Part shown: one piece after another, positions 1 through 64,000 of the stretch | Position numbering within the stretch: the first letter of the stretch is position 1 | How the letters are laid out: every line of letters begins with the position of its first letter | Assembly: GCA_020634245.1 (NCBI GenBank) | Contig: JACKCC010000007.1 | Location: 484,555 to 548,554 of the forward strand | Direction: 5' to 3' | Length of the DNA stretch: 64,000 nt | Source: Ardenticatenaceae bacterium | GTDB taxonomy: Bacteria; Chloroflexota; Anaerolineae; Promineifilales; Promineifilaceae | Made by a program: the position numbers and the translations under genes | The notes under the pieces: generated by a model | What the model was told of the DNA's origin: nothing | The model's input: only the letters and a program-made list of their open reading frames with translations | Database searches by the model: none

Positions 1-1640
1 CCAGGCTCTCTACCAGATACGTCTGCCCCAAGTGCATGTAAATTGCCTCTTCATACAGCAGCAAGGGCACGCTCTCCAAATCAATCTCGCCGATAATTTC
101 CGGGGTCGAGCCGCTGGTGTCATGAATCAACACCGTCTCATCACTGCCGGTGCGCAAGGAGACACCGCCGGCCGGCACGCCTTCGCCCAAATAATGGTAC
201 TGCTGCCGGGTTTCGTGCAGCACACCGGCCTCCTCCATCAGTTCCAGCAGCGGATCGACCGGGCCAAAGCCGCCATACGCTTCCCCTTTTTGGAAGGGCA
301 GTTCGTAGGCGGCGCACTGCAAATGTTTGACCATGATGCGCTCATTGTCGGGATTGGTCAGCGCATGTTCCGGCGAGCGGCCGAACAGGTAGCGCGGATG
401 CTGGCAAATGTACTGGTCCAGCGGGCTGTTGCCGGCGATGAGCACCGCCGCCGATTGTTCGGCCCGACGCCCGGCGCGGCCCGCCTGCTGCCAGGTAGAA
501 GCAATCGAACCAGGATAACCGGCAATCACGGCCGCATCCAGTTCACCAATGTCAATGCCCAATTCCAGGGCATTGGTGGCCACGACGCCGCGCAGTTGGC
601 CAGTGCGTAAATTGTGCTCGATTTCGCGCCGTTCCAGGGGCAGGTAGCCGCCGCGATAGCCGGTAACGGCCGTATCCGCCCACCCTCTATACGCCAATTC
701 ATCCCGCAAATAAGTCAGCAGCAGTTCCACCGATTGGCGGGTTCGGGCAAAGAGGATGGTTTGCACATCTTCAGCCAGGAAGGTAACGGCCGTGTCCCGT
801 CCCGCAATCATCGTGCTGGCCCGCAGTCCCAACTCCTCGTCGATGATGGGCGGATTGTAGAGGATGAACTGTTTTTCGCCCGTTGGCGCGCCGTTTTGCG
901 ATTCGTCAATCAGGACAAACGGCGCTTCCACTAATCGTTCGGCATGTTCGCGTGGATTGGCAATCGTTGCTGAGGCACAAATAAACTGGGGATCGCTGCC
1001 GTAAAAGTGGCAGATTCGGCACAGCCGACGCAGCACGTTGGCGACGTGGCTGCCAAAAATGCCGCGATAAGCGTGGATTTCGTCCAGCACCACAAATTCT
1101 AGGTTGCTGAACAAATCGCGCCAGCCGGTGTGATAAGGCAAAATGCCGGCGTGCAGCATGTCGGGGTTGCTGATGAGGATACCGCCTGCCGCTCGCACTT
1201 TGCTGCGCTGGCCCCGCGGCGTATCGCCGTCGTAGCTGTTAACAGCAATGGGCAGGTTGCCGGCGGCGATGATGGCGTTGGTTTCGGCGGTCTGATCGTG
1301 GGACAGGGCTTTGGTGGGGAAAAGGTAGAGGGCGCGGGCGGACGGCCGTGCCAACAAACGCTGCAATACGGGTACGGTGTAACACAGGGACTTGCCCGAT
1401 GCGGTGGCGGTGGCGATGATGACGTTGTGGTGCTGGGCAACGGCCGTTATCGCGGCTGCCTGGTGCGTGAAAAACTGGTCAATGCCCCGACGGTGAAGCG
1501 CTAACTGAAATGAAGCGGGCAATATCACATCAGGCACGGCAAAAACTGCGGGACGCGAAGCAAATCGCTGCCAGGCAACCACCTGACGCACGAAATCCCG
1601 ATTTAACCGCAAATTATTGAGTGCAGCCGATATAGGCATG
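1..1640 (-). CDS. DEAD/DEAH-box (Lhr-like) ATP-dependent helicase, C-terminally truncated by the window edge
   Basis: Minus-strand translation from ATG at 1638-1640 gives MPISAALNNL... with Walker A TASGKS and a DEIH motif II. The plus-strand ORFs 32..610, 614..934 and 1130..1504 are antisense artefacts. Confidence 0.7.
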
Positions 1641-1714
1641 AGCCGATTATATCCATATTATTGACGGTCCGCTTTTGGAATGCAGTGTCGGTTTGTATTA
1701 CAGAGTTATCCAGA

Positions 1715-1760
1715 ATGTCATTCATATATTTATATTTTATAGTAGTCTATAGTAGGCCGT
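1715..1760. promoter_or_regulatory. AT-rich tract, a possible DNA-unwinding element within the oriC-like region
   Basis: About 85% AT over ~40 bp (ttcatatatttatattttatagtagtctatagtag) inside an otherwise GC-rich genome. Degenerate DnaA boxes lie nearby. Confidence 0.35.
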
Positions 1761-2007
1761 GTTGATATGTGGATACATTACTATGACCCCGTATATCTTC
1801 TACCGTGGCTCAGACCTACCCCATTTCTGGGGTGAGTTTTTTTACCGAACTCAGATAATCAGTGTGGATGATTTTGTTTGGTTCTGATTTACAAATAGGC
1901 AGCGTAAAACGGCCCTTTTTCTAGTACCCCCGTATATATGGGCGGTTATTACTCCGTTCCTATATCTGGTTCGGACCGGAACGGCCGTTCTGTTTTATCT
2001 GGCTGAA

Positions 2008-2057
2008 TTATCCACAAAATAGCCCTGTTTTCCACAAGAATAGGGCAGTTATCCACA
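2008..2057 (+). promoter_or_regulatory. Cluster of three phased DnaA boxes: TTATCCACA, TTTTCCACA, TTATCCACA
   Basis: Perfect 9-mers at 2008-2016 and 2049-2057 and a one-mismatch box at 2028-2036, all in the same orientation with 20-21 bp spacing. Further one-mismatch boxes occur at ~1705 (TTATCCAGA) and on the opposite strand at ~1762 (GTATCCACA) and ~1862 (TCATCCACA). Confidence 0.55.
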
Positions 2058-2355
2058 GATTTGACCGGTAAAAACAAAAAGACCGGCCTTCTCAAAGAAC
2101 CGGTCTTTTCGCCGTGACCCACATTTAGGGGAACACAGGTGTTGGCGGCATGTTGCCTCACGACCCATTTACGTTAAAATGAATCATGTTTGCGCATTGT
2201 AGCAGATGGAGTGATTAAGGGCAATGGCAATTCACTGTCTGTTGTTTGGGTGCGCGGAGTTTTTGGTGATGCTGGCGAGAGATTATAAAAGTCTGCCAGT
2301 CTGTTGTAATCTAGCCGGTCACAAAAGTTTCAGACACCCCGACAGATCAAACTGC

Positions 2356-2385
2356 TTGACAATCATAGTCTGAATTGACTAGAAT
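2356..2385 (+). promoter_or_regulatory. Sigma70-like promoter (TTGACA - 18 nt - TAGAAT) upstream of spoVS
   Basis: TTGACA at 2356-2361 and TAGAAT at 2380-2385. The downstream gene has a GGAGG RBS at 2452-2456. Confidence 0.4.
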
Positions 2386-2461
2386 TTGTTAGAAGGTGGT
2401 GGATTTCCCTATACTATGTCATGGGTTCCGATATCTAGGTGTCATTTACATGGAGGCCAAA

Positions 2462-2728
2462 ATGAATGTAATCAAAGTCTCAGCACGATCCCGCACAGCC
2501 GCCGTAGCCGGGGCTGTTGCAGGCGTGATGCGTGAGGCTCAACGGGCAGAAGTTCAGGCTATTGGAGCCGGAGCGGTCAATCAAGCCTTAAAAGCCATTA
2601 TTATTGCCAAGGGTTACCTTGCCGAGGAAGGCATTACCATTATGTGTGATCCTTCGTTTGTTGATGTGACTATTGATAGTCAAGACCGTACAGCTATTCG
2701 GGTAGTTGTGGAACCGCGTCCCCAATAG
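2462..2728 (+). CDS. spoVS: Stage V sporulation protein S family (SpoVS-like)
   Basis: MNVIKVSARSRTAAVAGAVAGVMREAQRAEVQAIGAGAVNQALKAIIIAKGYL... closely matches the SpoVS family pattern. GGAGG lies 5 nt upstream of the ATG. The track ORF 2396..2728 has in-frame upstream starts. Confidence 0.85.
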   Translation: MNVIKVSARSRTAAVAGAVAGVMREAQRAEVQAIGAGAVNQALKAIIIAKGYLAEEGITIMCDPSFVDVTIDSQDRTAIRVVVEPRPQ

Positions 2729-2747
2729 TATTTCCCGGTTTGTGTGA

Positions 2748-2776
2748 TGAAGGGCACGCTGGACGTGCCCTTTTTT
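2748..2776 (+). terminator. Rho-independent terminator
   Basis: GGGCACG-ctgga-CGTGCCC followed by TTTTTTT. Confidence 0.6.
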
Positions 2777-2796
2777 TATGGGAGAGTGCCATTTTG

Positions 2797-3516
2797 TTAA
2801 GCCCTCATGATTTTTTTGATTTGAGTGACACAGGTGTTGCCGATTTGTTTGCTGATTGTGAATTTGTGTGGCAAATGATTCCGCGCATTGCTGGGCATGT
2901 GGCCCGATTGGTTGGTGATGGGCAAACGATTTTGGGGCAGGTGATGGCCGGGGCATTTTTGAGTGATCGACCTATTTTTATTGGGAAAGGGGCGCGGATT
3001 GAGCCGGGGGCTTACGTTGAGGGACCGGCCTACATCGGCGCGGGAGCTGTGGTGCGGCATGGGGCGTTTGTGCGCGAAAATGTGGTTTTGCTGCCGGGGG
3101 CGATTTTGGGGCATGCCAGTGAGGCGAAAAACAGTTTGTTTTTGCCGAAGGCTACGGCACCTCATTTTAATTATGTGGGGGATTCTGTTTTAGGCCACCG
3201 GGTGAATTTGGGGGCGGGGACAAAGTTGAGTAATTTGGGGATGCTGAGTGAAAAGGATAAGGTGACGGGGAAACGGCCGTCTATCCTCTTAACTATCAGC
3301 GAAACCGATTACGATACCGGATTGGCCAAGCTGGGAGCAATTTTGGGTGACGGCGCCCAGACCGGCTGTAATTCCGTGCTTAATCCCGGCTGCCTGATTG
3401 GCCGGAACAGCCTTATCTATGCCAATACCAGCTTGCGTAAAGGCTATTACCCGCCCAATAGCATCATCAAACTGCGCCAAACCATCGAAATCGTGCCTAA
3501 CCGCTTTAACTCTTAG
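2797..3516 (+). CDS. Hexapeptide-repeat (left-handed beta-helix) acyltransferase, GlmU C-terminal-like
   Basis: Repeated [LIV]-G-x-x-x-x hexapeptides (IGAGAVVRHGAFVRENVVLLPGAILG..., VGDSVLGHRVNLGAGTKL...). The start is uncertain: TTG at 2797 or ATG at ~2876. Confidence 0.55.
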   Translation, partial: LSPHDFFDLSDTGVADLFADCEFVWQMIPRIAGHVARLVGDGQTILGQVMAGAFLSDRPIFIGKGARIEPGAYVEGPAYIGAGAVVRHGAFVRENVVLLPGAILGHASEAKNSLFLPKATAPHFNYVGDSVLGHRVNLGAGTKLSNLGMLSEKDKVTGKRPSILLTISETDYDTGLAKLGAILGDGAQTGCNSVLNPGCLIGRNSLIYANTSLRKGYYPPNSIIKLRQTIEIVPNRFNS

Positions 3517-3534
3517 CGATGAACTGATTCGTGA

Positions 3535-4695
3535 CTATCGACTGCCTCGTTTCCCTATGCGGCGTAGTTCCGTAGACGAAATATCTTTGCGGAACTGCGT
3601 ATCGGGGATGCCCAGGAAGATGTCGCGGAACTGGGAAGGAATGGCCAGGTCGGTTAAATGGCGGAAGGTGTTGGTATTATCTACCCGCCCGGCTACCAGG
3701 AAGCGGCAGCCGAGATGCCGAATTTCGGTTAGAGCGGCCAGCATATTTTCGTGGTTGTTTTGGTAGTATCGCGGATGTAGAATGCGTTCGGCCGTGTCGT
3801 AGCCGACGATGAAGGTAGCGCCGGGGTACAACCGGGCTTTTTCGATGAAAGTTGGGGCGGAACTGACTAAAATTGGCCAGCGCCCGGCAAATTGGGAAAT
3901 GCGTTCCAGGATGTCACCGGTGGGCAGGGACGGTTTGTCGGCATTGACGGCAGCCAGTTCAAAAGCCACTGCCGTACCTAAAATAGCTCTCGCCGCCTTA
4001 ACCATTTTTAAGTGGCCATCATGCAGCGGATTGAAAGCGCCGCTGAGGATGGCGCGCGGGGTGATGTTGGTGGTTTGAATACGGCCGTTATCCTCCACAC
4101 AAAAACAATTAATCTCCCGACGATGAAGCTGGTGGGTGACCCCGGCAAAATCGCGCGTTTCTTTGATCAGTTGGTCGCCAGGCAAGAGAGGAATTTCTAG
4201 CTGGTAGGGAACATTAGCGGCCTGAGCCAGGCTGTTGAGCATGACCCGGCTAACCAGACCCTCTTCTCCGGCCCGGTCCCGGACACCTTTTTGTATGTGC
4301 AGGGCCGACCAGACCAGTCGTTCTTTTTGCCAGGTGGCAATGTAAGCGCGATGTTCGCCCCGCTTGGGCCGGTCGGTCACGATGGTGGCTGTACAGGCTA
4401 GGCCGATAACCGGATTATGGTCATTTTCGGCTTCCAGCCAGCGAGCGCGGGTAAAGGCACGCCCGGCCAGCAGGCGAACGGTGGCCGGAGAAACATATTG
4501 GTCCGGGGTTTGTCCCAGGAATTCGTCAAAGGCCGGTGTGCTGTAGGGAATGATGGCTTCCAGCAGGGTGCGGCTGGCTCCGGCCACGCCGAGTAAATCG
4601 GACAAGGCCTGCGTGCCGGCACCGGCGGCGACCAGCATGGTTCGGTAGGGACTGTCGTGGATGGCCTGTACTAATTGGCGAACATTATCTTCCAT
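3535..4695 (-). CDS. Two-domain protein: N-terminal CinA-C/PncC-like domain and C-terminal NadD/NMNAT-like nucleotidyltransferase
   Basis: The C-terminal half carries the G-x-F-N-P-x-H-x-G-H motif (GAFNPLHDGH) of nicotinate/nicotinamide mononucleotide adenylyltransferases. The N-terminal half (MLVAAGAGTQALSDLLGVAGASRTLLEAIIPYSTPAFDEFLG) weakly resembles the CinA C-terminal NMN-deamidase fold. An alternative GTG start lies at 4722. Confidence 0.6.
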   Translation of the reverse strand: MEDNVRQLVQAIHDSPYRTMLVAAGAGTQALSDLLGVAGASRTLLEAIIPYSTPAFDEFLGQTPDQYVSPATVRLLAGRAFTRARWLEAENDHNPVIGLACTATIVTDRPKRGEHRAYIATWQKERLVWSALHIQKGVRDRAGEEGLVSRVMLNSLAQAANVPYQLEIPLLPGDQLIKETRDFAGVTHQLHRREINCFCVEDNGRIQTTNITPRAILSGAFNPLHDGHLKMVKAARAILGTAVAFELAAVNADKPSLPTGDILERISQFAGRWPILVSSAPTFIEKARLYPGATFIVGYDTAERILHPRYYQNNHENMLAALTEIRHLGCRFLVAGRVDNTNTFRHLTDLAIPSQFRDIFLGIPDTQFRKDISSTELRRIGKRGSR

Positions 4696-4861
4696 AGCGA
4701 GCAAATTGTAGCAGGTTGGCACTTGATGACTACTGGAACGACAGTGTGAACAATTGTTCAGTGCGGCGTTCTGGTGACTTCTCTCTGGTAAAATTGCCTG
4801 TTGGCGCTAAATGATGATAATTAAGGGGACAATTGTTCAATCCTGTTTGTGCATCATAGTT

Positions 4862-6898
4862 ATGGCTGAAGATAAAGACCCGGCTCCCAGATTTCGTATA
4901 AAGAACGGCCGTATATTAGTTTGGCTGCTAATCGTTTTGATAGATTTGCTGGTTGCCCAGTGGTGGCTCTGGCATGCGGTTACCCAGTCGCCGTTTGATT
5001 CACCGCCCTGGTTGGCGGTACTTTTGCTGGGTGTGGCGGTTCTGGCGTTGTTTGCCGGGCTGTCCGCTCGTATGCATCGCGATGTTGAATCTGCCGGTGT
5101 GGAATTGTCTTTGCGTTGGCTGGATTGGATACGGCCGTACGGCCGTTGGTTGGCTTTAATTGGGGCAATTGTGGCCATCACGATTGTTTTGCGCCGTATT
5201 CCACATTTAGCAGAGGATTCGAGTTATACGGCCGTATTCTGGCTCTGGCTGCTGGCGATCCTGTTTTATTTTGGCGCGGTTGTTCCCCGCTCAGAATGGC
5301 AGTGGCCGCGGCCAGACTGGCTTCAAAAGCGTGATGGCTGGTTTTGGGGAGTCGTGGTCTTTGTGGGGATAACACTGCTGCTGCGTGTCTGGCAAATTGG
5401 CACGATCCCCTTCACGCTCAGCGGTGATGAAGGTTCGCAGGGACTGGAAGCAATCGAGGTCATTAATGGCAGCTTGCGTAATCCGTTCACAACCGGGTGG
5501 CTGGGCGTGCCCACGATGAGCTTTTTCTTCAATGCCATCTCGATACGGTTGTTGGGCCGGACGATTGTCGGCCTGCGGCTGCCCTGGGCTTTGGTGGGCA
5601 CGGCGACGGTGGTGGTAGTTTATTTTTTGGTTAAACGGATTGGCGGCCGCCGATTGGGGATGGTAACGGCCGTACTGCTGGCCACTTATCACTATCACAT
5701 CCATTACTCACGCTTGGGTTCAAATCAAATCGCCGATCCGTTGTTCCTGGCACTGGCCATGCTGCTTCTGATGCGCGCCCGCGATGGGCATAAGCGGCTG
5801 GATTGGGCTTTGCTGGGAGCTGTTAATGGGTTGGCCTTTTATTTTTATGCTGGAGCGCGATTGACGCCGGTGGTGGTAACGGCAGCGCTCGGTTATTGGT
5901 TTGTCCTCAATCCAAAAAAGTTCTGGCGGGAACACGGCGGCGGGATTCTGGTGGCTGTGTGGGCCTTTTTGCTGACGGCTGCGCCCATGATCCAATACGC
6001 AGTCCGTTTTCCCAACGATTTTAATGCCCGGCTCAATCAAGTGGGCATTATTCAAAGCGGCTGGTTGGAACGTGAAGTCGAAATCCGCGGTGAAAGTCAG
6101 GCCAGCATTCTGTTCGATCAATTTCAGCGGGCGGCGCTGGCCTTCAACTATTACGCCGATCGGACGGTTTGGTATGGCCTTAGTAAACCGCTCCTCGATC
6201 CATTTTTTGGCGGATTATTCCTATTGGGCCTGCTTTACGGTACTCTTCGGTTGCTGACGCCCAAGGCTGGCCATCGGCTGGCGCCAATGGTTGCCTGGTG
6301 GTGGGGCGGCATGATTTTGGGCGGAATGCTCACCGAAAGCCCGCCCTCCAGCCAGCGCTTGATCACCCTGGCTGTGCCTACCTGTTTTTTCCTGGCATTT
6401 GCCTTGACGGATTTGCTTAAATTGGCCAGGCAGGCGGTCGGCCGTATTCCAGAGAAAGTGGTACTGGCTGTTGTTTTATTCATTTTTGCGTTCACCAGTT
6501 TGAAAACGTACTTTGTAGATTATACATCTTTGCGGGTTTACGGCGGGCAAAATGCGGAAATGGCAACCCAAATTGCACCGCTGTTGAATGAATTGAAGTA
6601 CGATCACGAATTCAAATTTGTTGGCGCGCCCTGGATGTATTGGGGGTTTGCCACACTGCCATACCTGGTGCCTGATGCTGTAGCTGGTGACATCATCGAT
6701 CTGCTGGTCGAACCCGTTTCCTTTGACGTACCGACGGCCGATAAAGGAGTGGTGTTTATTGTAATGCCACAGCGCCAGGAAGAACTGGATTATCTGATTG
6801 AACCGGCTTTGCCCAATGGCACACGTCGTGAAATCTACTCACCCATTGACGGCCGTCTCATAGTCACGCTTTACGAAATCCCCCGCTTGCAGCGTTAA
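4862..6898 (+). CDS. GT-C fold glycosyltransferase, family 39 / ArnT-like polytopic membrane protein
   Basis: Many TM helices and a GTIPFTLSGDEGSQGLEAIEV motif typical of ArnT/PMT-type GT-C enzymes. An alternative start lies at 4811. Confidence 0.65.
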   Translation: MAEDKDPAPRFRIKNGRILVWLLIVLIDLLVAQWWLWHAVTQSPFDSPPWLAVLLLGVAVLALFAGLSARMHRDVESAGVELSLRWLDWIRPYGRWLALIGAIVAITIVLRRIPHLAEDSSYTAVFWLWLLAILFYFGAVVPRSEWQWPRPDWLQKRDGWFWGVVVFVGITLLLRVWQIGTIPFTLSGDEGSQGLEAIEVINGSLRNPFTTGWLGVPTMSFFFNAISIRLLGRTIVGLRLPWALVGTATVVVVYFLVKRIGGRRLGMVTAVLLATYHYHIHYSRLGSNQIADPLFLALAMLLLMRARDGHKRLDWALLGAVNGLAFYFYAGARLTPVVVTAALGYWFVLNPKKFWREHGGGILVAVWAFLLTAAPMIQYAVRFPNDFNARLNQVGIIQSGWLEREVEIRGESQASILFDQFQRAALAFNYYADRTVWYGLSKPLLDPFFGGLFLLGLLYGTLRLLTPKAGHRLAPMVAWWWGGMILGGMLTESPPSSQRLITLAVPTCFFLAFALTDLLKLARQAVGRIPEKVVLAVVLFIFAFTSLKTYFVDYTSLRVYGGQNAEMATQIAPLLNELKYDHEFKFVGAPWMYWGFATLPYLVPDAVAGDIIDLLVEPVSFDVPTADKGVVFIVMPQRQEELDYLIEPALPNGTRREIYSPIDGRLIVTLYEIPRLQR

Positions 6899-6901
6899 GC
6901 C

Positions 6902-7855
6902 TCAGCCATTCATATCTGGTGGGCGGCGCAGTTCGCTTTTGAACATGGGGCTGCTCTTGCTCGTCCAATCCCCGTCACTTGCGTCACTTTCCAGGTAATC
7001 GAAGTAGCCCTGGACACGGCTGTCCAGCAGGTCGATTTGGTGCAGTAAGATGGCTTCTAGGGTTTTAGGTGTTACCGGCGAACCGTATTCCAGCGTGCCG
7101 TGGTGGGAAACAATGATGTGAACGATTTCGCGGGTTTGTTCAGGAGTGAGGGTGACTAGTTCGGCAGCGGCCGTTTCCACCATTGTGACCGCGCGAACAA
7201 TATGGCCGACTAAACGGCCGTCATCTGAAAAAGCAAACTCCCCTTCAATCGAATACTCATGCACTTTGCCCATGTCGTGCAGCAGCGCTCCGGCAATGAG
7301 CAGGCTTCGGTTGACATAAGAATAATGTTCCGACATATAATCGGCCATGGTAGCCATGCTTAACGTATGCTCCAGTAAACCACCAATGTAGGCGTGATGC
7401 ATTGAGCGTGCCGCCGGTGAATTGGAAAATTTGGGTAGAAAATCTTCGTTTAACAGCAAGTGACTACACAAAGTGCGCCACGGTTCCTGCAAACTTTTAA
7501 TCTGCTGTTCCAATTCTTTGACCATTTCTTCCTGAGGGCGGCGACTGGAAGAAAGGAAATCACTCATATCAGGATTAGCCGCCGGATTGAGATCGGTGAC
7601 AGTCACTTGCAGCGAATCCTTGTAACTGACAACACGGCCGGTCACCAGAGCAACAGCGCCATCCTTGGCCCAACCATCAACATAATCCGGCACACTCCAG
7701 AAGACAGCATTCACCTGTCCCTTTTTATCTTGCAGCAAAAAGAGTAAATAGGGACGGCCGTCTTTTGTGGTGCGACGAGCGACACCTTGCAGCAAAAATG
7801 GTTCATTGTCCAGTTCGTCGCCTACCTGAAGGTGAGAAGTAAAGATTGATTTCAC
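6902..7855 (-). CDS. yhaM: 3'-5' exoribonuclease YhaM-like (OB-fold plus HD domain)
   Basis: N-terminal OB-fold region followed by HD motifs (HHAYIGGLLEHTL ... LLHDMGK ... VSHHG). Confidence 0.75.
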   Translation of the reverse strand: MKSIFTSHLQVGDELDNEPFLLQGVARRTTKDGRPYLLFLLQDKKGQVNAVFWSVPDYVDGWAKDGAVALVTGRVVSYKDSLQVTVTDLNPAANPDMSDFLSSSRRPQEEMVKELEQQIKSLQEPWRTLCSHLLLNEDFLPKFSNSPAARSMHHAYIGGLLEHTLSMATMADYMSEHYSYVNRSLLIAGALLHDMGKVHEYSIEGEFAFSDDGRLVGHIVRAVTMVETAAAELVTLTPEQTREIVHIIVSHHGTLEYGSPVTPKTLEAILLHQIDLLDSRVQGYFDYLESDASDGDWTSKSSPMFKSELRRPPDMNG

Positions 7856-7975
7856 GATAACTCCTTATTAGCTTGTCGGCCGGTCAGCTTGTCAGCAAGC
7901 AGATGAAATGCTGAGTTGTTATTCGATTGTAAACTCATTTGGGCTTTTGAGCTACATAGCCTAAAATCGATACTC

Positions 7976-8563
7976 ATGAAACGATTGATTGTAGGTATTT
8001 CCGGTGCCAGCGGCGTGATTTATGGCATTCGCATGTTGGAAGTGCTGCGTGACGTGCCCGATGTAGAGACGCATCTGATCATCAGTCCGGCCGCCAGCAC
8101 CACCATTGGATTAGAAACAGATTATGCACCTGAAGCGGTGATGGCCCTTGCTGACGTGGCGTATCGGTTTAAGGATATTGCCGCGGCCGTTTCCTCTGGC
8201 TCCTTCAAGACAGAAGGCATGGTCGTCATTCCTTGCTCAATGAAAACTCTGGCCGGCATTGCTAATTCATTCAGCGACAATCTACTGCTGCGCGCGGCCG
8301 ATGTCGTCTTGAAGGAGCGGCGGCGCTTGGTGCTGGTCGCCCGCGAGACGCCACTGCATTTAGGCCATTTGCGGTTGATGACGCAGATCACTGAAATGGG
8401 CGCTATTGTTGCCCCGCCGGTTCCGGCCTTTTACCACAAGCCACAATCGTTGACTGACATCGTTGATCAGACGGTGAACCGGGTGCTGGATTTGATGCAA
8501 ATTGATCTGCCAGCAGATTTGTTTACCCGCTGGCAAGGCGGTAAAGCGAGCCTTGATTCCTGA
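7976..8563 (+). CDS. ubiX: Flavin prenyltransferase UbiX
   Basis: MKRLIVGISGASGVIYGIRMLEVL... is a flavoprotein fold of the UbiX/Pad1 family. The ATG is at 7976. Confidence 0.85.
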   Translation: MKRLIVGISGASGVIYGIRMLEVLRDVPDVETHLIISPAASTTIGLETDYAPEAVMALADVAYRFKDIAAAVSSGSFKTEGMVVIPCSMKTLAGIANSFSDNLLLRAADVVLKERRRLVLVARETPLHLGHLRLMTQITEMGAIVAPPVPAFYHKPQSLTDIVDQTVNRVLDLMQIDLPADLFTRWQGGKASLDS

Positions 8564-9005
8564 TCCACGACAATCGGCGCTGGCGTATTTGCAGCAGCAT
8601 CGGGTGATGTCTCTGGCCACCAGTGACCCGGATGGCGTGTGGACGGCGGCCGTTTTTTACGTGAATGACGGGTTTGATTTATATTTTCTCTCGGCCGGGC
8701 ACACCCGCCATGCTCGCGGGATTGCCTTTGAGCCACGTATTGCGGCAACCATTCAAGAGGATTATGCTGATTGGAAGATGATTCAGGGAATTCAACTGGC
8801 GGGCGTTGCCACCCAATTGTTTGGAGCAGAGCGGTTAAAAGCCATAGCCCTGTATCGATCCAAGTTTACGTTTTTGGCACAGGCAACGGCCGTTATCCAG
8901 GCGGCATTCGAAAAAGTGAACTGGTATCGGTTACGGCCGTATCAACTCTATTTTGTCGATAATTCCCGGGGGTTTGGTCATCGCGATGAGATCGAATTGG
9001 ATTGA
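8553..9005 (+). CDS. Pyridoxamine 5'-phosphate oxidase-like FMN-binding split-barrel protein
   Basis: VMSLATSDPDGVWTAAVFYVNDGFDLYFLS... is a PNPOx-like fold. Start: TTG at 8553 overlapping the ubiX stop, or ATG at 8606. Confidence 0.55.
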   Translation: MIPDPRQSALAYLQQHRVMSLATSDPDGVWTAAVFYVNDGFDLYFLSAGHTRHARGIAFEPRIAATIQEDYADWKMIQGIQLAGVATQLFGAERLKAIALYRSKFTFLAQATAVIQAAFEKVNWYRLRPYQLYFVDNSRGFGHRDEIELD

Positions 9006-9018
9006 CTGCGGGGGTTTA

Positions 9019-9105
9019 TGTGACAGCCACTTTTCCCAGGTATGATGACAGAATCCATGCTATTTTTAAGTGACTGTCACCTCTGGGGCTGACCGGTTAC
9101 GATTA
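9019..9105. repeat. Copy A of an ~85-bp GTGACAGTCAC-type structured repeat
   Basis: gtgacagccacttttcccaggt...aagtgactgtcacctctgggg. Related copies lie at 34694-34785 and, inverted, at 20821-20890. Confidence 0.6.
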
Positions 9106-9120
9106 ATCTTTTGGGGAGCC

Positions 9121-10308
9121 TTAATCCTTTTCGACCCACTTCTTCATGATAACTTGCAAATAGCGCGTGTATCCGGGTGTGTCGTACAATGCCAGGGCCG
9201 CTTCCTCTAAATCAAATGGTTCTTCGGAGTTCAGAATCCCTTGCAGGTAAGCGGCGTCGCAGCGTTTGACCGCTTCCTGGAACGGTTTTTCGTCTTTGAT
9301 GGCCAACAAAACGGGAGCCATAGCCAATGTTTTGGCCTTGAGAGTGCGGATGACCTGGGCCTGCCGGGCAGCCAGCATGATGGCATTGATGCTGTTTTTG
9401 GAAATGTCGGGATTTGTCGTTTGATATTTCTCGGCCAGGTTGTCGATGAGATTGCGCCAGCGAATGGTTTGCGGCTGCTCTTGGTCGAGACTGGTGACAA
9501 TATCTTTCAGGATTAGAAAGCGAATAGTAGCGGGGACAACCCGCATTCTCTGTTTTTTGAGGACACTCCGATAGCGCAGGTGTAACGGCCGTACCTCAGG
9601 TTCTTTGATGGGTGCGGTCACATAGGTGGTACTGTCTTCTTGCTCTAACCGTACAATATGTGGAAACCGGGCCAGGAACTGGCGAAAATTCTTTTCCGGA
9701 TAAGACGATTTATCAAAAGTGCCCCGGCTGTTTTCTTGCATCCGCTGGCTCAAAACACTGGCACGAACCCTTTGTTCTTCTTTCAACAGGGCATCCAAAG
9801 TGCGCACCAGCAAATCTTCAATTTGCGGCTCCGTCAATTCCTGTGAGGGTATCAGGTTTTCATAATACAAATATTCATCACAGAGTTCGGCGAAACTGGC
9901 ACTGGTAGCCGATTGGACGCCTACGCCAATGACACGTTTGCCACGTTTCCGCAAAGTCTGTACCAGTGGCGTAAAGTCCCGATCACCGGTCATGAGAACG
10001 TAGGTGCTGTACTGTCGGTTTTCGACCAACGTTTCCATGGCGTCCACAACAATTTGCATATCGGCGACGTTTTTGCTGAAACTGTTAAGGCGAACAGAGG
10101 ATTGCGTATTAAATCCAGCGGCAGCCAAATCCTGCATAATCTTGGTGCTTTGCCGCCAGTCACCATAGGAACGGCGCAGAACAATACGGCCGTTAGTCAG
10201 CTCTTTGATTTTGTTGAGGATTAAATTGATATCGAAGTCGAGGTTGATTTGCTTGGCTCCGATGACCAGATTGTCTAAATCCAAAAAGATGGCGATGTCA
10301 TTACTCAT
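9121..10308 (-). CDS. NYN (LabA-like) domain protein with a C-terminal extension
   Basis: IAIFLDLDNL ... RSYGDW ... LMTGDRDFTPLVQTLRKRGKRVIGVG is the canonical NYN/DUF88 signature. Confidence 0.75.
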   Translation of the reverse strand: MSNDIAIFLDLDNLVIGAKQINLDFDINLILNKIKELTNGRIVLRRSYGDWRQSTKIMQDLAAAGFNTQSSVRLNSFSKNVADMQIVVDAMETLVENRQYSTYVLMTGDRDFTPLVQTLRKRGKRVIGVGVQSATSASFAELCDEYLYYENLIPSQELTEPQIEDLLVRTLDALLKEEQRVRASVLSQRMQENSRGTFDKSSYPEKNFRQFLARFPHIVRLEQEDSTTYVTAPIKEPEVRPLHLRYRSVLKKQRMRVVPATIRFLILKDIVTSLDQEQPQTIRWRNLIDNLAEKYQTTNPDISKNSINAIMLAARQAQVIRTLKAKTLAMAPVLLAIKDEKPFQEAVKRCDAAYLQGILNSEEPFDLEEAALALYDTPGYTRYLQVIMKKWVEKD

Positions 10309-10386
10309 GTGGATGAACTCATTGAGGCAGTTTCACCTTTTCCGAATTGTTAAGGCAATTCTACAGGAATCATTAATTGGCGCAAT

Positions 10387-10441
10387 TGTTTCCCGTGAAA
10401 CATTCGTCATCTTTTACTGGCAAAATGTTTCCCGTGAAACA
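10387..10441. promoter_or_regulatory. Two copies of the palindromic operator-like site TGTTTCCCGTGAAACA
   Basis: Identical 16-mers at 10387-10402 and 10426-10441. Each is an inverted repeat TGTTTC-N4-GAAACA. They sit in the intergenic region upstream of the minus-strand NYN gene. Confidence 0.45.
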
Positions 10442-10472
10442 CGGGACGGCCGGGATTTTTGTTAATGATAAG

Positions 10473-10532
10473 TGCCAGGCACAGGGCTTCAAGTCTGGCG
10501 TGAACCAGGTCGTTTCGCCCTGTGCCTGGCAC
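10473..10532. repeat. Long perfect hairpin (16-bp stem)
   Basis: GTGCCAGGCACAGGGC ...28-nt loop... GCCCTGTGCCTGGCAC. Confidence 0.6.
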
Positions 10533-10726
10533 TATTAGCCCGCCATTGACAGGCCGGATTACGAAAGTCTGCCAGACTTTTGTAATCTTTGTCGGTAACA
10601 ACAAAAACCGCACGCATGTAGGACGGCCGTACCAGTTTGCCATTCGCTCAAAGCATGTTACCATAATATCTGCGACGTTATGTCGTTAAAGATATGTCAA
10701 CCTGGCGTAGTAACCGGAGGTAGACG

Positions 10727-11353
10727 ATGGATCGATTCAAGAAAATGAAGCCCTGGCAGGCATTCAAAACCTTTGCCATCCTGTTTTCGTTTGTTATGAA
10801 TTTGGTGTTGTTGATTGTGCTTCTCCTGGTGGCTCCGTTGATTATTCCCATTGTCAGCGACATAGCCAATCCGATTGTGGGCGGCCTAAACGACAGTTTT
10901 GTGGATATGAGCGAGGCGACCATTTCCCGTACCATTGAAGTCAATGACGAGATGGGCATTGCCTTTACCTTGCCCCTATCGACAACAACCAATGTGCTTG
11001 TTGTGGAGAGCGTGCCTCTGGAAGGCATTCCAGCCCAGTTTGTCCTGCCCAACGGCGGCGGCTCTATCAATGGGCAAGTCTTCCTCAGCTTGCCACAAGG
11101 GTTAGAACTGCCGGTTCAATTGGCGTTGGATGTACCGGTAGATCAAACGATTCCGGTGAATCTGGCTGTTGATGTTGATATTCCCTTGAGCGAAACGGAG
11201 TTGGGTGGTCCCTTTAATAAATTGCACTCCTTGTTCGCGCCATTGGCTGGACTGTTGGGCGGCCTGCCTAATAGCAATCAAGAGCTGATTGACCGGGTTT
11301 TAGGCCAGGCTCCAGAAGCGGTTGAACCAACGGCCGTAGAATCATACCCTTGA
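10727..11353 (+). CDS. Hypothetical membrane-anchored protein
   Basis: GGAGG RBS 6 nt upstream of the ATG. N-terminal TM helix. No recognisable domain. Confidence 0.55.
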   Translation: MDRFKKMKPWQAFKTFAILFSFVMNLVLLIVLLLVAPLIIPIVSDIANPIVGGLNDSFVDMSEATISRTIEVNDEMGIAFTLPLSTTTNVLVVESVPLEGIPAQFVLPNGGGSINGQVFLSLPQGLELPVQLALDVPVDQTIPVNLAVDVDIPLSETELGGPFNKLHSLFAPLAGLLGGLPNSNQELIDRVLGQAPEAVEPTAVESYP

Positions 11354-11374
11354 ATAGATAACGAGTGATTAGCC

Positions 11375-12271
11375 TTGACTGATGCTCCCCCCGTTTGTGA
11401 TTATGAAGGCTCTGATTACCGCACCCGATTTTGGGAGGGGCAGGGGCGGGATTATGAAGACCAGGTAGAACGCATCGCTTTGCGCCGTTTGATGCCGCCA
11501 ACCGGTTCGACATTGATTGAAATCGGTGCTGGCTTTGGCCGGTTGGCCGATGAATACATCGGCTATGACCAGGTTGTCCTATTTGATTATTCTCGTTCCT
11601 TGCTGCGTGAAGCGCAGGCTCATTTAGGTAACGATACCCGATTTATTTTTGTGGCCGGCAACTGGTATAACATGCCCTTTGTCTCCGGTTTGTTTGAGAC
11701 GATGGTGCAGATTCGTACTCTACACCATGCTGCTGATGCCCCGGCATTGTTTCGTGAACTGGCACGCATTGCCCGGCCTGATGGTCAGTATATTCTGGAA
11801 TTTGCCAACAAGTTGAATCTTAAGGCGATTCTGCGGTATTGGGCTAAGCGACAAAAATGGTCGCCCTTTGCACTAGAGCCGATTGAATTTGTTGATTTGA
11901 ATTTTGATTTTCATCCCCGTTGGATTCGGCAAGAATTGGCGGCTGCCAGATTTAGGCCAGGACGTATGCTGACGGTGTCGCATTACCGGATTGCCTTGTT
12001 GAAGCGATTGCTGCCAACCCGCTTGTTGGTGGGGATGGACGCGCTGGCACAGTGGACGGGTAATTGGTGGCAGTTGTCACCCAGTGTGTTTGTGTCTAAT
12101 GCGCATTTAGAGGGTGGGGGAACGGCCGTTCCCCATACATTCTTTGCCTGCCCAACTTGTAAAACCGCACTGGATGAGGTGACCAACAATCGATTGATCT
12201 GCCCTAATCCTGCCTGTGGTTACCAATGGGCAGTGGAGGATGGGCTTTACGATTTTAAAGAACCGGTGTGA
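11375..12271 (+). CDS. Class I SAM-dependent methyltransferase with a C-terminal Trm112-like zinc ribbon
   Basis: LIEIGAGFGRL is a glycine-rich SAM motif. C-terminal CPTC...CPNPAC motif. TTG start. Confidence 0.65.
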   Translation: MTDAPPVCDYEGSDYRTRFWEGQGRDYEDQVERIALRRLMPPTGSTLIEIGAGFGRLADEYIGYDQVVLFDYSRSLLREAQAHLGNDTRFIFVAGNWYNMPFVSGLFETMVQIRTLHHAADAPALFRELARIARPDGQYILEFANKLNLKAILRYWAKRQKWSPFALEPIEFVDLNFDFHPRWIRQELAAARFRPGRMLTVSHYRIALLKRLLPTRLLVGMDALAQWTGNWWQLSPSVFVSNAHLEGGGTAVPHTFFACPTCKTALDEVTNNRLICPNPACGYQWAVEDGLYDFKEPV

Positions 12272-12387
12272 CAAGCCAATTGTTGTTACTTTTTCCGTAA
12301 GGTTGCCGCTCTAAAATAACTTTCGAAGCGTTTGTAGTGGAAGCTAAATAGATCTGTGTGATAGCCGGAAACGCAAGAAAGGTAAAA

Positions 12388-12543
12388 ATGAGCAAGGAAC
12401 AAAACAGTACGCTTGGTCAAGGGCTGGTTGAATATGCCTTGATTCTTGGGCTGGTGGTTATCATAGTAGTGGTCGTGGTTTCGCTGCTTGGCCCTCAGGT
12501 TGGTAATATGTTTAGTCAGGTAACTGGCGGATTCTCCAGCTAA
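12388..12543 (+). CDS. Flp/Fap family type IVb pilin
   Basis: MSKEQNSTLGQGLVEYALILGLVVIIVVVVV... carries the G/xxxxEY prepilin motif and a hydrophobic stretch. 52 aa. Confidence 0.7.
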   Translation: MSKEQNSTLGQGLVEYALILGLVVIIVVVVVSLLGPQVGNMFSQVTGGFSS

Positions 12544-12579
12544 TATTTTCTTTTGATTTCAACTTTATTTATCTATTTG

Positions 12580-12618
12580 GGACTCTCCTATCACATATTG
12601 ATGGGAGAGTTTTTTGTT
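12580..12618 (+). terminator. Rho-independent terminator after the Flp pilin gene
   Basis: GGGACTCTCC-loop-GGGAGAG followed by TTTTTT. Confidence 0.5.
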
Positions 12619-12638
12619 GGTTGCGTTATAATGGAACT

Positions 12639-13475
12639 ATGTCCGACGAATATAGTTATGTAAACTCTACTGCACCCTTCCTGAAATGGGCTGGCGGCAA
12701 ACAGCGTCTGTTGACTCAGTATCAGCCTTTTTTCCCCACTGCCGACGCCATCGGGCATTATTTTGAGCCATTTATTGGCAGTGCTGCGGTCTTCTTTCAG
12801 CAGCAGTACCCGGTTGCCACCTTGTCCGACCAAAATGGGAAGCTCATTGAGGTGTATCAACAGGTGCGGGATGACTTGGACCAAGTATTTGAGGCATTGG
12901 CGCCACACCGGAATGAGCCTGATTATTATTACGAGGTTCGCTCCCAGAACCCGGTAGATTTGGTTCCCGCCGAGCGAGCGGCCCGCCTGATTTATTTGAA
13001 CAAGACCTGTTATAACGGGTTGTATCGTGAAAACAGCAAAGGGGAGTTTAATGTTCCTTTTGGCCGGTACAAGAACCCGAAAATTTGTGACGAAGTCCGA
13101 CTGCGGGCGGCGTCGGCGGCTTTGCGGGGCGTCAATCTGAAGGTGGCTGATTTTGCCGAGGCGGTGGCAACGGCCGTTGCCAATGATTTCGTTTATTTTG
13201 ACCCGCCATACGTTCCCTTAAGTCCAACCAGCAGTTTTACCAATTACCACAAAAATGGATTTGGTCAGGCCGATCAGGAACGATTGGCAGATGTAGTGGC
13301 TGAATTGACAAAGCGCAATGTGATGGTTATGTTAAGCAACTCCAGCGCGCCGTTGGTTTATGAGTTGTACGGCCGTTCCTCCTATCGAATCATCGACATT
13401 CAAGCCCGGCGCAATATCAACAGCAAAGCCGGCCAGCGGGGGCCGGTAAAAGAACTGCTCATCCTAAATTATTGA
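12639..13475 (+). CDS. Dam-class (D12) N6-adenine DNA methyltransferase, apparently solitary
   Basis: PFLKWAGGKQRLL (motif I-like) and YFDPPY (motif IV). A perfect TATAAT at 12627-12632 lies 6 nt before the ATG, suggesting a leaderless mRNA. Confidence 0.8.
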   Translation: MSDEYSYVNSTAPFLKWAGGKQRLLTQYQPFFPTADAIGHYFEPFIGSAAVFFQQQYPVATLSDQNGKLIEVYQQVRDDLDQVFEALAPHRNEPDYYYEVRSQNPVDLVPAERAARLIYLNKTCYNGLYRENSKGEFNVPFGRYKNPKICDEVRLRAASAALRGVNLKVADFAEAVATAVANDFVYFDPPYVPLSPTSSFTNYHKNGFGQADQERLADVVAELTKRNVMVMLSNSSAPLVYELYGRSSYRIIDIQARRNINSKAGQRGPVKELLILNY

Positions 13476-13532
13476 AGCAGCCAGGGAAATTTCCTCTAGC
13501 TCAATCCCCTCGCTCTCGCTAAACTTACACCT

Positions 13533-15257
13533 ATGCGACGATATATTTTACTGATTTTTGTGTTGTTAACGGCCGTATCGAGTGCAACGGCCGTTACCGC
13601 TTCCGAACCACAATCCCCATCGGCAGCCGGAACTGACTGGCGTTTTGGCGTGATTGAAAGTTACGAATCACCAGGCGATGCTGGCACGCTGGGCGCTTCC
13701 TGGACCCGCGTCCAATTTCATTGGGCCAAAACCCAGCCCAACGGCTCCGGCGAATGGCTGCCACAAGTGAGCGATGCCCAAATCAATGGCGAAATCAGTG
13801 CCGGGCGTTTGGTCACCGGGCTGCTTATTGGCATTCCTGGCTGGGCGCAAGATGAAAATGGGCTGCCACGTGGCCTTTGGCTGCCGTACGATGATCCCAA
13901 CAACACCTGGGCTGTTTTTGTCCGTGATGCTGTCAGTCGTTACCAGGGCCGCATCGATCATTGGGTGATTTGGAATGAACCGGACATCAGTGCCGGAGCG
14001 GTGGCTCACACCTGGAACGGCTCGGTACGTGATTTCTTCCAACTGCAACGCACGGCCTATCTGGCGGCCAAAGCAGTCAATCCGAACGCTGTCATTCATT
14101 TGTCGGCCTTCACTTATTTTTGGGATCCGGGCTATTTCAACCGCTTTTTGGATGAAGTTGTGGCTGATCCGGGCGCGGCTGAACACAATTATTATTTTGA
14201 CGTCGCCACCGCCCATCTTTACTTCCAGCCTAACAGTATTTATGACATCATTCAATCCTTTTATGGGGCGATGGGCGGGCATGGCATGTGGAAACCGATC
14301 TGGTTGATGGAATCGAATGCGCCGCCAATCAATGACCCGGAATGGCCGGTTTCGAACTGGACGTTGTCGGTGACTCTGGATGAACAGGCGGCGTTTATGC
14401 CCCAGATGATGGCGTCGGCGCTGGCGGCGGGGGCGCAGCGGATTGCCGTGTTCAAGTTGAAGGACACGGCCGATGATCGAGCGGCCAATCCGGAACCGTT
14501 TGGGTTAATTAGCATGAACGGCCGTCGCCGGCCAGCGTTTACCACCTATCAAGTCGGTATGCGTTATCTGGCAGGCATGACGGGCGCTTCCCGTGAACGC
14601 TGGAATGAGGTGGGGCAAGTCCGCATCGAGCAAGGCGAGCAGACGACGACGGTCTTGTTTTCGCGGCTGCCTGCCCCGCAGCAGGCTCAGGTGGTGGCTG
14701 CATCAAGCACTGCCGTTTTGGTAGATATGTGGGGAGCGCGGCGCACAATAACGGCCGTAGACGGCGTATTTACGGTTGATTTGCCGGGAGCGATTTGCAG
14801 CCAGTCTATTGGCGATTACTGCATGATTGGCGGATCCGTTTATTATTTGGTGCAGGGTGCAGGCGGAAGTCTGCCGGATGCACCGCCCGGACCGGCTCCG
14901 GCTGTGCCGCCGCCAGCACAAGAGGCGACAACGGAAACAACGGCCGCTGCCACAACTGCACCGACGCCATCACCCACCAACACACCGACGCCCACGTCCT
15001 CCCCGACGGTGACGGCCACGAAAACGGCCATGCCTACCAGGACGCCATCGCCTACGTATACCGCGACGGCTACGGCAACGGCTACGGCCGTACCTACCGA
15101 CACACCGACTGTTACGCCACCACCAACGCCCACGAGTACGGCCGTTTCTCAGCCAGCCGCCAGCCGCCAGTCAAAAACTACCAGTTACTGGTTCTTCGGC
15201 GGCGCGATACTGGTGGCATTGGGATTAGGGGGCTGGTGGTGGCGTAACGGCCGTTGA
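13533..15257 (+). CDS. Secreted GH-A clan (GH5-like) TIM-barrel glycoside hydrolase with a Pro/Thr-rich linker and C-terminal TM plus basic anchor
   Basis: Signal peptide. VIWNEPD resembles the NEP acid/base motif. The C-terminus has a PTPT-rich stretch then YWFFGGAILVALGLGGWWWRNGR. Confidence 0.6.
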   Translation: MRRYILLIFVLLTAVSSATAVTASEPQSPSAAGTDWRFGVIESYESPGDAGTLGASWTRVQFHWAKTQPNGSGEWLPQVSDAQINGEISAGRLVTGLLIGIPGWAQDENGLPRGLWLPYDDPNNTWAVFVRDAVSRYQGRIDHWVIWNEPDISAGAVAHTWNGSVRDFFQLQRTAYLAAKAVNPNAVIHLSAFTYFWDPGYFNRFLDEVVADPGAAEHNYYFDVATAHLYFQPNSIYDIIQSFYGAMGGHGMWKPIWLMESNAPPINDPEWPVSNWTLSVTLDEQAAFMPQMMASALAAGAQRIAVFKLKDTADDRAANPEPFGLISMNGRRRPAFTTYQVGMRYLAGMTGASRERWNEVGQVRIEQGEQTTTVLFSRLPAPQQAQVVAASSTAVLVDMWGARRTITAVDGVFTVDLPGAICSQSIGDYCMIGGSVYYLVQGAGGSLPDAPPGPAPAVPPPAQEATTETTAAATTAPTPSPTNTPTPTSSPTVTATKTAMPTRTPSPTYTATATATATAVPTDTPTVTPPPTPTSTAVSQPAASRQSKTTSYWFFGGAILVALGLGGWWWRNGR

Positions 15258-15417
15258 ATCTTTTTGCTAGGGTGGCCCATAACACTTTCTAACCAATTTT
15301 GAACTATTTGTAACGGTGGCCCATTGTATACTTGGATAAAATGTGTGAATGAAACGTGAAGACTTTTCTCACGGATATAAATTGTATGAAATGATATTTC
15401 AAAGGAGTTGTGAAAAG

Positions 15418-16155
15418 ATGAAAAGAAAAGCAGGTATTATTTTGATGGTAGCGATGGCTTTGGTATTGGTGACGGCCGTTGCTTATGCTATTACTATCAC
15501 AATTGATGGTGTACGTGAAGTAGCATGGGATGGAGGTGGTAGTGTAACCGATCCTAACGAGGCTGGCGTGACAAATGATGGCTTCGATGTCGATGTAATT
15601 GAGTGGACAAATGATACTAGCAATTTTTACATTTTGCTCAGCACATATGCCGCAACAGGTTGGAACACAAATAATGGGCCTGATTTTCCCTACGTTTATT
15701 TTTGTATGAATACGGACGGCCTTGCTTCAGGAACAGCTAATATTTGTGTTAATGGAGCAGGTGGATATGACCGTTATATAAGAATTGCAGGACCTACTCC
15801 ATTAACTGTTACCGTATTTGATCAAAACTTCAATACAATTGCGGCGACAACTGATGTTGCAACGGTAGGGAGTATCACAGAGATTAGCATCGATGTAACT
15901 TCTTTGGGCTTATCGACTGGGGTTTGCGGCGCGATGCCGTCCAGTGCTTATTTTGATGGCCGTACCGGTGATCCGGATGATAATGTGCAAGATGCTGGCG
16001 ATTTTAATATGAATTGCGGTAATCCAACGGCCGTTTCTTTGCATAACGCGACTGCCTCTGGTCCATCAGCGGTTCTGCCCTTTGCTTTGGGTGCATTTGG
16101 TTTGATTGCTGTCAGCACCGGGCTGGTCATTAGCCGTAAGCGTAAGAACGCTTAA
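15418..16155 (+). CDS. Secreted hypothetical protein with C-terminal TM plus RKRK anchor, encoded in a low-GC region
   Basis: AAAGGAG RBS. Signal peptide MKRKAGIILMVAMALVLVTAVAYA. The gene and its upstream region are visibly AT-richer than their neighbours. Confidence 0.6.
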   Translation: MKRKAGIILMVAMALVLVTAVAYAITITIDGVREVAWDGGGSVTDPNEAGVTNDGFDVDVIEWTNDTSNFYILLSTYAATGWNTNNGPDFPYVYFCMNTDGLASGTANICVNGAGGYDRYIRIAGPTPLTVTVFDQNFNTIAATTDVATVGSITEISIDVTSLGLSTGVCGAMPSSAYFDGRTGDPDDNVQDAGDFNMNCGNPTAVSLHNATASGPSAVLPFALGAFGLIAVSTGLVISRKRKNA

Positions 16156-16277
16156 TTAGCCAGATTGTTACGATAGATTTACCAAAGAGGGTGGCTCGCA
16201 AGGCCGCCCTCTTTTTTTGTCTGAATGAGGAGTGAAAGGGGCTTGTATACGGCCGTTAATTCGTGTACCCTCTTCCC

Positions 16278-17573
16278 ATGAAACAGTTCGCCGTTTATTT
16301 GTTTTTATGCCTTTTGTTTTTTGGGGTACGGCCGGATGTACAGGCCCAATCGTTTACGCCCGCCATCATCCACAATGAAGCGGCTGTCCAATTTCCCGAC
16401 CAGGTAACATTTCAACTGGAACTTGATGGAGAGGTGGCCGATGCTGTTCTGACTTATGATGTGGTTCAAGTAAGCTGTCTGGAAGCCGATTCCCAAGTCC
16501 CCGTTGAGATTGATGGCAATCAGGCCGAATGGACCTGGGTTATGAGCCGCTCCGGGAATCCGCCGCCGGGGGCTGTTGTGTGGTGGGCGTGGACGCTGAC
16601 CGATGCTGCTGGCAACACTTTCACCACCCCACGCCAGACCATCACCTTGACCGATGATCGTTTTGAATGGCGTACCGTAACGGCCGAAAATATTCGCCTG
16701 AACTGGTATCGGGGGGATGAAGTCGGGCCGCTGCTGCTAGATGCAGCCGTTGCCGGTCTGCACCAACTGCAAGATGAAATGGGCATCCAACTGCAAACGG
16801 AAGTCCAGTTTTACATTTATGGCAGTTCTCAGGATATGCGCGATGCGGTTTTGTACATTCAGGATTGGGCCGGGGGTGTAGCTTTCAGCGAATACAACAC
16901 CATCTTGATGGGCGTACCGCCCAATATTGCCGCCGATTGGGGGCGAACGACCGTGCGGCATGAATTGGCCCATCTGGTCATTGGCCAATTTGGCCGCAGC
17001 TGCGTAGGTGGGCACCGTCCCACCTGGCTTAATGAAGGATTGGCCGTTTATGCCGAAGGCGAACCGGACAGCGGTACACTGGCCGACATCGAAAATGGCA
17101 TCCGCAGCAATCAATTTGAACCGCTGCGCAGTCTCAATGGCGCGTTCCCGGCCCACGATGCGGCGGCCAGCATGGCTTACAGCCAGAGCTACAGCGTCGT
17201 CGATTTTATGTTGTCAGCTTACGGGCAGGAGAAAATGCAGGATTTGATTTTGACACTGGCCGATGGCCAAGGGTATGATGAGGCGTTGGAACAGGTATAC
17301 GGGATGAATGTCGATGGTTTGGAGACGGCCTGGCGGTCGGCGATCGGCGCGCCGCCGCGCCAAATCCCGCCAGCACCGACACCATTGTCAGCCGCCAGCG
17401 TGCCAACGGCCGTTCCCATTGGCGCCCCGGTCAGTGTTCCCACACCGCCGGCCGCTGCCGCCCCGCCGCCGGAGACAAAATCTAAGTCAATCAGCATTTG
17501 TGGCATGGGATTGATGCCGTTGTTATTGGTTACGTTTGTTTTCAAGCGCCGCCGCTACCCGACTTATGACTAA
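16278..17573 (+). CDS. Secreted zincin-like metallopeptidase (peptidase MA-like, HExxH) with a C-terminal TM plus KRRR anchor
   Basis: VRHELAHLV ... NEGLAVYAE are zincin motifs. Signal peptide present. The C-terminus ends LLLVTFVFKRRRYPTYD. Confidence 0.65.
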   Translation: MKQFAVYLFLCLLFFGVRPDVQAQSFTPAIIHNEAAVQFPDQVTFQLELDGEVADAVLTYDVVQVSCLEADSQVPVEIDGNQAEWTWVMSRSGNPPPGAVVWWAWTLTDAAGNTFTTPRQTITLTDDRFEWRTVTAENIRLNWYRGDEVGPLLLDAAVAGLHQLQDEMGIQLQTEVQFYIYGSSQDMRDAVLYIQDWAGGVAFSEYNTILMGVPPNIAADWGRTTVRHELAHLVIGQFGRSCVGGHRPTWLNEGLAVYAEGEPDSGTLADIENGIRSNQFEPLRSLNGAFPAHDAAASMAYSQSYSVVDFMLSAYGQEKMQDLILTLADGQGYDEALEQVYGMNVDGLETAWRSAIGAPPRQIPPAPTPLSAASVPTAVPIGAPVSVPTPPAAAAPPPETKSKSISICGMGLMPLLLVTFVFKRRRYPTYD

Positions 17574-19179
17574 ACTTCACCCCCGCTCCCCCGCTCCCCT
17601 GCGCCTGATCCTGTTTTTTTTCGTTGCCTCCTTACTCCTGTTCAATTGTCAGGTAGTAGAAAGAGCGCTGCAATCGCGTACGGCCGTTACCGATGCCACC
17701 GACACCATCCGTCTCATCGACAGCCAGCCACGGACCCTGGACCCGGCCTTAACGCTGGGCGGCCCTGATGGGCCGTTGGGCCACATCTTTTCCGGACTGG
17801 TTTCACTGGATACCAATTTGCAAATCCAGCCCGAACTGGCGGCGGGCTGGACGGTCAGCGATGACGGGCTGCTGTACACGTTTTATTTGCGCCAGAACGC
17901 GGTTTTTCATAACGGCCGTGTCGTCGCCGCCGCCGACGTCATCTATTCCTGGGAGCGGGCGGCCGATCCGACTACGGGTTCTGATACCGTTCTGACCTAT
18001 TTGGGCGACATTGATGGATTGCAGGCCAAATACGAAGGCCGCGCCGACCATATCAGCGGGCTACGATTGGTTGATGACCATACGCTGGAAGTGCGATTAA
18101 ATGCGCCGGTCGTCTACTTTTTGCAGAAACTGGCCTATCCAGTGGCCTATGTTGTGGATGAACAAAACGTTGCCGAAACCGATTGGGAGCATCATCCCAA
18201 TGGCACTGGCCCATTTCGGCTGGATACCTGGCGTGATGATGATGTGATGATTTTGCTGCGCAATGACAATTATTACCTGGAGCCAGCCCATATCGGCCGA
18301 TTAGTTTACAATCTGGGGCCGGGGCTGCCCTTGTCGATGTACGAAACGGATGAAATCGATCTGGTGGGTATTGGTGGCGATACGCTGGCGCGGGCGTTGG
18401 ACCCCAATGATTCCTTGTCGGCCGATTTACGCATGGGGGTGAGCATGTGTACGTCGGTTATTGGCCTCAATAACCGGCTGGCGCCATTTGACGATGTGCG
18501 GGTGCGCCAGGCTTTTAATTATGCGTTGGACAAGCAGTTGCTAATTGAGACGTTTGCCGATGGAAATGGCCTGGTGGCGACCGGGCCGCTGCCGCCGGGC
18601 ATGCCGGGGTATACGGGCAAGTCGGCCGGTTATCCCTATGATCCGGAGCGGGCCAGACAGCTTATGGCGGATGCCGGGTATGCCAATCCGGCCGATTTCC
18701 CGGTTATCACCTATACGACGGCGGGTTATGGGGATGTGGGGGATTATGTAACGGCCGTTATCACTATGTGGCAGAAAAATCTGGGTATTACGATTCAGCC
18801 GGTTGTCCTCGATCCCTTCACGTATTATGATGAGTTATACGATGGCAACATTGGTCATCTTTTTAGCAGCGGCTGGTGCGCCGATTACCCCGACCCGCAA
18901 AACTTTCTGGACGTGTTGTACCACAGCGATGCGCCACAGAATTTGGGCGGTTACAGCAATCTCGATGTTGATAGGCAGTTGGAACAGGCGCGCGTCGAGC
19001 GGGATGTGTCTGTTCGTATGGCGCTTTACGGCGAAATTGAGCAGGAAATTGTGGCCGATGCGCCGGTTGTGTTCGCGTCGCATGGGGTAACGGCCGTATT
19101 AGTCAAGCCGCGAGTCCAAAACTATGTGCTAACGCCAATCGGTGTGGTTCAGTGGCAGTATGTATCGCTGCGGCCATGA
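17566..19179 (+). CDS. ABC transporter substrate-binding lipoprotein, family 5 (peptide/nickel, OppA/DppA-like)
   Basis: LLLFNC lipobox. Family-5 SBP-like sequence throughout. Confidence 0.75.
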   Translation: MTKLHPRSPAPLRLILFFFVASLLLFNCQVVERALQSRTAVTDATDTIRLIDSQPRTLDPALTLGGPDGPLGHIFSGLVSLDTNLQIQPELAAGWTVSDDGLLYTFYLRQNAVFHNGRVVAAADVIYSWERAADPTTGSDTVLTYLGDIDGLQAKYEGRADHISGLRLVDDHTLEVRLNAPVVYFLQKLAYPVAYVVDEQNVAETDWEHHPNGTGPFRLDTWRDDDVMILLRNDNYYLEPAHIGRLVYNLGPGLPLSMYETDEIDLVGIGGDTLARALDPNDSLSADLRMGVSMCTSVIGLNNRLAPFDDVRVRQAFNYALDKQLLIETFADGNGLVATGPLPPGMPGYTGKSAGYPYDPERARQLMADAGYANPADFPVITYTTAGYGDVGDYVTAVITMWQKNLGITIQPVVLDPFTYYDELYDGNIGHLFSSGWCADYPDPQNFLDVLYHSDAPQNLGGYSNLDVDRQLEQARVERDVSVRMALYGEIEQEIVADAPVVFASHGVTAVLVKPRVQNYVLTPIGVVQWQYVSLRP

Positions 19180-19237
19180 TGGCGGGCAATCTGCCCGCGT
19201 TTCTACAGTAATTCGATTTGTCTAGCCTGGTTCTGTG

Positions 19238-19280
19238 CAGAAAACAGGCTCCTGATAAATTTCAGGAGCCTGTTTTTTTC
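19238..19280 (+). terminator. Rho-independent terminator
   Basis: AACAGGCTCCTGA-taaatt-TCAGGAGCCTGTT followed by TTTTTTT. A weaker hairpin lies at 19183-19200. Confidence 0.65.
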
Positions 19281-19363
19281 GTAAGGTAAATCGTTAGAAA
19301 GCGTTTCTAAACTAAAAATCAAGTAACGGTTTATTCAAGTATTGATACGTACAGGATTACATT

Positions 19364-19522
19364 ATGTCAACCATCACTATCGTTTTGCTTATCTCAGTTT
19401 TTGGCATTTTTCTCTGTCTTAACCCGGTTCGTCGTCGTCCGCAGCATGTTATTCGACGGAAAGAATTGGCGCGAGAACGGGATAAAATGCCGGCCAACAA
19501 GTGGAACGCCGGTAAAGTTTAA
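19364..19522 (+). CDS. Possible small membrane protein (52 aa), below the ORF-track cutoff
   Basis: ATG at 19364. Translates to MSTITIVLLISVFGIFLCLNPVRRRPQHVIRRKELARERDKMPANKWNAGKV, an N-terminal TM helix followed by a basic tail. Confidence 0.3.
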   Translation: MSTITIVLLISVFGIFLCLNPVRRRPQHVIRRKELARERDKMPANKWNAGKV

Positions 19523-19523
19523 T

Positions 19524-19877
19524 CTAATCAGTATTTTGCGCCCGCAGCAGATCGATTGTTTCAACAGCGTGGCGTAAGTGGGGGATAACAATGCTGCCCC
19601 CCACAATTAGGGCGACATTGAGCGCGTCGGTCAGTTCTTCATCATCCCAACCTGCGTTTATGCATTGAATCAAATGATAGTCGATGCAGTCATTACAGCG
19701 CAGAACGGCCGACGCGACCAATCCTAGAAGTTCTTTGGTTTTACCGTCGAGGGCGCCATCCCGGTAAGCGGCCGTATCCAAATTGAAAAACCGCTTTATC
19801 CCCAAATGGTCTAATTCAAAAATGCGCGCGTTCATTTTTTCGCGGTAAGCGCTAAATTCGTCTAAACGGGTGCCCAT
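19524..19877 (-). CDS. Carboxymuconolactone decarboxylase (AhpD-like) family protein
   Basis: LRCNDCIDYH... resembles the CMD-family CxxC/H motif region. Confidence 0.65.
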   Translation of the reverse strand: MGTRLDEFSAYREKMNARIFELDHLGIKRFFNLDTAAYRDGALDGKTKELLGLVASAVLRCNDCIDYHLIQCINAGWDDEELTDALNVALIVGGSIVIPHLRHAVETIDLLRAQNTD

Positions 19878-19886
19878 GATTACTCC

Positions 19887-20096
19887 TCATCCGGGACAGC
19901 GGCCAGGAATGACTATGGCGGCTGCGTCTGAAACCAGTGCGGGCTGGTGACATTGGCGACAAATGGCCTGAAAATGGCGGTTAGTGGCATCTACGGCGTG
20001 CCAATCGCTGATGTCGTGCCCTTCCAGAGCGGCTTCGACCATCGCCTGCATTATGTGGCTTTTGATCCGGCTTGTTGTTTTGAGTTTATTTGTCAT
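19887..20096 (-). CDS. Hypothetical small Cys/His-rich protein
   Basis: MTNKLKTTS...AICRQCHQPALV. In an operon with the CMD-family gene. The start was chosen at the internal ATG with a weak RBS. Confidence 0.35.
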   Translation of the reverse strand: MTNKLKTTSRIKSHIMQAMVEAALEGHDISDWHAVDATNRHFQAICRQCHQPALVSDAAAIVIPGRCPG

Positions 20097-20179
20097 GGAC
20101 TTTATCCTACTTTTCCATATAGACGCAAAAACGGCCGTTTCTGTCACAAGAAACGGCCGTTTCCTCAAAACCTACTCCG

Positions 20180-20572
20180 TTAAGCCAATTTAGCTGTTAA
20201 AAAATGGTCGGCAGCTTCGCTTTGCAGCAAAATCCAGAGCGTGTAAACGCCAACGGCCGTACCCAGTGGGAAGTTGGTCAAATTAATAATGCCCAACACA
20301 GCGGCAGCAATGCGCGCCCACGGCTTGCGCTTCAGCAGTCCGATGCCGGTCAAAATACCGGGCAGAGCCAGGGCTGTAAGAAAGCCGCCAACGGCCGTAG
20401 CGATGACGGGCATGATGCGCACAGCTTCAACGTCGCCGGACACAGCGCCAGCGCCTACCATCACCATCAACACAAATCCGGCAATTAAAATAAGCAGAAT
20501 ATTTGTGACAATATACAGCCATCCCAACAAAGTAATGTGCTGTTCCATTGATTGATATGTTTGTTTGTTCAT
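20180..20572 (-). CDS. Hypothetical polytopic membrane protein
   Basis: AAAAGGA RBS before MNKQTYQ.... Several TM helices. Confidence 0.5.
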   Translation of the reverse strand: MNKQTYQSMEQHITLLGWLYIVTNILLILIAGFVLMVMVGAGAVSGDVEAVRIMPVIATAVGGFLTALALPGILTGIGLLKRKPWARIAAAVLGIINLTNFPLGTAVGVYTLWILLQSEAADHFLTAKLA

Positions 20573-20820
20573 CATTTGCATCCTTTTGATAACAAGAAGC
20601 CACCAAATTGGTGTTGGTGGCTTCACCGTTTGTTGAGAGTTCCCCGATACGATCTTTTGTCCGGTAACAAATTTGAGCCTTTGGTAGTCGATGCGGGCAG
20701 GGAAACGGCCGTTTGCTAACCAGGAGATGGTTTAATTCAAATGTTTAGGTCTCTCAGCAAATTCATAATACAGTACGCAAAATTGCGGTAAAGGTCGCGT
20801 AATCGTTCAATCGCAAAGGT

Positions 20821-20890
20821 GGCAGTCACTTAAGAGCGGGTTGGTTTTGGCCATTACCTTGAGGAAAGAAAAAGTGACTGTCACTTGAAC
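20821..20890. repeat. Copy C (inverted) of the GTGACAGTCAC-type structured repeat
   Basis: The reverse complement reads gcgttcaagtgacagtcactttttc...ggtaatggcc...aagtgactgcc, matching copy B at 34694. Confidence 0.55.
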
Positions 20891-20909
20891 GCTTATAGGG
20901 TTGCAGACC

Positions 20910-21095
20910 TTACACTTCTGGCATCACAATCCACATGATAATGTAAATCAAAATGCCAGGCCCGCCGGCTAATGCCAACAGCACAAACAGAAGCCGAACA
21001 ATCGTTGGGTCCAGATTCATATAATCAGCCAACCCGGCGGCTACACCAGCTACCATTCGATCCGTTGTTGATCTTACCAGTCGTTTTTCGTTCAT
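20910..21095 (-). CDS. PspC-domain membrane protein
   Basis: RSTTDRMVAGVAAGLADYMNLDPTIVRLLFVLLAL...IIMWIVMP is the canonical PspC pattern. Confidence 0.7.
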   Translation of the reverse strand: MNEKRLVRSTTDRMVAGVAAGLADYMNLDPTIVRLLFVLLALAGGPGILIYIIMWIVMPEV

Positions 21096-21382
21096 CGTTT
21101 ATCACCTCATTCTTTATCAGAGTGCCAGAGTGTGGACACTGTCTGTTAAATTCAAATTCACTGTTCATTACGTGCGTAGTTGGCTAAGGTTGCAAATAAA
21201 TCTTCTCGGAAGCTGAATCGGGCTATCTTTAACCAGGCTGCACTCGTCCAATGCTCAACTTGCCAGCTACCGGGAAGTTGCCCTGGCGGGAAAATTCAAA
21301 AATCTTGTAAGGCTGATGTTGACTGGGGATAGTGGTTAAATTGGGGCATAATAGCGCAAAATAACAGGAGTCATGGTTACGT

Positions 21383-22504
21383 ATGCGCAAACGAATCCTT
21401 TTTCTGATGTCTGATACAGGTGGCGGACACAGGGCATCTGCGCAAGCAATTTGTGAAGCAATCGGGTTTCTTTACCCGGATCAATTTGAAATTTTAATTG
21501 AAGATATATGGATGGATCATACTCGCTGGCCATTTAACCAACTGCCTCATTTGTATCCCTGGTTGTCGAGTTCAGGAACGCGCTGGTGGATGGTGCTCTG
21601 GCGGGTGACGCAACGGCCGTTTCTGTGGAAAAGCATCATGCGAATGACGGATTGGGTGACGCGCCGGGGAATCCTTCGTTTTTTAAGAGAGGTTCAGCCG
21701 GATATTGTTGTGTCGGTGCATCCGGCCATGAATCATTTGGGGGTGGAGTGGGTCAAACAAATCTGCCCAGGAGTACCTTTTTACACCGTTATTACAGATA
21801 TGGTCACAGTGCATCCAACCTGGGTATGCCCGGAGGTGACGGGATGTGCCGTGTCTACCCAACCGGCACGGGAGCAAGCAATCGCCGCCGGGATGCCGGC
21901 GGAAAAGGTGGCTGTATGCGGCCAGCCGGTGGGTTTGAAGTTTGCCCATCTCAACGGGGAACGGCCGGTGCTGCGCGCGCGGTTGGACTTGGATGGGGAA
22001 CGGCCGTGTATTCTCATCGTCGGCGGCGGTGAAGGAATTGGCCGGGTATATGACATTGCCCGCTCTGTTGCCCAAACAGTAGAACAGGCGCAGCTCATCA
22101 TCGTGGCCGGGCGCAATAAACACCTCAAACAAAAACTGGAAGCCATTATCTGGGAGATTCCCACGCAAGTTTATGGATTTGTCCAGAATATGTCGGAATT
22201 GATGGGCGCCGCCGATATTTTAGTGACCAAGGCTGGCCCAGGCACAATCAGCGAGGCATTTATTGCCGGGCTGCCCATCATTATTTCCGGTTATATTCCC
22301 GGTCAAGAGCGAGGCAATGTGGATTATGTGCTGGAAAATAATGCCGGCGCTTATGCCGAAGAACCGGTGGAAATTGCCCGGCTGATCAATGATTGGCTGC
22401 ATCCCCAAAATGATTTGCTGGAGCAAATGAAGCAAAATGCAGCCCGGTTGGCCCGTCCTCAGGCCTCTTTGGAAATAGCCCGGCTGCTTTGTGGTCATGT
22501 GTGA
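21383..22504 (+). CDS. GT28 family glycosyltransferase (MGDG synthase/MurG-like)
   Basis: N-terminal LFLMSDTGGGHRASAQAI motif and a C-terminal GT-B nucleotide-binding region. Confidence 0.75.
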   Translation: MRKRILFLMSDTGGGHRASAQAICEAIGFLYPDQFEILIEDIWMDHTRWPFNQLPHLYPWLSSSGTRWWMVLWRVTQRPFLWKSIMRMTDWVTRRGILRFLREVQPDIVVSVHPAMNHLGVEWVKQICPGVPFYTVITDMVTVHPTWVCPEVTGCAVSTQPAREQAIAAGMPAEKVAVCGQPVGLKFAHLNGERPVLRARLDLDGERPCILIVGGGEGIGRVYDIARSVAQTVEQAQLIIVAGRNKHLKQKLEAIIWEIPTQVYGFVQNMSELMGAADILVTKAGPGTISEAFIAGLPIIISGYIPGQERGNVDYVLENNAGAYAEEPVEIARLINDWLHPQNDLLEQMKQNAARLARPQASLEIARLLCGHV

Positions 22505-22647
22505 GTGAAACATCATTCCTGTTAATACGTAAATAGTCTTTATTGCTGACTGAGCTTGTCGAAGCCGCGAAGTCCATCATACGCCAGCTTGCAATAGACC
22601 CGGTCTTTGTTGTTTCGTAAGTAAAATATAAAAAGGATGAGGCGATT

Positions 22648-23145
22648 ATGAGTGTCAATTTGACCAGTGAACAGGTGTGGGAAGAACTGGAAAAGCAGTT
22701 GTTTGCCGTTTTGGGGATGGTAAATGCCAAAAACGAAGCGCGAACGATTGGGATGGTTTACACTGCCCGTGACCATAAAATTTATATGGTTACCGGCAAG
22801 GAAACCTGGAAGGCCCGCTATGTTCAGCAAAATCCCCACGTGTCTATTACAGTACCCATTACCAAACGTATTCCGCTGCTGCCCTGGGTCAAAATCCCGG
22901 CAGCGACCATCACTTTTGCCGGATTGGCTTTGGCAAAGATGATAGATGAGGTGGATGACGGTGTTTTAAGCGCCTTGCTGCGCGGCTTGGAGAACGATCC
23001 GGCAATGCGCGAAAAATCGTGCATCATTGTGGTGGAACCGGTGGGCGATTTTATCACTTATGGCATTGGAGTATCGCTAATGACCATGCGGACGCCGGCC
23101 AGATCGCGGGGGCGAGTGAGTGTTCATCCTGTTGATTTCCAATAG
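22648..23145 (+). CDS. Pyridoxamine 5'-phosphate oxidase-like (possibly F420/FMN-binding) protein
   Basis: AAAAGGATGAGG RBS. Split-barrel-like sequence. Confidence 0.65.
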   Translation: MSVNLTSEQVWEELEKQLFAVLGMVNAKNEARTIGMVYTARDHKIYMVTGKETWKARYVQQNPHVSITVPITKRIPLLPWVKIPAATITFAGLALAKMIDEVDDGVLSALLRGLENDPAMREKSCIIVVEPVGDFITYGIGVSLMTMRTPARSRGRVSVHPVDFQ

Positions 23146-23428
23146 GGAATAAAGTGATATTTTTGTCGAGTGGCGAGTTTGCAAGTACCTGCACCAGAGA
23201 AGATCTGTTACTTGCAGACCTGCATACTTGTGAACTCAAGACACTACAAAATCTCAGATTATGCCCGTTACCAGTACAGTATACGGCTGCGCGGTGTTTT
23301 GGGTTCAAATAGTGCCCATTTTGGGGAATAGGTTCCACTTTTTCGACCAGGATCAAATTCACTGCCCGACGAACGGAAATCGTTTGTAAAGGTTCCATGC
23401 TGGCATTGAGTGAAAGAACGCGCATCAA
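23054..23428 (-). pseudogene. Possible decayed HNH endonuclease gene
   Basis: The first ~31 aa, MRVLSLNASMEPLQTISVRRAVNLILVEKVE, match the conserved HNH-endonuclease N-terminus. The H-N-H/Cys motifs are absent downstream, and the ORF overlaps the 3' end of the preceding plus-strand gene. Confidence 0.3.
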
Positions 23429-23462
23429 ATCCCTGGTTATTTGCAGTGCATTTCATCAAAAA

Positions 23463-23500
23463 AAGAGGCCAGACAACATAGGTCTGGCCTTGGGCAGAGG
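23463..23500 (-). terminator. Rho-independent terminator on the minus strand
   Basis: The reverse complement reads GGCCAGAC-ctatgttg-TCTGGCC then TCTTTTTTTG. No annotated minus-strand CDS lies upstream of it within 200 bp. Confidence 0.45.
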
Positions 23501-23723
23501 GGAGAGAGGGGCTGCTCCGCAGGGAGGATGAAAATAATATTTCCCGCACGTTTCGTAGATTATCAGACGGCCGTTAACAGCAAATTAAGAAGTTGTTACC
23601 GTTTGACTAAGAAATTGTCGACTCACGCCCTGTTAACAGTTTATTATTCTGGCCTTAACCCCCTGTTTAATCACCATTAATGTGAGATTTGTACAGTTTG
23701 AGCCATAACAAATTACAAACAAG

Positions 23724-24362
23724 ATGGTGAACATGACAGTTCAAGAAGTTGATAATTCGCTTATAACCAATGAAATTGTTTTTACCAAGCCCGGATGGGA
23801 AACTCGTCTGGCCCGCTTAATCTCGCACGTGGGCAGCCCTCCGGTTTGGATCGTGAGTATGATGTTGTTGGCAGCGTCTGTTGTGAATGCTGTGATGTGG
23901 GGGGATACGGCCGTATACCTGACCCTCATCCTCCTTATTCCCCTCGCCTACGTTGCTTACCTGGTACAACAGGGTAAAGCCACCGATTTTGACGTGAGTG
24001 TGCGGCGGCAGCGCGTCATCCCGATGTTTGTCTCCCTGGCCGGATCGGTTGCGGGTCTTTTGTACTTTGCTGTCGTGTCCGCGCCCCGTTTGCTCATCAT
24101 GCTGGCTGTTGCTAACCTGATAAGCACCTTCGTCATCGCTGTTGTTACCGTGTTTTGGAAAATTAGCGTCCACAGCGCCACGTCTGCGGCCGGGGCTGTC
24201 CTGTTTTGGGGTTTGTTGGGAACACCGGTCTTTTTCCTGGCAGTCCCCTTAATCATGTGGTCGCGGGTAAAACTAGGGCGGCACACTTTGACACAAACCC
24301 TTGCCGGGGTGTTGTTGGGCATTTCTGTTTTAGGATTGACCTTTCTTTTTGGGAACCTGTAG
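23724..24362 (+). CDS. PAP2-family membrane phosphatase
   Basis: KISVHSATSAAGA ... SRVKLGRHTLTQTLAG are PAP2 motifs KxxxxxxRP / SGH / SRxxxxxHxxxD (partially). The start could be 23733. Confidence 0.65.
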   Translation: MVNMTVQEVDNSLITNEIVFTKPGWETRLARLISHVGSPPVWIVSMMLLAASVVNAVMWGDTAVYLTLILLIPLAYVAYLVQQGKATDFDVSVRRQRVIPMFVSLAGSVAGLLYFAVVSAPRLLIMLAVANLISTFVIAVVTVFWKISVHSATSAAGAVLFWGLLGTPVFFLAVPLIMWSRVKLGRHTLTQTLAGVLLGISVLGLTFLFGNL

Positions 24363-24498
24363 CACCCTGGCCTGACATCTTCTACCCAGTGCTTGCGGCC
24401 TTGCCAATCGCCGGATTCCTCATTGTTTTTATTGATGCACATGATACCATTCCAACTCGATTTGGTTTGAATTTGAGTTGGGAGCGTTTGTGTATTCA

Positions 24499-25656
24499 AT
24501 GAACAATCTTCGTGCATTATTTTCCCTGGACCCTGACGTCGTTTTCCTGAATCATGGCTCATTTGGCGCTACGCCTTTGCCAGTTTTAGAAGTGTATCAG
24601 CAATGGCAGCAGCGTTTGGAACGGCAACCAGTTCGTTTTTTAGCGACAGAACTGCCCGATTTGCTGGCGGAAGCCCGGACGACATTGGCCGATTACGTCG
24701 GTGCGGCGGCCAGTGATGTTGCCTTTATTCCCAATGCGACCTTTGGCGTTAACTTGATTGCTCGTTCGCTGCCGTTAGGCCCCGGCGATGAGGTGTTGAC
24801 AACGGATCATGAGTATGGGGCTTGTGACAATGTTTGGACGTTTTTGAGCCAAAAGCAAGGATTTTCTTACAAAAAACAGCCGGTTCCTTTACCTATACAG
24901 TCACCTGATGAGGTTGTTGACCAGTTTTGGCAGGGGGTGACGGATCGGACGCGGGTGATTTTTATCAGCCATATTAGCTCGGCAACGGCCGTTACCTTCC
25001 CCATCGCTCAAATATGCGCCCGCGCCCGCCAGGCCGGTATCCTAACCATCGTTGATGGCGCACATACCGTCGGCCAGATTCCGCTGGACATGGCGGCCAT
25101 TGACGCCGATTTTTACCTCTCCAACGCCCACAAATGGCTGTGCAGCCCCAAAGGTTCCGCCTTCATGTACGCCCGTCACGAGCTGCATCATCTGCTGGAG
25201 CCGCTGGTTGTCAGTTGGGGCTGGGGCGAAAACAAGCAGTTCAGCTACGGTTCCAATTTGCTGGATTATTTGCAGTGGATGGGAACCGGCGATCCTTCAG
25301 CTTATCTCGCCGTTCCGGCGGCGATAGCCTTCCAGCAAGAGCATCACTGGCCCGACATACGCCGCCAATGCCATGAACTGCTGCGCCAGGCGGTAACGCG
25401 GATAGGCGACCTGACCGGCCTGGAATCACCTTGTCCTGATGACAGTTATTATCATCAGATGGCAGTGGCGCCGCTGCCGGCCATCCCTGATTTGGTCGCG
25501 TTCAAAGCCCGGTTTTACGATACTTATCGCGTCGAAGTGCCGTTTACGGAGTGGAACGGCCGTCAATTCGTGCGTATTTCGGTGCAGGGTTACAATTCGT
25601 CATCCGATATTGATGCTCTAGTGGATGCTTTGAATGAGCAGTTTTTTGCACCCTAA
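24499..25656 (+). CDS. Class V aminotransferase (cysteine desulfurase/isopenicillin-N epimerase-like)
   Basis: VFLNHGSFGATP ... SNAHKWLCSPKG is the PLP-lysine region. Confidence 0.75.
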   Translation: MNNLRALFSLDPDVVFLNHGSFGATPLPVLEVYQQWQQRLERQPVRFLATELPDLLAEARTTLADYVGAAASDVAFIPNATFGVNLIARSLPLGPGDEVLTTDHEYGACDNVWTFLSQKQGFSYKKQPVPLPIQSPDEVVDQFWQGVTDRTRVIFISHISSATAVTFPIAQICARARQAGILTIVDGAHTVGQIPLDMAAIDADFYLSNAHKWLCSPKGSAFMYARHELHHLLEPLVVSWGWGENKQFSYGSNLLDYLQWMGTGDPSAYLAVPAAIAFQQEHHWPDIRRQCHELLRQAVTRIGDLTGLESPCPDDSYYHQMAVAPLPAIPDLVAFKARFYDTYRVEVPFTEWNGRQFVRISVQGYNSSSDIDALVDALNEQFFAP

Positions 25657-25745
25657 ACGGCCGTAATCTGCTATAATCCCTATTCTTGCGTAGAACATAT
25701 GTCTTTATGATTTACCAATCAGTATGATTGGCTTAAGGAGATTCC

Positions 25746-27512
25746 ATGAGCGAACGCGAGTTCCGACTGGAAAACGAATACTATTACAACCGCAGCGGTC
25801 CCAAGCGCTGGATATGGTCACATGTGATACGTTATCCTTTGCTGCCGTTGTTGGTGTTGATTACGGCCGTTATCAACAACTTCGCCTACAGTTACGTCCA
25901 GGTCTTCATTGGCCGGGCGTTCGACGTGATTACCGCCCCGGATTGGGTACCGCGAGCCCTATTTCTGGCGGCGGTTGGCGCTTTTGCTTCCACGGCTACC
26001 CAGGGATTGATGGGGCTGGCCCGCGATTACAGCAACGAATTTATCGCCCAGCGCCTGGAGCGTGATACCCGCGACGAGTTGTACCTCAGTTTGCTGGGTA
26101 AAAGCCAGACCTTCCACGGCAAACAGCGCATCGGTGACATCATGGCCCGCGCCACCAACGACGTGCGCACGCTCAACATCATGTTTAGTCCCGGCATCAA
26201 ACTGGTGCTGGATGGCTTCATGGGTATTGTCGCCCCTATCATATTGATTGGCACGATGAAACCGGCGCTGCTGCTTATGCCCGGTCTGTTCCTCATCGTT
26301 TTCGTTATCACTGTTTGGGATTATGCTCGCCAGTTAAACCCGGTCAGCGAAGCGCTGCGCGAGCAGTTCGGCACGATGAATGCCGGTCTGGCCGAGGCCG
26401 TGAGCGGCATAGAAGTGGTCAAAGGCAGTGCTCAGGAACGACAGGAAGTGGGCAAATTTGTCCAGGATGCGTTCAGCTATCGCAACTATTTTGTGCGCCA
26501 GGGCATCATTCAGGCTCGCTATTTGCCCATGCTGATGTTTGGCATTTTCCGGGCGATGGGGTTGTTTCACGCCCTCTGGCTGTGGCGGTCAGGCGGGCTG
26601 ACGCTGGGGCAGGTGGTTACCTACATTGGTTTGTTTGGCGTTTTGCGATTCCCCACGTTTGTGTCCCTGTTTGCGTTTAATCTGACGCAGTTGGGCATTG
26701 CCAGCGCCCGCCGCATTTTGGAGATGTTGAATGCGGAGACGAACCTAGATGAAAACGAGGCCGGGCACAGCCATCCCATCCAGGGCCGGGTGACGTTTGA
26801 GCAGGTGAGTTTTAGCTACAACGGCCGTTCCGACGCCGCGCCCGTTCTGCAAAATATCAGCTTTACGGTCGAACCGGGCCAGACGGTGGCCATCGTTGGC
26901 CAGACGGGATCGGGTAAAACTACGTTGACCCGCCTGATTAACCGGATATTTGATGCCGATAACGGCCGTGTCCTCATCGACGGCGTGGACGTGCGTGATT
27001 GGAGCCTGGCCTCTCTGCGCTCCCAGATTTCCACCATCGAACAGGACATCTTCCTCTTCTCCATGACCATCGCAGACAACATCGCCTTTGGCTGCGCCGG
27101 TGCCTCCCGCGAGGCCATTGAGCAGGCTGCCAAAGAAGCCCAGGCCCACGATTTCATCCTCGGCTTTAGCGAAGGGTACGAAACCGAAGTCGGCGAGCGC
27201 GGCGTGATGCTTTCCGGCGGGCAGCGGCAGCGGCTGGCCATCGCCCGTGCCTTCCTGACCAATCCGCGTATCCTTATTCTGGACGACAGCACCAGCGCCA
27301 TCGACAGCGCCACCGAAGACCAGATTCAGCAAGCGATGCGCCGCATCAGCCAGCAGCGTACCACCTTCCTCATCACCCACCGCCTGAGCCAGATTCGCTG
27401 GGCGGATCACATTCTGGTCCTCAATCATGGCAAAATCGTTGATCAGGGGACGCATGAGGAACTGCTGGCACGGAGTAAAGCGTACCAGCGTATTTTTGCC
27501 AGATATGACTAA
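25746..27512 (+). CDS. ABC exporter, fused permease/ATPase (heterodimer partner 1)
   Basis: AAGGAG RBS. Six TM helices. Walker A GQTGSGKTT, signature LSGGQRQR and Walker B ILILDD. Confidence 0.85.
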   Translation: MSEREFRLENEYYYNRSGPKRWIWSHVIRYPLLPLLVLITAVINNFAYSYVQVFIGRAFDVITAPDWVPRALFLAAVGAFASTATQGLMGLARDYSNEFIAQRLERDTRDELYLSLLGKSQTFHGKQRIGDIMARATNDVRTLNIMFSPGIKLVLDGFMGIVAPIILIGTMKPALLLMPGLFLIVFVITVWDYARQLNPVSEALREQFGTMNAGLAEAVSGIEVVKGSAQERQEVGKFVQDAFSYRNYFVRQGIIQARYLPMLMFGIFRAMGLFHALWLWRSGGLTLGQVVTYIGLFGVLRFPTFVSLFAFNLTQLGIASARRILEMLNAETNLDENEAGHSHPIQGRVTFEQVSFSYNGRSDAAPVLQNISFTVEPGQTVAIVGQTGSGKTTLTRLINRIFDADNGRVLIDGVDVRDWSLASLRSQISTIEQDIFLFSMTIADNIAFGCAGASREAIEQAAKEAQAHDFILGFSEGYETEVGERGVMLSGGQRQRLAIARAFLTNPRILILDDSTSAIDSATEDQIQQAMRRISQQRTTFLITHRLSQIRWADHILVLNHGKIVDQGTHEELLARSKAYQRIFARYD

Positions 27513-27591
27513 TGTCCGTAAACCGTGTCCCATAAGCTGTAATCCGTGGGAAAACGGATTACGGCTTACGGATTACGAAACAGAGGTAACT

Positions 27592-29427
27592 ATGGGTTTT
27601 ATCCTCGATGGGTTAGACACTGAAGATTATGACCGGCAGTATGGCGACCGGGAACTGTTGGGGCGAATTGTCGGCTATTTTCGGCCGTATAAGCGAGAGA
27701 TGCTCCTGGTGGCGGCGATGATCACTCTGGATTCGGCGGCGGGAACTGGCGGGCCGGTTATCATTTCGCGCGGCATTGATATGCTCTCTACCAACTCGAC
27801 AACGCGGGCCTTTTTGCTGTTGTCTGGCGGGGTCATGCTGCTGGGCATCGCTGCCTGGCTCTTTAACTTTACGCGCCAATATTTTTCGGCCAAAGTGGTG
27901 GGCAACGTGGTTTTGCAGCTGCGGGAAGATGTGTTTGCGGCCACGATTCAGCACGACATGTCGTTTTACGACGAGCATCCGTCGGGCAAAATCGTCAGCC
28001 GGGTCACATCGGACACGCAGGATTTTTCGGACGTGGTGTCGTTGACGATGAATCTGTTGAGTATGCTGCTGCTGGTCGTGATTTTGTCCATCTGGCTGTT
28101 CAGCATCAACGTTTATTTGACGCTGCTGCTGATAGGGATGACGCCGGTAGCGGTGGCGATTGCCTTGAGCTTCCGCAAAATTGCGCGGGAAGTGACGCAG
28201 CGGGCGCGCCGGGTGACGGCCAAAATCAATGCCCAGATTCAGGAATCGGTGAGCGGGATTGTCGTGGCCAAAAGTTTCCGCCAGGAGCAGGCGATTTACA
28301 ATACGTTTAATGAGAATAACAAACAGGGCTACCAGGTTGGATTGCGGCGTGGGTTGACGCTGGTTTCTATTTTCCCTGTCATGAATCTGGCTTCCGGGCT
28401 GGGGACGGCGCTGCTGGTGTATGCCGGCGGGCTGGCCACGCGGCCGGATTCATTTTTTGGCTCGTTGAGCGGCGGGGTGACGGCCGGTGACTGGTATTTG
28501 TATATGCAGACGGTGGGCTTTTTCTGGTGGCCGATGATGAATATTGCCTCGTTTTGGAGCCAGTTTCAGGATGGCTTGTCAGCGGCGGAGCGGGTGTTTG
28601 CCTTGATTGACCTGGAGCCGAAGGTGCAGCAGACGGCCAGTGAACCGGTGGGGCGGCTAAACGGCCGTATCCAATTCCAAAACATCAATTTCAGCTACAC
28701 CGACAAAGAAACCGTCCTGCCTGACTTCTCTCTGGACATTGCCGCCGGCGAAACGCTGGCGCTGGTCGGCCATACCGGCGCGGGCAAGAGCAGCATCGCC
28801 AAGCTCATTACCCGCTTTTACGAATTCCAGGGCGGCCAGCTTTTGATTGACGGCCGTGACGTGCGCACGCTCGATTTAGGCCAGTACCGGCAGCAAATCG
28901 GGCTGGTGCCGCAGGAGCCGTTCCTCTTTTCGGGTACGGTGCGCGAGAATATCCGCTACGGCCGTCCCACAGCCAACGACGACGAAGTGCTGGCCGCCGC
29001 CAATCATATCAGCAATGGCGAATGGCTGGCCTCGCTGCCCGATGGGCTGGATACGGATGTGGGTGAGCGGGGCAGCAGCCTTTCCATGGGGCAGCGGCAG
29101 TTGGTGGCCCTGGCGCGGGTCATCCTCAAAGACCCGGCCATCTTCATCCTGGATGAAGCGACAGCCAGCGTCGATCCGTTCACAGAGACGCAGATTCAGG
29201 AAGGGTTGGAAGCGATTATGGCGGAGCGCACGGCCGTTGTCATTGCCCACCGCCTCTCTACCGTTAAAAATGCCGACCGGATCGTGGTGATGAAAGACGG
29301 CCGTATCATCGAAGAAGGCACGCACGACAGCCTTATGTCGCAAAGCGGCCACTACGCCGAACTGTACAATACCTACTTCCGCCACCAAAGTTTGAGTTAC
29401 ATCGAGTCGTTTGGGGAGAAACCCTGA
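27592..29427 (+). CDS. ABC exporter, fused permease/ATPase (heterodimer partner 2)
   Basis: Walker A GHTGAGKSS, signature LSMGQRQL and Walker B IFILDE. The start was chosen at MGFILDG. Confidence 0.8.
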   Translation: MGFILDGLDTEDYDRQYGDRELLGRIVGYFRPYKREMLLVAAMITLDSAAGTGGPVIISRGIDMLSTNSTTRAFLLLSGGVMLLGIAAWLFNFTRQYFSAKVVGNVVLQLREDVFAATIQHDMSFYDEHPSGKIVSRVTSDTQDFSDVVSLTMNLLSMLLLVVILSIWLFSINVYLTLLLIGMTPVAVAIALSFRKIAREVTQRARRVTAKINAQIQESVSGIVVAKSFRQEQAIYNTFNENNKQGYQVGLRRGLTLVSIFPVMNLASGLGTALLVYAGGLATRPDSFFGSLSGGVTAGDWYLYMQTVGFFWWPMMNIASFWSQFQDGLSAAERVFALIDLEPKVQQTASEPVGRLNGRIQFQNINFSYTDKETVLPDFSLDIAAGETLALVGHTGAGKSSIAKLITRFYEFQGGQLLIDGRDVRTLDLGQYRQQIGLVPQEPFLFSGTVRENIRYGRPTANDDEVLAAANHISNGEWLASLPDGLDTDVGERGSSLSMGQRQLVALARVILKDPAIFILDEATASVDPFTETQIQEGLEAIMAERTAVVIAHRLSTVKNADRIVVMKDGRIIEEGTHDSLMSQSGHYAELYNTYFRHQSLSYIESFGEKP

Positions 29428-29497
29428 GGTCCCGTTTGTTTTTAGGTAAACCACAAAAAGTCTTTTGATGAATAATCCACCATTTCTTTTTTATAAA

Positions 29498-29551
29498 TTT
29501 CCCCGGAAACTTTTTGCCGAGGAACACACTGGATAGCAGTTTCCGGGGAAA
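29498..29551. repeat. TTCC(C)GGAA composite palindrome, copy a
   Basis: TTTCCCCGGAAACT ...26 nt... AGTTTCCGGGGAAA. Confidence 0.6.
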
Positions 29552-29618
29552 TGTTGATTACTTTTTAACGCTGTATTCAATCTCCTTGCTCCTTAAATTT
29601 TAAATTGGGTAACGAAAT

Positions 29619-29693
29619 TGTCATTTCGAGGTCCGCCGAGAAATCCTTTTGCGTTTGCAAATTGGGCAGGATTCCTCTCTTCGTTCGGAATGA
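29619..29693. repeat. MITE-like imperfect long hairpin GTCATTTCGAGG...GGAATGAC, copy 1
   Basis: 5' arm GTCATTTCGAGGTCCGCCGAGAAATCC and 3' arm GGATTCCTCTCTTCGTTCGGAATGAC. A homologous copy lies at 55993-56055. Confidence 0.5.
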
Positions 29694-29756
29694 CATCTTC
29701 ATTGCCCGTTTTATTTTAAAAACCAACAAGATTGAACCAATCTATAACATTTTCCC

Positions 29757-31406
29757 CTAATCAAACAGGCTTTTTTGCTGCGGGCCGGGTTCCTGGACGC
29801 GCTGCGCCTGTTTGAAGGTCATGCCGGTGGGCGGCATTTGCACCTGCGACCCATTCAGCAGCGCTTCAATCGTTAGAATTTGAATCTTGGGGTAGTTTTG
29901 GTTCCAGCCCGGCGAATGGTAAAAACCGGCCGACGCCGCTTCGGTTAGCATCGGTTTGCTGGGCGTTTCCAGGGTGATAAAGACGCCCATGACCGCTTTT
30001 TCCCGGTCAACTGTGCCTACCAAATCCCGAATCTGGCCGCTGCCGACTTTGCCGCTTTTGACCTGGACGACGATGCGTTTGGGCCGGCCGGTATTGTCAT
30101 CCATGAACGTGATCGTGCCGTCAATGCCCTTGTCGGCTCCCTTTTTGCCTTTTTTGCCGTCGTCACTGCCGCTGGGCATGGCTTTGATGAGCGACAAGGC
30201 CCACCACTCAAACTGGAAGCGGTCGTCCTGGGCCAACTGCTGGGCCGAACGGACTGATTCCGGCTCGCCGATGACGTCAAACGAGGCATCGGGGAACATT
30301 TCTTGCAGGCGGTATTTTTGCAGGGCGATGGAGAGATGGGTGATGTCGATCCCGATCCATTTGCGCCCCAGCTTTTGCGCGGCGGCGATGGTTGTGCCGC
30401 AGCCGCAGAAAGGATCGAGCACAATGTCGCCAGGGTTGCTGCTGGCTTCAATAATCCTTTCCAACAAGGTTAATGGTTTTTGAGTGGGATAACCAAGACG
30501 TTCTTTCGCTTGGGAACTGATGGGGGGAATATCTAGCCAAATGTCTTGTAAGGGAACTCCAGGCATTTCATCCAGATATTGTTTTAGGCGCGGTAATCCT
30601 GTTCTTGTGTAGTATAGTCGTCCTTCCTGATCGAATTTTTGCATATTCTCTCTGGAGTACGCCCAAAATCTGCCTTTAGTTGGCTTACGCCCTTTCCATT
30701 CGTAAGAGGTGTCACCTCCTGGTTTAGCCGCCGTTAAGTCAGTCGCCTTGAAGCGTCGTCCGGTTTCTTCTTCTACATACCGATAGTTGGACTCAACATA
30801 TTCTAGATCGTATTCTGTGTAAACAGTATTCCAAATCCATTCATTGCTCTTTGAATAAAAGAAAATAATGTCATGGATTCGACCCGGTTGTTTTGACCCT
30901 TGTCTCGCGTCACTATGAGCGGACGAGCGTTTCCAGATGATTTCAGCACGGAAGCCTGTGGGATTAAAAACCGCATCAAGTAAGATTTTCAAATAATGAC
31001 TTGCTGTGGGATCGCAATGCAAGTAAAGACTGCCGGTGGGTTTCAAAACTCGGTGCAACTCAACCAAACGGGCTGTCATCATGACCAAGTAAGCCATCAT
31101 TTGATTTGTACCAATAAATTCACGTAAAGCAGCAATCATTCGGCTTACTTCATCTGAAGTCTGGGTGACAAGTTCCTCGTAAAGCGCAGCAGTAGCGTGA
31201 TCCCAATGCCAGGTATCTTCAAATGCGGCAATTTGGGCCTCGGATTCTTCACCGCTTTCATACTTGAACAGGACGTTGTAAGTGCGCTTGGAATTAAACG
31301 GAGGGTCCAGATAAACCAGGTCAACGCTCTCGTCGGGGACGTAGTCGCGCAGGATGGGCAGGTTGTCGCCGTAAAATAACGTGTTTTTCGTGATCGCTTT
31401 GGTCAT
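29757..31406 (-). CDS. Beta-class N4/N6 DNA methyltransferase fused to a C-terminal Mrr-like (PD-(D/E)xK) restriction endonuclease domain
   Basis: DPPF motif IV (LDPPFNSK) precedes motif I (LDPFCGCGTT), which is the beta-class order. The C-terminal ~170 aa carry FQFEWWALSLIK ... DKGIDG ... VVQVK ... IRDLVG ... matching the Mrr catalytic-domain pattern. Confidence 0.75.
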   Translation of the reverse strand: MTKAITKNTLFYGDNLPILRDYVPDESVDLVYLDPPFNSKRTYNVLFKYESGEESEAQIAAFEDTWHWDHATAALYEELVTQTSDEVSRMIAALREFIGTNQMMAYLVMMTARLVELHRVLKPTGSLYLHCDPTASHYLKILLDAVFNPTGFRAEIIWKRSSAHSDARQGSKQPGRIHDIIFFYSKSNEWIWNTVYTEYDLEYVESNYRYVEEETGRRFKATDLTAAKPGGDTSYEWKGRKPTKGRFWAYSRENMQKFDQEGRLYYTRTGLPRLKQYLDEMPGVPLQDIWLDIPPISSQAKERLGYPTQKPLTLLERIIEASSNPGDIVLDPFCGCGTTIAAAQKLGRKWIGIDITHLSIALQKYRLQEMFPDASFDVIGEPESVRSAQQLAQDDRFQFEWWALSLIKAMPSGSDDGKKGKKGADKGIDGTITFMDDNTGRPKRIVVQVKSGKVGSGQIRDLVGTVDREKAVMGVFITLETPSKPMLTEAASAGFYHSPGWNQNYPKIQILTIEALLNGSQVQMPPTGMTFKQAQRVQEPGPQQKSLFD

Positions 31407-31552
31407 TCGTTTGCACCTTTTTGCTAACGGCCGATAGATACCCGATTGTACCCAATGTTGGCGGGAAAATAAAAGCGCCCTACCGGATGACAGGGCGTTT
31501 TGCGTGTGGGACAGGCTGAAACTCAGCTCAGCAAACTGGCAGTCCGAAGAAA

Positions 31553-32638
31553 TCAGGGCAGGACGCGGCGCAGCAGATTGAGCCAGTTGCCGCCCATGAT
31601 GTTGGCCACGTCCGTCTCGGAATAGCCGCGCTCGGCCAGTTTGGGCGCAATGAGGGCTTCGTCGGCGATGTTGTCCATCTCGCTGGGAATGTCTTCACGG
31701 CCAAAACCGCCGTCAAGATCGCTGCCGATGCCCACATGGGCGGCGCTGCCCAGCACCTGGCAGACGTGGTCAATGTGGGCCACGACGTGATCCAGCGTAA
31801 CCAGATGTTTGGGATCACCCATGCTGTGACCGGCGCGCAGGAATTTGTTGAACAGGACGGTTCCAATCACGCCGCCGCGCTCGCCAATGAGGCGGATCTG
31901 GTCATCGCTTAGCTGGCGTTCGGTGGGGACCAGGGCACGGCCGTTGCTGTGCGAGGCGATGATTGGCCCTTCGTAACGATCCAGCGCTTCGAAGATGGCT
32001 TGGTCGCTCATGTGGGTCAGGTCGAGGATGAAGTTGTATTGAGCCATGATTTCCAGGAGGGAACGGCCGTCATCGGTCAAGCCCCGTTTGGCCTGCCAGT
32101 CGCCATCGGCATAGCGCGTATCATCCCAGGCCAGCCCAACAGCCCGCAGCCCGCGTTCATACCAATATTCGACCTCTTCCGGTTCGCGAATGGGATCGGC
32201 GCCTTCCATCAAAGGCACAATGCCGATGAGCCGCTTGTCAACCTCCCGGAGGTTCTGAACCTCCGGGAGGTTGGGGTTACTGGCAATTACCTCATCCAAA
32301 TCGGCCAGCGTGCCCACCAGACGAATGCGCTCGTCCTCGTCGGCCAGCCGATGGTAAAAATCCAACTGGGTCATGGCCAGTTTATGCGCTTCCTGAGCGT
32401 TGAGATAAATGATGTCGTTTTCAAAGGAGGGGTTTTTACGGCTGGCCGGAGAGACGAACAGCGTGCCAAAACAGAGTCCGATGCCGCCTTTTTGCATGGC
32501 GTCAAAGGCAACGGTGGCCTGACCGCGATGGCGATCCCGTTTTTCGGTGGCGCGGATGTGTGTGAGGGGATGGCGGGGGTTACGGCCGTAACCCAGCGCG
32601 TTGTAAGCCAGATCAAGATGAGCGTCTACAATGAACAT
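31553..32638 (-). CDS. Membrane dipeptidase (peptidase M19 / renal dipeptidase family)
   Basis: MFIVDAHLDLAYNAL... is the M19 family N-terminus. TIM-barrel metal ligands are present. Confidence 0.8.
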   Translation of the reverse strand: MFIVDAHLDLAYNALGYGRNPRHPLTHIRATEKRDRHRGQATVAFDAMQKGGIGLCFGTLFVSPASRKNPSFENDIIYLNAQEAHKLAMTQLDFYHRLADEDERIRLVGTLADLDEVIASNPNLPEVQNLREVDKRLIGIVPLMEGADPIREPEEVEYWYERGLRAVGLAWDDTRYADGDWQAKRGLTDDGRSLLEIMAQYNFILDLTHMSDQAIFEALDRYEGPIIASHSNGRALVPTERQLSDDQIRLIGERGGVIGTVLFNKFLRAGHSMGDPKHLVTLDHVVAHIDHVCQVLGSAAHVGIGSDLDGGFGREDIPSEMDNIADEALIAPKLAERGYSETDVANIMGGNWLNLLRRVLP

Positions 32639-32644
32639 AGTTGG
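32581..32644. repeat. Direct repeat copy 1 (native 5' end of the dipeptidase gene)
   Basis: 64 bp, about 89% identical to 33291-33354. It starts at a tACGGCCGTa octamer. Confidence 0.7.
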
Positions 32645-32654
32645 TTTATGGGGG

Positions 32655-32996
32655 TTACTTTTGCAGCCAGTCGATCAGACGGCTTCTGATGAGCTGCAAT
32701 CGTGTTGATGAAATATGGCCCAGACGGGCCGAAATTATCGATGCTTCCACACTGGCCAATCGCGCTAACCGGACGACTGAACGTACCTTCAAACCGGCAG
32801 TTTCAAAATCAGGGTCAGATGCCTCGATTATCTCGTCAAAATCAGGGGTGGTCTGGTAGGCACGAGAAGAAATCAAGGCCAGCAGCAAATCTGGATGACG
32901 GCCAGGAGCAACAGCAACAACTAAAGCTGGGCGTAACTTTCCTGTTTGCAAATCTGTTTGGGGGAAGCGAATGAGAACGATGTCGCCGGGGTTCAT
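32655..32996 (-). CDS. mazF: Type II toxin, MazF/PemK family mRNA interferase
   Basis: GDIVLIRFPQTDLQTGKLRPALVV is the canonical PemK/MazF N-terminus. Confidence 0.8.
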   Translation of the reverse strand: MNPGDIVLIRFPQTDLQTGKLRPALVVAVAPGRHPDLLLALISSRAYQTTPDFDEIIEASDPDFETAGLKVRSVVRLARLASVEASIISARLGHISSTRLQLIRSRLIDWLQK

Positions 32997-33238
32997 GGAT
33001 GATAAATCTCTTTGGCGTCCTTCAAGGTATATTCGACTTCGTCATCCTCGTGGAAAAACTGTTCCAGCGTAAAATCCTGCCACTGACGATTGCTCCAATT
33101 GGCATATAACGGGGCTATTTTTCGCCTGGCCATCATAAAGAAAGTGAAATCAGCAATTTGTTGTACCAGATCATCCGGCAGACTACTGATCTGTTTCAAC
33201 AATTGTTCACGGGAAATTGTTTCAGGCATAACAGTCAC
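32993..33238 (-). CDS. Putative cognate antitoxin
   Basis: 81-aa ORF overlapping the mazF start by 4 nt (ATGA). A palindromic ATGAAAgtgatatTTCATATGAA lies in its promoter region at 33258-33281. Confidence 0.55.
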   Translation of the reverse strand: MTVMPETISREQLLKQISSLPDDLVQQIADFTFFMMARRKIAPLYANWSNRQWQDFTLEQFFHEDDEVEYTLKDAKEIYHP

Positions 33239-33285
33239 CTCGCAGGATGCAATGAAAGTGATATTTCATATGAATTATAGCATGT

Positions 33286-33348
33286 TCAGGTACGGCCGTA
33301 ACCTAGCGCATTGTAAGCCAGGTCAAGATGGGCGTCTACGATGAACAT
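33286..33348 (-). pseudogene. Duplicated 5' fragment of the dipeptidase gene (direct repeat copy 2)
   Basis: Encodes MFIVDAHLDLAYNALGYGRT then stop. It differs from 32581-32644 by ~7 substitutions, mostly transitions. Confidence 0.65.
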
Positions 33349-33360
33349 GGTTGTGACTGG

Positions 33361-34230
33361 TTATTTTGTTATCAGTTCACGAAGCCGGGCCAGATTGACC
33401 GGATCCATTTCGATTTCATTGCCGTCTTCATCTTCTTCCGTTTTGGGCGTTTCCAGATGGGCGGAATGGTTGGCCCAGCGTGGGTCGTTGACGAAGTTGG
33501 CGAAACCGTCCAGACCGATGAAGCCGTCGCCGATGTGGGCGTGGCGGTCTTTTTGCGAACCCAGTTCAAATTTGCTGTCGTTGAAGTGGAAGGTTTTGAT
33601 GTGATTCAGGCCGATGATCCGGTCGAATTCGGCCATCGTTTTTGCATACGTTTCCGGTGTGCGGATGTCGTATCCGGCGGCAAAGACGTGGCAGGTGTCG
33701 AAGCAGACGCCTATCCGGTCACTGCCGCTATCTTCTAGCAGTTGGGCTAGATGCTCAAATTTACAACCCAGATTTGTGCCCTGTCCGGCCATCGTTTCCA
33801 GGCAGACAGTGACGTTGGGAGCGGTTACGGCCGTTTCCTCCACCAACCGCCGCAAAGCCCGCGCAATATTGGCCAAGCCGGTCGCCTCATCGCCGCTGAC
33901 ATAGGAGCCGGGGTGGAACGTCAGCAGCGGAATGCCCAACAGCCCGGCCCGTTCCACCTCTTCCTTGAGCGCCTGATATGATTTTTCCCACAGCGCCTCA
34001 TCGGGTGAAGCTACGTTGATGAGATAACTGGCATGAACCGCCACTGGGAAAATATCATGTTCGGCTTCTGCTTTTTTGTAAGCATCAATATCTTCAACGG
34101 TGAGCGGTTTGGCGTTCCACTGCCGGTTGCTCTTGGTAAACACCAGCATCGATTCGCAGCTGGCTTCCTGCCCCCGTTCAAACGCTTTGTAAACGCCGCC
34201 CGCGGCGCTCATATGTGCCCCTAATCGCAT
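33361..34230 (-). CDS. nfo: Endonuclease IV (AP endonuclease, xylose-isomerase-like TIM barrel)
   Basis: MRLGAHMSAAGGV ... HASYLINVAS ... matches the Nfo family. The track ORF extends to 34302. Confidence 0.8.
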   Translation of the reverse strand: MRLGAHMSAAGGVYKAFERGQEASCESMLVFTKSNRQWNAKPLTVEDIDAYKKAEAEHDIFPVAVHASYLINVASPDEALWEKSYQALKEEVERAGLLGIPLLTFHPGSYVSGDEATGLANIARALRRLVEETAVTAPNVTVCLETMAGQGTNLGCKFEHLAQLLEDSGSDRIGVCFDTCHVFAAGYDIRTPETYAKTMAEFDRIIGLNHIKTFHFNDSKFELGSQKDRHAHIGDGFIGLDGFANFVNDPRWANHSAHLETPKTEEDEDGNEIEMDPVNLARLRELITK

Positions 34231-34328
34231 AAATTCTCCTTGAGTGAGGTTGCGAGGTTGCGGAGTTGCGAGGTGGTGGTTTGCGAGTAAAAAAATATGC
34301 ACTCATCACTTGCTACTCCGCCACTCAT

Positions 34329-34553
34329 TTACCTTGTCAAATCTTCTCGTTTTTCGCCGCTGAAAAAGCCGATGGATTCCATGCCGTCCAGCGAATAAAC
34401 GGCATCACCCACAATGCGCCATACCCGCTTGCCAGCCAGATCGACGATAAATTCGCCTTCTCGTCGGCCGGTTGCTTCTCCTTCGAGGGTGTAAAGGGTG
34501 CTGCCCTGCAAATAAGCGAACTGTTCCCCTTTGCGATCGATTAAACCACGCAT
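34329..34553 (-). CDS. Hypothetical small protein
   Basis: 74-aa ORF. No recognisable domain. Confidence 0.35.
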   Translation of the reverse strand: MRGLIDRKGEQFAYLQGSTLYTLEGEATGRREGEFIVDLAGKRVWRIVGDAVYSLDGMESIGFFSGEKREDLTR

Positions 34554-34693
34554 GTGCCACCTCCAAAATGAAAGGCAGAAGGCGGAATGCTGAAGGCAGA
34601 ATAGTTGGCTGATTTTCCGCCTTGCGCCGTGACTCGGATACTGATGATTGCATTATACAACATTCTATTGGGCGAATGGTTGCTTTATGGTAA

Positions 34694-34785
34694 GCGTTCA
34701 GGTGACAGTCACTTTTTCCCAGAGGTAATGACAAATTTCAAGTCGTTTTGAGTGACTGTCACCTCTGGGACTGAACGATTACGCT
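34694..34785. repeat. Copy B of the GTGACAGTCAC-type structured repeat
   Basis: gcgttcaGGTGACAGTCACtttttCCCAGAGGtaatgac...gaGTGACTGTCACCTCTGGGActgaacgattacg. Confidence 0.6.
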
Positions 34786-34909
34786 TTATGAAAGTTGGTA
34801 AAAAATAATCGGTGGGCTAAACAGCGCCCACCGACTTTGTTCAACAGTCCCGGTGTCTTGCCAGAGCCGGATTTTACCGGAGAATCGACAACGAACCAGA
34901 AACGCTGGT

Positions 34910-35317
34910 TTAATGGGTGATGTTTGGCCAGCGGAAGAGAAGCACGGCCGTTACCAACGCTACATTAATCAATACCCCCACACCCCCCTTGTCATCCAGG
35001 TTTTGCCAGCCGCCATCCCAAAGCAGCAGGTAGAGCACGGATGAAAATACGGCCGTACCCATCAAAATCGGCCGCCACCAACTCTGCTGCCAAAACAGAC
35101 CAATCCCGCTGATTACAAACCCAACGGCGGCGATGATGAGGGCAACGGCCGTTACCCCACGTACCATCCCGTCATCCCAAAATTGTGCAAATAACCATGA
35201 CCCATCCGGCCAAACCATACCTGGTTGCAGCTCAAAAACCCGCTGACTCTGGCCCAGGTACAACAAATGCACCAGGCCGTGCAGTACAAAAAATACACCC
35301 AAAATAATACGAAACAT
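34910..35317 (-). CDS. Hypothetical membrane protein
   Basis: AAGGAG RBS before MFRIILGVFF. Four predicted TM helices. Confidence 0.55.
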   Translation of the reverse strand: MFRIILGVFFVLHGLVHLLYLGQSQRVFELQPGMVWPDGSWLFAQFWDDGMVRGVTAVALIIAAVGFVISGIGLFWQQSWWRPILMGTAVFSSVLYLLLWDGGWQNLDDKGGVGVLINVALVTAVLLFRWPNITH

Positions 35318-35338
35318 CAAAATTCTCCTTGTAAATAA

Positions 35339-35392
35339 TCTTCCCGGAAGCTGCCCATAGCATTTCCGCACAATAGCAAGCTTCCGGGAAGA
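35339..35392. repeat. TTCC(C)GGAA composite palindrome, copy b
   Basis: TCTTCCCGGAAGCT ...26 nt... AGCTTCCGGGAAGA. Confidence 0.6.
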
Positions 35393-35425
35393 TGGACTAT
35401 TGGTGACTTGTCTGTTTCCAGCAAC

Positions 35426-36127
35426 TTACAGGACAAAACCGCCCCGCTTCATCTCCATCCGTTTGAGTTCGTGGCCCAAACCGGCAATGAACGAAACCAC
35501 ATATAAAACAGCCGCGCTAAACACAAAAAGCAGCGCTGTATTCTGAATCGTTTCCGGCTGCGTGATGCCGGGGAAAAAGCCGAAAATTGCCGTTTCCAGA
35601 CCGACCAGCATAACGGCCGTTGCCAAAACAAGCGTGACTCGCCATAGTTTAGACAAGAACGGCCAACTGCGGCGCGGCAGCACTTTCCGCCACCAAGTCA
35701 GTGGTTTATTCATCCGCGTGGCAAAAGCCCAGGCCGGAACGAAGAAGGCCACCTGCCCAATCCCGCCGCCAAACAGGAAAAGCAGGATAAACAATCCCAG
35801 AAAAACAGTCGGCCCATGGTTTGTTTCCAGAAACCAGATAGACCAGATCACAATGGCCACGCCCAAGGCCATGGACAGCACGCCGGAAATCAGGAAATTG
35901 GGGATGATGGTAAAAGCATCTTCCGTGCCCAAAACCCAAAGCCGTTGTGCTTCGCCGATGGCCTGGATGAACAGGCCGTTTGTTGGTTTGTTGCCCTGCA
36001 AAAACTCAAAAAAGCCGTGATTAAACCCGGCAATACCAAAAAGCACGCCAACCGTGGTGGCGATGACCCGCGTCGCATTGAGATCGTCAAAAGAGGGCCT
36101 ATCATTCGCTGCTATCGCAATCTTCAT
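35426..36127 (-). CDS. Hypothetical polytopic membrane protein
   Basis: CAGGAGAAG RBS before MKIAIAAN. It is bracketed by repeat copies b and c. Confidence 0.55.
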   Translation of the reverse strand: MKIAIAANDRPSFDDLNATRVIATTVGVLFGIAGFNHGFFEFLQGNKPTNGLFIQAIGEAQRLWVLGTEDAFTIIPNFLISGVLSMALGVAIVIWSIWFLETNHGPTVFLGLFILLFLFGGGIGQVAFFVPAWAFATRMNKPLTWWRKVLPRRSWPFLSKLWRVTLVLATAVMLVGLETAIFGFFPGITQPETIQNTALLFVFSAAVLYVVSFIAGLGHELKRMEMKRGGFVL

Positions 36128-36145
36128 TTCGCTTCTCCTGAATAG

Positions 36146-36203
36146 CATCTTCCCGGAAGTTGCCTCGTATTAAGTCCCCAAATAAACGAACTTCCGGAAG
36201 ATG
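36146..36203. repeat. TTCC(C)GGAA composite palindrome, copy c
   Basis: CATCTTCCCGGAAGTT ...27 nt... AACTTCCGGAAGATG. Confidence 0.6.
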
Positions 36204-36224
36204 GCTTTCATGGGTGGGGGACAT

Positions 36225-36452
36225 TTATGAAATTTTTGAAAAATGCTCGCGGGATACCGACAGAAGCACAAACCCTTGCTGGTGTAAATGCCGCATCAGA
36301 CCGATAAAACCTGATTGATCGGCCTGAATAGCGAGACAGGAGGTTTCCGTGCCCCGGCGCTGCACGCGCATCTGGATGGGGCTGGCTGCATTCAGAGTCG
36401 TTTCATCCACTTCGCCTTTCACTTCGATATGGTAAGTGCAAATGTCGTGCAT
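36225..36452 (-). CDS. Hypothetical small protein (75 aa)
   Basis: AAAGGAG RBS 8 nt before MHDICTYHIEVKGEV.... Confidence 0.4.
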   Translation of the reverse strand: MHDICTYHIEVKGEVDETTLNAASPIQMRVQRRGTETSCLAIQADQSGFIGLMRHLHQQGFVLLSVSREHFSKIS

Positions 36453-36612
36453 CCCTTTTGCTCCTTTGGCCAAAATCATGCCTTTATCTTGCCAAAAAAC
36501 GCAGCAGCGCAGACCACATGAAGATGTAGTCCATGCCAGATAAAGATGTAGCATCTTTCAGCAATCGGAAAATTCTTCGGATAACGGAATACGAATTACG
36601 ACTGGATGGGAT

Positions 36613-39330
36613 TTACAAGATTTTGTGCTGCCGGGCGGCGGCGATGGCCTGGGTGCGGTTGTTGACGTTGAGCTTACCGTACAGCGCCTTGACGTGGTAG
36701 CGTACTGTGTTCAGGGAAATAAACAGTTGGGCGGCAATCTCTTTGTATTTCAACCCGGCGGCCATTAGTTGCAGGACTTCCAGTTCCCGGTCGGACAGCG
36801 GTTCAATGAGGGGTAATTGAGCGGGGGCGTCTGGTGTTTGTAAGCGAGCAAAAGCGTCTAGAATGCGCCGTGCGTGGTTCATTAGCGTGTGTGCAAGCTG
36901 GTTTTGCCGGAGCAGATGGGCTAACGCTTCGGCCAGGCGCGGCCCTTGTTCCAGGAAGATGCCGATGAATCCTTCCGGTTCGGCTAATTCCAGGGCGCGG
37001 GCGTAATCGGCCCGGCTGGTTTCGTCGCTGCCCAGCATGGCGTGAAGTTGGGCGCGCAGCAAATAGGTTTCCAAAGCAATGGGGATTTGCTGCTCGTCAA
37101 GCGCAGTGCTAATCAAACGATTGGCCAGTTCGATACCGGCTTGTAGATTGTTTTGATCACGGCCGTTTCCCGCCTGATACAGCATAACACGCAAACCACT
37201 ATTGTATAACAGCCCCAATGAATGAGAGAGAGTGGAGAAATGCGGGTAATTGAATTGCCCCTGGAAAGAAAACCCAAGTCCTTGTAGGACCATCTTTGCT
37301 GCCGCAAGACGGTGGCGGGCCAGATAAAGATTCACTTGTTGGGCGGCTACTTCCTGCCGGATATACTCAGGCAGTTCAACCGGCAGCAGGTCAACGGCCG
37401 TTTGTATTTCCTGGGCGGCCGTTGCCAAATCGCCCTGAATTTGGGCCAGACGGGAGAGGGTCACGTGGGCAAAAATGACGCCTGTATTGTAGCCGCCTAA
37501 CCGACTCAAATGCAGCGAACGTTGAGTATGCCGCTGCGCCTCGTCCAGTTGATTCCATTGCAGGCAAACTTCGCCGAGCACGCCAAATACGACGGCGCTG
37601 ATAGGCGGCAGCGGACCGGATTGTTCTCCGCGTTTGTCAATGGCTTCGGCAATCTCAAAGGCAAAATGCAGATGCCCCTGTTCAAAGGCCATTATGGCCA
37701 GACTAATCGTGCTCATCATTTCGGCGACGAGATTGTTTGCTGCCCGGCTGTATTGAATGGCCAGCCGGTAAGTCTCTGCGGCGTGGGTGTAATCTTTCCG
37801 CAGCCAGCAAGCACTGGCCCAGGCATAATAAGCCAGACTGCGTACACGGCCGTTTTCTTCCAAGGCCATGTCCAATGCCCGTTTGGCCATCGCTTCACTG
37901 GCTGCCGGTTGACCCTGCATGTACAGCACCAGAGATTGCATAACCAGCCAATCGGCCTGAAGTGAGACGTCGACAGGCCCGGCTTGATTTTCGTCCAGGG
38001 TTTCGCGCAGGCGTTCCAGATATGGGGCCGCCTGGGCGTATGCGCCGCCCAGCAAGTACATCCAGGCCAGGGCCAGGTGGGTGCGCGGACTTTGCGACTG
38101 CCACTGTTGAGGAATGGCATCCATCCAACCATTTACCGTTTTGATATACCCCTGCATGATCATCTGCATGGCGTGGTTTTCGAGCAGAGCAACGGCCGTT
38201 CCATAATCTTCGGCGGTCAGTGCGTGGTGGATGGCCGGACTGGTCATGTTTTCCTGGGCGTACCATTGGCTGGCGCGTTGGTGCAGAACGGCCGTTTCCT
38301 CCTTTCCCAGCGCAATTTGGCGATCCCGCAGCAAATCGGCAAACAGATGGTGATAGCGGTACCACTGCCCGGCGTCATCCAGGGGAATGAGGAACAAGTT
38401 AGCCTTGAACAGGCGCTCTAGCAGGAAACGGCCGTTTGTCCGGCCGGTAACTGCATCACACAAATCGCCGTTCAGCCTGTCCAGCACCGCCGTTTGGAGC
38501 AAAAACTGCCGTACATCTCCCGGCTGCTGGTCGAGGACTTGTTCGGTCAGGTAACTCAGAATAAACCGGTGGCTGCCGCTTAGAGCAGCGATAAAACCAG
38601 ATGGATTTTTCCTGTCTCGAATAGATAAACCGGCCAACTGCAATCCGACAATCCAGCCTTCTGTTTTGTTTTCCAATGCGATTATATCGGCCGGGGAGAG
38701 GGATAAGCCCATCGCCTCATTCAGGAATTGGTTGGCATCCAGGCCGGTAAATCGCAAATCGCGCGCCCGAATCTCGGTTAGTTGGTTGTTGGCCCGCAGC
38801 CGGGCCAGAGGCAGCAAGGGGTCCTCGCGCGTTAGCAGCACTAGATGCAGTGGTTGGGGCAGATTGGTTACCAGGTTTTCCATAACCTGGAGAATGAAGG
38901 GGTCCTGGATAACGTGAAAATCATCCACAATCAGCAAAAAGCGGGTTTCGGCGGCCAAAATGTCGTTGATAAGGATTGTGCTGATGATTTCGCTGGGCGG
39001 TAACTGCCCCGAGTGCAGCACGTCGGCAATCTCTTGGCCCAGTTCCGGTTTTATTTTTTGCAGGGCGGCGATGAAATAGGTGAAAAATCGGCCCGGATCA
39101 TCATCGGCGGAGTCCAGTGAGAGCCAGGAAACTGGCCAGTTTTCTAGTGTGTCAAGCCATTGGCTGACGCATGTCGTTTTACCAAATCCGGCCGGCGCCG
39201 ATATGAGGGTAATTGGCCGGTTGCGCACCAGCCCTTCGGTTAATTGTTGGCTAAGGCGGGGGCGTTGCACTCGTTTGGCAGGGAGGGTGGGGCGATGAAA
39301 TTTTGTGGCCAGCAGGTTTGATTTCAGCAC
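36613..39330 (-). CDS. MalT-like LuxR-family transcriptional activator (AAA/NB-ARC ATPase, TPR-like region and C-terminal LuxR HTH)
   Basis: Walker A APAGFGKTT near the N-terminus. The C-terminus carries LSDRELEVLQLMAAGLKYKEIAAQLFISLNTVRYHVKALYGKL, a LuxR HTH. 905 aa. Confidence 0.8.
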   Translation of the reverse strand: MLKSNLLATKFHRPTLPAKRVQRPRLSQQLTEGLVRNRPITLISAPAGFGKTTCVSQWLDTLENWPVSWLSLDSADDDPGRFFTYFIAALQKIKPELGQEIADVLHSGQLPPSEIISTILINDILAAETRFLLIVDDFHVIQDPFILQVMENLVTNLPQPLHLVLLTREDPLLPLARLRANNQLTEIRARDLRFTGLDANQFLNEAMGLSLSPADIIALENKTEGWIVGLQLAGLSIRDRKNPSGFIAALSGSHRFILSYLTEQVLDQQPGDVRQFLLQTAVLDRLNGDLCDAVTGRTNGRFLLERLFKANLFLIPLDDAGQWYRYHHLFADLLRDRQIALGKEETAVLHQRASQWYAQENMTSPAIHHALTAEDYGTAVALLENHAMQMIMQGYIKTVNGWMDAIPQQWQSQSPRTHLALAWMYLLGGAYAQAAPYLERLRETLDENQAGPVDVSLQADWLVMQSLVLYMQGQPAASEAMAKRALDMALEENGRVRSLAYYAWASACWLRKDYTHAAETYRLAIQYSRAANNLVAEMMSTISLAIMAFEQGHLHFAFEIAEAIDKRGEQSGPLPPISAVVFGVLGEVCLQWNQLDEAQRHTQRSLHLSRLGGYNTGVIFAHVTLSRLAQIQGDLATAAQEIQTAVDLLPVELPEYIRQEVAAQQVNLYLARHRLAAAKMVLQGLGFSFQGQFNYPHFSTLSHSLGLLYNSGLRVMLYQAGNGRDQNNLQAGIELANRLISTALDEQQIPIALETYLLRAQLHAMLGSDETSRADYARALELAEPEGFIGIFLEQGPRLAEALAHLLRQNQLAHTLMNHARRILDAFARLQTPDAPAQLPLIEPLSDRELEVLQLMAAGLKYKEIAAQLFISLNTVRYHVKALYGKLNVNNRTQAIAAARQHKIL

Positions 39331-39375
39331 ATCTCTGGTTCCAAATGCGGCTCCTATCGGTTTTGGCAGCGAAAC

Positions 39376-40137
39376 TCAGGGTATGATAAATGTGGATTGG
39401 GTGTTGCCGTCGGCGCCGCGCAGCAGGGCATGTTCGCCGGATTCCCACACGGCCGTTTCCAAACCCCAATATTGATCGGCTGGCCCATTTTGGCCGGCTT
39501 CGGTATGCACCTGGATGGCAGCTCCATCACCGAACAGTGTCACCTGGCCAAACTTGAACACGTGGCCGTTTTCATCGGCCAGTTCCCAGCCTTGCAGGGC
39601 GATTTGTCCGCTGCCAAAGTTGGCGATTTGGACGGCTTCTTCGGTCAGGCTGCCGACGCCGGTAACGGTCGTAATCACTACATTAACTTCCCCGCTCACC
39701 AATTCTTCGGTGGGGATGGGGCTGGGCAAAATGTCAGCAGCCGGTTCGGTTGGAATAGGGGTTGCCGTAGCCAATCCGCCTATGGGAATGATCAGTTCTT
39801 GGCCGACCGATAAGATGTTGGGATCTGTCAGGTTATTGGCGGCCATTAAATCTTCCAGTGACACATCGTAAAAGGTACTCAGGTTGCCCAAAGTATCGCC
39901 CGCTTTGACTACGTGAATAACGGGGCCTTCGTCTTCTTCCGGTTCCGGTGTATTTGTCGCCGCTTCAACAGGGATGTTGGTTGCAAGGGGAATAGAGGAG
40001 GGGGGAACGGCCGTTGCCCCTGGGTCTGCCGCAGTCGTCTGACCGCGATTATCCCACCAATACAAAATAGCCAGCATCGTCATGGCCGAAACCAGGACAT
40101 TGAGCAATAAAAAGGGTAACATGCGACGAAATGACAT
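39376..40137 (-). CDS. LysM domain protein with an N-terminal TM helix and a C-terminal lamin-tail-like domain
   Basis: HVVKAGDTLGNLSTFYDVSLEDLMAANNL...VGQELIIP is a LysM. AGGAG RBS. Confidence 0.65.
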   Translation of the reverse strand: MSFRRMLPFLLLNVLVSAMTMLAILYWWDNRGQTTAADPGATAVPPSSIPLATNIPVEAATNTPEPEEDEGPVIHVVKAGDTLGNLSTFYDVSLEDLMAANNLTDPNILSVGQELIIPIGGLATATPIPTEPAADILPSPIPTEELVSGEVNVVITTVTGVGSLTEEAVQIANFGSGQIALQGWELADENGHVFKFGQVTLFGDGAAIQVHTEAGQNGPADQYWGLETAVWESGEHALLRGADGNTQSTFIIP

Positions 40138-40337
40138 GATTTTCTCCTGAGTGCGCGTATTGTACATCAGCGGCCAAGGGCGTCAAAGCCCGTAGATTGG
40201 CCGACTCTGAAAATCAATTTGAATAACCGGACAAGATCATAGACAATAAAAGGCGAAATAAATCGATTCGTGGATCTGGCAAGTCAGCCTATAATCGGCA
40301 GAAAATGTGTCAGGTTTTAAGACAAGGTGAAGTAACA

Positions 40338-41786
40338 ATGGCCGAACCACTTAAAATATTATTCCTCAGTGCAGAAGTCGCGCCTTTTGCCAAGACGGGC
40401 GGTCTGGGTGACATTGGCGGCTCCCTTCCCAAAGCACTGAGAGCATTGGGACATGATGTGCGGGTAATGATGCCCGCTTACAAAAACATCGAGTCGGGGT
40501 ATCCTGGTGTGGAATCTATTCCTATTCGGCTGGATGTGCCGACAAACTTCGGTGATATTCCGGCCGGTGTATTTCAGGGTACGCTGCCTGACAGCGATGT
40601 CCCTGTTTATTTCGTTGCTGAATGGCACCTGTTCAACCGGCCTACATTGTATGGCTATTGGGACGATCCTTATCGTTTTGCCTTTTTTAGCCGGGCGGCG
40701 CTGGAACTGACGGTCAAGTTGAACTGGAAGCCGGATGTGCTGCATGCTCACGATTGGCATACCGCCCCGGCCATCACCTGGCTCTCCACGGCCGGGCAGG
40801 GTTACGAACATTTCCGGGGCATCCCCAGCGTTTTCACCATTCACAATCTGGCGCATCAGGGCAAGGTTAACTGGGAGATTTTTGATTATTTGGGTATTCA
40901 GACCCATTCACTGGTGGAAGAAGCGTACGGTGAAGTCAATTTTATGGCGCGTGGCATCTACCATGCCACGATGGTGAACACGGTCAGCCCCACGTATGCG
41001 CGGGAAATCACGACAAAAGAGGGCGGCGCTGGTATGGATGCGCTGCTGCGCCATCGTCAGTATGATTTGCATGGCATTTTGAATGGGCTGGATTATGATG
41101 CCTGGAATCCGGCAGTGGATAAGCGGCTGGCGGCCAGTTTTAGTGTGGATGATATGAACGGCCGTCTTCATAACCGGCGTGTGCTGCAAGAACGTTCCAA
41201 TCTGCCGGTACGCGATGACATTCCCATCGTGGCTATGGTTTCCCGGCTGGACTGGCAAAAAGGGCTGGACATCACCGGCCACGTCATTCATTTGCTTATG
41301 AATGGCTTCTCTGGCGAGGCGCAGTTCATCGTTTTGGGCACAGGCGAGCATCATTACGAGCAGATGTTTGCCCAACTGGCCGGCTATCATCACGGCAAAA
41401 TGGCCGCTTTCCTTGATTACAACGCCGGTTTTGCCCCGCTCATTTACGGTGGCAGCGATATTTTCATTATGCCCTCGTTGTTTGAACCGTGCGGACTGGG
41501 GCAGATGATTGCCATGCGCTATGGCAGTGTACCCGTCGTGCGGGCCACCGGCGGCCTGGCCGATACGGTGCAGGACACCATCAATGGCTTTACCTTCCAG
41601 GATTATAGCACCGATGCGTTCTGGAATGCTTTGCAGCGAGCCATTTACATTTACAACGTGGACAAAAAGAGCTGGCAGGCTATTCAGCGCAACGGCATGC
41701 TGGCCGATTTTTCCTGGGAGAAGTCGGGACTGGGTTACCAGCAGGTATATGAATGGGCGCTGGCCCGCGCAGCCAGCGGTGGTTAA
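40338..41786 (+). CDS. glgA: Glycogen synthase (GT5)
   Basis: ILFLSAEVAPFAKTGGLGDIGGSLP is the GlgA K-T-G-G-L motif. Confidence 0.85.
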   Translation: MAEPLKILFLSAEVAPFAKTGGLGDIGGSLPKALRALGHDVRVMMPAYKNIESGYPGVESIPIRLDVPTNFGDIPAGVFQGTLPDSDVPVYFVAEWHLFNRPTLYGYWDDPYRFAFFSRAALELTVKLNWKPDVLHAHDWHTAPAITWLSTAGQGYEHFRGIPSVFTIHNLAHQGKVNWEIFDYLGIQTHSLVEEAYGEVNFMARGIYHATMVNTVSPTYAREITTKEGGAGMDALLRHRQYDLHGILNGLDYDAWNPAVDKRLAASFSVDDMNGRLHNRRVLQERSNLPVRDDIPIVAMVSRLDWQKGLDITGHVIHLLMNGFSGEAQFIVLGTGEHHYEQMFAQLAGYHHGKMAAFLDYNAGFAPLIYGGSDIFIMPSLFEPCGLGQMIAMRYGSVPVVRATGGLADTVQDTINGFTFQDYSTDAFWNALQRAIYIYNVDKKSWQAIQRNGMLADFSWEKSGLGYQQVYEWALARAASGG

Positions 41787-41850
41787 AAAAGAGCCTGTCA
41801 CTCCTCAAGTGGTAGGCTTTTTGATCGGGCTGATAAACGGATATCATAAA

Positions 41851-41930
41851 ACTTTCCGGAAGCTAAGTTGGGTCATTTTTGACTTCGTTTAACTCATTTA
41901 GTCTCATCTATTTGTCAGCTTCCGGAAAGT
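41851..41930. repeat. TTCC(C)GGAA composite palindrome, copy d
   Basis: ACTTTCCGGAAGCT ...52 nt... AGCTTCCGGAAAGT. Confidence 0.55.
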
Positions 41931-42001
41931 TGATACCCTGTTTTTGAAAGCCAGCGCATTTGACATTTACTAGCCGGTATGGGAGAATTCTCGCTGGTTA
42001 T

Positions 42002-42073
42002 GCCCCCGTAGCTCAGAGGATAGAGCGTCGGCCTCCGAAGCCGGAAGCCCAGGTTCGAGTCCTGGCGGGGGCA
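42002..42073 (+). tRNA. tRNA-Arg (anticodon CCG)
   Basis: Cloverleaf with acceptor GCCCCCG/CGGGGGC, D-arm GCTCagaggatAGAGC and anticodon loop cuCCGaa. The T-arm is GGTTCGAGTCC. CCA is not encoded. A T-run follows. Confidence 0.85.
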
Positions 42074-42087
42074 TTTTTTGTTGCCTG

Positions 42088-42501
42088 TTAGCCCTGGCTG
42101 TCGGGGGCGATGGGCGGCGTGGGCCAGGGTGTTGGGGCTGGCGGCGGCGGGATGAGTTCTTGTGGTGGTGGCGGCGCAATCAGTAATGGTGGATTAGCGA
42201 TGGGGAGACTGTGTTCGGAGTTAACGGCCGTTTCCACAGTCACTCCGGCCATATTTGTGTCTGAACGATTCCCTGATGGCCCACTTTGCATATTGAACAA
42301 GAAAATAGCCACAATCAGCATCATCACCGCGACAACTCCCATCAAGTAGGAGACAACTTTGGGAAATCGCCGGCCTTTAAGCTCTTTGCCTTGTTTAGGC
42401 TCCGGCCGTTCTTCAAGCGGGGCTATGGTTTGTTCGTATTCCTCGCGCAAGGCCAGCATGGCCTGGTCTAAATCTTGCTGCGGCTTCTTTTTATCACTCA
42501 T
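42088..42501 (-). CDS. Hypothetical single-TM protein with a Pro-rich C-terminus
   Basis: 137-aa ORF immediately downstream of the Flp-like repeat protein, with a 13-bp gap. Confidence 0.5.
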   Translation of the reverse strand: MSDKKKPQQDLDQAMLALREEYEQTIAPLEERPEPKQGKELKGRRFPKVVSYLMGVVAVMMLIVAIFLFNMQSGPSGNRSDTNMAGVTVETAVNSEHSLPIANPPLLIAPPPPQELIPPPPAPTPWPTPPIAPDSQG

Positions 42502-42514
42502 TTGATTTCCCTTA

Positions 42515-43684
42515 TTATTTCAGCGTAATGGTTGTACTGCTGCCGGCGGCGGTGTTGAAAACGGCTGACCAGAAGGAATGACTTTTATAATCAGCCCGAA
42601 ACTGATAGCTGCCGCGAGGCAGATCAAAGGTGACGCTGCCCTGGTTATCGGTTTTACCATACAAACCAAAATAGCTGCCATTGTCGGTAAACGCGTAAAC
42701 CCAGATGTTTTTAACAGGTCTCCCATCGTCATCAACAACGTTAACGGCGAACGGCCGTTCTTCTGTTTTAATGACGGCCGTATCCGTGCCCGGAACGGTT
42801 ACCTTTTCCGACCAGTATTCATTGCCCCGGTAATCGACACGGAATTGATAGGTTCCGGCGGGGACATCCAGGCGGGCACGGCCGTTGCCATTTGTCCGGT
42901 CATAAATACCGGTATAGCTGCCATCTTCCGTATAGCCATAAACCGCTAGATTGCTTTCTTTGATGCCTTTGCCGGCATCATCGACGACAGTGACATCGAT
43001 GGTGTATTGGCGGATTTCGATGGTAGTGGCATTTTGGGCTGGCGAATTAACGGCCGGTGACCAGTACCACTGTCCGTTGACGTAGGCCCGGAATTTGTAG
43101 TCACCATCAGGCAGTTCGAGCACGATCTGGCCATTGTTATCGGTGCGGCCGTACACACCTGACCAATATTGCTCATCGGCCGTATAGGCATAGACATAAA
43201 CATTGGTCATCCCCCTGCCTTTTTCGTCCACAACCGTGACAGTGAAATCCTGAACATTCATCCTGATGCTGGTTTGATTTTGCTGTGGGAAATTAAGATA
43301 TTCAGACCAATAGAAATGTGGATTTTTGTAGGCCAGGAAATGGTAAACACCCTTTTGCATTCCTTCAAAAAGAGCAGCGCCTTCGTTATCGGTAATTCCA
43401 TAAAGGCCCAGCCAGTTTCCATCGCCATCAAAGGCATATACGTAAATGTCAGCTGCACCCTGGTTGCCATTGTCCAAGACGGTTACTTTTATCGTGTCGG
43501 ATGGCAAATCATTATCGGATAAGCCGAAAGCCTGGTTAATACGGGTCAAAACATCTTGCGTATCCGCCCCAATCACCGCTAAAATTAAAACGGTCGCGGC
43601 AACGACCAATGTTAGAATCAGAGCATATTCCGTTAAACCTTGTCCACAGTTTTTTAGATCTGTTCTTTTGTGTGAATTGTCCAT
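42515..43684 (-). CDS. Flp-type prepilin-like N-terminus fused to four tandem CarboxypepD_reg-like (prealbumin-fold) repeats
   Basis: N-terminal GQGLTEYALILTLVVAATVLIL is nearly identical to the small Flp pilin at 12388. It is followed by four ~85-aa repeats of the type V.VVD..G.P......YVYA.T.DG.Y.G.YG.TDN.G. Confidence 0.6.
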   Translation of the reverse strand: MDNSHKRTDLKNCGQGLTEYALILTLVVAATVLILAVIGADTQDVLTRINQAFGLSDNDLPSDTIKVTVLDNGNQGAADIYVYAFDGDGNWLGLYGITDNEGAALFEGMQKGVYHFLAYKNPHFYWSEYLNFPQQNQTSIRMNVQDFTVTVVDEKGRGMTNVYVYAYTADEQYWSGVYGRTDNNGQIVLELPDGDYKFRAYVNGQWYWSPAVNSPAQNATTIEIRQYTIDVTVVDDAGKGIKESNLAVYGYTEDGSYTGIYDRTNGNGRARLDVPAGTYQFRVDYRGNEYWSEKVTVPGTDTAVIKTEERPFAVNVVDDDGRPVKNIWVYAFTDNGSYFGLYGKTDNQGSVTFDLPRGSYQFRADYKSHSFWSAVFNTAAGSSTTITLK

Positions 43685-44071
43685 AGCAGTTTGCCTCATC
43701 CATAAGATGGCAACTGGAAAATCTTTAGCTGCCTGTCTATCATTTGTCTATTGGACTATAACATTGAAGAGGGGGAAAAATCTGTAGGAATTTAAGGCCA
43801 GTGGGTAAAAACCCGTATGCATACAGTAGTGCTCCAGTACCCGTATTCAGTAATCCGTGTCCCGTAATTCGAAGGCGTCATCTCTGAAAAACATGTCAGA
43901 TTACGGTATACGGGCATCGGGTTAAGGGTTTGAGTCACAAAAAAGGAGACGTCCCCTATAAGGAGCCTCTCCTTTTGGTCATGGTAAAATGGCAGTATGG
44001 TTAAAGATGGTCCCCCTCTTGGGTGTTGCCGGGTAAAATAACCCAATTAACACCAAACAGGAGAGGGGTCA

Positions 44072-44542
44072 ATGAATCAATTAGCCAATGTTGGCGATTT
44101 TTGTCCAAATGAAGCCTGCCCGGATTATGGTAAGCTTCAGAAAAAACAGTCAAAACAGAACATTAAAAAACATGGTTTCACGGCAACCGGCATACAGCGC
44201 TTCCAATGCCGGACTTGTGGTCAGACATTTACGGCTACGAAAGGAACGCCCTTCTACCGGCGGCGGACAGATTCCGAAGAAATCTTGGAAACCCTGGCCT
44301 TCCTAGCCGAAGGTGTTCGGATCAGCACTCTGGCTCGCGTTCAAGGCCATAAAGAAGACACCATTCTGGCGTGGCTCAAAGATGCAGCAACTCATGTCGC
44401 TGAAATCGAATCCGTTTTGTTGGCCAACTACCAACTGGAACGGGGTCAACTGGATGCGATGTGGAGTTACGTGGCGCACAAAGGTGAAAAAAAGGCTATC
44501 CCGAGACAGAAGAACAAGGGCAGTTCTGGCGAGCGACCATGA
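44072..44542 (+). CDS. insA: IS1 InsA-like protein
   Basis: See the mobile element entry. Confidence 0.65.
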   Translation: MNQLANVGDFCPNEACPDYGKLQKKQSKQNIKKHGFTATGIQRFQCRTCGQTFTATKGTPFYRRRTDSEEILETLAFLAEGVRISTLARVQGHKEDTILAWLKDAATHVAEIESVLLANYQLERGQLDAMWSYVAHKGEKKAIPRQKNKGSSGERP

Positions 44543-45174
44543 TTGACAGTGATACCCGGCTCCGCGTCGCCAGCGGCATTGCCAAGACCGAAACGGAAGC
44601 GTCGCAGATTGTATTCACAATGCTCAAGCAGCGGGGTCATCCTGACAAGCCGCCACCGACTATCTCCGATGGTTGGGGCGGCATCCGGGAAGCGATGGTT
44701 GAAGTGTACGGTCAAGTGCCGCCCTATTCAGGGCGTGGTCGCCCACCAACGCTTAAGCAGCCAGGCGAGGATTGGCAATATCTGCAAATGGTCAAGCAAC
44801 GGGAAAACGGTCGGGTCATAGGGACTGAATTACGGGTCATTTACGGTGATGAAACGGAAGTGCTGGCCTTGTTAGGCAAGAGCACCAGTTATATTGAGCG
44901 CTCCAACTTAACCAGTCGTCATTTCAACAGCCGCTTAACCCGGAAAACATTGGCCTTTTCCAAAACCATCGCGATGCATCAGGCGGCAGCAACGCTGGAA
45001 GATGCCTACTACAATCTGGTACGGCCACACAAAACACTGCGTCAGGAGGTCGTTGCCCAAGGCCGTCGTTGGTTACCGCGAACACCGGCCATGGCCTCTG
45101 CTTTGACTGAGCATATTTGGACTGTTAAAGAACTATTTTCAAACATCCCAGTCCCCATCGTTAACAACACTTAA
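44539..45174 (+). CDS. insB: IS1 InsB-like transposase, probably expressed as an InsAB' fusion by -1 frameshift
   Basis: See the mobile element entry. Confidence 0.6.
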   Translation: MIDSDTRLRVASGIAKTETEASQIVFTMLKQRGHPDKPPPTISDGWGGIREAMVEVYGQVPPYSGRGRPPTLKQPGEDWQYLQMVKQRENGRVIGTELRVIYGDETEVLALLGKSTSYIERSNLTSRHFNSRLTRKTLAFSKTIAMHQAAATLEDAYYNLVRPHKTLRQEVVAQGRRWLPRTPAMASALTEHIWTVKELFSNIPVPIVNNT

Positions 45175-45190
45175 CGGGGAGACTATCTGG

Positions 45191-46147
45191 TTAAATTGAG
45201 GCGATGAATGTGTGACCGGTCATGCCTGTAGATACGGTAAAGAGACTGGTCAGCCAGACCCGGCGGATGGTGAGGAGGGGGGATATGGCGGCATGTTCGT
45301 TGCGTGATAACGGCCGTTCCGAGTAATACCCCGCAAAAAAGGCCTCCGACTGCTCCTCTGACCGGTGCATTAAATTGGTGTTAAGCAAAAAGGCGGCGAT
45401 GTCATACGCCCGCCAGCCAGGCCCGCATAAATCGAAATTAAAGAAGGTTGGGATACCGTTCTTGTCAAAGCGGACGCTGGCATTGTGGAAATCACCGCCA
45501 ATCGGGCCCCAACTGTCTGGCGTTTCTTCTTCGTTGTGCAGTAAAGCCAACATTTCCTCTTTGGCTTCCTGTGCAGATGTGATGACCAGGTCTAAATCAT
45601 CTTTGCGGCTCTTGTCCCACAACCGTTTGATTCGTTCCACCGATTTATCGACTAAGTATTCCAGGTTCATGGGCTGCCGCTGGTAAGGGCTTTTGTATTG
45701 ATTGGAAACAACATGAATCCGGGCTATGGCTGCGCCACATTGATAAAGTTGTTCAGCGTTATCTAACGACATTACCTGGCCAGGGGCAAAACTGAACAAG
45801 GCATAATAGCGCAGACCTTCCGGCGCATCGACGCTGCCCAGAAAACGGCCGTCACGCCGGGCCAGCGGGTAAGACACAGAAACGTCGTTCGCTTTCAAAA
45901 AGTTAAGCCAATCCAGTTCGTACAAATAATCCGATTCTTCCCGGCCCAGCGGGGTTCCCAACTGGTAGATGCGGGCAACGTACCTGGTGTTGTCGGCCGT
46001 ACGAACCAGGTAATGATCATTATCCTGGGTACGCACCATTTTGCTGAACAATTGGCAGCTTACTGGCCCCAGGTCGTATTCGTTGGTAATGACTTCGGCC
46101 AGCGCATCACTGTCGATAAATGAGCGGGCTACACGTATTTGAGTCAC
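45191..46147 (-). CDS. Aminoglycoside/homoserine-kinase-type phosphotransferase (APH family)
   Basis: GPIGGDFHNASVRFDKNG is a Brenner motif-like catalytic loop. The IS1 element ends 16 bp beyond its stop codon. Confidence 0.6.
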   Translation of the reverse strand: MTQIRVARSFIDSDALAEVITNEYDLGPVSCQLFSKMVRTQDNDHYLVRTADNTRYVARIYQLGTPLGREESDYLYELDWLNFLKANDVSVSYPLARRDGRFLGSVDAPEGLRYYALFSFAPGQVMSLDNAEQLYQCGAAIARIHVVSNQYKSPYQRQPMNLEYLVDKSVERIKRLWDKSRKDDLDLVITSAQEAKEEMLALLHNEEETPDSWGPIGGDFHNASVRFDKNGIPTFFNFDLCGPGWRAYDIAAFLLNTNLMHRSEEQSEAFFAGYYSERPLSRNEHAAISPLLTIRRVWLTSLFTVSTGMTGHTFIASI

Positions 46148-46211
46148 AGTCAGGCCTCCTTCGGCAAATTCGCATCAATTATGGTGTTTTTTTGCCGATT
46201 GGCAACGTTCA

Positions 46212-47177
46212 CTACAAAAGCTGGCGCAAGAATTGGAAGACGCGGTCGCTGTGTTCGGCCGGAGTCTCATGTTCGTAATCGGGGTAAACCAGCATTGATT
46301 TGGCCGATGTGATTTTGTTGTAGGCAGCGAATTGGGTGGACGGCGGGCAAATGGTGTCCATGAGGCAAGTCGTCATCAAAACTTCGGCTCGAATGCGTGG
46401 AGCGAGATGCTGGACGTCGATGTAGCCTAACCGTTCGAACACGGCCGTTTCCCGTTCGTGTGCCGGGTCAAAACGGCGAAAATAATCACGCAGTTCGGCA
46501 TATGCCTTTTCAGCCAGGTCCATTTCCCAGACACGCTGATAGTCGCTGAGGAAGGGGAAGGTAGGTGCGGCCAGTCGGATGCGCGGCTCCAAAGCGGCGC
46601 AGGCCAGGGTCAGGCCGCCGCCCTGGCTGCCCCCGGTGGCCCCAACTCGGTTGGCATCCACTTCTGGCATAGCCATGACGATGCCGGCCAGTTGGGCGGT
46701 ATCCAGGAAAATCTGGCGGAAGAGCATTTGCTGCGGTGGGCCGTCCAACCCGCGAATGATGTGGCCGTGCAGCGTGTTGCCAATCACGCCGCCCACATCT
46801 TCCGACAGACCGCCCTGGCCACGGCAGTCGAGTGCGGCCACGACAAAACCTTCGGCTACGTAGCCCAATTTGTCGGTCCAACTGCCGGAATCCATGCTGT
46901 AGCCGTGAAACATCAAAACGGCCGGGCAGGGCGCGGCAATTTGCTTGGGGCGGAGCAGCTTAGCATAAACTCTGGCTCCACCTATACCGGTAAAGGTGAG
47001 GTGGAAACAGTCGGCTACGGCCGTTTCAAATTCAGCTGGAACCAATTCAACTTGCGGATCAACGGCCTGCATCTCGACCAGCGCTTCCTGCCAGAAATCG
47101 TCAAAATTGACCGGGCGCGGGTTACGGCCGTTATAGGTTTCTAATTGTTCGCGGGGCAGATCAAAGGTTAAAGGCAT
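46212..47177 (-). CDS. Acetylxylan esterase / cephalosporin-C deacetylase (CE7)
   Basis: CE7 N-terminal region. GGSQGG nucleophile elbow. Confidence 0.75.
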   Translation of the reverse strand: MPLTFDLPREQLETYNGRNPRPVNFDDFWQEALVEMQAVDPQVELVPAEFETAVADCFHLTFTGIGGARVYAKLLRPKQIAAPCPAVLMFHGYSMDSGSWTDKLGYVAEGFVVAALDCRGQGGLSEDVGGVIGNTLHGHIIRGLDGPPQQMLFRQIFLDTAQLAGIVMAMPEVDANRVGATGGSQGGGLTLACAALEPRIRLAAPTFPFLSDYQRVWEMDLAEKAYAELRDYFRRFDPAHERETAVFERLGYIDVQHLAPRIRAEVLMTTCLMDTICPPSTQFAAYNKITSAKSMLVYPDYEHETPAEHSDRVFQFLRQLL

Positions 47178-47290
47178 GGATTCCTCCGTTTAGGTTGCCG
47201 GTGATGGCCCGGTGAAGACACCGGCCACAGCCGTATAGTTTCGTTTTTATGAATCAAGTGTGGAAATTAAACGGCCGTTTTCTGCATCCG

Positions 47291-47566
47291 TCAACCAAAT
47301 CGCTTTTGATTACGGGCGCGGGCTTTAGCCGCTTCTTCTTCGCGGCTGCGCGGGGCAGTATTAGTTGTCAACGACTCCAGTAAGGTTTGGGTAGCGCGGG
47401 CGATTTCTTGCACGGCCGTATCAAATGCTGCCTGATTGACCTGTGACGGCCGTGTAAACCCGCTCACCTTGCGCACATACTGTAAAGCCGCACCTGTGAT
47501 CTCTTCTTCGCTGGCAGGCGGGTCAAAATTGAATAACGGTTTGATATTGCGACACATAATTTTCAC
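47291..47566 (-). CDS. Hypothetical small protein (DUF2277-like)
   Basis: MCRNIKPLFNFDPPASEEEI.... The start is uncertain. Confidence 0.45.
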   Translation of the reverse strand: MKIMCRNIKPLFNFDPPASEEEITGAALQYVRKVSGFTRPSQVNQAAFDTAVQEIARATQTLLESLTTNTAPRSREEEAAKARARNQKRFG

Positions 47567-47973
47567 TTGTCTAGTCAGTCAATCAGCAGACAGCCATCTG
47601 CTGAAAAGCTGAACAACGTTCCCTAATCGTCTTCATTGCGTTAGCTTTGCGCACGGTAATATAATGAAGTTTAACTTAAACTAAAAGGAATGACGAAGGT
47701 AGCAGCCGCTTTTTCCAGCAAGAATAATCATCGCAAAATGCTTTAAGCCACTGCACCATTCAAGACTAAAAACAACAAGGATTCTCTGATAAATTCTGGG
47801 GTAGGGGCGCGTCCTTGTGCCCGCCCAATCAGGGGCGACCATAAGGACGTGCCCTACAATTACACAAAACCTCAGAGAACCACAACAAGTAGGGCATAAG
47901 TAAACGAGAATCATCAATCATCAACCATTTTCTACCTTCTGCCCTCTGATTCTTGCCTTTTTCAGGAGTACCC

Positions 47974-50748
47974 ATGCGTAACGATCCGCCCACCCGTCCT
48001 AATTTACCTGTTGTGAATGTTCCCAGCCCGCGTCGGCGTGGCTGCCGTGGCTGCTTGAGCCGGGCCTTCATCATCGGCATTATTTTGCTGGCGCTGGCCG
48101 TTTTTGCCGGCGTCATCGCCGTCGGCACTATTATTTATGTCAATTTTTCGCGGGAAATTGAAGACGGGATTGCCAAGCTGGACACTGCCCGCGACCGGGA
48201 AACCTTCGAGACGACGCAAATTTTTGACCGCAACGGCGAACTTCTGTGGGAAATATTCGGTGAAGGCAACCGGACGCAAATTCCGCTGAGCCAGATACCG
48301 CAAGATTTAATCGATGCCACAATTTCTGTCGAAGACGACACATTTTATGAGAACATTGGCCTGGATGCGCCGTCGTTAATTGCCGCGATTATCGCCAATT
48401 TTCGCAATCCCGAAGGACGGCCGATTGGGGGCAGTACCATTACGCAGCAAGTAGTTAAACACATCGCTTTTGATTATGAAGAGCGCACGGCCGTTTCCTA
48501 CGATCGCAAAACAAAAGAGATGGTCCTGGCCTGGATCATGAACCGCAAATATAGCAAAGACGAAATCCTGGAGATGTACCTCAACGAAATTTACTACGGC
48601 AACCTGGCCTATGGGATTGAGGCCGCGGCCCAGACCTACTTTGGCAAACCGGCGGCCCAATTGGATTTGGCCGAAGCCAGCCTGTTAGCCGCCCTGCCGC
48701 AAAGCCCGGTTGATTTGGACCCGCTGACCAATTTGGAAGGGGCCAAAGAACGGCAGTGGCTGGTGCTGAATTTGATGGTCAGCGAAGGCTACGCCACCGA
48801 AGACGAGATTTATGCCGCTTTCCAGGAGGCGTTCAACTTTGCCCAGCAGGAAGTCAGCCTGGCCGCACCCCATTTTGCCGTGTACGTGCGCCAGCAGTTG
48901 GAAGAGCAGTTTGGCGCCGACGTGGTGGCCAATGGCGGCCTGCGCGTGACGACAACGCTGGATTTGCGCTATCAAAAATTGGCCGAGGAATATGCCCGGC
49001 AGCACGTTGCCGCTGTCGGCCCGGAGCACAATCTGACCAACGCCTCGCTGGTGGCGTTGAAACCGGTCACGGGCGAGATTCTGGCCATGCTGGGCAGTGT
49101 TGATTACCATGATGATGCCATTGACGGCCGTGTCAACATCGCGCTATCCCTTCAGCAGCCGGGCAGTTCCATCAAGCCGTTGACCTACGCCGCCGTCCTG
49201 TCACCGGACGAGAACGGCATCCCGGCCTGGACAGCCGCCGACATTTTGTGGGACGTGGAAGTGGACTATCCCCAGTTTGATGGCAGCACCTACTCACCGG
49301 TGAATTATGACGGCCGTTTCCACGGTCCGGTGCGGCTGCGCGATGCGTTGGCCAACAGCTATAACATTCCGGCGGTGCTGGCCTTACAGGATTTGGGCGT
49401 GCCCAAGATGCTGGAATTCGCCCGGCAGATGGGCATCACCACCTGGCAGGGCGACTCCAGCCAGTACGGGCTGTCGCTGACGTTGGGCGGCGGTGAAGTC
49501 GCGCCACTGGATATGGCCACCGCTTATGGCGTCTTTGCCAACGGCGGCCAACTAGTCGAGCCGCTCTCTATCCTGCGTGTGGAAAAAAGCAACGGCGATG
49601 TTTTATTTGAAGCCCAACCGCAGGGTGTGCCCGTGCTCGACCCGCGAGTGGCCTACCTCATCAGCGATATTTTGGACGACGACAACGCACGCGTCCCGGC
49701 CATGGGGCGCGACAATCCGCTGGCGCTGCCGTTCCCGGCGGCGGCCAAAACGGGCACAACCAACGATTTCCGCGACAACTGGACGATTGGTTACACGCCA
49801 GGGCTGGTCGTCGCCGTCTGGACGGGCAACACCGACAACAGCGAGATGATCAACATCAGCGGGCTGACCGGGGCGGCTCCTCTCTGGTCGGATTATATGC
49901 AGGCGATTTATGGCAATTATGATTTGCTGGATGTCCTGAACGTCAACGGCGTGGTTCCGGTCACCGAATTTGTGCCGCCGGATGGGTTGGAGAAACGGCC
50001 GTTATGCAGCATCGCCTCGGTCACAGTTGGGGCAGCGGATTGTACCTTTAGTGGTGAAGAGTGGTTTTTGACGGAACCGGCAGCAGCCGCGCCTACCCCC
50101 ACCCCCGATCCGGAATTTGTCCAGTGGGAAGAGGTGGAAACGGCCGTGCTGCGCATCCCCGCCGTCCCCTTACCGCCCGTTCCGCTGGAAGTGCTGGATG
50201 CTGAACCCGATGAAGACGCGCCGCCGCCGCAGTTGTTCTGCGAATTTGCCGAGGGAACCGAGCTGGCCCTGCTGCCGCCCGATGCCCTGCCCCAGGTCTT
50301 CCTCACGCCGCCGCGCAACCCGGAGAGCCTGAAAGCGGCCCATGAATGGGCACAGGCTAACAATATCGCCATCCTGCCCACAGCGGCCTGCAACGAAGAA
50401 CTGCTGGCGTTAGCCCGCGACCCTAATACACCGGCTATCTGGCGCATCACCAGCCCCAAAGAGGGTGACACAGTCAGCGGTGTCCTGCCTATCGAGGGTA
50501 CGGCCGATTTTGACCCGGCCGTTGTTCAGTTTTACAAAATTGAGCTGGGTATCCCCGATGGCGGCAACGTCAACTGGGTGACGCTGGGCGAAATTCATAA
50601 CACGCCGGTAGTCAATGGCACGCTGGAAATCCTGCACGCCGATGCCCTGCCGCCAGGCGATTACTTCCTACGCCTCATCGTTGTCAAGGACAGCAATTAC
50701 GTCGGCGAACCGCACACGATTCAGGTTGCGATTGAACCATCGAGCTAA
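47974..50748 (+). CDS. Class A penicillin-binding protein (GT51 transglycosylase plus transpeptidase) with a long C-terminal extension
   Basis: An N-terminal TM helix, the GT51 signature region ([27 protein letters not shown]) and a transpeptidase active-site tetrad in SSIKP. Confidence 0.8.
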
Positions 50749-53099
50749 TCGTCGAAGAGGGTGGCTTCGGTAACGGCCGTTACCGAAGCATCAGACTGGC
50801 CAGCCGGTAAATGGACGGTGAAGCAGGAACCTTCACCGGGCTGACTGATAACGGTAATTTTGCCGCCCATCATCTGGCAAAAACGCTGGCTGATAGCCAA
50901 CCCTAACCCCGTGCCGCCATAATTGCGTGCCGTAGAAGAATCAGCTTGCATAAACGGCTGGAACAAATTCTCGGCCTGTGATGGTGTCATGCCAATGCCG
51001 TCATCACAGACCTCAAAATATAGCCAATCAGTTTTATCGGCACTGGTTTCCCGGTTCACAGACAATGTGATGTGCCCATCGTGGGTAAATTTGATGGCAT
51101 TGCTGAGCAAATTCATGATAATTTGCCGCAGTTTGGCCTGATCGACCGTGATGCGGCCCAAATTCTGAGCCAAATTCAAACTTAATTGATTGCTGCTATT
51201 TTTAATGAGCGGATCAACTGTGATTAACACATTGTCAATCAATTCCCGGATATTAACCGTCTCCAAATACAATTCTGTCCGGCCGGCTTCAATCTTGGAC
51301 ATATCCAGTACATCGTTGATAACGCCCAAAAGATGATGGGCCGACACCTCGATTTTCTCCAGCCGGTTAATCAAAGTGTCCCGGTCTAGATCGGGCGATT
51401 CTTCGCGCAGCAGCTCACTATAGCCGATGATGGCGGTGAGCGGCGTACGCAGTTCGTGGCTCATGTTTGCCAGAAAGGCACTTTTGGTCTGGCTGGCTGA
51501 TTCGGCCGCTTCTTTAGCGATAGATAATTCGTTGACCAGATGCTGCTCTTCATCGTACATTTGGGCGGTGCGCAGCGCCAGGGCAATCTGGTTGGCAGCA
51601 GATTGCATCAATTGCAGGTGGGTGTCCGTAAACCAGTGGGGTTCAGTGTGAGTTAAAGTCAAAATACCGACTACGCGGTCACTTTGCAAAATGGGCACGG
51701 ATAACGCGGAACGGGTTTCGTGCGGCCGATCGGGGAAATAGAGCCAGCGGTCGTCAAATCGCGCGTCGGTAATTAATGCGGCCTGACGATGGCGCATCAC
51801 CCATCCGGCCAGGCCATGAGTCATGACTTTTGTCTGGATGTTGGATTTTTGTTCAGACGAGTTGGGGTTATGGGCCAGGATACTGTTGATGATATTGGCT
51901 TGTTCATCCAAAACGAACAGGCTGCCTGCCTTTGCCTGGGTTAGCGTGGAAGCAATGTTGATGGTTCCCTGGAGGGTATCGTGCAAAAGCGGGCTTTGGG
52001 TAACGGCACGGGCGACGTCAACCAGGTTTTCGAAGAGTTGCTTTTGGTGATCGAGTTCAATTTCGGCCTGTTTGCGCTCGGTAATATCGCGGAGGAGGTA
52101 GAGACGGCCGTTCTCGATCTCCTGGTGATCATACAAAAACGACATATTGGAGGCAAAATAGCGGATTTTATCCGCTTCAACCAGTCGGATTTCGGCCTTT
52201 CCCTGATTTTGCTTGTATTGCTGGTTTAGCGGCAATAATGACCCGGCAAAAATTTCATCGACAGTCTGCCCAACCATACTTTTGGGTGAAAGGTGCAGCA
52301 GATCGCGGGCAGCCGGGTTCAAATCGACCAGTCTGTGTTCTTTGTTGAAAACAATCATGGCGTCGGTCATGTATTCAAGGGAGACGTGCCGGGCAATGGG
52401 ACTGATTTGCAAGACGTGAACTTTTACGATTCCCCGGGCCAGGAGAACGGCCGTTATCGCAAACGTGAATGGGGTCAAATCGAGATTGGCAATAGGCAAG
52501 AGGCCGGAAACGTAGAGCAGATTACCCAGCCACGGGAATAAGGCTGCCAACATCAGGCCGCGCATTTGTTGGCGATAAGGTTCGATAACCCGGCCAAACA
52601 TGCGCATCATCAATACCGTTCCCGTCAGCAGGCAAAAGTAAGAATATGCCCAATGGAGCCAAAAGGCTATGCCGTGCCCCAGAATCAAAGCCGGAAAAGG
52701 CCCTTGGGTGTCCAGTGTGATAGTTGTCCACAACCAATCTGCTTCTGGCTCTAACCAGGTGGAAAACAAGGTGATGGCAGGGATGATCCAAAGCAGCGGC
52801 CAGAATCGATACGATTTTTGCCAGCTTCGCGTGTAACGCAGACTGAAAATCAGGTAAAAAACAGGAACGCTGACGATGGCGTAGTATTGAACCTTGGCCC
52901 AGAACAGCTTGGTAGGAATGTCTCCTCCTAACAGTTCCAGGGCATATGCCCAGCACCATATGCTGGAAGAAGCAGCAAAGAAGGCAAAGATGGCCGCGCC
53001 AGCCGCCGCACGCCGCCGCCAGGCCGGTACAACGAGCGCTCCTGAAAATATGGCGGCCAGGAATAAGGGAATAGCATAGGGGGTGTATTGCCAGTTCAT
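50745..53099 (-). CDS. Sensor histidine kinase with a multi-TM N-terminus, PAS/GAF domains, HisKA and HATPase
   Basis: H-box [14 protein letters not shown]-box [12 protein letters not shown]. It overlaps the PBP gene stop by 4 nt on the opposite strand. Confidence 0.8.
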
Positions 53100-53148
53100 G
53101 ATTTTAAAGTCTTTCAGGAGTCAACGCGATGGTTTGGTTTGTAGATCA

Positions 53149-54729
53149 TTAGGCTACGGCCGTTTCCGCTAACGGCAGCGTAAAATAAAAAGTTGTTCCT
53201 TGCCGGAACTCGGATTCAAACCAAATACGGCCTCCATGCATTTCTACAATTTGTTTGGTGATACTCAATCCTAGTCCGGCACCGCGCCGTGCGCGCACTT
53301 GCTCATCACCTGACCGGAAAAACTGTGAAAAGATCATTGGTTGATCTTCTACGGCAATGCCCAGGCCGTCATCCTGCACGGCAACTTCGATGACAGATGG
53401 TTCGTGTTCTGTCCGCAATGTCGCCCATATTTGAACACGGCCGTTTTCAGGGGTGTACTTGTTGGCGTTGCTGATAAGGTTGGTAAGAACTTGCAAGAGT
53501 CGTTTATGATCGACCCATACTGGCGGCAAATTAAGCGGAATCGTAACTGTAACGGTTTGTTCTTTGGCAGTGAATTGAGGCTCAAGCAGTTGGTGGACGG
53601 CGTTTACGGCCGTTCCTATCGAAACCGCCGTCGGTTCCAGCTTCATTTTACCCGTTTCAATACGGGTAATATCATCCAATTCAATGACCAGGCCATGCAT
53701 CCGATCCGCCGCATCCTGAATAGCGTTGACAAACTGCGTCTGCTTTTCAGAGAGCGGTGTATGATTCAATTTGAGAATCAGATCGCCATATGCTTTGATA
53801 ACAGAAAGCGGTGTTTTTAATTCATGCGCCACCAGTGCCACAAAATCGCTCTTAGCCCGGTTAGCTGCTTGCGCTTGAGCGTACAAATAGGCATTGTTAA
53901 ACGCGATGGCTGCGTGATCGCGCAGTCGAGACAAAAAGCTGATATCACCCGACGTATAATTCTCCGTGCTTTCCAGCAGTAGCAATCCGCGTATCAGCCC
54001 ACTGCGTTGTATGGGAACCAGTACACGATAGGTCACTTCATTCAAAAGCCCTGTACCTGGTGCGAGCTTTTGTTTTTCAATACGACCGGTTGCCATTGCT
54101 TCATCCGCATCAATATCGGAACAAGTCAAAACTTTGTTCAGCAGATAATCTAAATTTTCGGATGCCTGTACGTGGACTTGTTTATCAATAATGGCTCCGA
54201 AAAGCCCGGCAGAAGCACCTGTTTGCTGTAATGCCCATTTCAGAATAATTTGAGCTACTTTGATCTCGTCCAGGTTGGTGTTCAGGTCTTGATCAATTTG
54301 CTGCAAAACAGCCAATTCGGCCAGGCGTGCTTTCTCCTGGTCGCGCAGACGTTTCTTTTCCAGAGAAGCCGAAATGCGCGCCCACAACAATGCCCCTTTA
54401 ATCGGTTTGAACAAATAGTCGTCCGCGCCTAACTCGATGCATTTGATGACGCTGTTCATATCGTCCAGCGCGGAAAGCACTACGACGGGGATGTGCTGCC
54501 ATGTGGGGTCTGCTTGCAGCTTTTCTAGTGTTTCGTACCCGTTCATTTCGGGCATCATGATGTCTAGAAGAATGAGGTCAACGGGAGTTTCCTGGAGGAG
54601 TTCGAGGGCGTGACGGCCGTTAACGGCCGTTTTCACTTCATAACCGCGCCGTTCCAGCCGGGCAGCCAATAATTCACGGACATCCTTGTTATCGTCAACT
54701 ACCAATACATTACTTTGCTGTGCTGTCAT
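53149..54729 (-). CDS. Hybrid response regulator-histidine kinase (REC, GAF-like, HisKA, HATPase)
   Basis: VLVVDDNKDVRELL...DLILLDIMMP is a REC domain. H-box ALVAHELKTPL. G-box GAGLGLSITKQ. Confidence 0.8.
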   Translation of the reverse strand: MTAQQSNVLVVDDNKDVRELLAARLERRGYEVKTAVNGRHALELLQETPVDLILLDIMMPEMNGYETLEKLQADPTWQHIPVVVLSALDDMNSVIKCIELGADDYLFKPIKGALLWARISASLEKKRLRDQEKARLAELAVLQQIDQDLNTNLDEIKVAQIILKWALQQTGASAGLFGAIIDKQVHVQASENLDYLLNKVLTCSDIDADEAMATGRIEKQKLAPGTGLLNEVTYRVLVPIQRSGLIRGLLLLESTENYTSGDISFLSRLRDHAAIAFNNAYLYAQAQAANRAKSDFVALVAHELKTPLSVIKAYGDLILKLNHTPLSEKQTQFVNAIQDAADRMHGLVIELDDITRIETGKMKLEPTAVSIGTAVNAVHQLLEPQFTAKEQTVTVTIPLNLPPVWVDHKRLLQVLTNLISNANKYTPENGRVQIWATLRTEHEPSVIEVAVQDDGLGIAVEDQPMIFSQFFRSGDEQVRARRGAGLGLSITKQIVEMHGGRIWFESEFRQGTTFYFTLPLAETAVA

Positions 54730-54829
54730 GTTGCTTGATGGGGACTGAACATGCTCCCCGCATCCTGATAATTGGTCTACTCTAATTGCTAACCTCAAAA
54801 GGTAAGGTTGACGAATTTGCCTCCCAACT

Positions 54830-55880
54830 TACACTCCTAAAGTTTGACACCACATCAGACAAAGGAGTATCCGATGAGAGGCTTAACAGATTATATTACA
54901 CAGGCAGCATGGAGCGATATTTTGACGGTTCAATATGTTTTGGTAGATGATTCTTATCAACAACTGGATGTCCATATTTTGCCTGAGCGCAAATTTGCAC
55001 CACAAGGGACGCCTTGCTTTAGTGATTCTGAGGTCATCACCATTGCCCTTTTGGGAGAGATGGTTTTTGCCGGTGATGAAGATAAAACACTGCACTTTAT
55101 ACGACAATATCATCTCGACATGTTTCCTCATTTGCTCGATAACTCTCGTTTCAATCGCCGTCGTCATCAGCTAGCGGGCGTCATGGAAGCGATTCGAGAG
55201 CATTTGCGAGACCGTTGGCGGGCAAAACATCCTCTAGATATCGAAACAGAAAACTTGCGTATCGTGGATAGTGCGCCCATCTCTATCTGCACCTATACTC
55301 GTGGTGGTCGTTGCCAGAGCATCCCATTAGATTGGCGAGATGAATGGTTTGGCGTTTGTACCAGCAAGAAAGCCAAGTTTTTTGGCGCGCGTTGCCACAT
55401 AACAACGACCCTAGACCAGATGATTGACACCTGGTTACTAGCTCCGGGTTCTTATGATGACCGTAAACCCATGGCCGCCTTGTTAGAAAATCGTCATGGA
55501 CTGTCCGTTATCGGCGACAAAGGCTATGTCAGTGAAGACCTCGCCCATCGTTTGTGGGAAGATGACCAACATCTACTCCTTGCTTTGAAGAAGGATAATC
55601 AAACAGAACAATGGCCTGACGGAATCCAACGAATATTGGGTTATTTGCGCCATCGGGTCGAAACAGCCTTTAGTGTGCTGGAAAACGTATTCGATTTTGA
55701 AAGTCCTAAATCCCGTTCGCTTGCTGGGTTGATTGCTCGGACAACCACGAAGATTTTGGCTTATACCATTAGCTTCTTTCTTGCCGAGATTCTCACCCCA
55801 GAGCTTAGCAATTAGAGTCTCATACTCCGCACGGTATACTATCTATTGTAAGGTTGTTATCAACTTTTCACTATGGCCTT
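54830..55880 (+). mobile_element. IS982-family insertion sequence (approximate ends)
   Basis: Single-ORF ~1 kb low-GC element between two GC-rich housekeeping genes. The inverted repeats were not identified, so the ends are approximate. Confidence 0.5.
54874..55815 (+). CDS. IS982-family DDE transposase
   Basis: AAGGAG RBS. D (VDSAPI), D (GDKGY) and E (RVETAF) motifs, typical of IS982/ISNCY-like transposases. The gene and its flanks have low GC. Confidence 0.65.
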   Translation: MRGLTDYITQAAWSDILTVQYVLVDDSYQQLDVHILPERKFAPQGTPCFSDSEVITIALLGEMVFAGDEDKTLHFIRQYHLDMFPHLLDNSRFNRRRHQLAGVMEAIREHLRDRWRAKHPLDIETENLRIVDSAPISICTYTRGGRCQSIPLDWRDEWFGVCTSKKAKFFGARCHITTTLDQMIDTWLLAPGSYDDRKPMAALLENRHGLSVIGDKGYVSEDLAHRLWEDDQHLLLALKKDNQTEQWPDGIQRILGYLRHRVETAFSVLENVFDFESPKSRSLAGLIARTTTKILAYTISFFLAEILTPELSN

Positions 55881-55992
55881 TTATTGCTAATTCGACTTAC
55901 GGAATAAGAGACACTATAAATCCAACAGCGTCACATTTCCGTCACCCCCCAAAAAGAAATGGTTCTTTGGGATTTCCTGGGGTCTTGAACTT

Positions 55993-56055
55993 GTCATGCT
56001 GAACAAAGTGAAGCATCCCAGAGGTGTTGGGATTCCTCGCTTCGCTCGGAATGAC
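55993..56055. repeat. MITE-like hairpin GTCATGCTGAACAAAGTGAAGCATCC...GGATTCCTCGCTTCGCTCGGAATGAC, copy 2
   Basis: Its 3' arm is 27/30 identical to 29672-29701. Confidence 0.5.
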
Positions 56056-56405
56056 AAAACCCCGCGAGATCCGAAAGACCCAAAGAAATCACAAGGTTCA
56101 TGTTTGATGAGAATGGTTTGTCGATGCGTTTGGGCACTGGGTCCGTTGAATGGGATTGGCCGTAAATCACTCATTTTGCGGCGTTTTTTCCAACTCGATT
56201 TGGGCGATTTTCACGAGTAACCATACCATTGCGTGATGGCGAAAAAGTTACCGTGAAATCAAATCCCATAGAACAGACCCAGTGCCTGCGTTTGTAATAT
56301 TTCTATAATAATTTTGTCAGCAAACTGTTATCAGCCGCAGGTATCATTCTATCAAGTAAAAAAATTGCTCAAGTAAAAATGACATAAATTCAGGCAGGAA
56401 AAATC

Positions 56406-57404
56406 ATGTTAATCAAAAAGCAAACCGGGATTGAAATTCCATCATCAGAAATAACGCCGGAACATATTTACCGAACCCGGCGCCAGTTTATGAAAAGTGC
56501 TGTGGCGTTGGCTGGCGGTGTCTTATTGGCGTCATGTGCTCCCAGGGCAGAAGAGACGGCTATGGAAGAGAGTACGGCCGTTCCCCCCACCACAACTCCC
56601 AAAACTGAACCGGCCACAACAACAGCCGCCCGTGCCACTGCCGACGAATTGGGCGATCCGCTCAACACCTTCGAGCAAATCACCAACTACAACAACTACT
56701 ACGAATTTACCACTGATAAAGAAGAAGTTGCTAAATTAGCTAAAGATTTCCCTACGTCACCCTGGCAAATTGAAGTAGGCGGCATGGTCAATAAGCCGCA
56801 AACATTCAGCATCGACGATTTGCGCGCCTTCGAGCAAGAAGAACGCATCTACCGGCTGCGCTGCGTCGAAGCCTGGTCTATGATCATCCCCTGGATGGGC
56901 TTCCCGCTGGCTAAACTGCTCCAAGCAGTAGAGCCAACCGCCGACGCCAAATACGTCCGCTTCGAGACCATCCTCGATCCTGATAATATGCCCGGTCAGA
57001 GAAGCCCCTGGTTCAACTGGCCCTATGTCGAAGGATTGCGCCTGGATGAAGCGATGAACGACTTAACCCTGATGGCTACCGGCTTGTACGGCAAGGAACT
57101 GATGCCCCAGAGTGGTGCGCCCCTCCGGCTGGTTGTGCCCTGGAAATACGGCTTCAAAAGCATCAAATCCATCGTTAAAATCGATTTGGTCGATAAAATG
57201 CCCGTTTCCCTGTGGATGGATTCTGCGCCCAACGAATACGGCTTTTACGCCAATGTCAATCCTGAAGTAGACCACCCTCGCTGGTCGCAGGCTACCGAAC
57301 GGCGTATTGGCGAACTCGGCCGCCGTGAAACGTTGATGTTCAACGGTTATGCTGAACAAGTCGCCTATTTGTACGATGGTATGGATTTACGGGCGAATTT
57401 CTAA
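56406..57404 (+). CDS. msrP: Protein-methionine-sulfoxide reductase catalytic subunit MsrP (YedY-like molybdoenzyme)
   Basis: TAT signal [14 protein letters not shown]. Sulfite-oxidase-family Moco domain. Confidence 0.75.
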
Positions 57405-58099
57405 TGAACAGCAGGAGCCAAAAGAATATGGACGTTATAATTTCGACACCTAAACGCAAAGTGAACCAGCAGCAAATCGGCCGATTGTTACGTGTTGTCA
57501 CCCACGTGGGTGCCTGGATACCGTTGGCCTTGCTGGCCTGGCAGTTCCAACAGGAGCAGCTCATTGATCCTGTACGCGATATTATTTTGCGTACAGGAAA
57601 ATTTACCCTCATTTTTCTTATGCTGTCGCTGGCAGTCACGCCGTTGAACAAGTTGTTTGGCTGGAAGCAGTTGATCCCGCTGCGACGGCCGTTAGGACTG
57701 TATGCCTTTTTATACGTCAGTTTACATCTGCTAACTTTCGTCTGGCTGGACTACGGCCTGAACTGGGCATTTATTGTGGATGGTATTTTTGAACAGCCCT
57801 ATGTCATAGTTGGATTTACCGCTTATTTGATGCTTATACCTCTGGCGGCTACCTCTACCAAATGGGCGATGCGCCGTTTAGGGAAAAATTGGAAGCGGTT
57901 ACACAGACTCGTTTATCTGATTGGCGCTTTGGGCATTCTCCATTTCTTTTGGTTGGTGAAGGCGTACCAGCGCCCCATTATGTATGGCTCGGTTATGGCG
58001 CTGCTGCTGCTGACGCGGGTAGGGCCAATATCGCGGCAGTTGGTTCGTTGGCGAAAAGGCTTGCAGAAACTCGGAAGAACCAGGCCTGCTGTTCATTAG
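57404..58099 (+). CDS. msrQ: MsrQ (YedZ-like haem-binding membrane subunit)
   Basis: Overlapping start/stop with msrP. Six TM helices with conserved His residues. Confidence 0.7.
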   Translation: MNSRSQKNMDVIISTPKRKVNQQQIGRLLRVVTHVGAWIPLALLAWQFQQEQLIDPVRDIILRTGKFTLIFLMLSLAVTPLNKLFGWKQLIPLRRPLGLYAFLYVSLHLLTFVWLDYGLNWAFIVDGIFEQPYVIVGFTAYLMLIPLAATSTKWAMRRLGKNWKRLHRLVYLIGALGILHFFWLVKAYQRPIMYGSVMALLLLTRVGPISRQLVRWRKGLQKLGRTRPAVH

Positions 58100-58117
58100 G
58101 ATTTTTACTTGAGGTGT

Positions 58118-58165
58118 GAACAAAAAAGACCGTCGTTTGGCATGAGGCGGCGGTCTTTTTTGTGG
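58118..58165. terminator. Bidirectional rho-independent terminator
   Basis: AAAAAAGACCGtCG-loop-CGgCGGTCTTTTTTG between convergent genes. Confidence 0.6.
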
Positions 58166-58167
58166 AT

Positions 58168-58866
58168 CTAGTTTAGCAGGATTTTGCCATTGCCGTCATC
58201 GATTAAACGGCCGTCCACCATCTTCAACACGCGGCTGGCATAAGCAACCACACGGGGATCATGCGTGGCAAAAACAAACGCCGTGCCCGTTTCCTCATTG
58301 AGCTTCTTCATAATTTCCATGGCTTGCTGGCCGTTTTCCGTATCCAGATTTGCCGTCGGTTCGTCAGCCAGGACAACGATTGGGTTTGTGGCCAATGCCC
58401 GGGCAATGGCCACCCGCTGCTGCTGGCCGCCGCTCATCTGATCAGGCCGGTGTTTAGCCCAGTCAGATAAACCGACTGCGTTCAGCAAGTAATTGACCCG
58501 TTCTTTCCGTTCCTTCTCACCTACGTTGTTGAGCAGCAGCGGCAGTTCCACATTTTCAAATGCCGAAAGCACCGGAACCAGCGCAAAAAACTGGAAGATG
58601 AAGCCGATCATCTCGCGCCGGATTTCGGCCCGCTGATTGGCTGTGAACCGGGTCACATCCTGCCCTTTGACCCGTATGATGCCGCTGTTGGGCTTATCCA
58701 GGCAGCCCAGCAGTTGCAGCATGGTCGTTTTGCCGGAGCCGGATGGCCCGACTAACGCAGCAAACTCTCCCGCTTTGATGTCCAGCGACACGTGGTCCAA
58801 GGCCAGTGTTTCCACTTCACCAATTTTATAAATCTTTGTGGCGTTTTCAGCTTCAATAATTGTCAT
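58168..58866 (-). CDS. ABC transporter ATP-binding protein (MacB/LolD-like)
   Basis: Walker [10 protein letters not shown], signature MSGGQQQR and Walker B VVLADEPT. Confidence 0.85.
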
Positions 58867-58958
58867 GATATGGTTCCTAATACGTCATGCGTCATAATTT
58901 TCTGTTGACGTATGACGCATGATGTATGAAATCAAGTAGACCTCACGAATTTCTAACC

Positions 58959-60188
58959 TTATAGTGCGTGTAACGCTTCCACTGGTTCCATTTTGGCTGC
59001 GATTGAGGCCGGATAGAGGGAGACCAGCGAGACGATGACCAAGAGCATCAACGAAAGTATGGCGAACTGAACTGGTGCAAAGCCACCTTTTATGGTCGTT
59101 CCCATGGCAAATCCTTCCACCAGAGAGGCGACTTCCGGCGGGAAAGAAAAGCCGACGTAGGTCATGTAGGCCACGACACCCAGCCCCAGCGCCAATCCGA
59201 TAACAATGCCCAACAAGGCTAATAAAATACCTTCAATAAGGAACAGCAGGATGATTTGGCGGCGGTTCATACCCAGGGAAGCCAGGATGCCAATTTCCTG
59301 TGCGCGGGCAAAAACGGACATGAGCAGGGTGTTGGCAATGAGAACGGCCACCGCCAGGAAGACGATCCCGTAGAGGATATAATAAAAGAAAATGCCATTT
59401 CCGACGCTTTCCAGCAATAGCTTGTTCAGGTTTTCCCATGTCAGAACCTGGGTGTCTGGGGTGGTAAACTTGGCGGTGGTAACGGCCGTATCCCCCTCGT
59501 TGTTCAACATCACAATCAAACTGCTAAACCGGTCGCCCACCCCGCTGAAAGACTGAGCCTGGGCTAAAGGCATGATAACCCTGTTTTGATCAATACTGGG
59601 AAAGCCCGTGTCCACCAGCCCGGCAACCGTAAAAACCCCTTCTTGACCGTTACCATTGGCATCGCTGGCAGCTATACTGACCCGTTGACCGACCGCAATC
59701 CCCATTTGCCTGGCCAGTACATTGCCCACCAAAATAAGGCCGCGATCATCGTTTTGCAGGTATTCGCCGGCCACGATGCCATCACGAATTGGTTGGTGAA
59801 ACGCATCTTCCATATCAATGCCCACGATTTGGACGCCAATTGATTCCTGGGAAGTACTCAACAAACCGCCGCTCCATAGAACCGGCGCTGCCGACTTTAC
59901 CTCAGATATGGCTTCGGCCTGCGCGGCCCAGGCGGCGCTGTCTTCCAACATATCTTTGGAAAGCAGGCTGGCCTTATCCTCATCGTAGCTTGCGGCCCGG
60001 ACTTGCAGATGCCCGGTGCTCATGCGGATGTTATCGGCAAGCATGGAAGTGAGCATACCGTCTATCATGCTGCTCATGGCCATTACTACCACCAGACCCA
60101 GGGCGACTGCCAGCGCGGTGAGGGTTGTTCTACGGCCGTTTCTCACCAAATTTCGGTAAGCAATAGAAAAAAATCTGCCAATAGCCAT
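58959..60188 (-). CDS. ABC transporter permease, FtsX/MacB-type
   Basis: N-terminal TM helix, large periplasmic domain and a C-terminal FtsX-like 3-TM bundle. Confidence 0.75.
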   Translation of the reverse strand: MAIGRFFSIAYRNLVRNGRRTTLTALAVALGLVVVMAMSSMIDGMLTSMLADNIRMSTGHLQVRAASYDEDKASLLSKDMLEDSAAWAAQAEAISEVKSAAPVLWSGGLLSTSQESIGVQIVGIDMEDAFHQPIRDGIVAGEYLQNDDRGLILVGNVLARQMGIAVGQRVSIAASDANGNGQEGVFTVAGLVDTGFPSIDQNRVIMPLAQAQSFSGVGDRFSSLIVMLNNEGDTAVTTAKFTTPDTQVLTWENLNKLLLESVGNGIFFYYILYGIVFLAVAVLIANTLLMSVFARAQEIGILASLGMNRRQIILLFLIEGILLALLGIVIGLALGLGVVAYMTYVGFSFPPEVASLVEGFAMGTTIKGGFAPVQFAILSLMLLVIVSLVSLYPASIAAKMEPVEALHAL

Positions 60189-60198
60189 ACCCGTCTCC

Positions 60199-61440
60199 TT
60201 AAACGTAATGCAGCGATTCGGCCGGTTCCCGCTGGGCAGCCTGCCAGGCCGGATACAGCGCCGCCAGACCGCCTATCAAAACAGCCGCCAAACCGTAGAT
60301 AATAATGGCTGTATTGGAGATAGCCGGGTAAAGTTGTGTTCCCATCAATGCATAAAGCTCCCCTGCTTCCCCCAGATCGGAGTAAACCATCGAAAAATCA
60401 ATCCCAACCCGGCCCAGCCAGGCTACAAACGCCCAGCTTAGAACACAACCAACGACAGCCCCAATCAGACCAATTAAAGCGCCTTCTAGCACAAAGAGTC
60501 CCATAATCTGGTTGCCCTTCAGACCCAAAGCCGCCAGCACACCCATTTCCCGCGTTCGCTCAAAAACAGCCATGAGCATCAAATTGAGAATGCCCACGGC
60601 CCCCATTAAAAGCAGAATGCCGCCCAGCATCAGCCCAAACACCCGGTCAAACTCCAGCGCCTGGGCAAATTCCGGCCGCAGGGTGTAAATTGAATCGACT
60701 TCGTGGTTGGGGAATTCAGGCGCGATAACGTCGATCAAGGCATCTTCCTCGCCGATTTTCTCCAGAATAACAGCGACCTCGGTTACTTCGCCACGCAGGT
60801 TGTACAATGTTTGTGTCGTGGGCAGGTTGATAAAGACCAGCCCTTTTTCGGCTTCACCTAAGCCCAGGTCAAAAATGCCGACAACCGTCATCGAGCGCTG
60901 GCGCATTGATTCATCCTTGCGCCGACCCAGCAAAGAGACACGGTCGCCAATCGAGACGTTGAGATAATCGGCCAGCGCCTGCCCAATGACGATATTGTCC
61001 CCATCATCCGGCTGCAAAAAGCGTCCGGCGACGATATTTTCGGCGGCCAGACTGATGGGCGCTTCAGTTTCCGGCTCAATCGCCGTGATGTTGACGGCGT
61101 GCGAAGCGCTGCGGTTGCTGATTAGCCCGCCTGTATTAATCCGTCTGGAAGCCGCAATAACATTGGGCTGCGAACGCACCTCTGCCAAAATGGCATCGAC
61201 ATCGGCTACCGGCAGCATGGGCAGCCGGGTTGATTTTTCGCGGTAACCGGGCGCATGAATCAATACGTTGCCGCCATAAAGCCGCACAGTATTGCCATAA
61301 ATTGACTGATCCATGCCATCCATAAAGGCTTGAAAAAAGATGAGCAAAAACATACTCAGGATGATGGCGACGGTGGCAATCAGGGTACGCCGCCAATTGC
61401 GCCACATATTTCGCCAGGCCAATTTGATGAATTTCAGCAT
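60199..61440 (-). CDS. ABC transporter permease, FtsX/MacB-type (paralogue)
   Basis: Same architecture as the permease at 58959-60188. Confidence 0.75.
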   Translation of the reverse strand: MLKFIKLAWRNMWRNWRRTLIATVAIILSMFLLIFFQAFMDGMDQSIYGNTVRLYGGNVLIHAPGYREKSTRLPMLPVADVDAILAEVRSQPNVIAASRRINTGGLISNRSASHAVNITAIEPETEAPISLAAENIVAGRFLQPDDGDNIVIGQALADYLNVSIGDRVSLLGRRKDESMRQRSMTVVGIFDLGLGEAEKGLVFINLPTTQTLYNLRGEVTEVAVILEKIGEEDALIDVIAPEFPNHEVDSIYTLRPEFAQALEFDRVFGLMLGGILLLMGAVGILNLMLMAVFERTREMGVLAALGLKGNQIMGLFVLEGALIGLIGAVVGCVLSWAFVAWLGRVGIDFSMVYSDLGEAGELYALMGTQLYPAISNTAIIIYGLAAVLIGGLAALYPAWQAAQREPAESLHYV

Positions 61441-61477
61441 ATCCTCAATCCTTTTCGTTCTCGTTCATTTTTCACAA

Positions 61478-61509
61478 TTTTCCCGGAAACTTTGGAGTTT
61501 CCGGGAAAA
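61478..61509. repeat. TTCC(C)GGAA composite palindrome, copy e (compact form)
   Basis: TTTTCCCGGAAACT-ttgg-AGTTTCCGGGAAAA. Confidence 0.6.
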
Positions 61510-61530
61510 TGAATGCCCAAGTTATTTGAC

Positions 61531-61596
61531 ATGGGCGAGGCAATCGGAGAGAAGGCCGTTTGCTAAACCAAGATCATAGCCGATTGCCTCGCCCAT
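61531..61596. repeat. Perfect 17-bp-stem hairpin
   Basis: ATGGGCGAGGCAATCGG ...32 nt... CCGATTGCCTCGCCCAT. Confidence 0.6.
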
Positions 61597-61655
61597 ACGA
61601 TTACTGGTTATTTAGTCGAGAGAATCATAAATCACCTACTATCTTTTTACAACAT

Positions 61656-63464
61656 TTAGTCGGTGTTTTCTTGCGGGTGGGAGACACGGCCGTTATCCCC
61701 CACCGTCTCTTTTTGCAGCAATATTCCCATCAGCCCGTCCACCAAACCGGAACCGCTGCTGCCGCTCACCGACACATCAGGCACAATCCGGACCTGACGG
61801 TCACCGACCACCTGCATCAATTGCAGCGCCGTAAATCCTTGCGGCCCTAGCGCCTCCACACCAGCCCGGTACGCTTCTGCCTTCGCCTCGCCGATTTTGC
61901 GTACCGCTTCCGCCTCGCCCAGGGCTTGCAGCCGTGTCGCTTCCGCTTCACCGGTCGCCCGCTTGATTTCGGCTTTGGCCCGCAGTTCGGCAATCGTCAC
62001 GCCCTGCTCCGAGCTGACCATATCCTGCTGGATATCGGCCATGGCTGTAGCCCGCACCAACTCCTGCCGCTGGTCTTGAGCCAGCTTTTGAATGTTGTAC
62101 GTTTCCCGCTGTTCTTCAGCGATTTTACGTTCCGTTTGCGTGCGCATCAGCTCTTCCGGCGGCGTGATGTCGCCGATGAGTGTGTCCAGCGCCTGCACAT
62201 CATAAGCACTGATGGCCCGACGGATGTGGGCTGTCGCTTCCACCTGCCGCTCGCTGCGGGCGCTCAGAAAGTCCAGTACCGTATACTCCTGTGCCGAGTT
62301 ACGGAAATAGTTGCCTACAATCGGCTGCAAGACATGGTCTACCAGATTTTGTACCGAGCCGACGCGCGAGATGACTTTAGGCGCTTCCGGCGCACCGATG
62401 TGGATAATCTGCGACACGTCCAGGTTAAAAGCAAAACCATCCTTGGAGCGCACGGTGATAGGCGACAATTGGGCATCGTAGCGATGGGATTCGGTGCGGC
62501 TGGCCCAGTTGAGGACGATGTTGGTCGTTGGCACCAGTTCGACTTTCATCACCATGGGATTGATGGGATGTTTGCCGGGATAAAGTGGTGTGACCCAGAC
62601 GCCTTTGTGGCCCGGTTCCACCAGATTGCCATGCTTAAATGCTTCGCCGCTGACGTCTTGATGGGCCTTGCCGACATAGGCAATGACGATGCCGACGTGC
62701 CCGATGGGGATTTCGGTCATTGGGACCTGTTCCACGCTGACGAACCAGGGGTTGAGGTTCCAGGAACCGGACAGCAGCACCTGCTCCTGCAAACCACGTC
62801 GTCCAATGTTGTCCAGGAAGGATTGGGCGTCCTGGAAGTTGTTGTGTTCGTGGACGATTGGGCCGGCTATCTCACCTTCGTCGATGGAACGGCCGTCCAA
62901 CGTCGTCACAATCCCCACCCGATCCGGCTGCACCGAGTAAACGTGAAGCTGGCGCGGCGTCATGCCGTGTGTTTCTGCATTCTGGGCCGTGATTACCGAG
63001 AACAAGGCGCTGTTGATGCGGTAGGTACCGGCAGTTAAAATGCCAAGCTGCCGCCCTTTTTCGCCCCGATTCATCAAGAACTTGCGCGCATCCTGAAAAT
63101 TATCGCAGTCTACCACGCGAGCCAAAATTCGTTCTGGCGGAATGGAAGCGCCGGCCGCCGCCACTACCAGGCCGATTTCACCCTGGGGTACGACGGTTAC
63201 GGGCACTTTGCGCACAGCAAACCGCCAGGGGAAATAGCCAAAATGCCAGCCGGGCGCCAGTGTGTCGGCCTGATAACCGGCTTCGCCTTTGAGGGCAATG
63301 AGCTGGCCGGGGGCCAGCCGCGAACCAAATTTCTTGACCACAACGCCCACTTCTCGCTCGTTGACGATGACCAGCCCCAGTAAGGAGCGTGCTGAAAGGG
63401 CGATGATAACCAGAGCGACCAGGCCAATAAAGATAATAAGCAGGATTGTTGATACGATTGACAT
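61656..63464 (-). CDS. SPFH/band-7 flotillin-like protein
   Basis: N-terminal TM helix, SPFH domain and a long Ala/Glu-rich coiled-coil C-terminus (EAEATRLQALGEAEAVRKIGEAKAEAYRAG). Confidence 0.8.
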   Translation of the reverse strand: MSIVSTILLIIFIGLVALVIIALSARSLLGLVIVNEREVGVVVKKFGSRLAPGQLIALKGEAGYQADTLAPGWHFGYFPWRFAVRKVPVTVVPQGEIGLVVAAAGASIPPERILARVVDCDNFQDARKFLMNRGEKGRQLGILTAGTYRINSALFSVITAQNAETHGMTPRQLHVYSVQPDRVGIVTTLDGRSIDEGEIAGPIVHEHNNFQDAQSFLDNIGRRGLQEQVLLSGSWNLNPWFVSVEQVPMTEIPIGHVGIVIAYVGKAHQDVSGEAFKHGNLVEPGHKGVWVTPLYPGKHPINPMVMKVELVPTTNIVLNWASRTESHRYDAQLSPITVRSKDGFAFNLDVSQIIHIGAPEAPKVISRVGSVQNLVDHVLQPIVGNYFRNSAQEYTVLDFLSARSERQVEATAHIRRAISAYDVQALDTLIGDITPPEELMRTQTERKIAEEQRETYNIQKLAQDQRQELVRATAMADIQQDMVSSEQGVTIAELRAKAEIKRATGEAEATRLQALGEAEAVRKIGEAKAEAYRAGVEALGPQGFTALQLMQVVGDRQVRIVPDVSVSGSSGSGLVDGLMGILLQKETVGDNGRVSHPQENTD

Positions 63465-63632
63465 GATTTTTTACTCCATTTTTAGTGTGAAAAATTTAAC
63501 CGGGGAGGTGCGGAGAGCACAGAGATTTTTAGTTTTGAGAAAGTTGTGTGACATGTTTCTTTGTGTTCCCCTTGTCTTTTCGGTTTTTATATTGCTGAAA
63601 TTGGCGATTTGAAAAACATCGCGCCTACAAAT

Positions 63633-63965
63633 TTAATTGGTGATGTATTTTCGAATCATGGTGACGATTTGTTGGGCGTCTGGTTCGTCCACGGCCGTTG
63701 CCAGACGGATTGTTTTGTCATCATAATCGAAGGAAATGGCACGGCCGTTCCGCTGCGGCGTAACACGGACGTGATGGATGCGGCTCAAGTTGTATCGCTG
63801 GCGGTAGCCCAGGCCAAACAGACTGCGCCGGTAAATGAGATGAGTCGAATTAACACTCACGATTTGGCGTACCCCAAACTGCCAGAGCAAGTCGAGCACT
63901 GCGGCAAAGCCGCCAGCCGTCCACAAGACGGACCAGGTGAGGAAACAATTGCCGCTGCCAATCAC
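63633..63965 (-). CDS. Hypothetical protein upstream of the flotillin gene (possibly a PH-like/YdbT-type domain)
   Basis: 110-aa ORF. The start may lie beyond the ORF-track start near the window edge. Confidence 0.4.
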   Translation of the reverse strand: MIGSGNCFLTWSVLWTAGGFAAVLDLLWQFGVRQIVSVNSTHLIYRRSLFGLGYRQRYNLSRIHHVRVTPQRNGRAISFDYDDKTIRLATAVDEPDAQQIVTMIRKYITN

Positions 63966-64000
63966 TCCTTGCCGGTTAATCTCATTAACGGTGGCTAATT

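Follow-up and report, generated by a model that had tools for sequence, protein, structure and literature searches.

The closest described systems are the HIPs of cyanobacteria. HIP1 (GCGATCGC) is a GC-rich, perfect palindrome of 8 bp that is the most over-represented octamer of its genomes, reaches ~1-2 copies per kb with an enrichment of 15-300x (PMC5861425), lies in coding and non-coding DNA and in all frames, spreads by substitution without indels and is conserved between genomes above background; its one-off variants fall mostly on the two end positions (PMC4390886). Cyanobacteria also have alternate HIPs (GGGATCCC, TCGATCGA, GGCGCC, rCCGGy and GCsGC, as well as CAGGCCTG; PMC4390886 and 10.64898/2026.06.24.733823), which represent lineage-specific swaps of one hyper-abundant palindrome, have cores typical of the sites of Type II methyltransferases and each have a cognate methyltransferase (MTase) in the same genome (PMC4390886). 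Uptake sequences (DUS in Neisseria, USS in Pasteurellaceae) resemble the octamer described here, ACGGCCGT, in density, in intragenic sites that skew peptides, in accumulation through point mutation (molecular drive) and in their rarity in recently acquired DNA. With Chi and VSP repair (E. coli CCWGG), as would be the case for ACGGCCGT, the frequency of a short oligomer is shaped by a repair or recombination enzyme rather than by coding needs, and VSP repair is a documented route by which MTase-linked repair raises the frequency of its target site. Their effects, however, are few-fold as opposed to ~90-fold for ACGGCCGT, Chi sites are asymmetric and strand-oriented, and VSP repair alone is unable to create the outer A and T of ACGGCCGT.

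In the 64-kb stretch of DNA analysed here (the window), from a Promineifilaceae-like member of the Chloroflexota, we counted 111 exact copies of ACGGCCGT (1.73 per kb), where the original prediction had put the number by eye at roughly 100-110 and the random expectation at one or two per 64 kb; dinucleotide-preserving shuffles of the window (100 rounds) gave 1.23, with a maximum of 4. The octamer is thus enriched ~90x over chance and ranks first of all 8-mers in the window under Markov models of order 2, 3 and 4 (O/E 39, 22.7 and 8.4), which bears out the predicted over-representation, and the runner-up palindromic 8-mer has 6 copies. Enrichment is limited to the exact octamer, and its stringency is enzyme-like, since exact matches stand at 93x over expectation, single mismatches at 1.5-1.8x (equal to HIP-less relatives) and two or more mismatches at ~1x. 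Of the 111 copies, 67 have A/T on both sides and 31 take the form AACGGCCGTT. The extended palindromic context (GG-N-A-ACGGCCGT-T-N-CC) is weak, its preference reaching only +-4 to 10 nt, with no conserved sequence beyond ~16 bp; the same flank preference was seen again in 237 independent sites of other genomes. One-off variants, pooled over 211 kb, number 31-35 at each outer position and 2-17 at inner positions, a bias shared with HIP1 and due in part to a general 2.3x excess of CGGCCG. Among 6-bp palindromes CGGCCG is the most over-represented, and remains so when octamers are left out of the count; many others are nearly missing (CTGCAG 0/15, GTGCAC 0/18, GGGCCC 1/30).

Coding DNA holds 105 of the 111 copies, with ACG-GCC-GTx read 53 times, xAC-GGC-CGT 39 times and xxA-CGG-CCG-Txx 13 times, and six copies are intergenic, in line with the dispersal through all frames and intergenic DNA that had been predicted. 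At least one octamer is present in 44 of the 61 gene models, which are unrelated, so the enrichment is not explained by one repeated gene family. Permuting synonymous codons leaves 11.6+-3.0 coding copies of the 105 observed (90% removed) and shuffling codon order leaves 2.0+-1.4. Three different peptides are encoded, and tripeptides TAV (57 observed, 7.8 expected) and NGR (23 observed, 3.1 expected) are over-represented; ACGGCCGT skews codon choice and protein sequence alike.

At orthologous positions, octamer-less relatives align without gaps or indels over diverged sequence, as exemplified by one site in glgA:

41158-41165, + strand: ACGGCCGT in glgA, encoding N-G-R; octamer-less relatives align ungapped and encode EGR, DAR, EAR or similar

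Copies of ACGGCCGT hence arise in place through point substitutions, amino-acid-changing ones included. Once there, they are kept far longer than the surrounding sequence. One relative, L001, has 15 of 18 window sites in common with the window at 76.9% nucleotide identity (all 8-mers, 16.5%); non-redundant pairs, which are phylogenetically non-independent, share 85-89% of sites when pooled, as against 18-24% of generic 8-mers, and overall sharing amounts to 83-89% at ~77-85% nucleotide identity (ordinary 8-mers, 17-24%). Decay is visible at one position:

39665-39672: ACGGTCGT, a C-to-T change at an inner C of a site that is ACGGCCGT at the orthologous position in the relatives L001, L002, L004 and L044

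Comparison with related genomes, which the original prediction had called for, showed a clade of relatives with 1-2.7 copies of the same octamer per kb. In sister lineages (L006, L027, L030, L032 and L033) there is zero ACGGCCGT, and the mirror palindrome TGCCGGCA takes its place at 0.4-1.65 per kb (17x pooled); TGCCGGCA differs from ACGGCCGT at all eight positions, and GCGGCCGC is possibly a further alternate. This parallels the switching among alternate cyanobacterial HIPs, one of which (CAGGCCTG) has the GGCC centre in common with ACGGCCGT, although here two mirror-image sequences replace one another, with all eight positions changed.

Octamer spacing in the window is Poisson-like (CV 0.90; Kolmogorov-Smirnov P = 0.36), with 4-11 copies per 4-kb bin, and gaps below 30 nt (5 observed, 5.4 simulated) are no commoner than expected. 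The tandem doublets that had drawn attention do exist, albeit a few bases away from where they were placed, and we attribute them to chance because spacing is random at the observed density:

5131-5146: doublet, two octamers directly abutting
13569-13594, 20131-20160 and 54613-54630: other close octamer pairs

The largest octamer-free gaps cover the following genes:

29298-31936: largest gap, 2640 bp, over an N6/N4 DNA methyltransferase-Mrr nuclease fusion gene
29757-31406, - strand: this fusion gene, 1650 bp, 0 octamers
42886-45309: second gap, 2432 bp, over IS-type ORFs (44072-45174, + strand)
54631-56573: third gap, 1951 bp, over a DDE transposase (54844-55815, + strand)

The IS elements, toxin-antitoxin pair and MTase-Mrr gene of the window all have zero copies of ACGGCCGT. 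Phage and conjugative-type contigs carry it at 2-4 per kb, which equals or exceeds the density in the host, and with its flank and frame signature unchanged, bona fide phage genes included (portal, 5 copies; head protease, 9; also terminase and tail spike). Such dense occurrence on these contigs was unexpected; we found cyanobacterial HIP1 to be likewise dense in some phage contigs. ACGGCCGT accumulates in long-resident DNA, be it chromosomal, phage-like or conjugative; genes that arrived recently lack it.

Together, abundance, all-frame dispersal, indel-free spread, conservation, outer-position variants and lineage replacement make us highly confident that ACGGCCGT is a HIP-type signature, as originally proposed, and one propagated by substitution; rather than being a mobile repeat, it marks the sequence of the genome as a whole. 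Like HIP1 it is an 8-bp GC-rich perfect palindrome and the most over-represented octamer of its genome, has a density of ~1-2 per kb and an enrichment within the HIP1 range, occurs in coding and non-coding DNA alike and is conserved above background. It is not HIP1 itself, which we reject because GCGATCGC has 0 copies in the 64-kb window and the host belongs to the Chloroflexota rather than the cyanobacteria; ACGGCCGT is therefore a different HIP, one that extends this type of element to another sequence and another phylum. Lacking a GATC or CGATCG core, it cannot depend on the pair of Dam-like DmtA and CGATCG-specific DmtC, and with outer bases A...T instead of the G...C of HIP1, Elhai's G-meC rule is not directly applicable.

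As to mechanism, the likeliest in our view is a methylation/repair ratchet, a proposal we hold tentatively and put a little below an even chance. The cell would harbour a symmetric (homodimer-type) DNA-recognition system that targets ACGGCCGT and is as stringent as a Type II restriction-modification enzyme, most likely a putative MTase for a site with a CGGCCG/GGCC core that works together with a biased form of mismatch or short-patch repair. Near-matches would be turned into the octamer, octamers already present would be shielded from mutation, and a lineage that gained another recognition system would accumulate another palindrome (TGCCGGCA, possibly GCGGCCGC). The reasoning is that of the model which Elhai put forward for the HIPs of cyanobacteria. 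The cores of the two mirror palindromes, CGGCCG and GCCGGC, which are classical Type II targets, together with the excess of CGGCCG outside octamers provide a link to restriction-modification-type sites, and the contrast between densely marked phage and conjugative contigs and unmarked IS, toxin-antitoxin and MTase-Mrr genes points to a process that acts on resident replicons. Lineage switching has its parallel in the alternate cyanobacterial HIPs with their cognate MTases (PMC4390886).

Against the ratchet, no cognate MTase, Vsr-type or MutH-type gene for ACGGCCGT was found in the window or in a 221-kb sample of HIP-rich DNA; a motif scan of these 221 kb gave no C5-MTase or Vsr signature, a weak negative given how little of any one genome they cover. 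Two MTases are present in the window, as had been noted:

12621-13475, + strand: Dam-family N6-adenine DNA methyltransferase (PF02086, 1.3e-60; TIGR00571, 272 bits), carrying 2 octamers
29757-31406, - strand: the N6/N4 MTase-Mrr fusion listed above

The implied tie between them and the octamer did not hold up. The Dam-family gene is a resident one, probably GATC-specific (GATC O/E in the window, 0.51) and hence probably not cognate to ACGGCCGT, and both are unlikely to be cognate since the octamer contains no GATC and the fusion gene sits in a segment that is free of octamers and appears to be a recent acquisition. Moreover, T:G-to-C:G short-patch repair cannot make the outer A and T of ACGGCCGT and the specific G-meC rule of Elhai does not predict A...T flanks, so that an 8-bp-specific reader must be postulated. 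Depletion of T-variants at the inner cytosines was not visible in the small counts of pooled one-off variants, and to account for phage densities above chromosomal ones, one must further assume weaker protein constraint or direct selection.

Direct selection is what a different reading invokes, in which ACGGCCGT would be a self-DNA marker or an orientation-independent, palindromic Chi-like recombination signal. The host would have a nuclease/helicase or a defence system that spares or recombines octamer-rich DNA, and the chromosome as well as successful phages and plasmids would be selected for many copies. We consider this rather unlikely, even though it accommodates the high densities in phage and conjugative-type DNA, the absence of ACGGCCGT from IS, toxin-antitoxin and MTase genes that are new arrivals and the strong conservation of sites. 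One rearrangement junction in the window also coincides with an octamer:

32581-32643: direct repeat copy 1, 63 nt, starting with T plus ACGGCCGT, next to the MazEF cassette (32655-33265) that the repeats flank
33291-33353: direct repeat copy 2, 63 nt, 90% identical to copy 1, also starting with T plus ACGGCCGT

The relative L002 has a single copy of this repeat, which places the junction of the MazEF cassette at the octamer. The toxin-antitoxin-associated duplication, put at 64 bp in the original prediction, is thus real, albeit 63 nt long and starting one base before the octamer rather than exactly at it. A further point in favour comes from two recent reports on HIP1, which in homology arms is reported to boost the efficiency of transformation and integration in a methylation-dependent manner (10.1101/2024.09.10.611283; 10.64898/2026.06.24.733823). 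What weighs against a marker or Chi-like role is that ~90-fold enrichment with strong distortion of the proteome far exceeds any known Chi, that we identified no nuclease candidate, that long prophage residence under a cell-wide drive would also explain the phage densities and that a full palindrome switch between sister lineages comes about more easily through a swapped restriction-modification-type module.

That ACGGCCGT is a DNA uptake sequence, driven up through preferential uptake and recombination by competent cells, seems improbable to us. Its ~1-2 copies per kb, presence in all coding frames, over-represented peptides and rarity in recently acquired genes do resemble Neisseria DUS and Haemophilus USS (PMC1939737), and an uptake role has been proposed for HIP1 in a 2026 preprint (10.64898/2026.06.24.733823). 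Yet uptake sequences are asymmetric, show near-matches enriched in a graded fashion (PMC1939737), frequently occur as inverted pairs at terminators and are not known as a feature of phage genomes, whereas ACGGCCGT is perfectly palindromic within a symmetric context, has an all-or-none mismatch profile (93x against 1.5-1.8x, the latter no higher than in HIP-less relatives), is intergenic in only 6 of 111 copies and forms no terminator-type inverted pairs in the window. Nor do uptake and chromosomal recombination predict dense marking of phage structural genes or a lineage switch that swaps all eight positions at once. As for a competence machinery, the 64-kb window contains no genes for one.

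That ACGGCCGT serves an abundant nucleoid-associated or chromosome-structuring protein as its binding site, with selection on overall density along the chromosome, is a very doubtful option. The symmetric 16-bp extended context would suggest a dimeric binder, ACGGCCGT density is even, and a role in chromosome structure was proposed for HIP1 from kb-scale periodicity (PMC5861425), the reported site-density periods being 10-90 kb against a window of 64 kb. Spacing in the window is, however, indistinguishable from random, such proteins usually accept degenerate sites whereas here the exact octamer only is enriched, and neither phage-genome marking nor wholesale replacement of the palindrome in sister lineages would be expected.

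Finally, it is scarcely credible that the octamers stem from a MITE/REP-like miniature mobile element, from one gene family present in many copies or from selection on the peptides they encode, since the superficial likeness to REP elements in copy number and palindromy, and a few copies within 18-26 bp perfect palindromes, are outweighed by an 8-bp unit with 95% of copies intragenic in three frames, by gap-free ortholog alignments and by the loss of 90% of copies upon synonymous permutation across unrelated genes encoding three different peptides, which effectively refutes all of these.

As a separate observation on the few octamers embedded in longer perfect palindromes (18-26 bp), the longest is the following:

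50764-50789: 26-bp perfect palindrome with the octamer at its centre, where two convergent genes end

An exact count of the palindromic octamer ACGGCCGT over the 64,000 bases of the window (GC 52.2%) gives 111 copies, just above the 100-110 of the original prediction. In 100 shuffles that preserve dinucleotides it averages 1.23 copies and never exceeds 4, in agreement with the predicted one or two by chance. The runner-up palindromic 8-mer reaches 6 copies, all other frequent 8-mers are overlaps of ACGGCCGT, and the cyanobacterial HIP1 sequence (GCGATCGC) was not found in the window. In a Markov ranking set beforehand as the refutation test and covering this one window, ACGGCCGT comes first at orders 2, 3 and 4 (O/E 39, 22.7 and 8.4, the higher orders absorbing part of its own signal). 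Only the exact word is enriched: 93-fold in the window and 78-fold over 211 kb of pooled DNA dense in the octamer (HIP-rich DNA), as opposed to 1.5-1.8-fold for one-mismatch words, which equals relatives without the element (1.7-fold), and about 1-fold with two or more mismatches. One-off variants favour the outer positions (31-35 each) over the inner ones (2-17), partly because CGGCCG is in general 2.3-fold excess outside octamers; the same outer-position bias was described for HIP1 by Elhai (PMC4390886). A deamination signature was sought through T-variants at the inner cytosines, whose counts are small. A weak symmetric flank preference (GG-N-A-ACGGCCGT-T-N-CC) is shared by intergenic copies and by copies in more than one frame, and recurs in other genomes at 237 independent sites (A at -1, 58%; G at -4, 57%; G at -3, 48%). 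Such a preference over about 16 bp, combined with near-absolute discrimination against single mismatches, would be the expected product of a homodimeric Type II-like DNA enzyme.

Our gene map (ORFs with Pfam, NCBIfam and PADLOC matches; 61 gene models) shows an ordinary chromosomal set including ABC transporters, histidine kinases, glgA, PBP1A and peptidases. With 90% of the window coding, 105 of the 111 octamers lie within genes, spread over 44 of the 61 models, and 6 are intergenic, so that the predicted occurrence in all frames and between genes holds.

Coding octamers by reading frame
ACG-GCC-GTx, Thr-Ala-Val: 53 octamers
xAC-GGC-CGT, [N/D/Y/H]-Gly-Arg: 39 octamers
xxA-CGG-CCG-Txx, Arg-Pro: 13 octamers

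Permuting synonymous codons with the proteins kept leaves 11.6±3.0 coding copies and shuffling codon order inside genes 2.0±1.4, compared with the 105 observed; the pressure for the octamer works at both levels. The window proteome is visibly distorted, with 57 TAV tripeptides (7.8 expected by composition; 53 of them octamer-encoded), 23 NGR (3.1 expected) and 13 DGR (4.3 expected), and a surplus of TAV and NGR is how the octamer biases proteomes. Placement along the window cannot be told from random (CV 0.90; Kolmogorov-Smirnov P = 0.36 against an exponential; 4-11 octamers per 4-kb bin), which rejects regular spacing, and close pairs are as frequent as chance (5 observed, 5.4 expected), so the "tandem doublets" that had been singled out carry no information.

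How such sites arise and persist is visible in relatives. The closest by glgA (L001, 91% amino-acid identity) aligns syntenically over 10 kb at 76.9% nucleotide identity, and shares 15 of 18 window sites (15 of its own 16) as against 16.5% of all 8-mers in the alignments. Pooled non-redundant pairs at 75-85% identity, which are phylogenetically non-independent, share 85-89% of sites but 18-24% of 8-mers. In relatives without the element the octamer positions align gap-free with diverged sequence, and hence the sites were made in place by substitution, non-synonymous changes included: the glgA site (41158..41165, +) codes NGR in the window and EGR, DAR or EAR elsewhere. HIP1 has likewise been shown to arise by in-place substitution, according to a summary in 10.64898/2026.06.24.733823. 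Octamer sites in glgA, 5 in number, sit at more variable protein positions (entropy 1.26 vs 0.83, P about 0.05). Where a site is not shared, its partner sequence mostly departs from the octamer at 3-5 positions; we do not claim a single multi-nucleotide writing event, since such differences are also expected if sites arise at fast-evolving protein positions. An origin from a MITE, a repeated gene or a repeated peptide is excluded by the spread over 44 of 61 genes, the gap-free alignment in orthologs and the synonymous permutation that leaves 11.6 of 105 copies. We are highly confident that ACGGCCGT is a HIP-type signature propagated by substitution; the HIP-type behaviour with a core unlike that of HIP1, as first proposed, is borne out by its top rank among 8-mers, the absence of GCGATCGC, and sites that are substitution-made and conserved.

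Relatives of glgA place the window's source in Promineifilaceae (Chloroflexota; Anaerolineae/Ardenticatenales-type MAGs), and the suggested comparison with related genomes shows the octamer to be shared. ACGGCCGT is the top palindrome throughout the window's clade (L001-L004, L018, L021, L022, L025; 1.0-1.8 per kb) and in environmental contigs (L086, L096, L097, L108, L110, L111; 1.7-2.7 per kb); an adjacent group has intermediate density (0.2-0.4 per kb, 14-fold pooled), and high-GC Promineifilum-type genomes and other phyla do not exceed chance. Five further relatives (L006, L027, L030, L032, L033) carry zero ACGGCCGT and instead TGCCGGCA at 0.4-1.65 per kb (17-fold pooled). TGCCGGCA is ACGGCCGT read backwards without complementing, an exact mirror image with all eight positions different. 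In the glgA tree one of the five, L006, sits next to the clade of the window. This lineage-specific replacement has a parallel in the alternate HIPs that cyanobacteria carry (PMC4390886). Several of the TGCCGGCA loci are depleted in CGGCCG. The NotI site GCGGCCGC has 20 copies (about 3.5 expected) across one whole locus at GC 67% (L017) and may be a third palindrome variant of the family. Several relatives, the MFD isolates L008, L011, L012, L021 and L037, are MAGs assembled from Nanopore data. No relative closer than 76% amino-acid identity turned up in a scan of metagenomes. A 10.5-kb contig assigned to a 'Gammaproteobacteria' MAG (L044) carries conserved ACGGCCGT sites and a glgA fragment that matches the window's at 92% identity, and hence is probably a mis-binned Promineifilaceae contig.

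The element also extends to viral DNA. Probing IMG/VR with octamer doublets gave many chance matches, and we kept loci that are 3 kb or longer and carry 1.5 or more copies per kb. Fifteen pass; they hold 288 octamers over 110 kb, the densest reaching 3.7 per kb, with flank signature and frame order equal to those of chromosomal octamers.

Octamer-dense IMG/VR loci
L227 and L285: one 65.5-kb contig, 3.5 octamers per kb; portal gene with 5 octamers, head-maturation protease with 9
L225: large terminase
L273: tail spike
L159: phage-type replication module
L174: 13 kb of a 100-kb contig; 49 octamers (3.7 per kb, about twice chromosomal density)

L174, a conjugative or plasmid-like element, encodes a ParA-like protein along with an FtsK/SpoIIIE-like ATPase and a lytic transglycosylase. 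Judged by the shared signature alone, these contigs would belong to ACGGCCGT hosts. A triple-copy HIP1 probe of IMG/VR likewise returned 34 viral loci (within L294-L391) with 1.5-5.4 HIP1 per kb, examples being L388, which encodes a large terminase and a ribonucleotide reductase, L316 and L334. Dense marking of phage-type DNA thus appears common to both systems, and in the HIP literature examined we found no discussion of HIP1 enrichment in phage genomes.

Octamers are missing from other mobile DNA, in the window itself. Its three longest octamer-free gaps fall at the N6/N4 methyltransferase-Mrr fusion gene, at an IS element and at a DDE transposase, and the MazEF pair has none either; together these four mobile or defence segments, chosen post hoc, hold 0 octamers in about 4.3 kb where simple arithmetic expects about 7.5.

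Defence-related features of the window
2-1657 (-): DEAD/DEAH helicase with HRQ1-type winged-helix domain, cut by the window edge; 4 octamers
32581-32643 and 33291-33353: 63-nt direct repeat, copies 90% identical, bracketing MazEF
32655-33265: MazEF toxin-antitoxin cassette

Our data show a substitution-based process with exact-word specificity and long retention that acts on long-resident replicons rather than recent arrivals. The helicase matches the defence-system models SngC, BrxHI and DruE, yet with 4 octamers it appears to be a long-resident gene. As for the duplication around MazEF, an octamer does mark its start as had been proposed, although the repeat is 63 rather than 64 nt and both copies begin one base ahead of the octamer. 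A relative (L002) has one copy and a shorter spacer, which places the MazEF insertion junction at an octamer and recalls the rearrangements flanked by HIP1 that are reported from cyanobacteria. Several 6-bp palindromes are absent from the window (CTGCAG, 0 vs 15-19 expected; GTGCAC, 0 vs 18; GAGCTC, CTCGAG and CCTAGG, 0 each) or avoided (GGGCCC, 1 vs 30; CCCGGG, 3 vs 25; GCATGC, 5 vs 37), and GATC stands at half its expected frequency despite the presence of a Dam-family methyltransferase gene. The pattern suggests that multiple restriction systems have acted over a long past. CGGCCG is the most over-represented 6-bp palindrome.

What writes the octamer? Following the ratchet logic that Elhai set out for HIPs (PMC4390886), a resident methyltransferase-type recognition system would read the palindrome and be coupled to biased mismatch or short-patch repair. 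We favour such an agent tentatively, at somewhat short of an even chance, because specificity is all-or-none, because many 6-bp palindromes are extremely avoided while CGGCCG is the most over-represented, and because sister lineages swapped to an unrelated palindrome, as expected on exchange of a restriction-modification-type module. The CGGCCG and GCCGGC cores, moreover, are classical Type II targets. Against it, no cognate enzyme was found, and the outer A...T positions are explained neither by Elhai's G-meC rule nor by T:G repair. The two DNA methyltransferases taken as a hint are indeed present, but neither is likely to be the cognate enzyme: the Dam-family protein targets GATC by family assignment, which the octamer lacks, and the N6/N4-Mrr fusion sits in an octamer-free segment. 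Scanning 221 kb of HIP-rich DNA for C5-methyltransferase and Vsr motifs gave none (a weak negative); the sole match over all loci, GPPCQ in L006, lies in a spurious ORF overlapping real genes, and a DPPY-containing ORF in the phage locus L225 has no family match.

The main rival, unlikely to our minds, is that the octamer is directly selected as a self-marker or Chi-like recombination signal, a reading made attractive by the octamer-dense phage loci and by reports that methylated HIP1 affects the efficiency of integration (10.1101/2024.09.10.611283; 10.64898/2026.06.24.733823). High density in phages and conjugative elements, for HIP1 too, speaks against a pure uptake drive and for a cell-wide process or self-marking; with a palindromic motif, an all-or-none mismatch profile and scarce intergenic copies besides, uptake sequences are an improbable source. 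Sites for a nucleoid protein, to which random spacing lends no support, are less probable still. Returning to a resident recognition system, a possible if doubtful generalisation is that HIP formation is convergent genome marking, in which such a system writes an 8-bp palindrome by substitution into every persisting replicon, at least twice in Promineifilaceae (unrelated mirror-image palindromes); phage and conjugative densities up to twice chromosomal would then reflect a mark read as 'self' by a nuclease, repair or recombination system and mimicked by mobile elements.

Questions about what HIP1 does and where it came from have stood for about 30 years, in work to our knowledge confined to cyanobacteria, and within the searchable literature HIPs are described there only. 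In the full texts searched, whose coverage is incomplete, we found neither a description of ACGGCCGT as a genomic signature or as a methylation motif nor any HIP reported from Chloroflexota; the Nanomotif preprint does not mention ACGGCCGT. A Caldithrix 18-nt palindrome, considered as precedent, is REP-like and intergenic and represents a different phenomenon. What appears to be new is a HIP-type element whose sequence and phylum are both novel for HIPs and which lacks the GATC/CGATCG methylation context of cyanobacterial HIP1, together with palindrome switching within a family and dense marking of phages and conjugative elements. An independent Chloroflexota HIP is a natural replicate of HIP1, and a gene family co-varying with palindrome identity in both phyla would be a prime candidate for the machinery; close lineages with ACGGCCGT, TGCCGGCA or neither are an ideal contrast for phyletic profiling. 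The octamer also gives a strong signal for binning MAGs, plasmids and viruses of Promineifilaceae and for assigning them to hosts, and could serve as a binning check in cases such as L044.

Individual loci show how the motif is accommodated. Adjoining the Dam-family gene, an unannotated 574-aa secreted protein (13533-15257, +; 7 octamers) with a Pro/Thr-rich linker and a C-terminal membrane anchor has the top octamer density among large genes; several TAV tripeptides in its signal peptide and linker illustrate motif uptake by low-constraint segments. Perfect palindromes of 18 bp lie at 12117, 13165 and 32577, and one of 26 bp (GCTTCGGTAACGGCCGTTACCGAAGC, 50764-50789), centred on an octamer at the exact ends of the convergent PBP1A and histidine kinase genes, may be a bidirectional terminator built round the motif.

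Follow-up and report, generated by a model that had tools for sequence, protein, structure and literature searches.

What is a cluster of DnaA boxes beside an AT-rich tract when no dnaA gene accompanies it? In bacteria, linkage to dnaA (or dnaN) is the commonest position of oriC, but it is not obligatory, and E. coli is the standard exception. Such a cluster lies in a 64,000-nt stretch of DNA from an Ardenticatenaceae bacterium (here called the window), in the gap between a gene for a DEAD/Helicase_C/WHD_HRQ1 helicase on the minus strand and, to the right, a spoVS gene (both assigned by Pfam). At 822 bp this gap is the largest ORF-free stretch in the window's ORF list, and with 42.9% GC it is enriched in AT relative to the window as a whole (52.2%), both as an earlier note on this DNA had described; the latter figure makes its mention of a GC-rich genome an overstatement. 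That neither dnaA nor dnaN is adjacent, as also remarked there, holds for all 64 kb: Pfam scanning of all ORFs of at least 300 aa and tblastn with the DnaA of a relative found neither gene in the window. The analysis leads us to predict, with a probability of roughly 0.8, that positions 1704–2059 are the DnaA-dependent oriC of an Ardenticatenaceae/Promineifilaceae-like Chloroflexota genome, unlinked from dnaA (features in Table 1). A literature search found no description of an origin for this Chloroflexota group.

Six DnaA boxes with at most one mismatch are found across 352 bp (1706–2057). Three of them form a same-strand series with start-to-start distances of 20 and 21 bp, exactly as noticed before; the other three, previously placed at about 1705, 1762 and 1862, exist on the strands then given, with true starts at 1706, 1768 and 1863. 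When the 821-bp region itself was simulated by a first-order Markov model (n = 5000), the mean was 0.31 boxes and the maximum three, and none of the 5000 simulations reached six; the whole window holds 26 matches at this threshold versus 12.0 ± 3.3 in whole-window shuffles. An oriC cluster has been defined as at least three DnaA boxes with at most one mismatch and a mean spacing below 100 bp (PMC7561715), a description that fits 1706–2057. Between box 1706 and the proximal pair lies the least stable 40-mer of the window (1715–1754; nearest-neighbour energy −38.9 versus a mean of −56.6, SD 4.5), that is, an easily melted element; the tract of about 40 bp and about 85% AT reported earlier is correct for these 40 bp (82%), but not with the boundaries 1715–1760, which give 74%. 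A plasmid origin was considered and rejected, as blastn against plasmids gave no match; no tRNA was found in the gap region, and Rfam, searched at a permissive threshold, gave no family match there, just two hits at chance level that stayed below threshold.

Table 1. Coordinates of features in and around the predicted origin (window positions; A1 and A2 are the two alignments described in the text)
Feature	Position	Strand	Remarks
Intergenic region	1640–2461		Helicase ATG at 1637–1639 (minus) to spoVS ATG at 2462; ORF lists and Pfam
Likely helicase −10, TATAAT	1646–1651	−	Six bases upstream of ATG; ATTATA nearly invariant in A1
Conserved core module of about 360 bp, predicted oriC	1704–2059		nhmmer profile from A1, E 1e-56
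One-mismatch DnaA box TTATCCAGA	1706–1714	+	Far (left) side of AT tract; reads AAGTTATCCA in A1 and A2
Candidate DNA-unwinding element, AT-rich	1715–1754		82% AT; AT/T-rich in all relatives, sequence varies
TATAGTAG-TC-TATAGTAG with DnaA-trio-like TAGTAG (1740–1745, 1750–1755)	1738–1755	+	
GC-rich spacer GCCG, from trio-like repeats to proximal boxes	1756–1759		GGGC/GGCC in relatives
Two-mismatch DnaA box ATATCAACA	1760–1768	−	Shares position 1768 with the GTATCCACA box
One-mismatch DnaA box GTATCCACA	1768–1776	−	
Proximal box pair ATATCAACA + GTATCCACA	1760–1776	−	CTG(T/G)(T/G)GATATGTG kept in all aligned relatives
CCCCGTATATCT, CCCCATATCT-type motif copy 1	1787–1798	+	Position-conserved in A1
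CCCCATTTCTGG, motif copy 2	1819–1830	+	Forms the first "terminator" hairpin; relatives have CCCCATATCTTTC, without hairpin or T-run
Middle DnaA box TCATCCACA, one mismatch	1863–1871	−	TGTGGA invariant in A1 and A2
CCCCCGTATATATGGG, motif copy 3	1927–1942		Palindromic in the window
TCCTATATCT, motif copy 4	1958–1967	+	Relatives read CCCCATAT(A/C/G)TG
Perfect DnaA box TTATCCACA	2008–2016 and 2049–2057	+	
DnaA box TTTTCCACA	2028–2036	+	
Phased triple TTATCCACA-N11-TTTTCCACA-N12-TTATCCACA	2008–2057	+	Columns and spacing invariant in 22 (A1) and 15 (A2) sequences
Intrinsic terminator hairpin, probable relic of the dnaA terminator	2075–2112	−	Aligns with the hairpin between dnaA stop and boxes of linked relatives
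CCCACATTTAGGGG, one more CCCC..GGG copy of the motif, in what was the 3′ flank of dnaA	2118–2131		Aligned with CCCCAGTAATGGG-like sequences downstream of dnaA
GCCGCCAACACCT, post-stop-codon sequence of relatives' dnaA, probable deletion scar	2137–2149	−	Invariant in the window, L001, L002, L059 and L021
Promoter-like TTGCCC-17-(TGC)TACAAT, toward terminator and boxes	2196–2224	−	CTGCTACAATGC common to the window, L001 and L002
spoVS promoter TTGACA-18-TAGAAT, directed away from the origin	2356–2385	+	11/12 consensus matches

A search with the helicase recovered relatives from Chloroflexota assemblies only (Ardenticatenaceae, Promineifilaceae, Ca. Leptofilum, Anaerolineae), the best match having 80% protein identity; in most of them the helicase-spoVS neighbourhood is syntenic, and a box cluster precedes the helicase at a distance of about 400 bp. 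The window gap was aligned with 21 orthologous gaps from dnaA-less loci, whose helicases are 64–80% identical (alignment A1). Mean column identity is 36% and, outside the fixed elements, the gap is barely alignable; every box, the box spacing, the TAGTAG-GC-box unit and the AT-rich tract are kept in all 22 loci. The fixed series begins with AAGTTATCCA (window 1706), followed by an AT/T-rich tract and, at window positions 1740–1772, by TAGTA..GTAGTAG-GG(G/C)C-CTG(T/G)(T/G)GATATGTG, in which the TAGTAG at 1750–1755 is invariant; it continues with four position-conserved CCCCATATCT-type motifs and TTGTGGA (window 1863), and ends with TT(A/T)TCCACA-N11-TTTTCCACA-N12-TTATCCACA, the box columns being invariant, before the spoVS promoter TTGACA-N18-TAGAAT. 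According to a profile built on window 1700–2060, 39 related loci hold a single full-length copy of the core each, 17 of them loci that had not been used in building it; the profile has no match in the loci of displaced dnaA genes or in distant (outgroup) helicase loci. In the relative NZ_OZ244997.1, the module is located near 3.72 Mb.

Ten helicase loci contain an ORF of 450–480 residues between spoVS and the box cluster. Three of these ORFs were scanned with Pfam and carry DnaA_N, Bac_DnaA and Bac_DnaA_C each, and the other seven are dnaA by tblastn (66–96% identity). The gene reads toward the boxes and ends about 100 bp short of the phased triple. In a second alignment (A2, 15 sequences), which includes such dnaA-downstream elements, the window element is colinear with them, in the same order and orientation, and TAGTAG (1750–1755) is nearly invariant. 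An eleventh dnaA-linked genome, L088, has spoVS, dnaA and the module together with the helicase elsewhere, while L038 has two further genes between boxes and helicase and an unchanged module. As the module is located directly downstream of full-length dnaA in 11 relatives, the window element is the ortholog of a dnaA-linked oriC; since L088 retains spoVS-dnaA-module without the helicase, the module is the constant part around which dnaA, the helicase and inserted genes vary.

What follows the linked dnaA gene is still legible in the window. In L059 and L021, the TAG stop codon of dnaA runs into (G)CCGCCAACACCT, so that GCCGCCAACACCT begins at the G of the stop codon; beyond it lie, in turn, a CCCC..GGG motif, a hairpin of the terminator type and the boxes. 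The same succession of 13 nt, motif, hairpin and boxes is present in the window and its relatives L001 and L002, with dnaA absent upstream of the 13 nt. The stem sequences of the 2075–2112 hairpin differ among relatives with the pairing kept; it folds with −21.0 kcal/mol on the minus strand versus −14.8 on the plus strand, and the U-run UUUUUGUUUUU follows on the minus strand, which is that of dnaA. The hairpin seen before at 2075–2110 is thus terminator-like indeed, but best on the minus strand, where it would be the former terminator of dnaA. The likely ancestor had dnaA between spoVS and the three boxes, reading toward the boxes; in the lineage of the window, L001 and L002, the dnaA coding sequence would have been cut out, the break falling at its stop codon or no more than a few bases from it. 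With dnaA removed and its 3′ flank and terminator left in place, the origin would now be unlinked from dnaA. The proposal of the earlier note that the region is an oriC displaced from dnaA thereby gains support, both from the dnaA-linked orthologous module and from the retained flank. In a rough neighbour-joining tree of the helicase, which is too crude to count events of dnaA loss, the dnaA-linked loci fall in several subclades; this suggests linkage as the ancestral state and more than one departure of dnaA from the locus.

In five other related assemblies (L081, L084, L085, L086 and L089/L090), a displaced dnaA was recovered, in unrelated contexts; none of these genomes is known to have the window's dnaA-less arrangement. 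The five genes have zero to one box upstream and zero to two in the 500 bp to either side; the conserved module is not found within 10 kb of any of them; with no box cluster at these loci, dnaA evidently moves in this group without taking the cluster along. Searches with DnaA homologues yielded only dnaA-linked genomes or ones with a module-less helicase locus (JACKBX, JAHDWK). In the latter two, the module is present at neither the helicase nor the dnaA locus (L015 and L081 in JACKBX, L053 and L090 in JAHDWK), so that a third site, which could be beside spoVS, must hold their origin. An alternative origin at 5400–5660 of L081 was rejected, as it is a 42-bp tandem repeat unrelated to the module; each of its units carries TTTTCCACA and the palindrome TCTGGCGGCCACCAGA, and the repeat is located 4.4 kb upstream of the displaced dnaA.

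Plus-strand GC skew is positive for about 50 kb rightward of the element, including stretches of minus-strand genes. In 24 relatives, viewed in the orientation of the locus, mean skew is −0.066 before the element, on the spoVS side, and −0.002 after it, on the helicase side, with a rise in 22 of them, and when genes are separated by strand the replication-type component of the skew is −0.059 and +0.007, respectively. Since this is a step at the expected position without a clean change of sign, and covers 10 kb only beyond the helicase, the skew is consistent with an origin, but not decisive. Gene-strand bias was not seen in the 64-kb window. From about 53 kb on (window 53000–62000) the skew is negative, beside a gene for a DDE transposase (54844–55812); this stretch may be a local inversion or rearrangement.

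Could the element have been retired from initiation? A former origin might be kept as a secondary DnaA-binding locus for titration or regulation, with the active origin having moved with dnaA or being located near dnaN. The absence of dnaA from locus and window would agree with this, as would a skew that steps to about zero at the element with no flip of sign, and none of the displaced dnaA loci recovered is known to belong to a window-type genome. However, what is kept in 22 dnaA-less species is not boxes alone but also the AT tract, TAGTAG, the GC spacer and the proximal boxes; the five displaced dnaA loci are without a cluster, and the module is single-copy wherever found and is the dnaA-adjacent cluster itself in 11 genomes, all of which makes a retired origin improbable. 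E. coli datA and DARS and the non-oriC box clusters of B. subtilis share with the element the presence of DnaA boxes away from dnaA. datA and DARS are defined by activity, that is, hydrolysis of DnaA-bound ATP or nucleotide (ADP) exchange, have IHF/Fis sites in a defined arrangement and are known from relatives of E. coli; to our knowledge, neither they nor the B. subtilis clusters have been described with a conserved unwinding module, nor are they orthologs of an origin that adjoins dnaA.

The boxes might instead be mere operators of a DnaA-controlled promoter region serving spoVS and/or the helicase gene. The spoVS TTGACA is invariant in 22 relatives and in seven of them the third box directly abuts this −35 hexamer, so DnaA occupancy could affect spoVS transcription as a side role; as a full account we hold this to be very unlikely, because an entire dnaA gene lies between boxes and spoVS in 10 relatives, the module is unchanged with the two extra genes before the helicase in L038 and is present without the helicase in L088, and seven boxes over 350 bp plus an AT tract far exceed what an operator needs. 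Still less credence is due to a locus devoted mainly to small RNAs, with the hairpins as terminators of short transcripts. Terminator-like hairpins do exist, and the promoter-like site at 2196–2224 combined with the terminator at 2075–2112 would yield an RNA of about 120 nt in the window, L001 and L002; such an RNA lies outside the conserved core, though, and leaves the boxes unexplained, no Rfam family matches, and the 2075 hairpin is already accounted for as the dnaA terminator. The short plus-strand transcript surmised earlier from the hairpins at 1819–1850 and 2075–2110 is not supported in that form, and the first of the two is not a conserved terminator: the structure (1817–1834 with its T-run, −12.4 kcal/mol) is a copy of the repeated CCCCAT motif, namely motif copy 2, combined with a T-run peculiar to the window. 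A third hairpin candidate (1977–1992) coincides with a copy of the palindrome that is iterated throughout this genome, and its folding is not better than that of shuffled sequences.

As a DnaA-dependent oriC, the element can be compared with characterised origins. In B. subtilis, incC needs a distal set of boxes and a proximal pair beside DnaA-trios (PMC6669920), and the BUS model consists of boxes, a short GC spacer, trinucleotide repeats 3′-GAT-5′ (that is, 5′-TAG-3′) and an AT tract (PMC8287927, PMC7561715). Shared with incC, which occupies the dnaA-dnaN spacer, are the distal boxes and the proximal pair beside a GC spacer, TAG-type repeats and an AT tract (PMC6669920, PMC8287927), and also the position immediately downstream of dnaA in the linked relatives; TAGTAG-GCCG-TGTTGATAT/GTGGATAC of the window has the order and polarity of the BUS model, the repeats being 5′ of the boxes on the box-carrying strand, as in the 5′-tailed scaffolds of PMC8287927. 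Unlike in B. subtilis, the next gene is the HRQ1/DEAD-type helicase instead of dnaN, a second box cluster upstream of dnaA is not evident in most relatives, and the window has two in-frame TAG repeats, an extra box beyond the AT tract and no dnaA any more. The published search rule for BUS calls for a box with at most two mismatches, a spacer of 0–16 bp and at least three in-frame NAN triplets on the trio strand (PMC8287927). On the TAGTAG side of the window, there are the box ATATCAACA, a 4-nt GC spacer and two in-frame TAG triplets where the rule asks for at least three; L002, L028, L031, L059 and L020 have three or four. On the side of box 1706, an 11-nt spacer and four NAN triplets fit the rule, which is permissive in T-rich DNA; of the 39 modules, 25 satisfy it on the left and 12 on the right. 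The rule does not discriminate between the sides of the AT tract.

The E. coli oriC has gidA/mnmG and mioC as its neighbours and is some 40 kb away from dnaA. The predicted origin shares with it an AT-rich element at one end beside a TGTGGATAA-oriented box, two sets of boxes in opposite orientation and flanking promoters; unlike it, the region has no 13-mer or GATC array, and the boxes are 20 and 21 bp apart instead of being closely packed low-affinity sites. The E. coli origin is also unlinked from dnaA (PMC8287927, PMC6669920), but in the window the unlinking has left a visible scar, and relatives with a linked dnaA are still at hand for comparison. The single GATC of the origin region (2345) gives no sign of control of the Dam/SeqA type. 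Two methyltransferases are encoded elsewhere in the window, a D12-class (Dam-like) adenine methyltransferase (12621–13472) and a fusion of an N6/N4 methylase with an Mrr-type nuclease (29760–31406).

From how characterised origins work, the following sequence of events can be proposed. DnaA would occupy the high-affinity triple, whose spacing of two helical turns would place it on one face of the helix, as well as the oppositely oriented boxes at 1863 and 1760–1776. The proximal boxes, beside GC spacer and TAGTAG, and box 1706 would steer a DnaA-ATP oligomer into 1715–1754, and this tract would melt for helicase loading, while the helicase and spoVS promoters would fire outward on both sides of the element. 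As the layout resembles that of characterised origins, we favour a DnaA-driven opening of 1715–1754, for which the flanking boxes would be the nucleation sites and the phased triple a support; a filament might load from either side. The spacing between TATAAT and ATG suggests that the helicase mRNA is leaderless and reads away from the origin. In the Leptofilum-like group, the 5′ leader of spoVS is strongly conserved (TCATCCTGAGCA...ATGACACC...GGTTCAT...TTGGAGGCC; A1 columns ~1115–1215; the window differs) and may be a structured leader.

In kind, the element is an ordinary oriC of the DnaA-box type, as found in textbooks, and an origin unlinked from dnaA is already known from E. coli. Less ordinary are the legible excision scar, the presence of both linked and unlinked states among relatives and the array of CCCCATATCT-type motifs. 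For filamentous Chloroflexota, represented here by metagenome assemblies alone, the analysis provides a well-supported prediction of an origin, and the group offers a natural series, with dnaA linked to the origin, removed, or separated from it by insertions, which is useful for asking what linkage contributes.

The CCCCATATCT-type motif is directional, and every origin module has between four and six copies of it, conserved in position; such an array is not known from the B. subtilis oriC. Counted by a fixed pattern, as a position-weight matrix was too blurred to inform, its density is 5.6 per kb in the modules, versus 0.17 in other intergenic DNA and 0.07 in ORFs. Upstream of dnaA it reaches 1.6 per kb for displaced and 1.2 for linked genes, a 7–10 fold enrichment over other intergenic DNA (L081, L084–L086 and linked loci). 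It is possible, though we offer it tentatively, that the array serves an undescribed trans-acting factor or an unusual binding mode of DnaA which couples origin firing with dnaA expression; if true, such coupling could explain why dnaA departed from the origin harmlessly, apparently more than once. Where dnaA once was, the window now has a putative minus-strand promoter, judged by its sequence, reading toward the relic terminator; through this promoter-terminator cassette (2196–2224 to 2075–2112, minus strand), transcription in the direction of the boxes may have been kept. Promoter-like TTGCCC-17-TGCTACAAT and relic terminator enclose about 120 nt, conserved among the three closest genomes (window 2066–2224, L001 9470–9650, L002 8870–9047); this segment has no Rfam match and could give rise to a small transcript that runs toward the origin boxes from the former place of dnaA.

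The window is also rich in another short sequence, the palindrome ACGGCCGT, for which a literature search found no description. It occurs 111 times in 64 kb versus 1.2 expected from dinucleotide shuffles, about once per 580 bp and in genes and spacers alike (e.g. at 666, 786, 1342, 1440, 1981 and 3273), a density comparable to that of cyanobacterial HIP1; the origin regions of relatives often carry AACGGCCGTT.

Follow-up and report, generated by a model that had tools for sequence, protein, structure and literature searches.

How bare toxin-antitoxin pairs colonise chromosomes without an integrase or transposase is still poorly understood, and the locus described here raises the question in a simple form: by which event could a two-gene cassette have come to lie inside a duplicated gene start, between nfo and a dipeptidase gene, and leave the dipeptidase reading frame whole? 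The window, i.e., the whole 64,000-nt stretch of the Ardenticatenaceae bacterium contig JACKCC010000007.1 that was analysed, carries one such occupied site. Related loci, identified by a genome scan (L001), by a metagenome scan with dipeptidase alignment (the short L002) and, for the others, by homologue look-ups, make this a clean natural example, in which one site is empty, three diverged ones are occupied and others carry decayed or replaced versions. The history that we regard as probable is the insertion of a toxin-antitoxin cassette with a long target duplication, at a junction that is a hot spot for such cassettes, followed by exchange between the relic gene start and functional copies.

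The repeat search returned a direct repeat of 63 nt with a start-to-start spacing of 710 nt (Table 1), composed of 58 nt of dipeptidase coding sequence and the 5 nt upstream of its ATG. The first-pass annotation had described a 64-bp repeat of the start of the coding sequence with about seven, mostly transitional, differences, and had read the distal copy, next to nfo, as a short peptide followed by a stop. The repeat is real and the description of the distal copy is borne out; the two copies differ at six positions, all by transitions (five silent third codon positions and one at position -1), and derivation from the coding sequence holds for the 58 nt but not for the 5 nt upstream of the ATG. 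In the window, the 58-nt pattern with up to three mismatches has one match (0.00 expected), and blastn-short finds the two repeat copies and no more. Outside the window, a second copy was found only in two loci with the same cassette (L001 and L014), and the dipeptidase 5′ sequence is single-copy in L010-L013, L015 and L016. The repeat is dipeptidase-derived and, within the 64-kb window, not a dispersed or multi-copy element; a generic repeat, named in the first-pass annotation as fatal to its reading, is thus not what the counts reveal.

Table 1. Positions of the features of the locus in the window, with strand and basis of each assignment
Feature	Position	Strand	Basis or remark
Terminator-like hairpin and T-run 3′ of dipeptidase	31476..31497	-	terminator scan
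Intact M19 dipeptidase, 361 aa	31553..32638	-	Peptidase_M19 E=2e-59, residues 2-357
Proximal repeat copy (5′ end of intact gene, I)	32581..32643	-	repeat search
ACGGCCGT octamer, same place in intact copy	32582..32589	.	motif count
Inserted segment, 647 nt	32644..33290	-	promoter, antitoxin and toxin, no other content
PemK/MazF-family toxin, 113 aa	32655..32996	-	PF02452 E=3.8e-13, 50 bits (cutoff 23.1), residues 3-110
Antitoxin gene, 78 aa	32993..33229	-	ATG after GAGGTG Shine-Dalgarno; start in ORF list, GTG 33238
Near-palindrome ATATTTCATATGAATTAT over the -10 box, candidate operator	33261..33278	.	inverted-repeat search
Putative extended -10 promoter TGCTATAAT	33274..33282	-	read from sequence; 5 nt past relic stop
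Relic ORF, 20 codons and TGA (MFIVDAHLDLAYNALGYGRT*)	33286..33348	-	ATG 12 nt past nfo stop, in frame with nfo
Distal repeat copy (relic, R)	33291..33353	-	dipeptidase positions -5 to +58; 57/63 identical to I
ACGGCCGT octamer, inner end of distal copy (codons Y17-G18-R19)	33292..33299	.	motif count
nfo (endonuclease IV), upstream gene of the original nfo-dipeptidase pair	33361..34233	-	Pfam AP_endonuc_2 E=2.7e-56

The two flanking genes are readily assigned. The product of nfo, whose stop codon occupies 33361-33363, scores 304 bits against NCBIfam TIGR00587 (cutoff 129.65), and nfo lies 5′ of the dipeptidase gene in L001 and L010-L014 as well. The dipeptidase, with its ATG 16 nt past the toxin stop, has homologues in the relatives that are 64.9-87.2% identical; a homologue search lists about 20 dipeptidases with 76% identity or higher and thousands that are more remote, and an exact-sequence look-up of the window protein returned no record. 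Apart from the hairpin behind the dipeptidase gene, terminator-like matches from nfo onwards lie inside coding sequence and have stems of 5-6 pairs. This placement fits a transcript on which nfo, relic, toxin-antitoxin genes and dipeptidase gene would be read together.

The insert differs from its neighbours in composition (GC/GC3 of 46.7%/46%, vs. 54.8%/63% in nfo and 59.4%/71% in the dipeptidase gene), and cassettes in unrelated contexts share homology with it strictly from the -10 box to the toxin stop. The toxin start overlaps the antitoxin stop by 4 nt (ATGA). The toxin has 744 homologues; among the 120 listed, identities range from 68 to 100% and the source names are all Chloroflexota-type MAGs or metagenomes. 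Its sequence matches none in the PDB at E≤0.01, an AlphaFold2 model built with 32 close homologues (mean pLDDT 56) is too poor for a fold search, and viral contigs gave no match to either the junction motif or the toxin family. The antitoxin has a weak DUF2281 match (18.6 bits, under the cutoff of 26.5) and none in NCBIfam; its pairing with the toxin is kept in L001, L003, L007, L009, L014 and L017. On these domain matches and this pairing, the insert is assigned as a type II toxin-antitoxin pair of the PemK/MazF toxin family, with putative activity. It shares with the chromosomal MazEF and PemIK (Kis-Kid) systems the antitoxin-first order, the 4-nt overlap, a toxin of about 110 aa matching PemK_toxin, a promoter of its own (predicted here) and the frequent occurrence as a stand-alone two-gene island. 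It differs from them in an antitoxin that is not MazE/PemI-like and in a toxin that has no sequence-level match to a solved structure.

The element TGCTATAAT may act as the promoter of the pair: five cassettes, drawn from four contexts, all have GCTAnAAT without variation. A consensus promoter scan omits the element, which is without a -35 match. The near-palindrome over the -10 box is found in the window copy alone and is not kept in L001 or L014, so that its possible role as an operator is uncertain. Of the earlier description of about 650 bp with a toxin, an overlapping antitoxin and a palindromic promoter, the genes and the approximate length stand, and the palindrome is unconserved.

The pre-insertion state is represented by L013, whose dipeptidase is 65% identical to that of the window and where 20 nt part nfo from the dipeptidase ATG; the cassette is missing there and the repeat sequence is present once. 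This is the cassette-free relative that the first-pass annotation had proposed to look for, and it upholds the proposal of a cassette insertion with duplication of the gene 5′ end and preservation of the dipeptidase frame; among the loci examined, none has the duplication without toxin-antitoxin genes, the arrangement that would have told against it. L001 and L014 show the order relic, antitoxin, toxin and dipeptidase with an identical junction (GGC CGT NNC TGA AYA TGC TAT AAT), and their flanking genes are 82-85% identical to the window in DNA. An arrangement and a junction common to three loci at this flank identity indicate an old event, in agreement with the earlier estimate that it was not very recent. 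The repeat spans 58-59 nt without gaps in L001 and L014. In L001, the duplication also takes in the stop codon and the intergenic spacer of about 30 nt, and thus originally measured at least 93 nt; R-side and I-side versions of this stop codon and spacer are identical at 24 of 33 positions, a score equalled by 0 of 2000 shuffles.

In the other relatives the same junction is filled differently. In L002 and L016 the dipeptidase gene directly follows a decayed toxin fragment; at the hot-spot position L010 has a 90-aa ORF, L011 TfoX and ADH genes, L015 DUF4160/DUF2442 genes, and L012 a decayed RelE/ParE toxin (TIGR02683, 71 bits, called with NCBIfam on a frame-corrected translation) together with DUF2442. 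The L012 insert has no match in Pfam and has 40 nt of the nfo 3′ end on both sides (35/40 identical), a second, independent long duplication. Cassette content is discordant with the dipeptidase tree, and none of the nine related loci showing the junction holds a large element. The differing small cassettes point to the nfo/dipeptidase junction as a regional hot spot at which small, mostly toxin-antitoxin, cassettes appear to be gained, swapped and decaying. Toxins at the orthologous position are 73-78% identical in amino acids to each other and 73-79% identical to copies from other contexts; as orthologous-site toxins are no closer than the others, the cassette may have been replaced, or inserted more than once at this one site. 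In DNA, the antitoxin genes of L001 and L014 are 87% identical, and each is 73-76% identical to that of the window, with flanks that are equidistant (82-85%). Solo cassettes in L009 and L007 have no flanking duplication above shuffle level, so duplication is not a constant feature of how this cassette family moves.

Insertion with long target duplication is known for restriction-modification (RM) gene units (Nobusato et al., 2000, Gene 259:99; Furuta, Abe and Kobayashi, 2010, PMC2853133; reviewed in PMC3874152). Judged by the criteria of Furuta et al. (2010), the insert is a complete addiction unit far below 20 kb and without mobility genes, the direct target duplication exceeds 30 bp, the repeat is single-copy in the insert-free L013, and it is not multi-copy within the 64-kb window. 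The resemblance to the RM cases extends to a duplication on the order of 100 bp that often covers a gene end, to slightly diverged repeats, and to the compact addiction-type unit. Here, in contrast to RM units, the cargo is a type II toxin-antitoxin pair, the host belongs to the Chloroflexota, the event is old (lineages about 15% diverged in DNA), and the duplicated part is a gene 5′ end of which the relic is retained as an intact mini-ORF. The pattern would thereby be extended from RM units to a classical toxin-antitoxin pair, for which no report of insertion with long target duplication came up in an incomplete search of the literature. Practical consequences are modest: this is a case study in evolution and mobile DNA and not a new type of system.

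The course of events was probably as follows. A minimal cassette of about 0.65 kb, with its own extended -10 element, the 78-aa antitoxin and the PemK/MazF toxin, would have entered an Ardenticatenaceae/Promineifilaceae-like ancestor within the Chloroflexota and landed near codon 20 in the M19 dipeptidase gene, then separated from nfo by a short spacer. The duplicated target would have comprised the nfo stop codon, the spacer and the first 60 or so nt of the dipeptidase gene, of which at least 93 nt are still visible in L001 and 63 nt in the window. The copy beside nfo would have become the 20-codon relic ORF, and the other copy would have completed the dipeptidase gene behind the toxin, with the stop-spacer-ATG layout that it formerly had behind nfo. 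Such a duplication can preserve both the interrupted gene and its expression context. The insertion as reconstructed involves neither an integrase or transposase nor an attC site. Illegitimate joining at a break, at the level of microhomology, is the most likely origin of the joint; the right junction has TAAC, the left junction lies just 3′ of the ACGGCCGT palindrome, and the microhomology amounts to only 4-5 nt. The cassette may have persisted as an addiction module, and the relic may have been exchanged later by gene conversion with the intact copy or by recombination with functional alleles of relatives.

Note that the ACGGCCGT octamer, whose coincidence with the duplication boundary had been pointed out previously, is indeed present there and lies on codons Y17-G18-R19 in every relative, the empty site L013 included. 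It is a genome-wide iterated palindrome, with 111 copies in the window and 0 in the insert, and with such a number its occurrence at the edge of the repeat counts for less than the first-pass annotation assumed.

The unusual part of the locus is the silent-only change of the 20-codon relic. Relic residues 1-19 are those of the intact dipeptidase, and comparison of R with the I copy of the same genome, in the three genomes, gives 12 synonymous and 1 non-synonymous changes; the chance of at most one non-synonymous change among 13 random ones is about 5e-7 to 1e-5, depending on kappa. Between genomes, R copies differ with pN of 0-0.023 and pS of 0.51-0.59, and I copies with pS of 0.15-0.37, in comparisons that comprise three relic sequences and about 13.5 silent sites per copy. 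The relic TGA and the frame shared with nfo are kept in each of the three genomes (spacer lengths 12, 30 and 15 nt), and the sole replacement is H7R in L014, at the metal-binding histidine of the parent enzyme. In a control relic, the duplicated nfo 3′ end of L012, decay has brought non-synonymous changes. The first-pass annotation had ascribed silent substitutions to purifying selection on the retained copy; the substitutions are silent as stated, and selection on that copy alone does not account for them, as the relic itself changes almost silently.

Several origins of this pattern were considered. Since pS between R copies exceeds that between I copies, the history of R cannot simply be one of frequent overwriting by its own I copy. 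Silent differences between R and I number 5, 3 and 4 within genomes and 4-8 across genomes, and GGT at codon 16 occurs only in the window, in both of its copies; these two observations are suggestive of R-I gene conversion without reaching significance. A donor-derived 5′ end as the sole origin of the silent differences was rejected, because the relics kept diverging silently after the three lineages split, and a rough population-genetic argument suggests that indirect selection via relic-to-gene conversion would be too weak. The most likely cause is that the relic was exchanged repeatedly with functional copies; a useful relic peptide is less likely. The relic ORF offers a measurable handle on whether recombination between such repeats continues after insertion. 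An RNA hairpin ATGTTCAT/ATGAACAT, from a fold of the segment between nfo stop and antitoxin start, was dropped for its lack of compensatory changes.

Two further accounts of the relic would make more of it. That the locus holds either a self-propagating, integrase-free unit driven by host homologous recombination with a gene fragment as its attachment site, or else a selected micropeptide or leader, is unlikely; if true, either would supply a mechanism, or a component that is new, for how minimal toxin-antitoxin and RM units move about, which has long gone unexplained. As a mobile unit, which we think rather improbable, the cassette with one captured target segment (H) would cycle as a circle, excised by recombination between the repeats and re-inserted by a Campbell-type single crossover between H and the dipeptidase 5′ end resident in a naive genome. 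H would serve as the attachment site, the duplication would be regenerated in each round, and H would stay protein-compatible because part of it becomes a functional gene start at each integration, so that protein-level conservation of the relic would be the evolutionary footprint of a life cycle. Such a cycle accounts for the silent-only divergence, for identical junctions despite the unequal divergence of cassettes (antitoxins at 87% vs. 73-76%, flanks at 82-85%) and for the lack of this cassette in L015, which is nested within the clade that bears it. RM units with long direct repeats have been proposed to pass through a “virus-like cycle” (PMC2853133), which such a cycle would match. However, an H of 63-93 nt with about 10% divergence is a poor RecA-type substrate, double crossovers in the kb-long flanks would work with far higher efficiency and leave R unrefreshed, and the relic tree is star-like and discordant with the cassette tree. 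The cycle also predicts a circle or tandem copy in which the toxin end leads via one repeat copy to the TGAAYATGCTATAAT end, and no circular junction, tandem amplification or precise-excision allele was seen. That the relic is functional we hold to be quite unlikely. It would be translated by re-initiation after nfo, with peptide or translation under direct purifying selection, e.g., as a leader or micropeptide that influences how the toxin-antitoxin pair or dipeptidase is expressed. The synonymous excess and the low R-R pN speak for function, as do the conserved TGA and nfo frame, the non-synonymous decay of the control relic and the co-duplication of the native initiation context with the ORF. 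Against it, there are only three relic sequences, no Shine-Dalgarno sequence precedes the ORF, the RNA fold lacks covariation, no known toxin-antitoxin system has such a peptide, and loss of the metal-binding histidine in L014 means that no enzyme-like role is kept; exchange with functional copies, moreover, gives the same pattern.

The remaining alternatives concern how the cassette arrived. The insert is flush with the toxin-antitoxin unit, with 5 nt between relic stop and -10 box and 11-16 nt between toxin stop and second repeat copy. No recombinase domain was detected in the insert or in the scanned ORFs of at least 140 aa within about 8 kb. There is no transposase either, and the insert ends have no inverted repeats, which together with a duplication of at least 63 nt sets the insert apart from transposons and insertion sequences. 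It is very improbable that a site-specific integrative element targeted the dipeptidase 5′ end, brought a replacement gene start and has the repeats as its attL and attR, with all but the toxin-antitoxin pair later deleted or the whole being a miniature element mobilised in trans. Integrase-mediated integration typically gives direct repeats of 40-100 nt that lie at a gene end and restore the gene (PMC2853133), and when elements decay their toxin-antitoxin genes often outlast the rest. Phage and integrative-element attachment sites at the 3′ or 5′ ends of tRNA or protein genes likewise have repeats of tens of nt that include a gene end and leave the gene functional. Here, though, such short gaps would need later deletions flush on both sides, no integrase or further element DNA accompanies the 647-nt insert, large elements are missing from all nine related junctions, and the repeats differ along their whole length without an identical core.

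An origin as an integron gene cassette, placed at a secondary site by the integron integrase and stripped later of its attC, is barely credible for the window copy, although it draws on relatives in such a setting. Integrons and attC arrays occur in many phyla (PMC4889954), and the same cassette family is tied to integron-like arrays: in L017 it lies in an attC-like array with a DUF4160 cassette, and in L007 one attC-like site follows the toxin, much as in the toxin-antitoxin cassettes of chromosomal integrons such as the Vibrio superintegrons. The window copy differs in its flanking target duplication, which is not a product of integron recombination, and in having no attC; no attC-like motif was found in the 64-kb window, and the 16 nt from toxin stop to ATG leave no room for one. 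The attC-like sites of L017 and L007 were called from their layout (R″ GCCCAAC and L″ GTTGCAGCCGAC followed by L′ GGCGGCTGAAC and R′ GTTGGGC, about 130-145 nt) and from folding, not with a curated model, and the repeats have no match in Rfam. Of the three L017 sites that were folded, two give imperfect hairpins of higher stability than shuffled sequences (z = -2.5 and -3.6), and the third has z = -0.7. Hairpins also flank the L003 cassette, as copies that are perfect reverse complements of each other, and these may belong to a dispersed hairpin element instead of marking a target duplication.

A repeat search of the window recovered one direct repeat (32581-32643 and 33291-33353) at the 5′ end of the M19 dipeptidase gene, with a PemK/MazF toxin gene between its two copies, as the first-pass annotation had reported. 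The size and count given there, 64 bp with about seven mostly transition differences, are corrected to 63 nt and six differences (57/63 identical), all six of them transitions. The repeat does overlap the start of the coding sequence, but is not purely coding, since in dipeptidase gene numbering it extends from -5 to +58; five of the differences are silent third-position changes, in line with the silent changes claimed earlier, and the sixth lies at -1. Only these two copies of the sequence exist within the window. The 647-nt insert between them has a GC content of 46.7% (GC3 46%), against 54.8% (63%) in nfo and 59.4% (71%) in the dipeptidase gene, and the toxin start overlaps the antitoxin end by ATGA. 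The insert and the ORFs scanned up to about 8 kb away gave no match to a recombinase or transposase domain. We interpret this locus as a real insertion, of old date, in which a PemK/MazF toxin-antitoxin cassette entered together with a long duplication of its target, toxin activity and its neutralization being predicted from sequence. The distal repeat copy beside nfo is referred to below as the relic, and the 5′ end of the complete dipeptidase gene as the intact copy.

Features of the nfo-dipeptidase locus, all genes being on the minus strand and listed in its 5′ to 3′ order, followed by octamer copies and attC-like sites (window positions unless a related locus is named)
Feature	Position or length	Strand	Evidence or remark
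nfo (endonuclease IV)	33361-34233	minus	TIGR00587, 304 bits vs cutoff 129.65
Spacer, nfo to relic ORF	12 nt	minus	read from sequence
Relic ORF, 20 codons, MFIVDAHLDLAYNALGYGRT then TGA	33286-33348	minus	
Extended -10 element TGCTATAAT (promoter-like)	33274-33282	minus	5 nt past relic stop
5′ UTR, ending with GAGGTG Shine-Dalgarno sequence		minus	upstream of antitoxin
Antitoxin (putative), 78 aa	32993-33229	minus	weak DUF2281 match, 18.6 bits, under cutoff
PemK/MazF toxin, 113 aa	32655-32996	minus	PF02452, 50 bits vs 23.1
Spacer, toxin to dipeptidase	16 nt	minus	read from sequence
M19 dipeptidase gene, complete	31553-32638	minus	E=2e-59
Terminator-like hairpin	31476-31497	minus	after dipeptidase
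ACGGCCGT copies, examples	32582-32589, 33292-33299, 33827-33834		whole window; also L001, L003, L009-L016
attC-like sites	L017 2205-2335, 2470-2612, 3378-3520, 4137-4404; L007 about 1650-1830		R''/L''...L'/R' layout

Nine dipeptidase-containing loci besides the window were compared. The empty nfo-dipeptidase site that the first-pass annotation had proposed to look for is present in L013 (dipeptidase 65% identical), where nfo, a 20-nt spacer and the dipeptidase ATG follow one another and the sequence occurs in one copy. Two other relatives (86-87% identical), namely L001, the nearest genome locus (Candidatus Promineifilaceae MAG, Chloroflexota), and L014, have exactly the order of the window (nfo, relic ORF, antitoxin, toxin, dipeptidase), and a decayed toxin fragment lies immediately 5′ of the dipeptidase gene in L002 and L016. 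Because the window, L001 and L014 share this arrangement together with the junction ...GGC CGT NNC TGA AYA TGC TAT AAT, and their flanking genes are only 82-85% identical at the DNA level and about equidistant, the insertion would be older than the split between them, unless the same joint formed repeatedly; the earlier view that the event is not very recent is thus upheld. In L001, the stop codon and ~30-nt spacer upstream of the relic are homologous to those upstream of the intact gene (24/33 identical; 0/2000 shuffles scored as well), so that the original duplication comprised at least 93 nt, starting at or just past the nfo stop codon. As it took in this stop codon and spacer, the dipeptidase gene behind the toxin stop would now have the stop-spacer-ATG layout that it formerly had behind nfo. 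TAAC is common to the ends of nfo and of the toxin gene, and a 4-5-nt microhomology at the right junction is possible.

An "insertion with long target duplication" has been described for restriction-modification units by Kobayashi's group (PMC2853133; PMC3874152, citing Nobusato et al., 2000). Those units are compact, of addiction type and without mobility genes, and their direct duplications are long and variable (46 to >400 bp), single-copy where the insert is absent and often overlapping a gene end; DNA breakage has been proposed, as has a cycle of insertion, repeat-mediated amplification and release (PMC2853133; PMC3874152). All five defining properties (completeness of the unit, a size <20 kb, absence of mobility genes, a duplication >30 bp, and an empty site that can be aligned) are found in the window cassette, which differs from the described cases in carrying a toxin-antitoxin pair instead of restriction-modification genes. 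No earlier report of this insertion mode for a classical toxin-antitoxin pair was found in the literature searched, coverage of which was incomplete.

At the nfo-dipeptidase junction, which is a hot spot of small cassettes, L010 has an unrelated 90-aa ORF, L011 has TfoX_N and alcohol dehydrogenase genes, and L012 has a decayed RelE/ParE toxin (TIGR02683, 71 bits, frame-corrected translation) with a weak antidote partner and a DUF2442 gene; remnants of this last array are found in L015 together with a DUF4160/DUF2442 pair. Since L015 is sister to L001 in the dipeptidase tree and nests within the cassette-bearing group, cassettes have been gained, lost or swapped, their content showing no correspondence to the host gene. 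We also point out that long duplications recur here: on either side of the L012 RelE/ParE cassette lies a copy of a 40-nt stretch from the nfo 3′ end (2200-2239 and 3048-3087; 35/40 identical), making this the second long target duplication at the junction, independent of the first. This decayed cassette sits about 12 nt before the nfo stop and gives nfo a new six-codon tail, and the differences in its nfo relic include amino-acid-changing ones, as would be expected of dead sequence.

The downstream side of the dipeptidase gene appears variable too, as its neighbours differ: a gene for a 549-aa protein, in which an N6/N4 DNA methylase is fused to an Mrr/NA-iREase1-like nuclease domain, adjoins it in the window (29757-31406, minus strand), proteins of similar size follow in L014 and L015, dnaE follows directly in L001 and arsenic-resistance genes in L016. 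The dipeptidase coding sequence contains a perfect palindrome with two 17-nt arms and one base between (32239-32273; CAACCTCCCGGAGGTTC / GAACCTCCGGGAGGTTG), encoding NLPEVQNLREV within a length-variable loop (361 aa in the window vs 352 in L001). Three tandem 8-nt units (GTTGCGAG / GTTGCGGA / GTTGCGAG; 34249-34279) lie directly upstream of the nfo Shine-Dalgarno sequence.

The palindromic octamer placed at the duplication boundary by the first-pass annotation is indeed there, but does not distinguish it: ACGGCCGT (extended consensus GGnAACGGCCGTTnCC) is the commonest octamer of the window, with 111 copies in 64 kb vs 1.2 expected (next palindromic octamer, six copies), and the copy at dipeptidase codons 17-19 already exists in the empty site. 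The chance that a randomly placed joint lies only a few nt from a copy is about 3%, and there is no copy at the L012 junctions or at the right junction of the window; the palindrome may have had a part in the break, on the evidence of one case. The iteration of ACGGCCGT is itself worth noting. In most of the related Chloroflexota loci there is about one copy every 0.55-0.9 kb, but just one in the 6.3 kb of the integron-like L017. The octamer resembles the HIP1 palindrome of cyanobacteria, the group to which the HIP review (PMC4390886) is confined.

The toxin has 744 homologues; among the 120 listed, identities are 68-100% and all source names are Chloroflexota-type MAGs or metagenomes. A protein encoded by an Ardenticatenaceae MAG, likewise Chloroflexota, has the same sequence as the window toxin. 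Copies of the cassette, homologous only as far as the -10 box on one side and the toxin stop on the other, occur in unrelated contexts: between an LVIVD-repeat gene and pgi (L003), between genes of leucine biosynthesis (L009), beside an rve fragment (L007) and within a cassette array (L017), where a DUF4160 gene is the cassette next after the toxin-antitoxin pair. Because the toxin is followed in L017 and L007 by ~130-145-nt sites of attC-like layout (R'' GCCCAAC, L'' GTTGCAGCCGAC ... L' GGCGGCTGAAC, R' GTTGGGC), this family would also travel as integron-type cassettes. Imperfect hairpins are more stable than shuffled sequence in two of three folded L017 sites and not in the third; the L017 and L007 sites have no match in Rfam, and the retrieved L017 stretch shows no integron integrase. 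For the window copy an integron origin is unlikely, as the window contains no attC-like site, the cassette leaves no room for one, and a target duplication is not what integron recombination produces. In L003 (2616-2648 and 3365-3397; L004 likewise), a solo cassette is enclosed by two 33-nt hairpin copies, each the exact reverse complement of the other; they may represent a terminator that was duplicated, the ends of a transposon-like element or a dispersed hairpin element.

Conservation of the relic ORF at the protein level also deserves attention. Within the window, L001 and L014, the relic differs from its own intact copy by 5, 3 and 4 silent changes and by one replacement in the three genomes together (H7R, L014). 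Random substitutions on the relic sequence would be silent in 25-32% of cases, giving a probability of about 5e-7 to 1e-5 for at most one replacement among 13 changes, or about 4e-4 to 2e-3 for the roughly 8 changes placed on relic branches by eye. The silent-only pattern, earlier ascribed to purifying selection on the retained copy, is shown by the relic too, pN between relics being 0-0.023. Judging from three relic sequences, the ORF is seemingly conserved as protein, unlike a decaying pseudogene.

Of three readings we rank first, on these three relics, that the relic has repeatedly been exchanged with functional copies, which could occur by conversion with the genome's own intact copy, by recombination with functional alleles of relatives, or through a cycle of excision and Campbell re-insertion. 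Codon-16 GGT, unique to the window and present in both its copies, argues for exchange, as do same-genome relic-intact distances somewhat below cross-genome ones. Overwriting cannot be frequent, however, because silent divergence between relics (pS 0.51-0.59) exceeds that between intact copies (0.15-0.37). It is possible instead that the relic ORF is translated and selected: its native initiation context was copied along with it, the three genomes all have it in the nfo reading frame in spite of spacers of different length (12, 30 and 15 nt), and the TGA stop is conserved. Indirect selection, through relic variants occasionally converting the essential copy, is a weak third candidate.

The first bases of the insert, TGAACAT (33283-33289), match the dipeptidase start ATGTTCA (33342-33348) in reverse complement and could pair into an RNA hairpin enclosing the entire relic ORF; no covariation supporting it is seen among the three sequences. 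The relic copy of the window also contains a promoter-like match, TAGACG-17-TACAAT (33310-33338, minus strand), whose -10 hexamer was created by a silent AAC-to-AAT change that the L014 relic shares.

Follow-up and report, generated by a model that had tools for sequence, protein, structure and literature searches.

A gene on the minus strand of an Ardenticatenaceae bacterium contig, lying between a tRNA-Arg gene and an IS1-family element, encodes a 389-aa protein in which a head resembling a Flp pilin precedes four tandem β-sandwich domains. This locus raises the questions of what such a protein may do at the cell surface and how it came to its position. To address them, we analyzed the locus within the 64-kb stretch of DNA that surrounds it (hereafter the window), together with homologous loci (designated L001 and so on).

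The 389-aa protein and its partner

The longest ORF at this position (42515..43699) comprises 394 aa counted from its first ATG, an alternative upstream start at 43699. The likely product is the 389-aa form starting at 43684 (MDNSH...), since GAGG is found about 10 nt upstream of this ATG, the starts of homologues coincide with it, and the NCBI model H6667_06130 uses it; the resulting sequence is 100% identical to P0001. A start downstream of the Flp-like segment is excluded, since the head is conserved throughout the family and the true start thus lies upstream of it. The protein consists of a 14-residue leader, a Flp module (residues 15-54), a linker (residues 55-63) and four CarboxypepD_reg domains, and it ends (...AAGSSTTITLK) immediately after the fourth repeat. 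This layout, with a pilin module, a short linker and domains that are not specific to pili, corresponds to the definition of modular pilins (PMC8179133). All the sequence features expected from the preliminary description, namely a Flp-type prepilin head followed by four prealbumin-like domains, are present on the minus strand, and the features listed in Table 1 are not due to chance.

The four tandem repeats described previously were borne out, with 81-83 aa each and 31-41% identity to repeat 1. The Pfam CarboxypepD_reg model (PF13620) matches with 80.4 bits against a cut-off of 32.3, and AlphaFold2 (AF2) predicts four confident β-sandwiches with pLDDT above 90, within a model of mean pLDDT 84.8. 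The domains are alike and include no distinct terminal binding domain, so that an adhesin role is only one possibility. Mean column identity amounts to 0.40 in the leader, 0.76 in the mature head and 0.67-0.75 in the domains; a variable leader combined with a head as conserved as the domains is the usual prepilin pattern.

Directly downstream lies the partner gene, whose product is predicted to have a single transmembrane (TM) helix at residues 48-72 and is rich in Pro throughout its C-terminal half. Its architecture, also modelled with AF2, comprises an N-terminal helix, the juxtamembrane stretch EPKxGKELKxRRFPK, the TM helix, a Pro-rich extended region and the conserved C-terminal motif PxPTPWPTPPIxPDS; searches of Pfam and NCBIfam matched it to no family. 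The pairing with a single-TM Pro-rich protein, first pointed out at this locus, recurs in all ten independent contexts examined, each with the partner directly downstream of the family member, and with a 4-nt overlap between the two genes in L015. Our searches found 14 partner homologues, at least seven of which appear to share contigs with a main-family member. The two genes form a cassette whose members stay together across ten different genomic settings; its host range is a narrow Chloroflexota clade (Ardenticatenales/Anaerolineae-type MAGs).

Table 1. Features of the cassette and its surroundings, in window coordinates.
Feature	Position	Strand	Basis or remark
Canonical 51-aa Flp pilin gene	12388..12543	plus	Pfam Flp_Fap E 2.8e-4, 21.1 bits, below cut-off
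tRNA-Arg(CCG), convergent with cassette	42001-42074	plus	ARAGORN; Rfam 70.6 bits
Partner gene, 137-aa bitopic membrane protein	42088..42501	minus	NCBI H6667_06125; begins 13 nt past pilin stop
Putative modular Flp-type prepilin gene, 389 aa	42515..43684	minus	ORF; NCBI H6667_06130
Four tandem CarboxypepD_reg/transthyretin-like β-sandwich domains	42518..43495	minus	
Approximate repeat limits	R1 43259-43495, R2 43013-43258, R3 42764-43012, R4 42518-42763	minus	
Complete Flp pilin module Q15-G54	43523..43642	minus	Hydrophobic alpha1N helix with Glu5-Tyr6, then short amphipathic helix
Leader peptide M1-G14	43643..43684	minus	Hydrophilic (K, R, K), Gly last; G/QGLTEY fits G/XXXXEY
Promoter-like element AAATTCCTA-N24-TATAGT	43755..43793	minus	TGn before -10 hexamer; conserved, upstream of cassette
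Window-specific inverted repeat	43840..43914		16-nt arms (43840-55 / 43899-914), 88% complementary
Intrinsic terminator of upstream APH gene	43936..43976	minus	Terminator scan; hairpin (43941-43976) + T-run
Target-site duplication (8 bp), left copy TGGTTAAA	43998..44005		
IS1-family insertion sequence, 1182 bp	44006..45187	plus	Ends, inverted repeats, empty-site alignment with L003
IS1-family ORFs	insA 44072-44542, insB' 44539-45174	plus	
Target-site duplication, right copy TGGTTAAA	45188..45195		Includes APH stop codon (45191-45193, minus)

A complete Flp module at the N-terminus

The N-terminus reads MDNSHKRTDLKNCG/QGLTEYALIL..., in which the leader MDNSHKRTDLKNCG occupies 14 residues. Judged by published rules for class III signals (PMC4471445), the leader is hydrophilic, falls within the range of 6-26 residues and ends in Gly, and it is followed by about 21 mostly hydrophobic residues interrupted by Glu5 (QGLTE5YALILTLVVAATVLIL). 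The signal had been called nearly identical to that of the canonical Flp, and around the cleavage site it indeed shares 10 of 11 residues with the canonical protein (MSKEQNSTLG/QGLVEYALIL...), which has 51 aa and not the 52 first given.

The same head is present in 36 of the 52 homologues. In an alignment of 22 homologues, E and Y do not vary and G and Q are retained in at least 90% of the sequences; one paralogue has Asp in place of Glu5. Across 34 distinct heads, all four residues are invariant or almost so, with Gly found in 34/34. When the head profile was compared with the 51-aa Flp of the window using hhalign, 48 of 51 residues were aligned with a probability of 98.2% and an E value of 3e-14, indicating homology over the whole pilin. 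A search of 1.84 billion proteins with this profile yielded 26,114 cluster representatives with E<=1e-3; the median length of the best 150 matches was 76.5 aa, the size of a Flp, and the top matches were proteins of 48-100 aa scoring 70-117 bits, in the same range as the family's own heads (58-88 bits). AF2 places two helices in the head (22-43 and 47-57 in 394-aa numbering), and conserved residues (G44, D46, F51 and R53) extend as far as the distal helix, which is more than a mere anchor would require.

An ordinary Sec signal-anchor or signal peptide, resembling Flp by chance and exporting a generic repeat protein, is a very improbable explanation of these data. It would account for the lack of any hit to Pfam Flp_Fap (gathering score 32.2 bits) when the window protein's head is scanned alone, and for a BLASTP alignment of only 8 residues between the head and the genome's own Flp. 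However, the near-invariance of G, Q, E and Y, the full-length profile match to the genome's Flp and the thousands of Flp-sized proteins that rank first in the database search with the head all argue against it, as does the presence of a charged residue, Glu5, within the hydrophobic core, which is atypical for Sec signals. It should be noted that one homologue head and one paralogue head reached 18.3 and 23.2 bits against Flp_Fap, below the gathering score, with E values of 6e-5 and 2e-3, and that the model is weak for this clade, given that the canonical Flp of the same genome attains only 21.1 bits.

We also considered a TadE/TadF pseudopilin. This identity was rejected, as the TadE-like N-terminal domain (PF07811) was not among the 19 Pfam families reported at E<=0.1.

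A conserved locus with a recent insertion

The cassette was previously read as an islet, horizontally acquired at a tRNA integration hotspot and enclosed by tRNA-Arg and an IS1 element. Both elements are present: the cassette adjoins the 3' end of the tRNA gene, and the IS element is close by. The IS element is, however, the sole recent arrival; it lies on the far side of the cassette and is flanked by an 8-bp duplication of its own. The window, L002, L003, L012 and L015 share the order APH, cassette, tRNA-Arg(CCG), glgA, with LysM/LTD next after glgA, at protein identities of 51-69%, and tRNA-Arg(CCG) also follows the partner gene in L003, L009, L012 and L015 and a second gene pair in L002. 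The GC content of the locus is normal (49.5% vs. 52.2% for the window), and the window contains neither an ORF encoding an integrase nor a second copy of the tRNA 3' end. Because of this conserved order in five genomes, the normal GC content and the missing integrase and tRNA-end repeat, the islet reading fails: the tRNA-Arg gene is a conserved neighbor and not an integration scar, a tRNA-associated genomic island was rejected, and integration of foreign DNA at this site is extremely improbable. The cassette looks vertically inherited.

The inserted element belongs to the IS1 family, based on its two ORFs, an A-run, terminal inverted repeats (matching at 17/25 positions) and the 8-bp target-site duplication. 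The A-run is an A7 slippery site for a -1 frameshift (44487-44493), and the insB' frame opens at 44488. The NCBIfam IS1 zinc domain scored 38.3 bits (cut-off 28) and Pfam DDE_Tnp_IS1 25.3 bits (cut-off 24.1); the NCBIfam IS1 transposase model scored 55 bits, under its equivalog cut-off of 100. The insertion point lies between the APH stop codon and the APH terminator, and a short-read contig (L001) ends at ~44031, just inside the element. This element is a recent insertion, unrelated to the cassette and located upstream of the cassette promoter.

The structured region reported between the cassette and the IS element, with its hairpin and CCCGTAT-type motifs, is real and splits into three separate parts. 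The hairpin is the APH terminator, now separated from its gene by the IS element; behind the APH stop codon, L003, L012 and L015 have this same hairpin with its T-run. Four CCCGTA/TACGGG motifs fall within an extra segment of ~96 nt that holds the inverted repeat; this segment has no counterpart in the corresponding spacers of L003, L012 and L015, and a search of Rfam with the inverted repeat gave no match. The third part is the promoter-like element, whose pattern has one match in the window against 0.06 expected. In L001-L006, L009 and L010, its 9-mer has a single occurrence each, in every case upstream of the gene.

A candidate modular Flp pilin and its relation to known systems

Tad is the pilus system reported for filamentous Chloroflexota and reactor MAGs (PMC7332563; PMC10746286; PMC9942424). 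We found no tadV, tadA, tadB/C or tadE/F in the 64-kb window, and no tad genes, including those for a prepilin peptidase and ATPase, within 10 kb of any homologue in the ten contexts. The canonical 51-aa Flp, probably the major pilin of this genome, is likewise an orphan, its gene being flanked by methyltransferases and a peptidase; as it too is unlinked to tad genes, unlinked pilin genes are normal here. The favored reading, to which we give about an even chance, is that the 389-aa protein is a modular Flp/type IVc pilin that is processed by a prepilin peptidase and then presented on, or by, a Tad machinery encoded elsewhere. On this view, the two products of the cassette would be a modular Flp (type IVc/Tad-class) pilin together with an accessory membrane protein dedicated to it.

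In the proposed sequence of events, the prepilin would enter the membrane via its class III signal, and a TadV/CpaA-type peptidase encoded elsewhere would, as the motif suggests, cleave after Gly14 and leave Q-G-L-T-E5-Y6 as the mature N-terminus. Since the retained 40 residues represent a whole Flp pilin, this module could pack into a Tad filament made mainly of the 51-aa Flp, most likely as a low-abundance or tip subunit. From there, the linker LSDNDLPSD is predicted to project a rod of four transthyretin/CnaB-like β-sandwiches, about 15 nm long by our estimate from domain size, which may serve as an adhesive or spacing module. The co-translated 137-aa partner, with its N-terminus predicted in the cytoplasm and its Pro-rich tail outside, ending in the PTPWPTPP motif, may help to handle the bulky pilin in the membrane, to anchor it or to pass it through the wall. 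There are precedents for elements of this proposal: T4a pilins are documented to carry grafted modules (PMC8179133), and Tad pili bear minor-pilin tips with variable domains (PMC12075869).

It is also conceivable, if rather unlikely, that the pilin signal serves to display the protein at the cell surface with no pilus involved. In that case, the class III head would act only in prepilin-peptidase processing and membrane retention, or in a very short pseudopilus; the rod would be a stalk or spacer in the multilayered Chloroflexota envelope, akin to the archaeal bindosome or an S-layer stalk, and the Pro-rich partner would span the same layer and dock to the rod. None of the contexts examined shows tad genes beside the cassette, and a membrane partner that is obligatory, is not a pilin and exposes an extended Pro-rich ectodomain suits an envelope-spanning pair. 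In addition, archaeal sugar-binding proteins bear class III signals (PMC3047682; PMC4471445), and in P0052, a protein from a Heimdallarchaeota MAG, repeats of the same type follow an archaeal class III head. On the other hand, the family has kept the entire Flp module including its distal helix, beyond what the cleavage site and hydrophobicity demand, and in the literature searched we found no non-filament use of bacterial Flp heads.

The conserved complete module could also serve self-polymerization, making the protein the major subunit of its own thick "bottle-brush" fiber with four β-sandwich domains radiating from each subunit, which would echo archaeal type IV pilins with Ig-like globular domains. 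This reading, which we consider doubtful at best, draws on the cassette's own conserved promoter and on longer paralogues with extra repeats (475-567 aa, sometimes in tandem with the four-repeat gene), which suggest a tunable fiber thickness. Against it, the canonical short Flp is the obvious major pilin of the genome, there are no cassette-specific assembly genes, characterized modular pilins have so far been minor subunits (PMC8179133), and 330 extra residues per ~1-nm rise would probably be sterically costly.

Among known systems, the closest structural resemblance is to sortase-assembled Gram-positive pilins and MSCRAMM stalks (BcpA, SpaA, Cna B repeats, B. anthracis TIE), whose tandem CnaB/transthyretin-like β-sandwiches form rod-like stalks; sequence identities are only 9-21%. 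Unlike these, the 389-aa sequence has no C-terminal anchor or LPXTG sorting signal with a hydrophobic tail, and its anchoring and assembly information is N-terminal. In archaeal class III surface proteins (the Sulfolobus bindosome, Ig-like-domain pilins), a pilin-type signal likewise processes and displays large extracellular domains. The repeats of the archaeal P0052 are only ~32% identical to the repeat region, and this protein shares nothing with the head, which here is of the bacterial Flp type and not Pilin_N, and no Bas-like assembly genes lie nearby.

Minor-pilin tips of Tad systems (TadE/F/G; the Myxococcus KilL/M/N "Tips") are pilin-like proteins that expose large variable domains, and their genes can sit in clusters apart from the machinery (PMC12075869). 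The known tips are heterotrimers of TadE/F/G-type pseudopilins and have no Pro-rich non-pilin partner, whereas the present protein is a single Flp-type fusion that does have such a partner. With Flp/Fap pilins (PF04964; Flp1 of A. actinomycetemcomitans, PilA of Caulobacter), it shares the Gly-ended leader, the G/XXXXEY motif and the hydrophobic helix, and its module can be aligned in full with the 51-aa Flp of the genome. It differs from them in size (389 aa vs. about 45-80 aa), in scoring under the Pfam gathering threshold and in the lack of adjacent tad genes. An appendage of 330 residues on every subunit would be sterically unusual for a Tad fiber. This point, the departure from the known tips, the sub-threshold Pfam scores, the likeness of the four domains and the lack of tad genes around the cassette weigh against the proposed pilin role.

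The modular type IV pilins, such as PilB (vWA module) and PilC (lectin module) of S. sanguinis and CofB of ETEC (Raynaud et al., 2021; PMC8179133), also attach domains of no pilus-specific kind to a class III pilin module by way of a short linker. That survey covered only T4a pilins with the IPR012902 motif. Here, in contrast, the carrier is a minimal all-helical Flp (type IVc/Tad) rather than a T4a pilin with a globular head, the graft consists of four tandem CarboxypepD_reg domains, and an obligatory non-pilin membrane partner is co-encoded outside any pilus locus. A modular Flp pilin of this kind appears to be so far uncharacterized, and by comparison it would be expected to expose a functional module on a type IV filament.

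Architecture of the pilin-headed protein

Our analysis of the two-gene cassette established how its pilin-headed protein is built, that the head is homologous to Flp over its full length, how conservation is distributed within the family and that the partner is obligatory. The large ORF is 100% identical to the NCBI protein H6667_06130. Its translation start was taken at 43684 (389-aa form), because a GAGG sequence lies ~10 nt upstream, in a stretch conserved in three homologous loci of related genomes (L003, L012, and L015), and because homologues begin at this position. Since the head is conserved across the family, a start downstream of the Flp-like segment, as considered in the preliminary description, is not borne out. 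The protein opens with a hydrophilic leader of 14 residues whose last residue is Gly, followed directly by QGLTEYALILTLVVAATVLILAVIG ADTQDVLTRINQAFG, and a linker of 9 residues joins the Flp module to the first of four repeats of 81-83 aa (31-41% identical to repeat 1). These repeats correspond to Pfam CarboxypepD_reg (80.4 bits; cut-off 32.3), and an AlphaFold2 model based on a 22-sequence alignment (mean pLDDT 84.8) has N-terminal helices at residues 22-43 and 47-57 (394-aa numbering) and four β-sandwich domains with pLDDT >90, in agreement with the tandem repeats first read from the sequence. Mean column identity within the family is 0.40 in the variable leader, 0.76 in the mature head and 0.67-0.75 in the domains.

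A class III signal is defined by a leader that is hydrophilic, 6-26 residues long and terminated by Gly, by ~21 hydrophobic residues and by Glu5 (PMC4471445); the head of the 389-aa protein has every one of these features. An alignment of 22 homologues shows E and Y to be invariant and G and Q to be present in at least 90%. The head is present in 36 of 52 database matches, the other 16 being unrelated repeat proteins or fragments, and some family members have already been tagged "Flp family type IVb pilin" or "Flp pilus assembly pilin" by database pipelines. The window head gave no match to Pfam Flp_Fap, and the heads of one homologue (18 bits) and one paralogue (23 bits) remained below the gathering score; the undisputed 51-aa Flp of the same window also reaches just 21 bits, so this model is weak for the clade. 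Using hhalign, a profile of 21 heads aligned with this 51-aa Flp over 48 columns (probability 98.2%, E 3e-14). The length of this alignment argues that the head is, at the level of sequence, a complete Flp pilin and more than a signal, which upholds the Flp-type head of the preliminary description.

An exhaustive search of 1.84 billion representatives with the head profile returned 26,114 proteins at E<=1e-3. The best 150 of these have a median length of 76.5 aa (108 of the 150 with 100 aa or fewer), and the family's own 389-aa members are missing from them, though their heads reach 80-88 bits in local scoring. Evidently the pilin-headed family is represented in this library without its head, and the length distribution therefore says nothing on the rarity of long Flp fusions.

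Features of the window and of related loci
Feature	Position	Strand	Remarks
SAM methyltransferase	11375-12271
Canonical flp gene	12388-12543		51 aa
Dam-type N6-adenine methyltransferase	12621-13475
Methylase-endonuclease fusion ORF	29757-31406		549 aa
glgA	40305-41786	+
tRNA-Arg(CCG)	42001-42074	+
Partner ORF	42088-42501	-	137 aa
Pilin-headed ORF	42515-43699/43684	-	394/389 aa; 13 nt upstream of 137-aa ORF
Promoter-like element	43755-43793	-	AAATTCCTA-N24-TATAGT, TGn before -10 hexamer
Spacer between pilin-headed ORF and transposase ORFs			~320 nt
IS1-family element	44006-45187		1182 bp
Transposase ORF, first	44072-44542	+	overlaps the second
Transposase ORF, second	44539-45174	+	overlaps the first
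APH-family kinase gene	45191-46147	-
DDE_Tnp_1 transposase	54844-55815		IS4/IS5-like
Longer paralogue, L002	11665-13920
Longer paralogue, L003	11836-12864
Longer paralogue, L009	6408-8087
Longer paralogue, L012	3238-4665
T2SS- or T4aP-like cluster, L003	15661-21125		~5 kb from cassette

The partner protein and inheritance of the locus

The 137-aa partner has an N-terminal helix (residues 7-25) in which LxxLRxxY is conserved, a basic juxtamembrane motif that is likewise conserved (EPKxGKELKxRRFPK), a single predicted transmembrane helix (residues 48-72), a variable Pro-rich stretch and, at the C-terminus, the near-invariant motif PxPTPWPTPPIxPDS. The positive-inside rule would place its N-terminus in the cytoplasm and its Pro-rich tail outside. 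It carries no class III signal and matched no Pfam or NCBIfam family; its AlphaFold2 model is mostly unstructured apart from two helices and thus offers no clue to the fold. Two candidate identities were rejected, namely an anti-sigma factor, as no sigma factor gene is adjacent, and a protein with a C-terminal sorting signal, as no transmembrane segment follows the conserved C-terminal motif.

In a collection of 5.8 billion proteins the partner has only 14 homologues, at least seven of them on contigs that agree in length with contigs bearing a member of the main family. A partner-type ORF of 83-150 aa follows the pilin gene in all ten contexts compared (the window, L002, L003, L004/5, L006, L007, L008, L009, L012-14, and L015), the two genes being separated by a few to 60 nt or overlapping by 4 nt; the L003 copy is shortened by an apparent assembly frameshift. 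The presence of the partner in each context indicates that the pilin and the partner form a functional unit.

The preliminary description had interpreted the locus as an islet gained at a tRNA gene. Comparison of the tRNA-Arg locus across genomes revealed that the order APH, cassette, tRNA-Arg(CCG), glgA is kept in the window and in four other genomes (L002, L003, L012, and L015), whose cassette proteins are 51-69% identical to those of the window; LysM/LTD follows glgA in the window, L012 and L015, and in L009, too, a tRNA lies directly after the partner gene. The GC content of the cassette (49.5%) is near that of the window (52.2%), no integrase was found among the ORFs of the window, and the 3' end of the tRNA is present there only once. 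This synteny and the lack of integration marks contradict horizontal gain: the cassette is vertically inherited, and the tRNA-islet annotation, attractive but wrong, is hereby corrected.

Another Flp-headed paralogue, longer (475-559 aa) and richer in CarboxypepD_reg repeats (six in L002), is encoded in related loci. In L003, L009 and L012 it is placed between the tRNA and glgA; in L002 it precedes the tRNA and has its own 150-aa partner. The window and L015 lack it. In the distant relatives L004, L006, L007 and L008 the cassette occupies unrelated neighbourhoods, with the partner kept and tad genes absent. A scan of GTDB species genomes recovered three loci only, a narrow taxonomic breadth.

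The IS1-family insertion and the region upstream of the cassette

The IS1-family element is flanked by a perfect 8-bp duplication (TGGTTAAA), and 17 of 25 positions agree between its terminal inverted repeats. Its ORFs have the insA/insB' layout: the second is in the -1 frame and opens precisely at an A7 run (44487-44493), as in the classical frameshift organisation of IS1. From its sequence the element looks intact. A second, unrelated transposase gene in the window has a hybrid histidine kinase on one side and a molybdopterin oxidoreductase operon on the other. Elsewhere in the window, a 549-aa ORF fuses a DNA methylase (N6_N4_Mtase) to an Mrr-like restriction endonuclease and is possibly a type IIG-like or defence gene.

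Once the IS and one copy of the duplication are removed, the spacer is collinear with those of L003, L012 and L015, in the order APH stop, hairpin and T-run, promoter-like element. It follows from this collinearity that the hairpin at 43941-43976 is the APH terminator. The IS entered 3 nt beyond the stop codon of APH, a codon contained in the right-hand duplication, so that the insertion parted APH from its own terminator (43936-43976) and provides an example of an IS1-family element separating a gene from its terminator. The hairpin and CCCGTAT motifs of the "structured region" reported previously exist, the hairpin belonging to APH. The motifs, four of the form CCCGTA/TACGGG, lie in a segment of ~96 nt (43830-43930) absent from the spacers of L003, L012 and L015; it contains a 16-nt inverted repeat (43840-55/43899-914), has no Rfam match and may be what remains of a MITE, or an array of operators. 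In an Rfam scan of 41800-45400 the tRNA was the sole match, and the leader contained no riboswitch.

The promoter-like element has the general form AAATTCCTA(C/A)AG-N~20-TGnTATAGT in the window and in L001-L006, L009 and L010. Its 9-mer AAATTCCTA occurs once per ~20-kb locus, always ~75-110 nt upstream of the first cassette gene, and was not found upstream of the canonical flp gene. Its spacing exceeds what a sigma-70 -35 box would allow, so the element may be bound by an unfamiliar regulator.

Proposed function and relation to modular pilins

No tad genes were found beside the cassette in the ten contexts, within the 64-kb window or near the canonical flp gene, an orphan flanked by two methyltransferase genes. 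A phmmer search of a subset of the loci with a T2SSE ATPase query had as its sole match an unrelated T2SS/T4P-like cluster on L003, which comprises a GspC-like T2SSC, a secretin split by frameshifts, an MshEN-T2SSE ATPase and T2SSF. The secretin is unexpected, because Chloroflexota are usually regarded as monoderm.

We propose that the prepilin would be cut after G14 by a TadV/CpaA-type peptidase encoded elsewhere, and that Tad filaments composed chiefly of the 51-aa Flp would take up the Flp module or bear it at their tip. The four-domain rod would be projected for adhesion or spacing, and the partner would handle or anchor the pilin. Filamentous Chloroflexota and reactor MAGs have been reported to carry Tad as their pilus system (PMC7332563; PMC10746286; PMC9942424); the supplementary tables of PMC10746286 lack searchable entries for tad or Ardenticatenales. 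Modular pilins (PMC8179133) and Tad tips with variable domains (PMC12075869) are documented in other systems, and prepilin peptidases are described as promiscuous (PMC12075869).

The main alternative, by analogy with the archaeal bindosome or an S-layer stalk, is that the head would drive display without a filament. This alternative is favored by the absence of tad genes beside the cassette, by the appearance of the partner as a protein that spans the envelope and by the recurrence of the design in P0052, a protein from a Candidatus Heimdallarchaeota MAG with an archaeal class III head (…KRNRAVSPVVATVILISLVL…) on the same CarboxypepD_reg repeats. P0052 represents a parallel "pilin head plus β-sandwich rod" design in Archaea. 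We consider it improbable that the cassette is a self-contained system in which the minimal Flp has been re-purposed as a handle, polymerising or anchoring, to which a large β-sandwich rod is attached. Such a system would build, in filamentous Chloroflexota, either a thick fibre of Tad origin with a "bottle-brush" form or a palisade across the envelope, and the partner, whose PTPWPTPP tail is conserved, would belong to a new class of factors dedicated to tethering or assembling the pilin. If true, this would be a bacterial counterpart, arisen inside the "minimal pilin" Tad lineage, of the archaeal domain-bearing type IV pilins.

A conserved family with a whole Flp as carrier of a rod of at least four β-sandwich domains would extend module-on-pilin grafting to Tad pili, and the strictly co-inherited non-pilin partner would add something new. 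The cassette would be a concrete candidate for the adhesion of the poorly studied filamentous Chloroflexota to each other, flocs or surfaces, and a test case for whether a Tad machine can handle a subunit ~8x the normal size.

Flp pilins are regarded as the minimal type IV pilin, essentially a single helix. Our literature searches found no paper describing Flp-headed CarboxypepD_reg proteins, and the published survey of modular pilins is limited to T4a-type heads (PMC8179133). The closest concept is the modular type IV pilin, from which the cassette differs in that its carrier is a minimal Flp/type IVc pilin, its graft is a homotypic four-domain rod, it has a co-inherited non-pilin partner and it is autonomous of any pilus locus.
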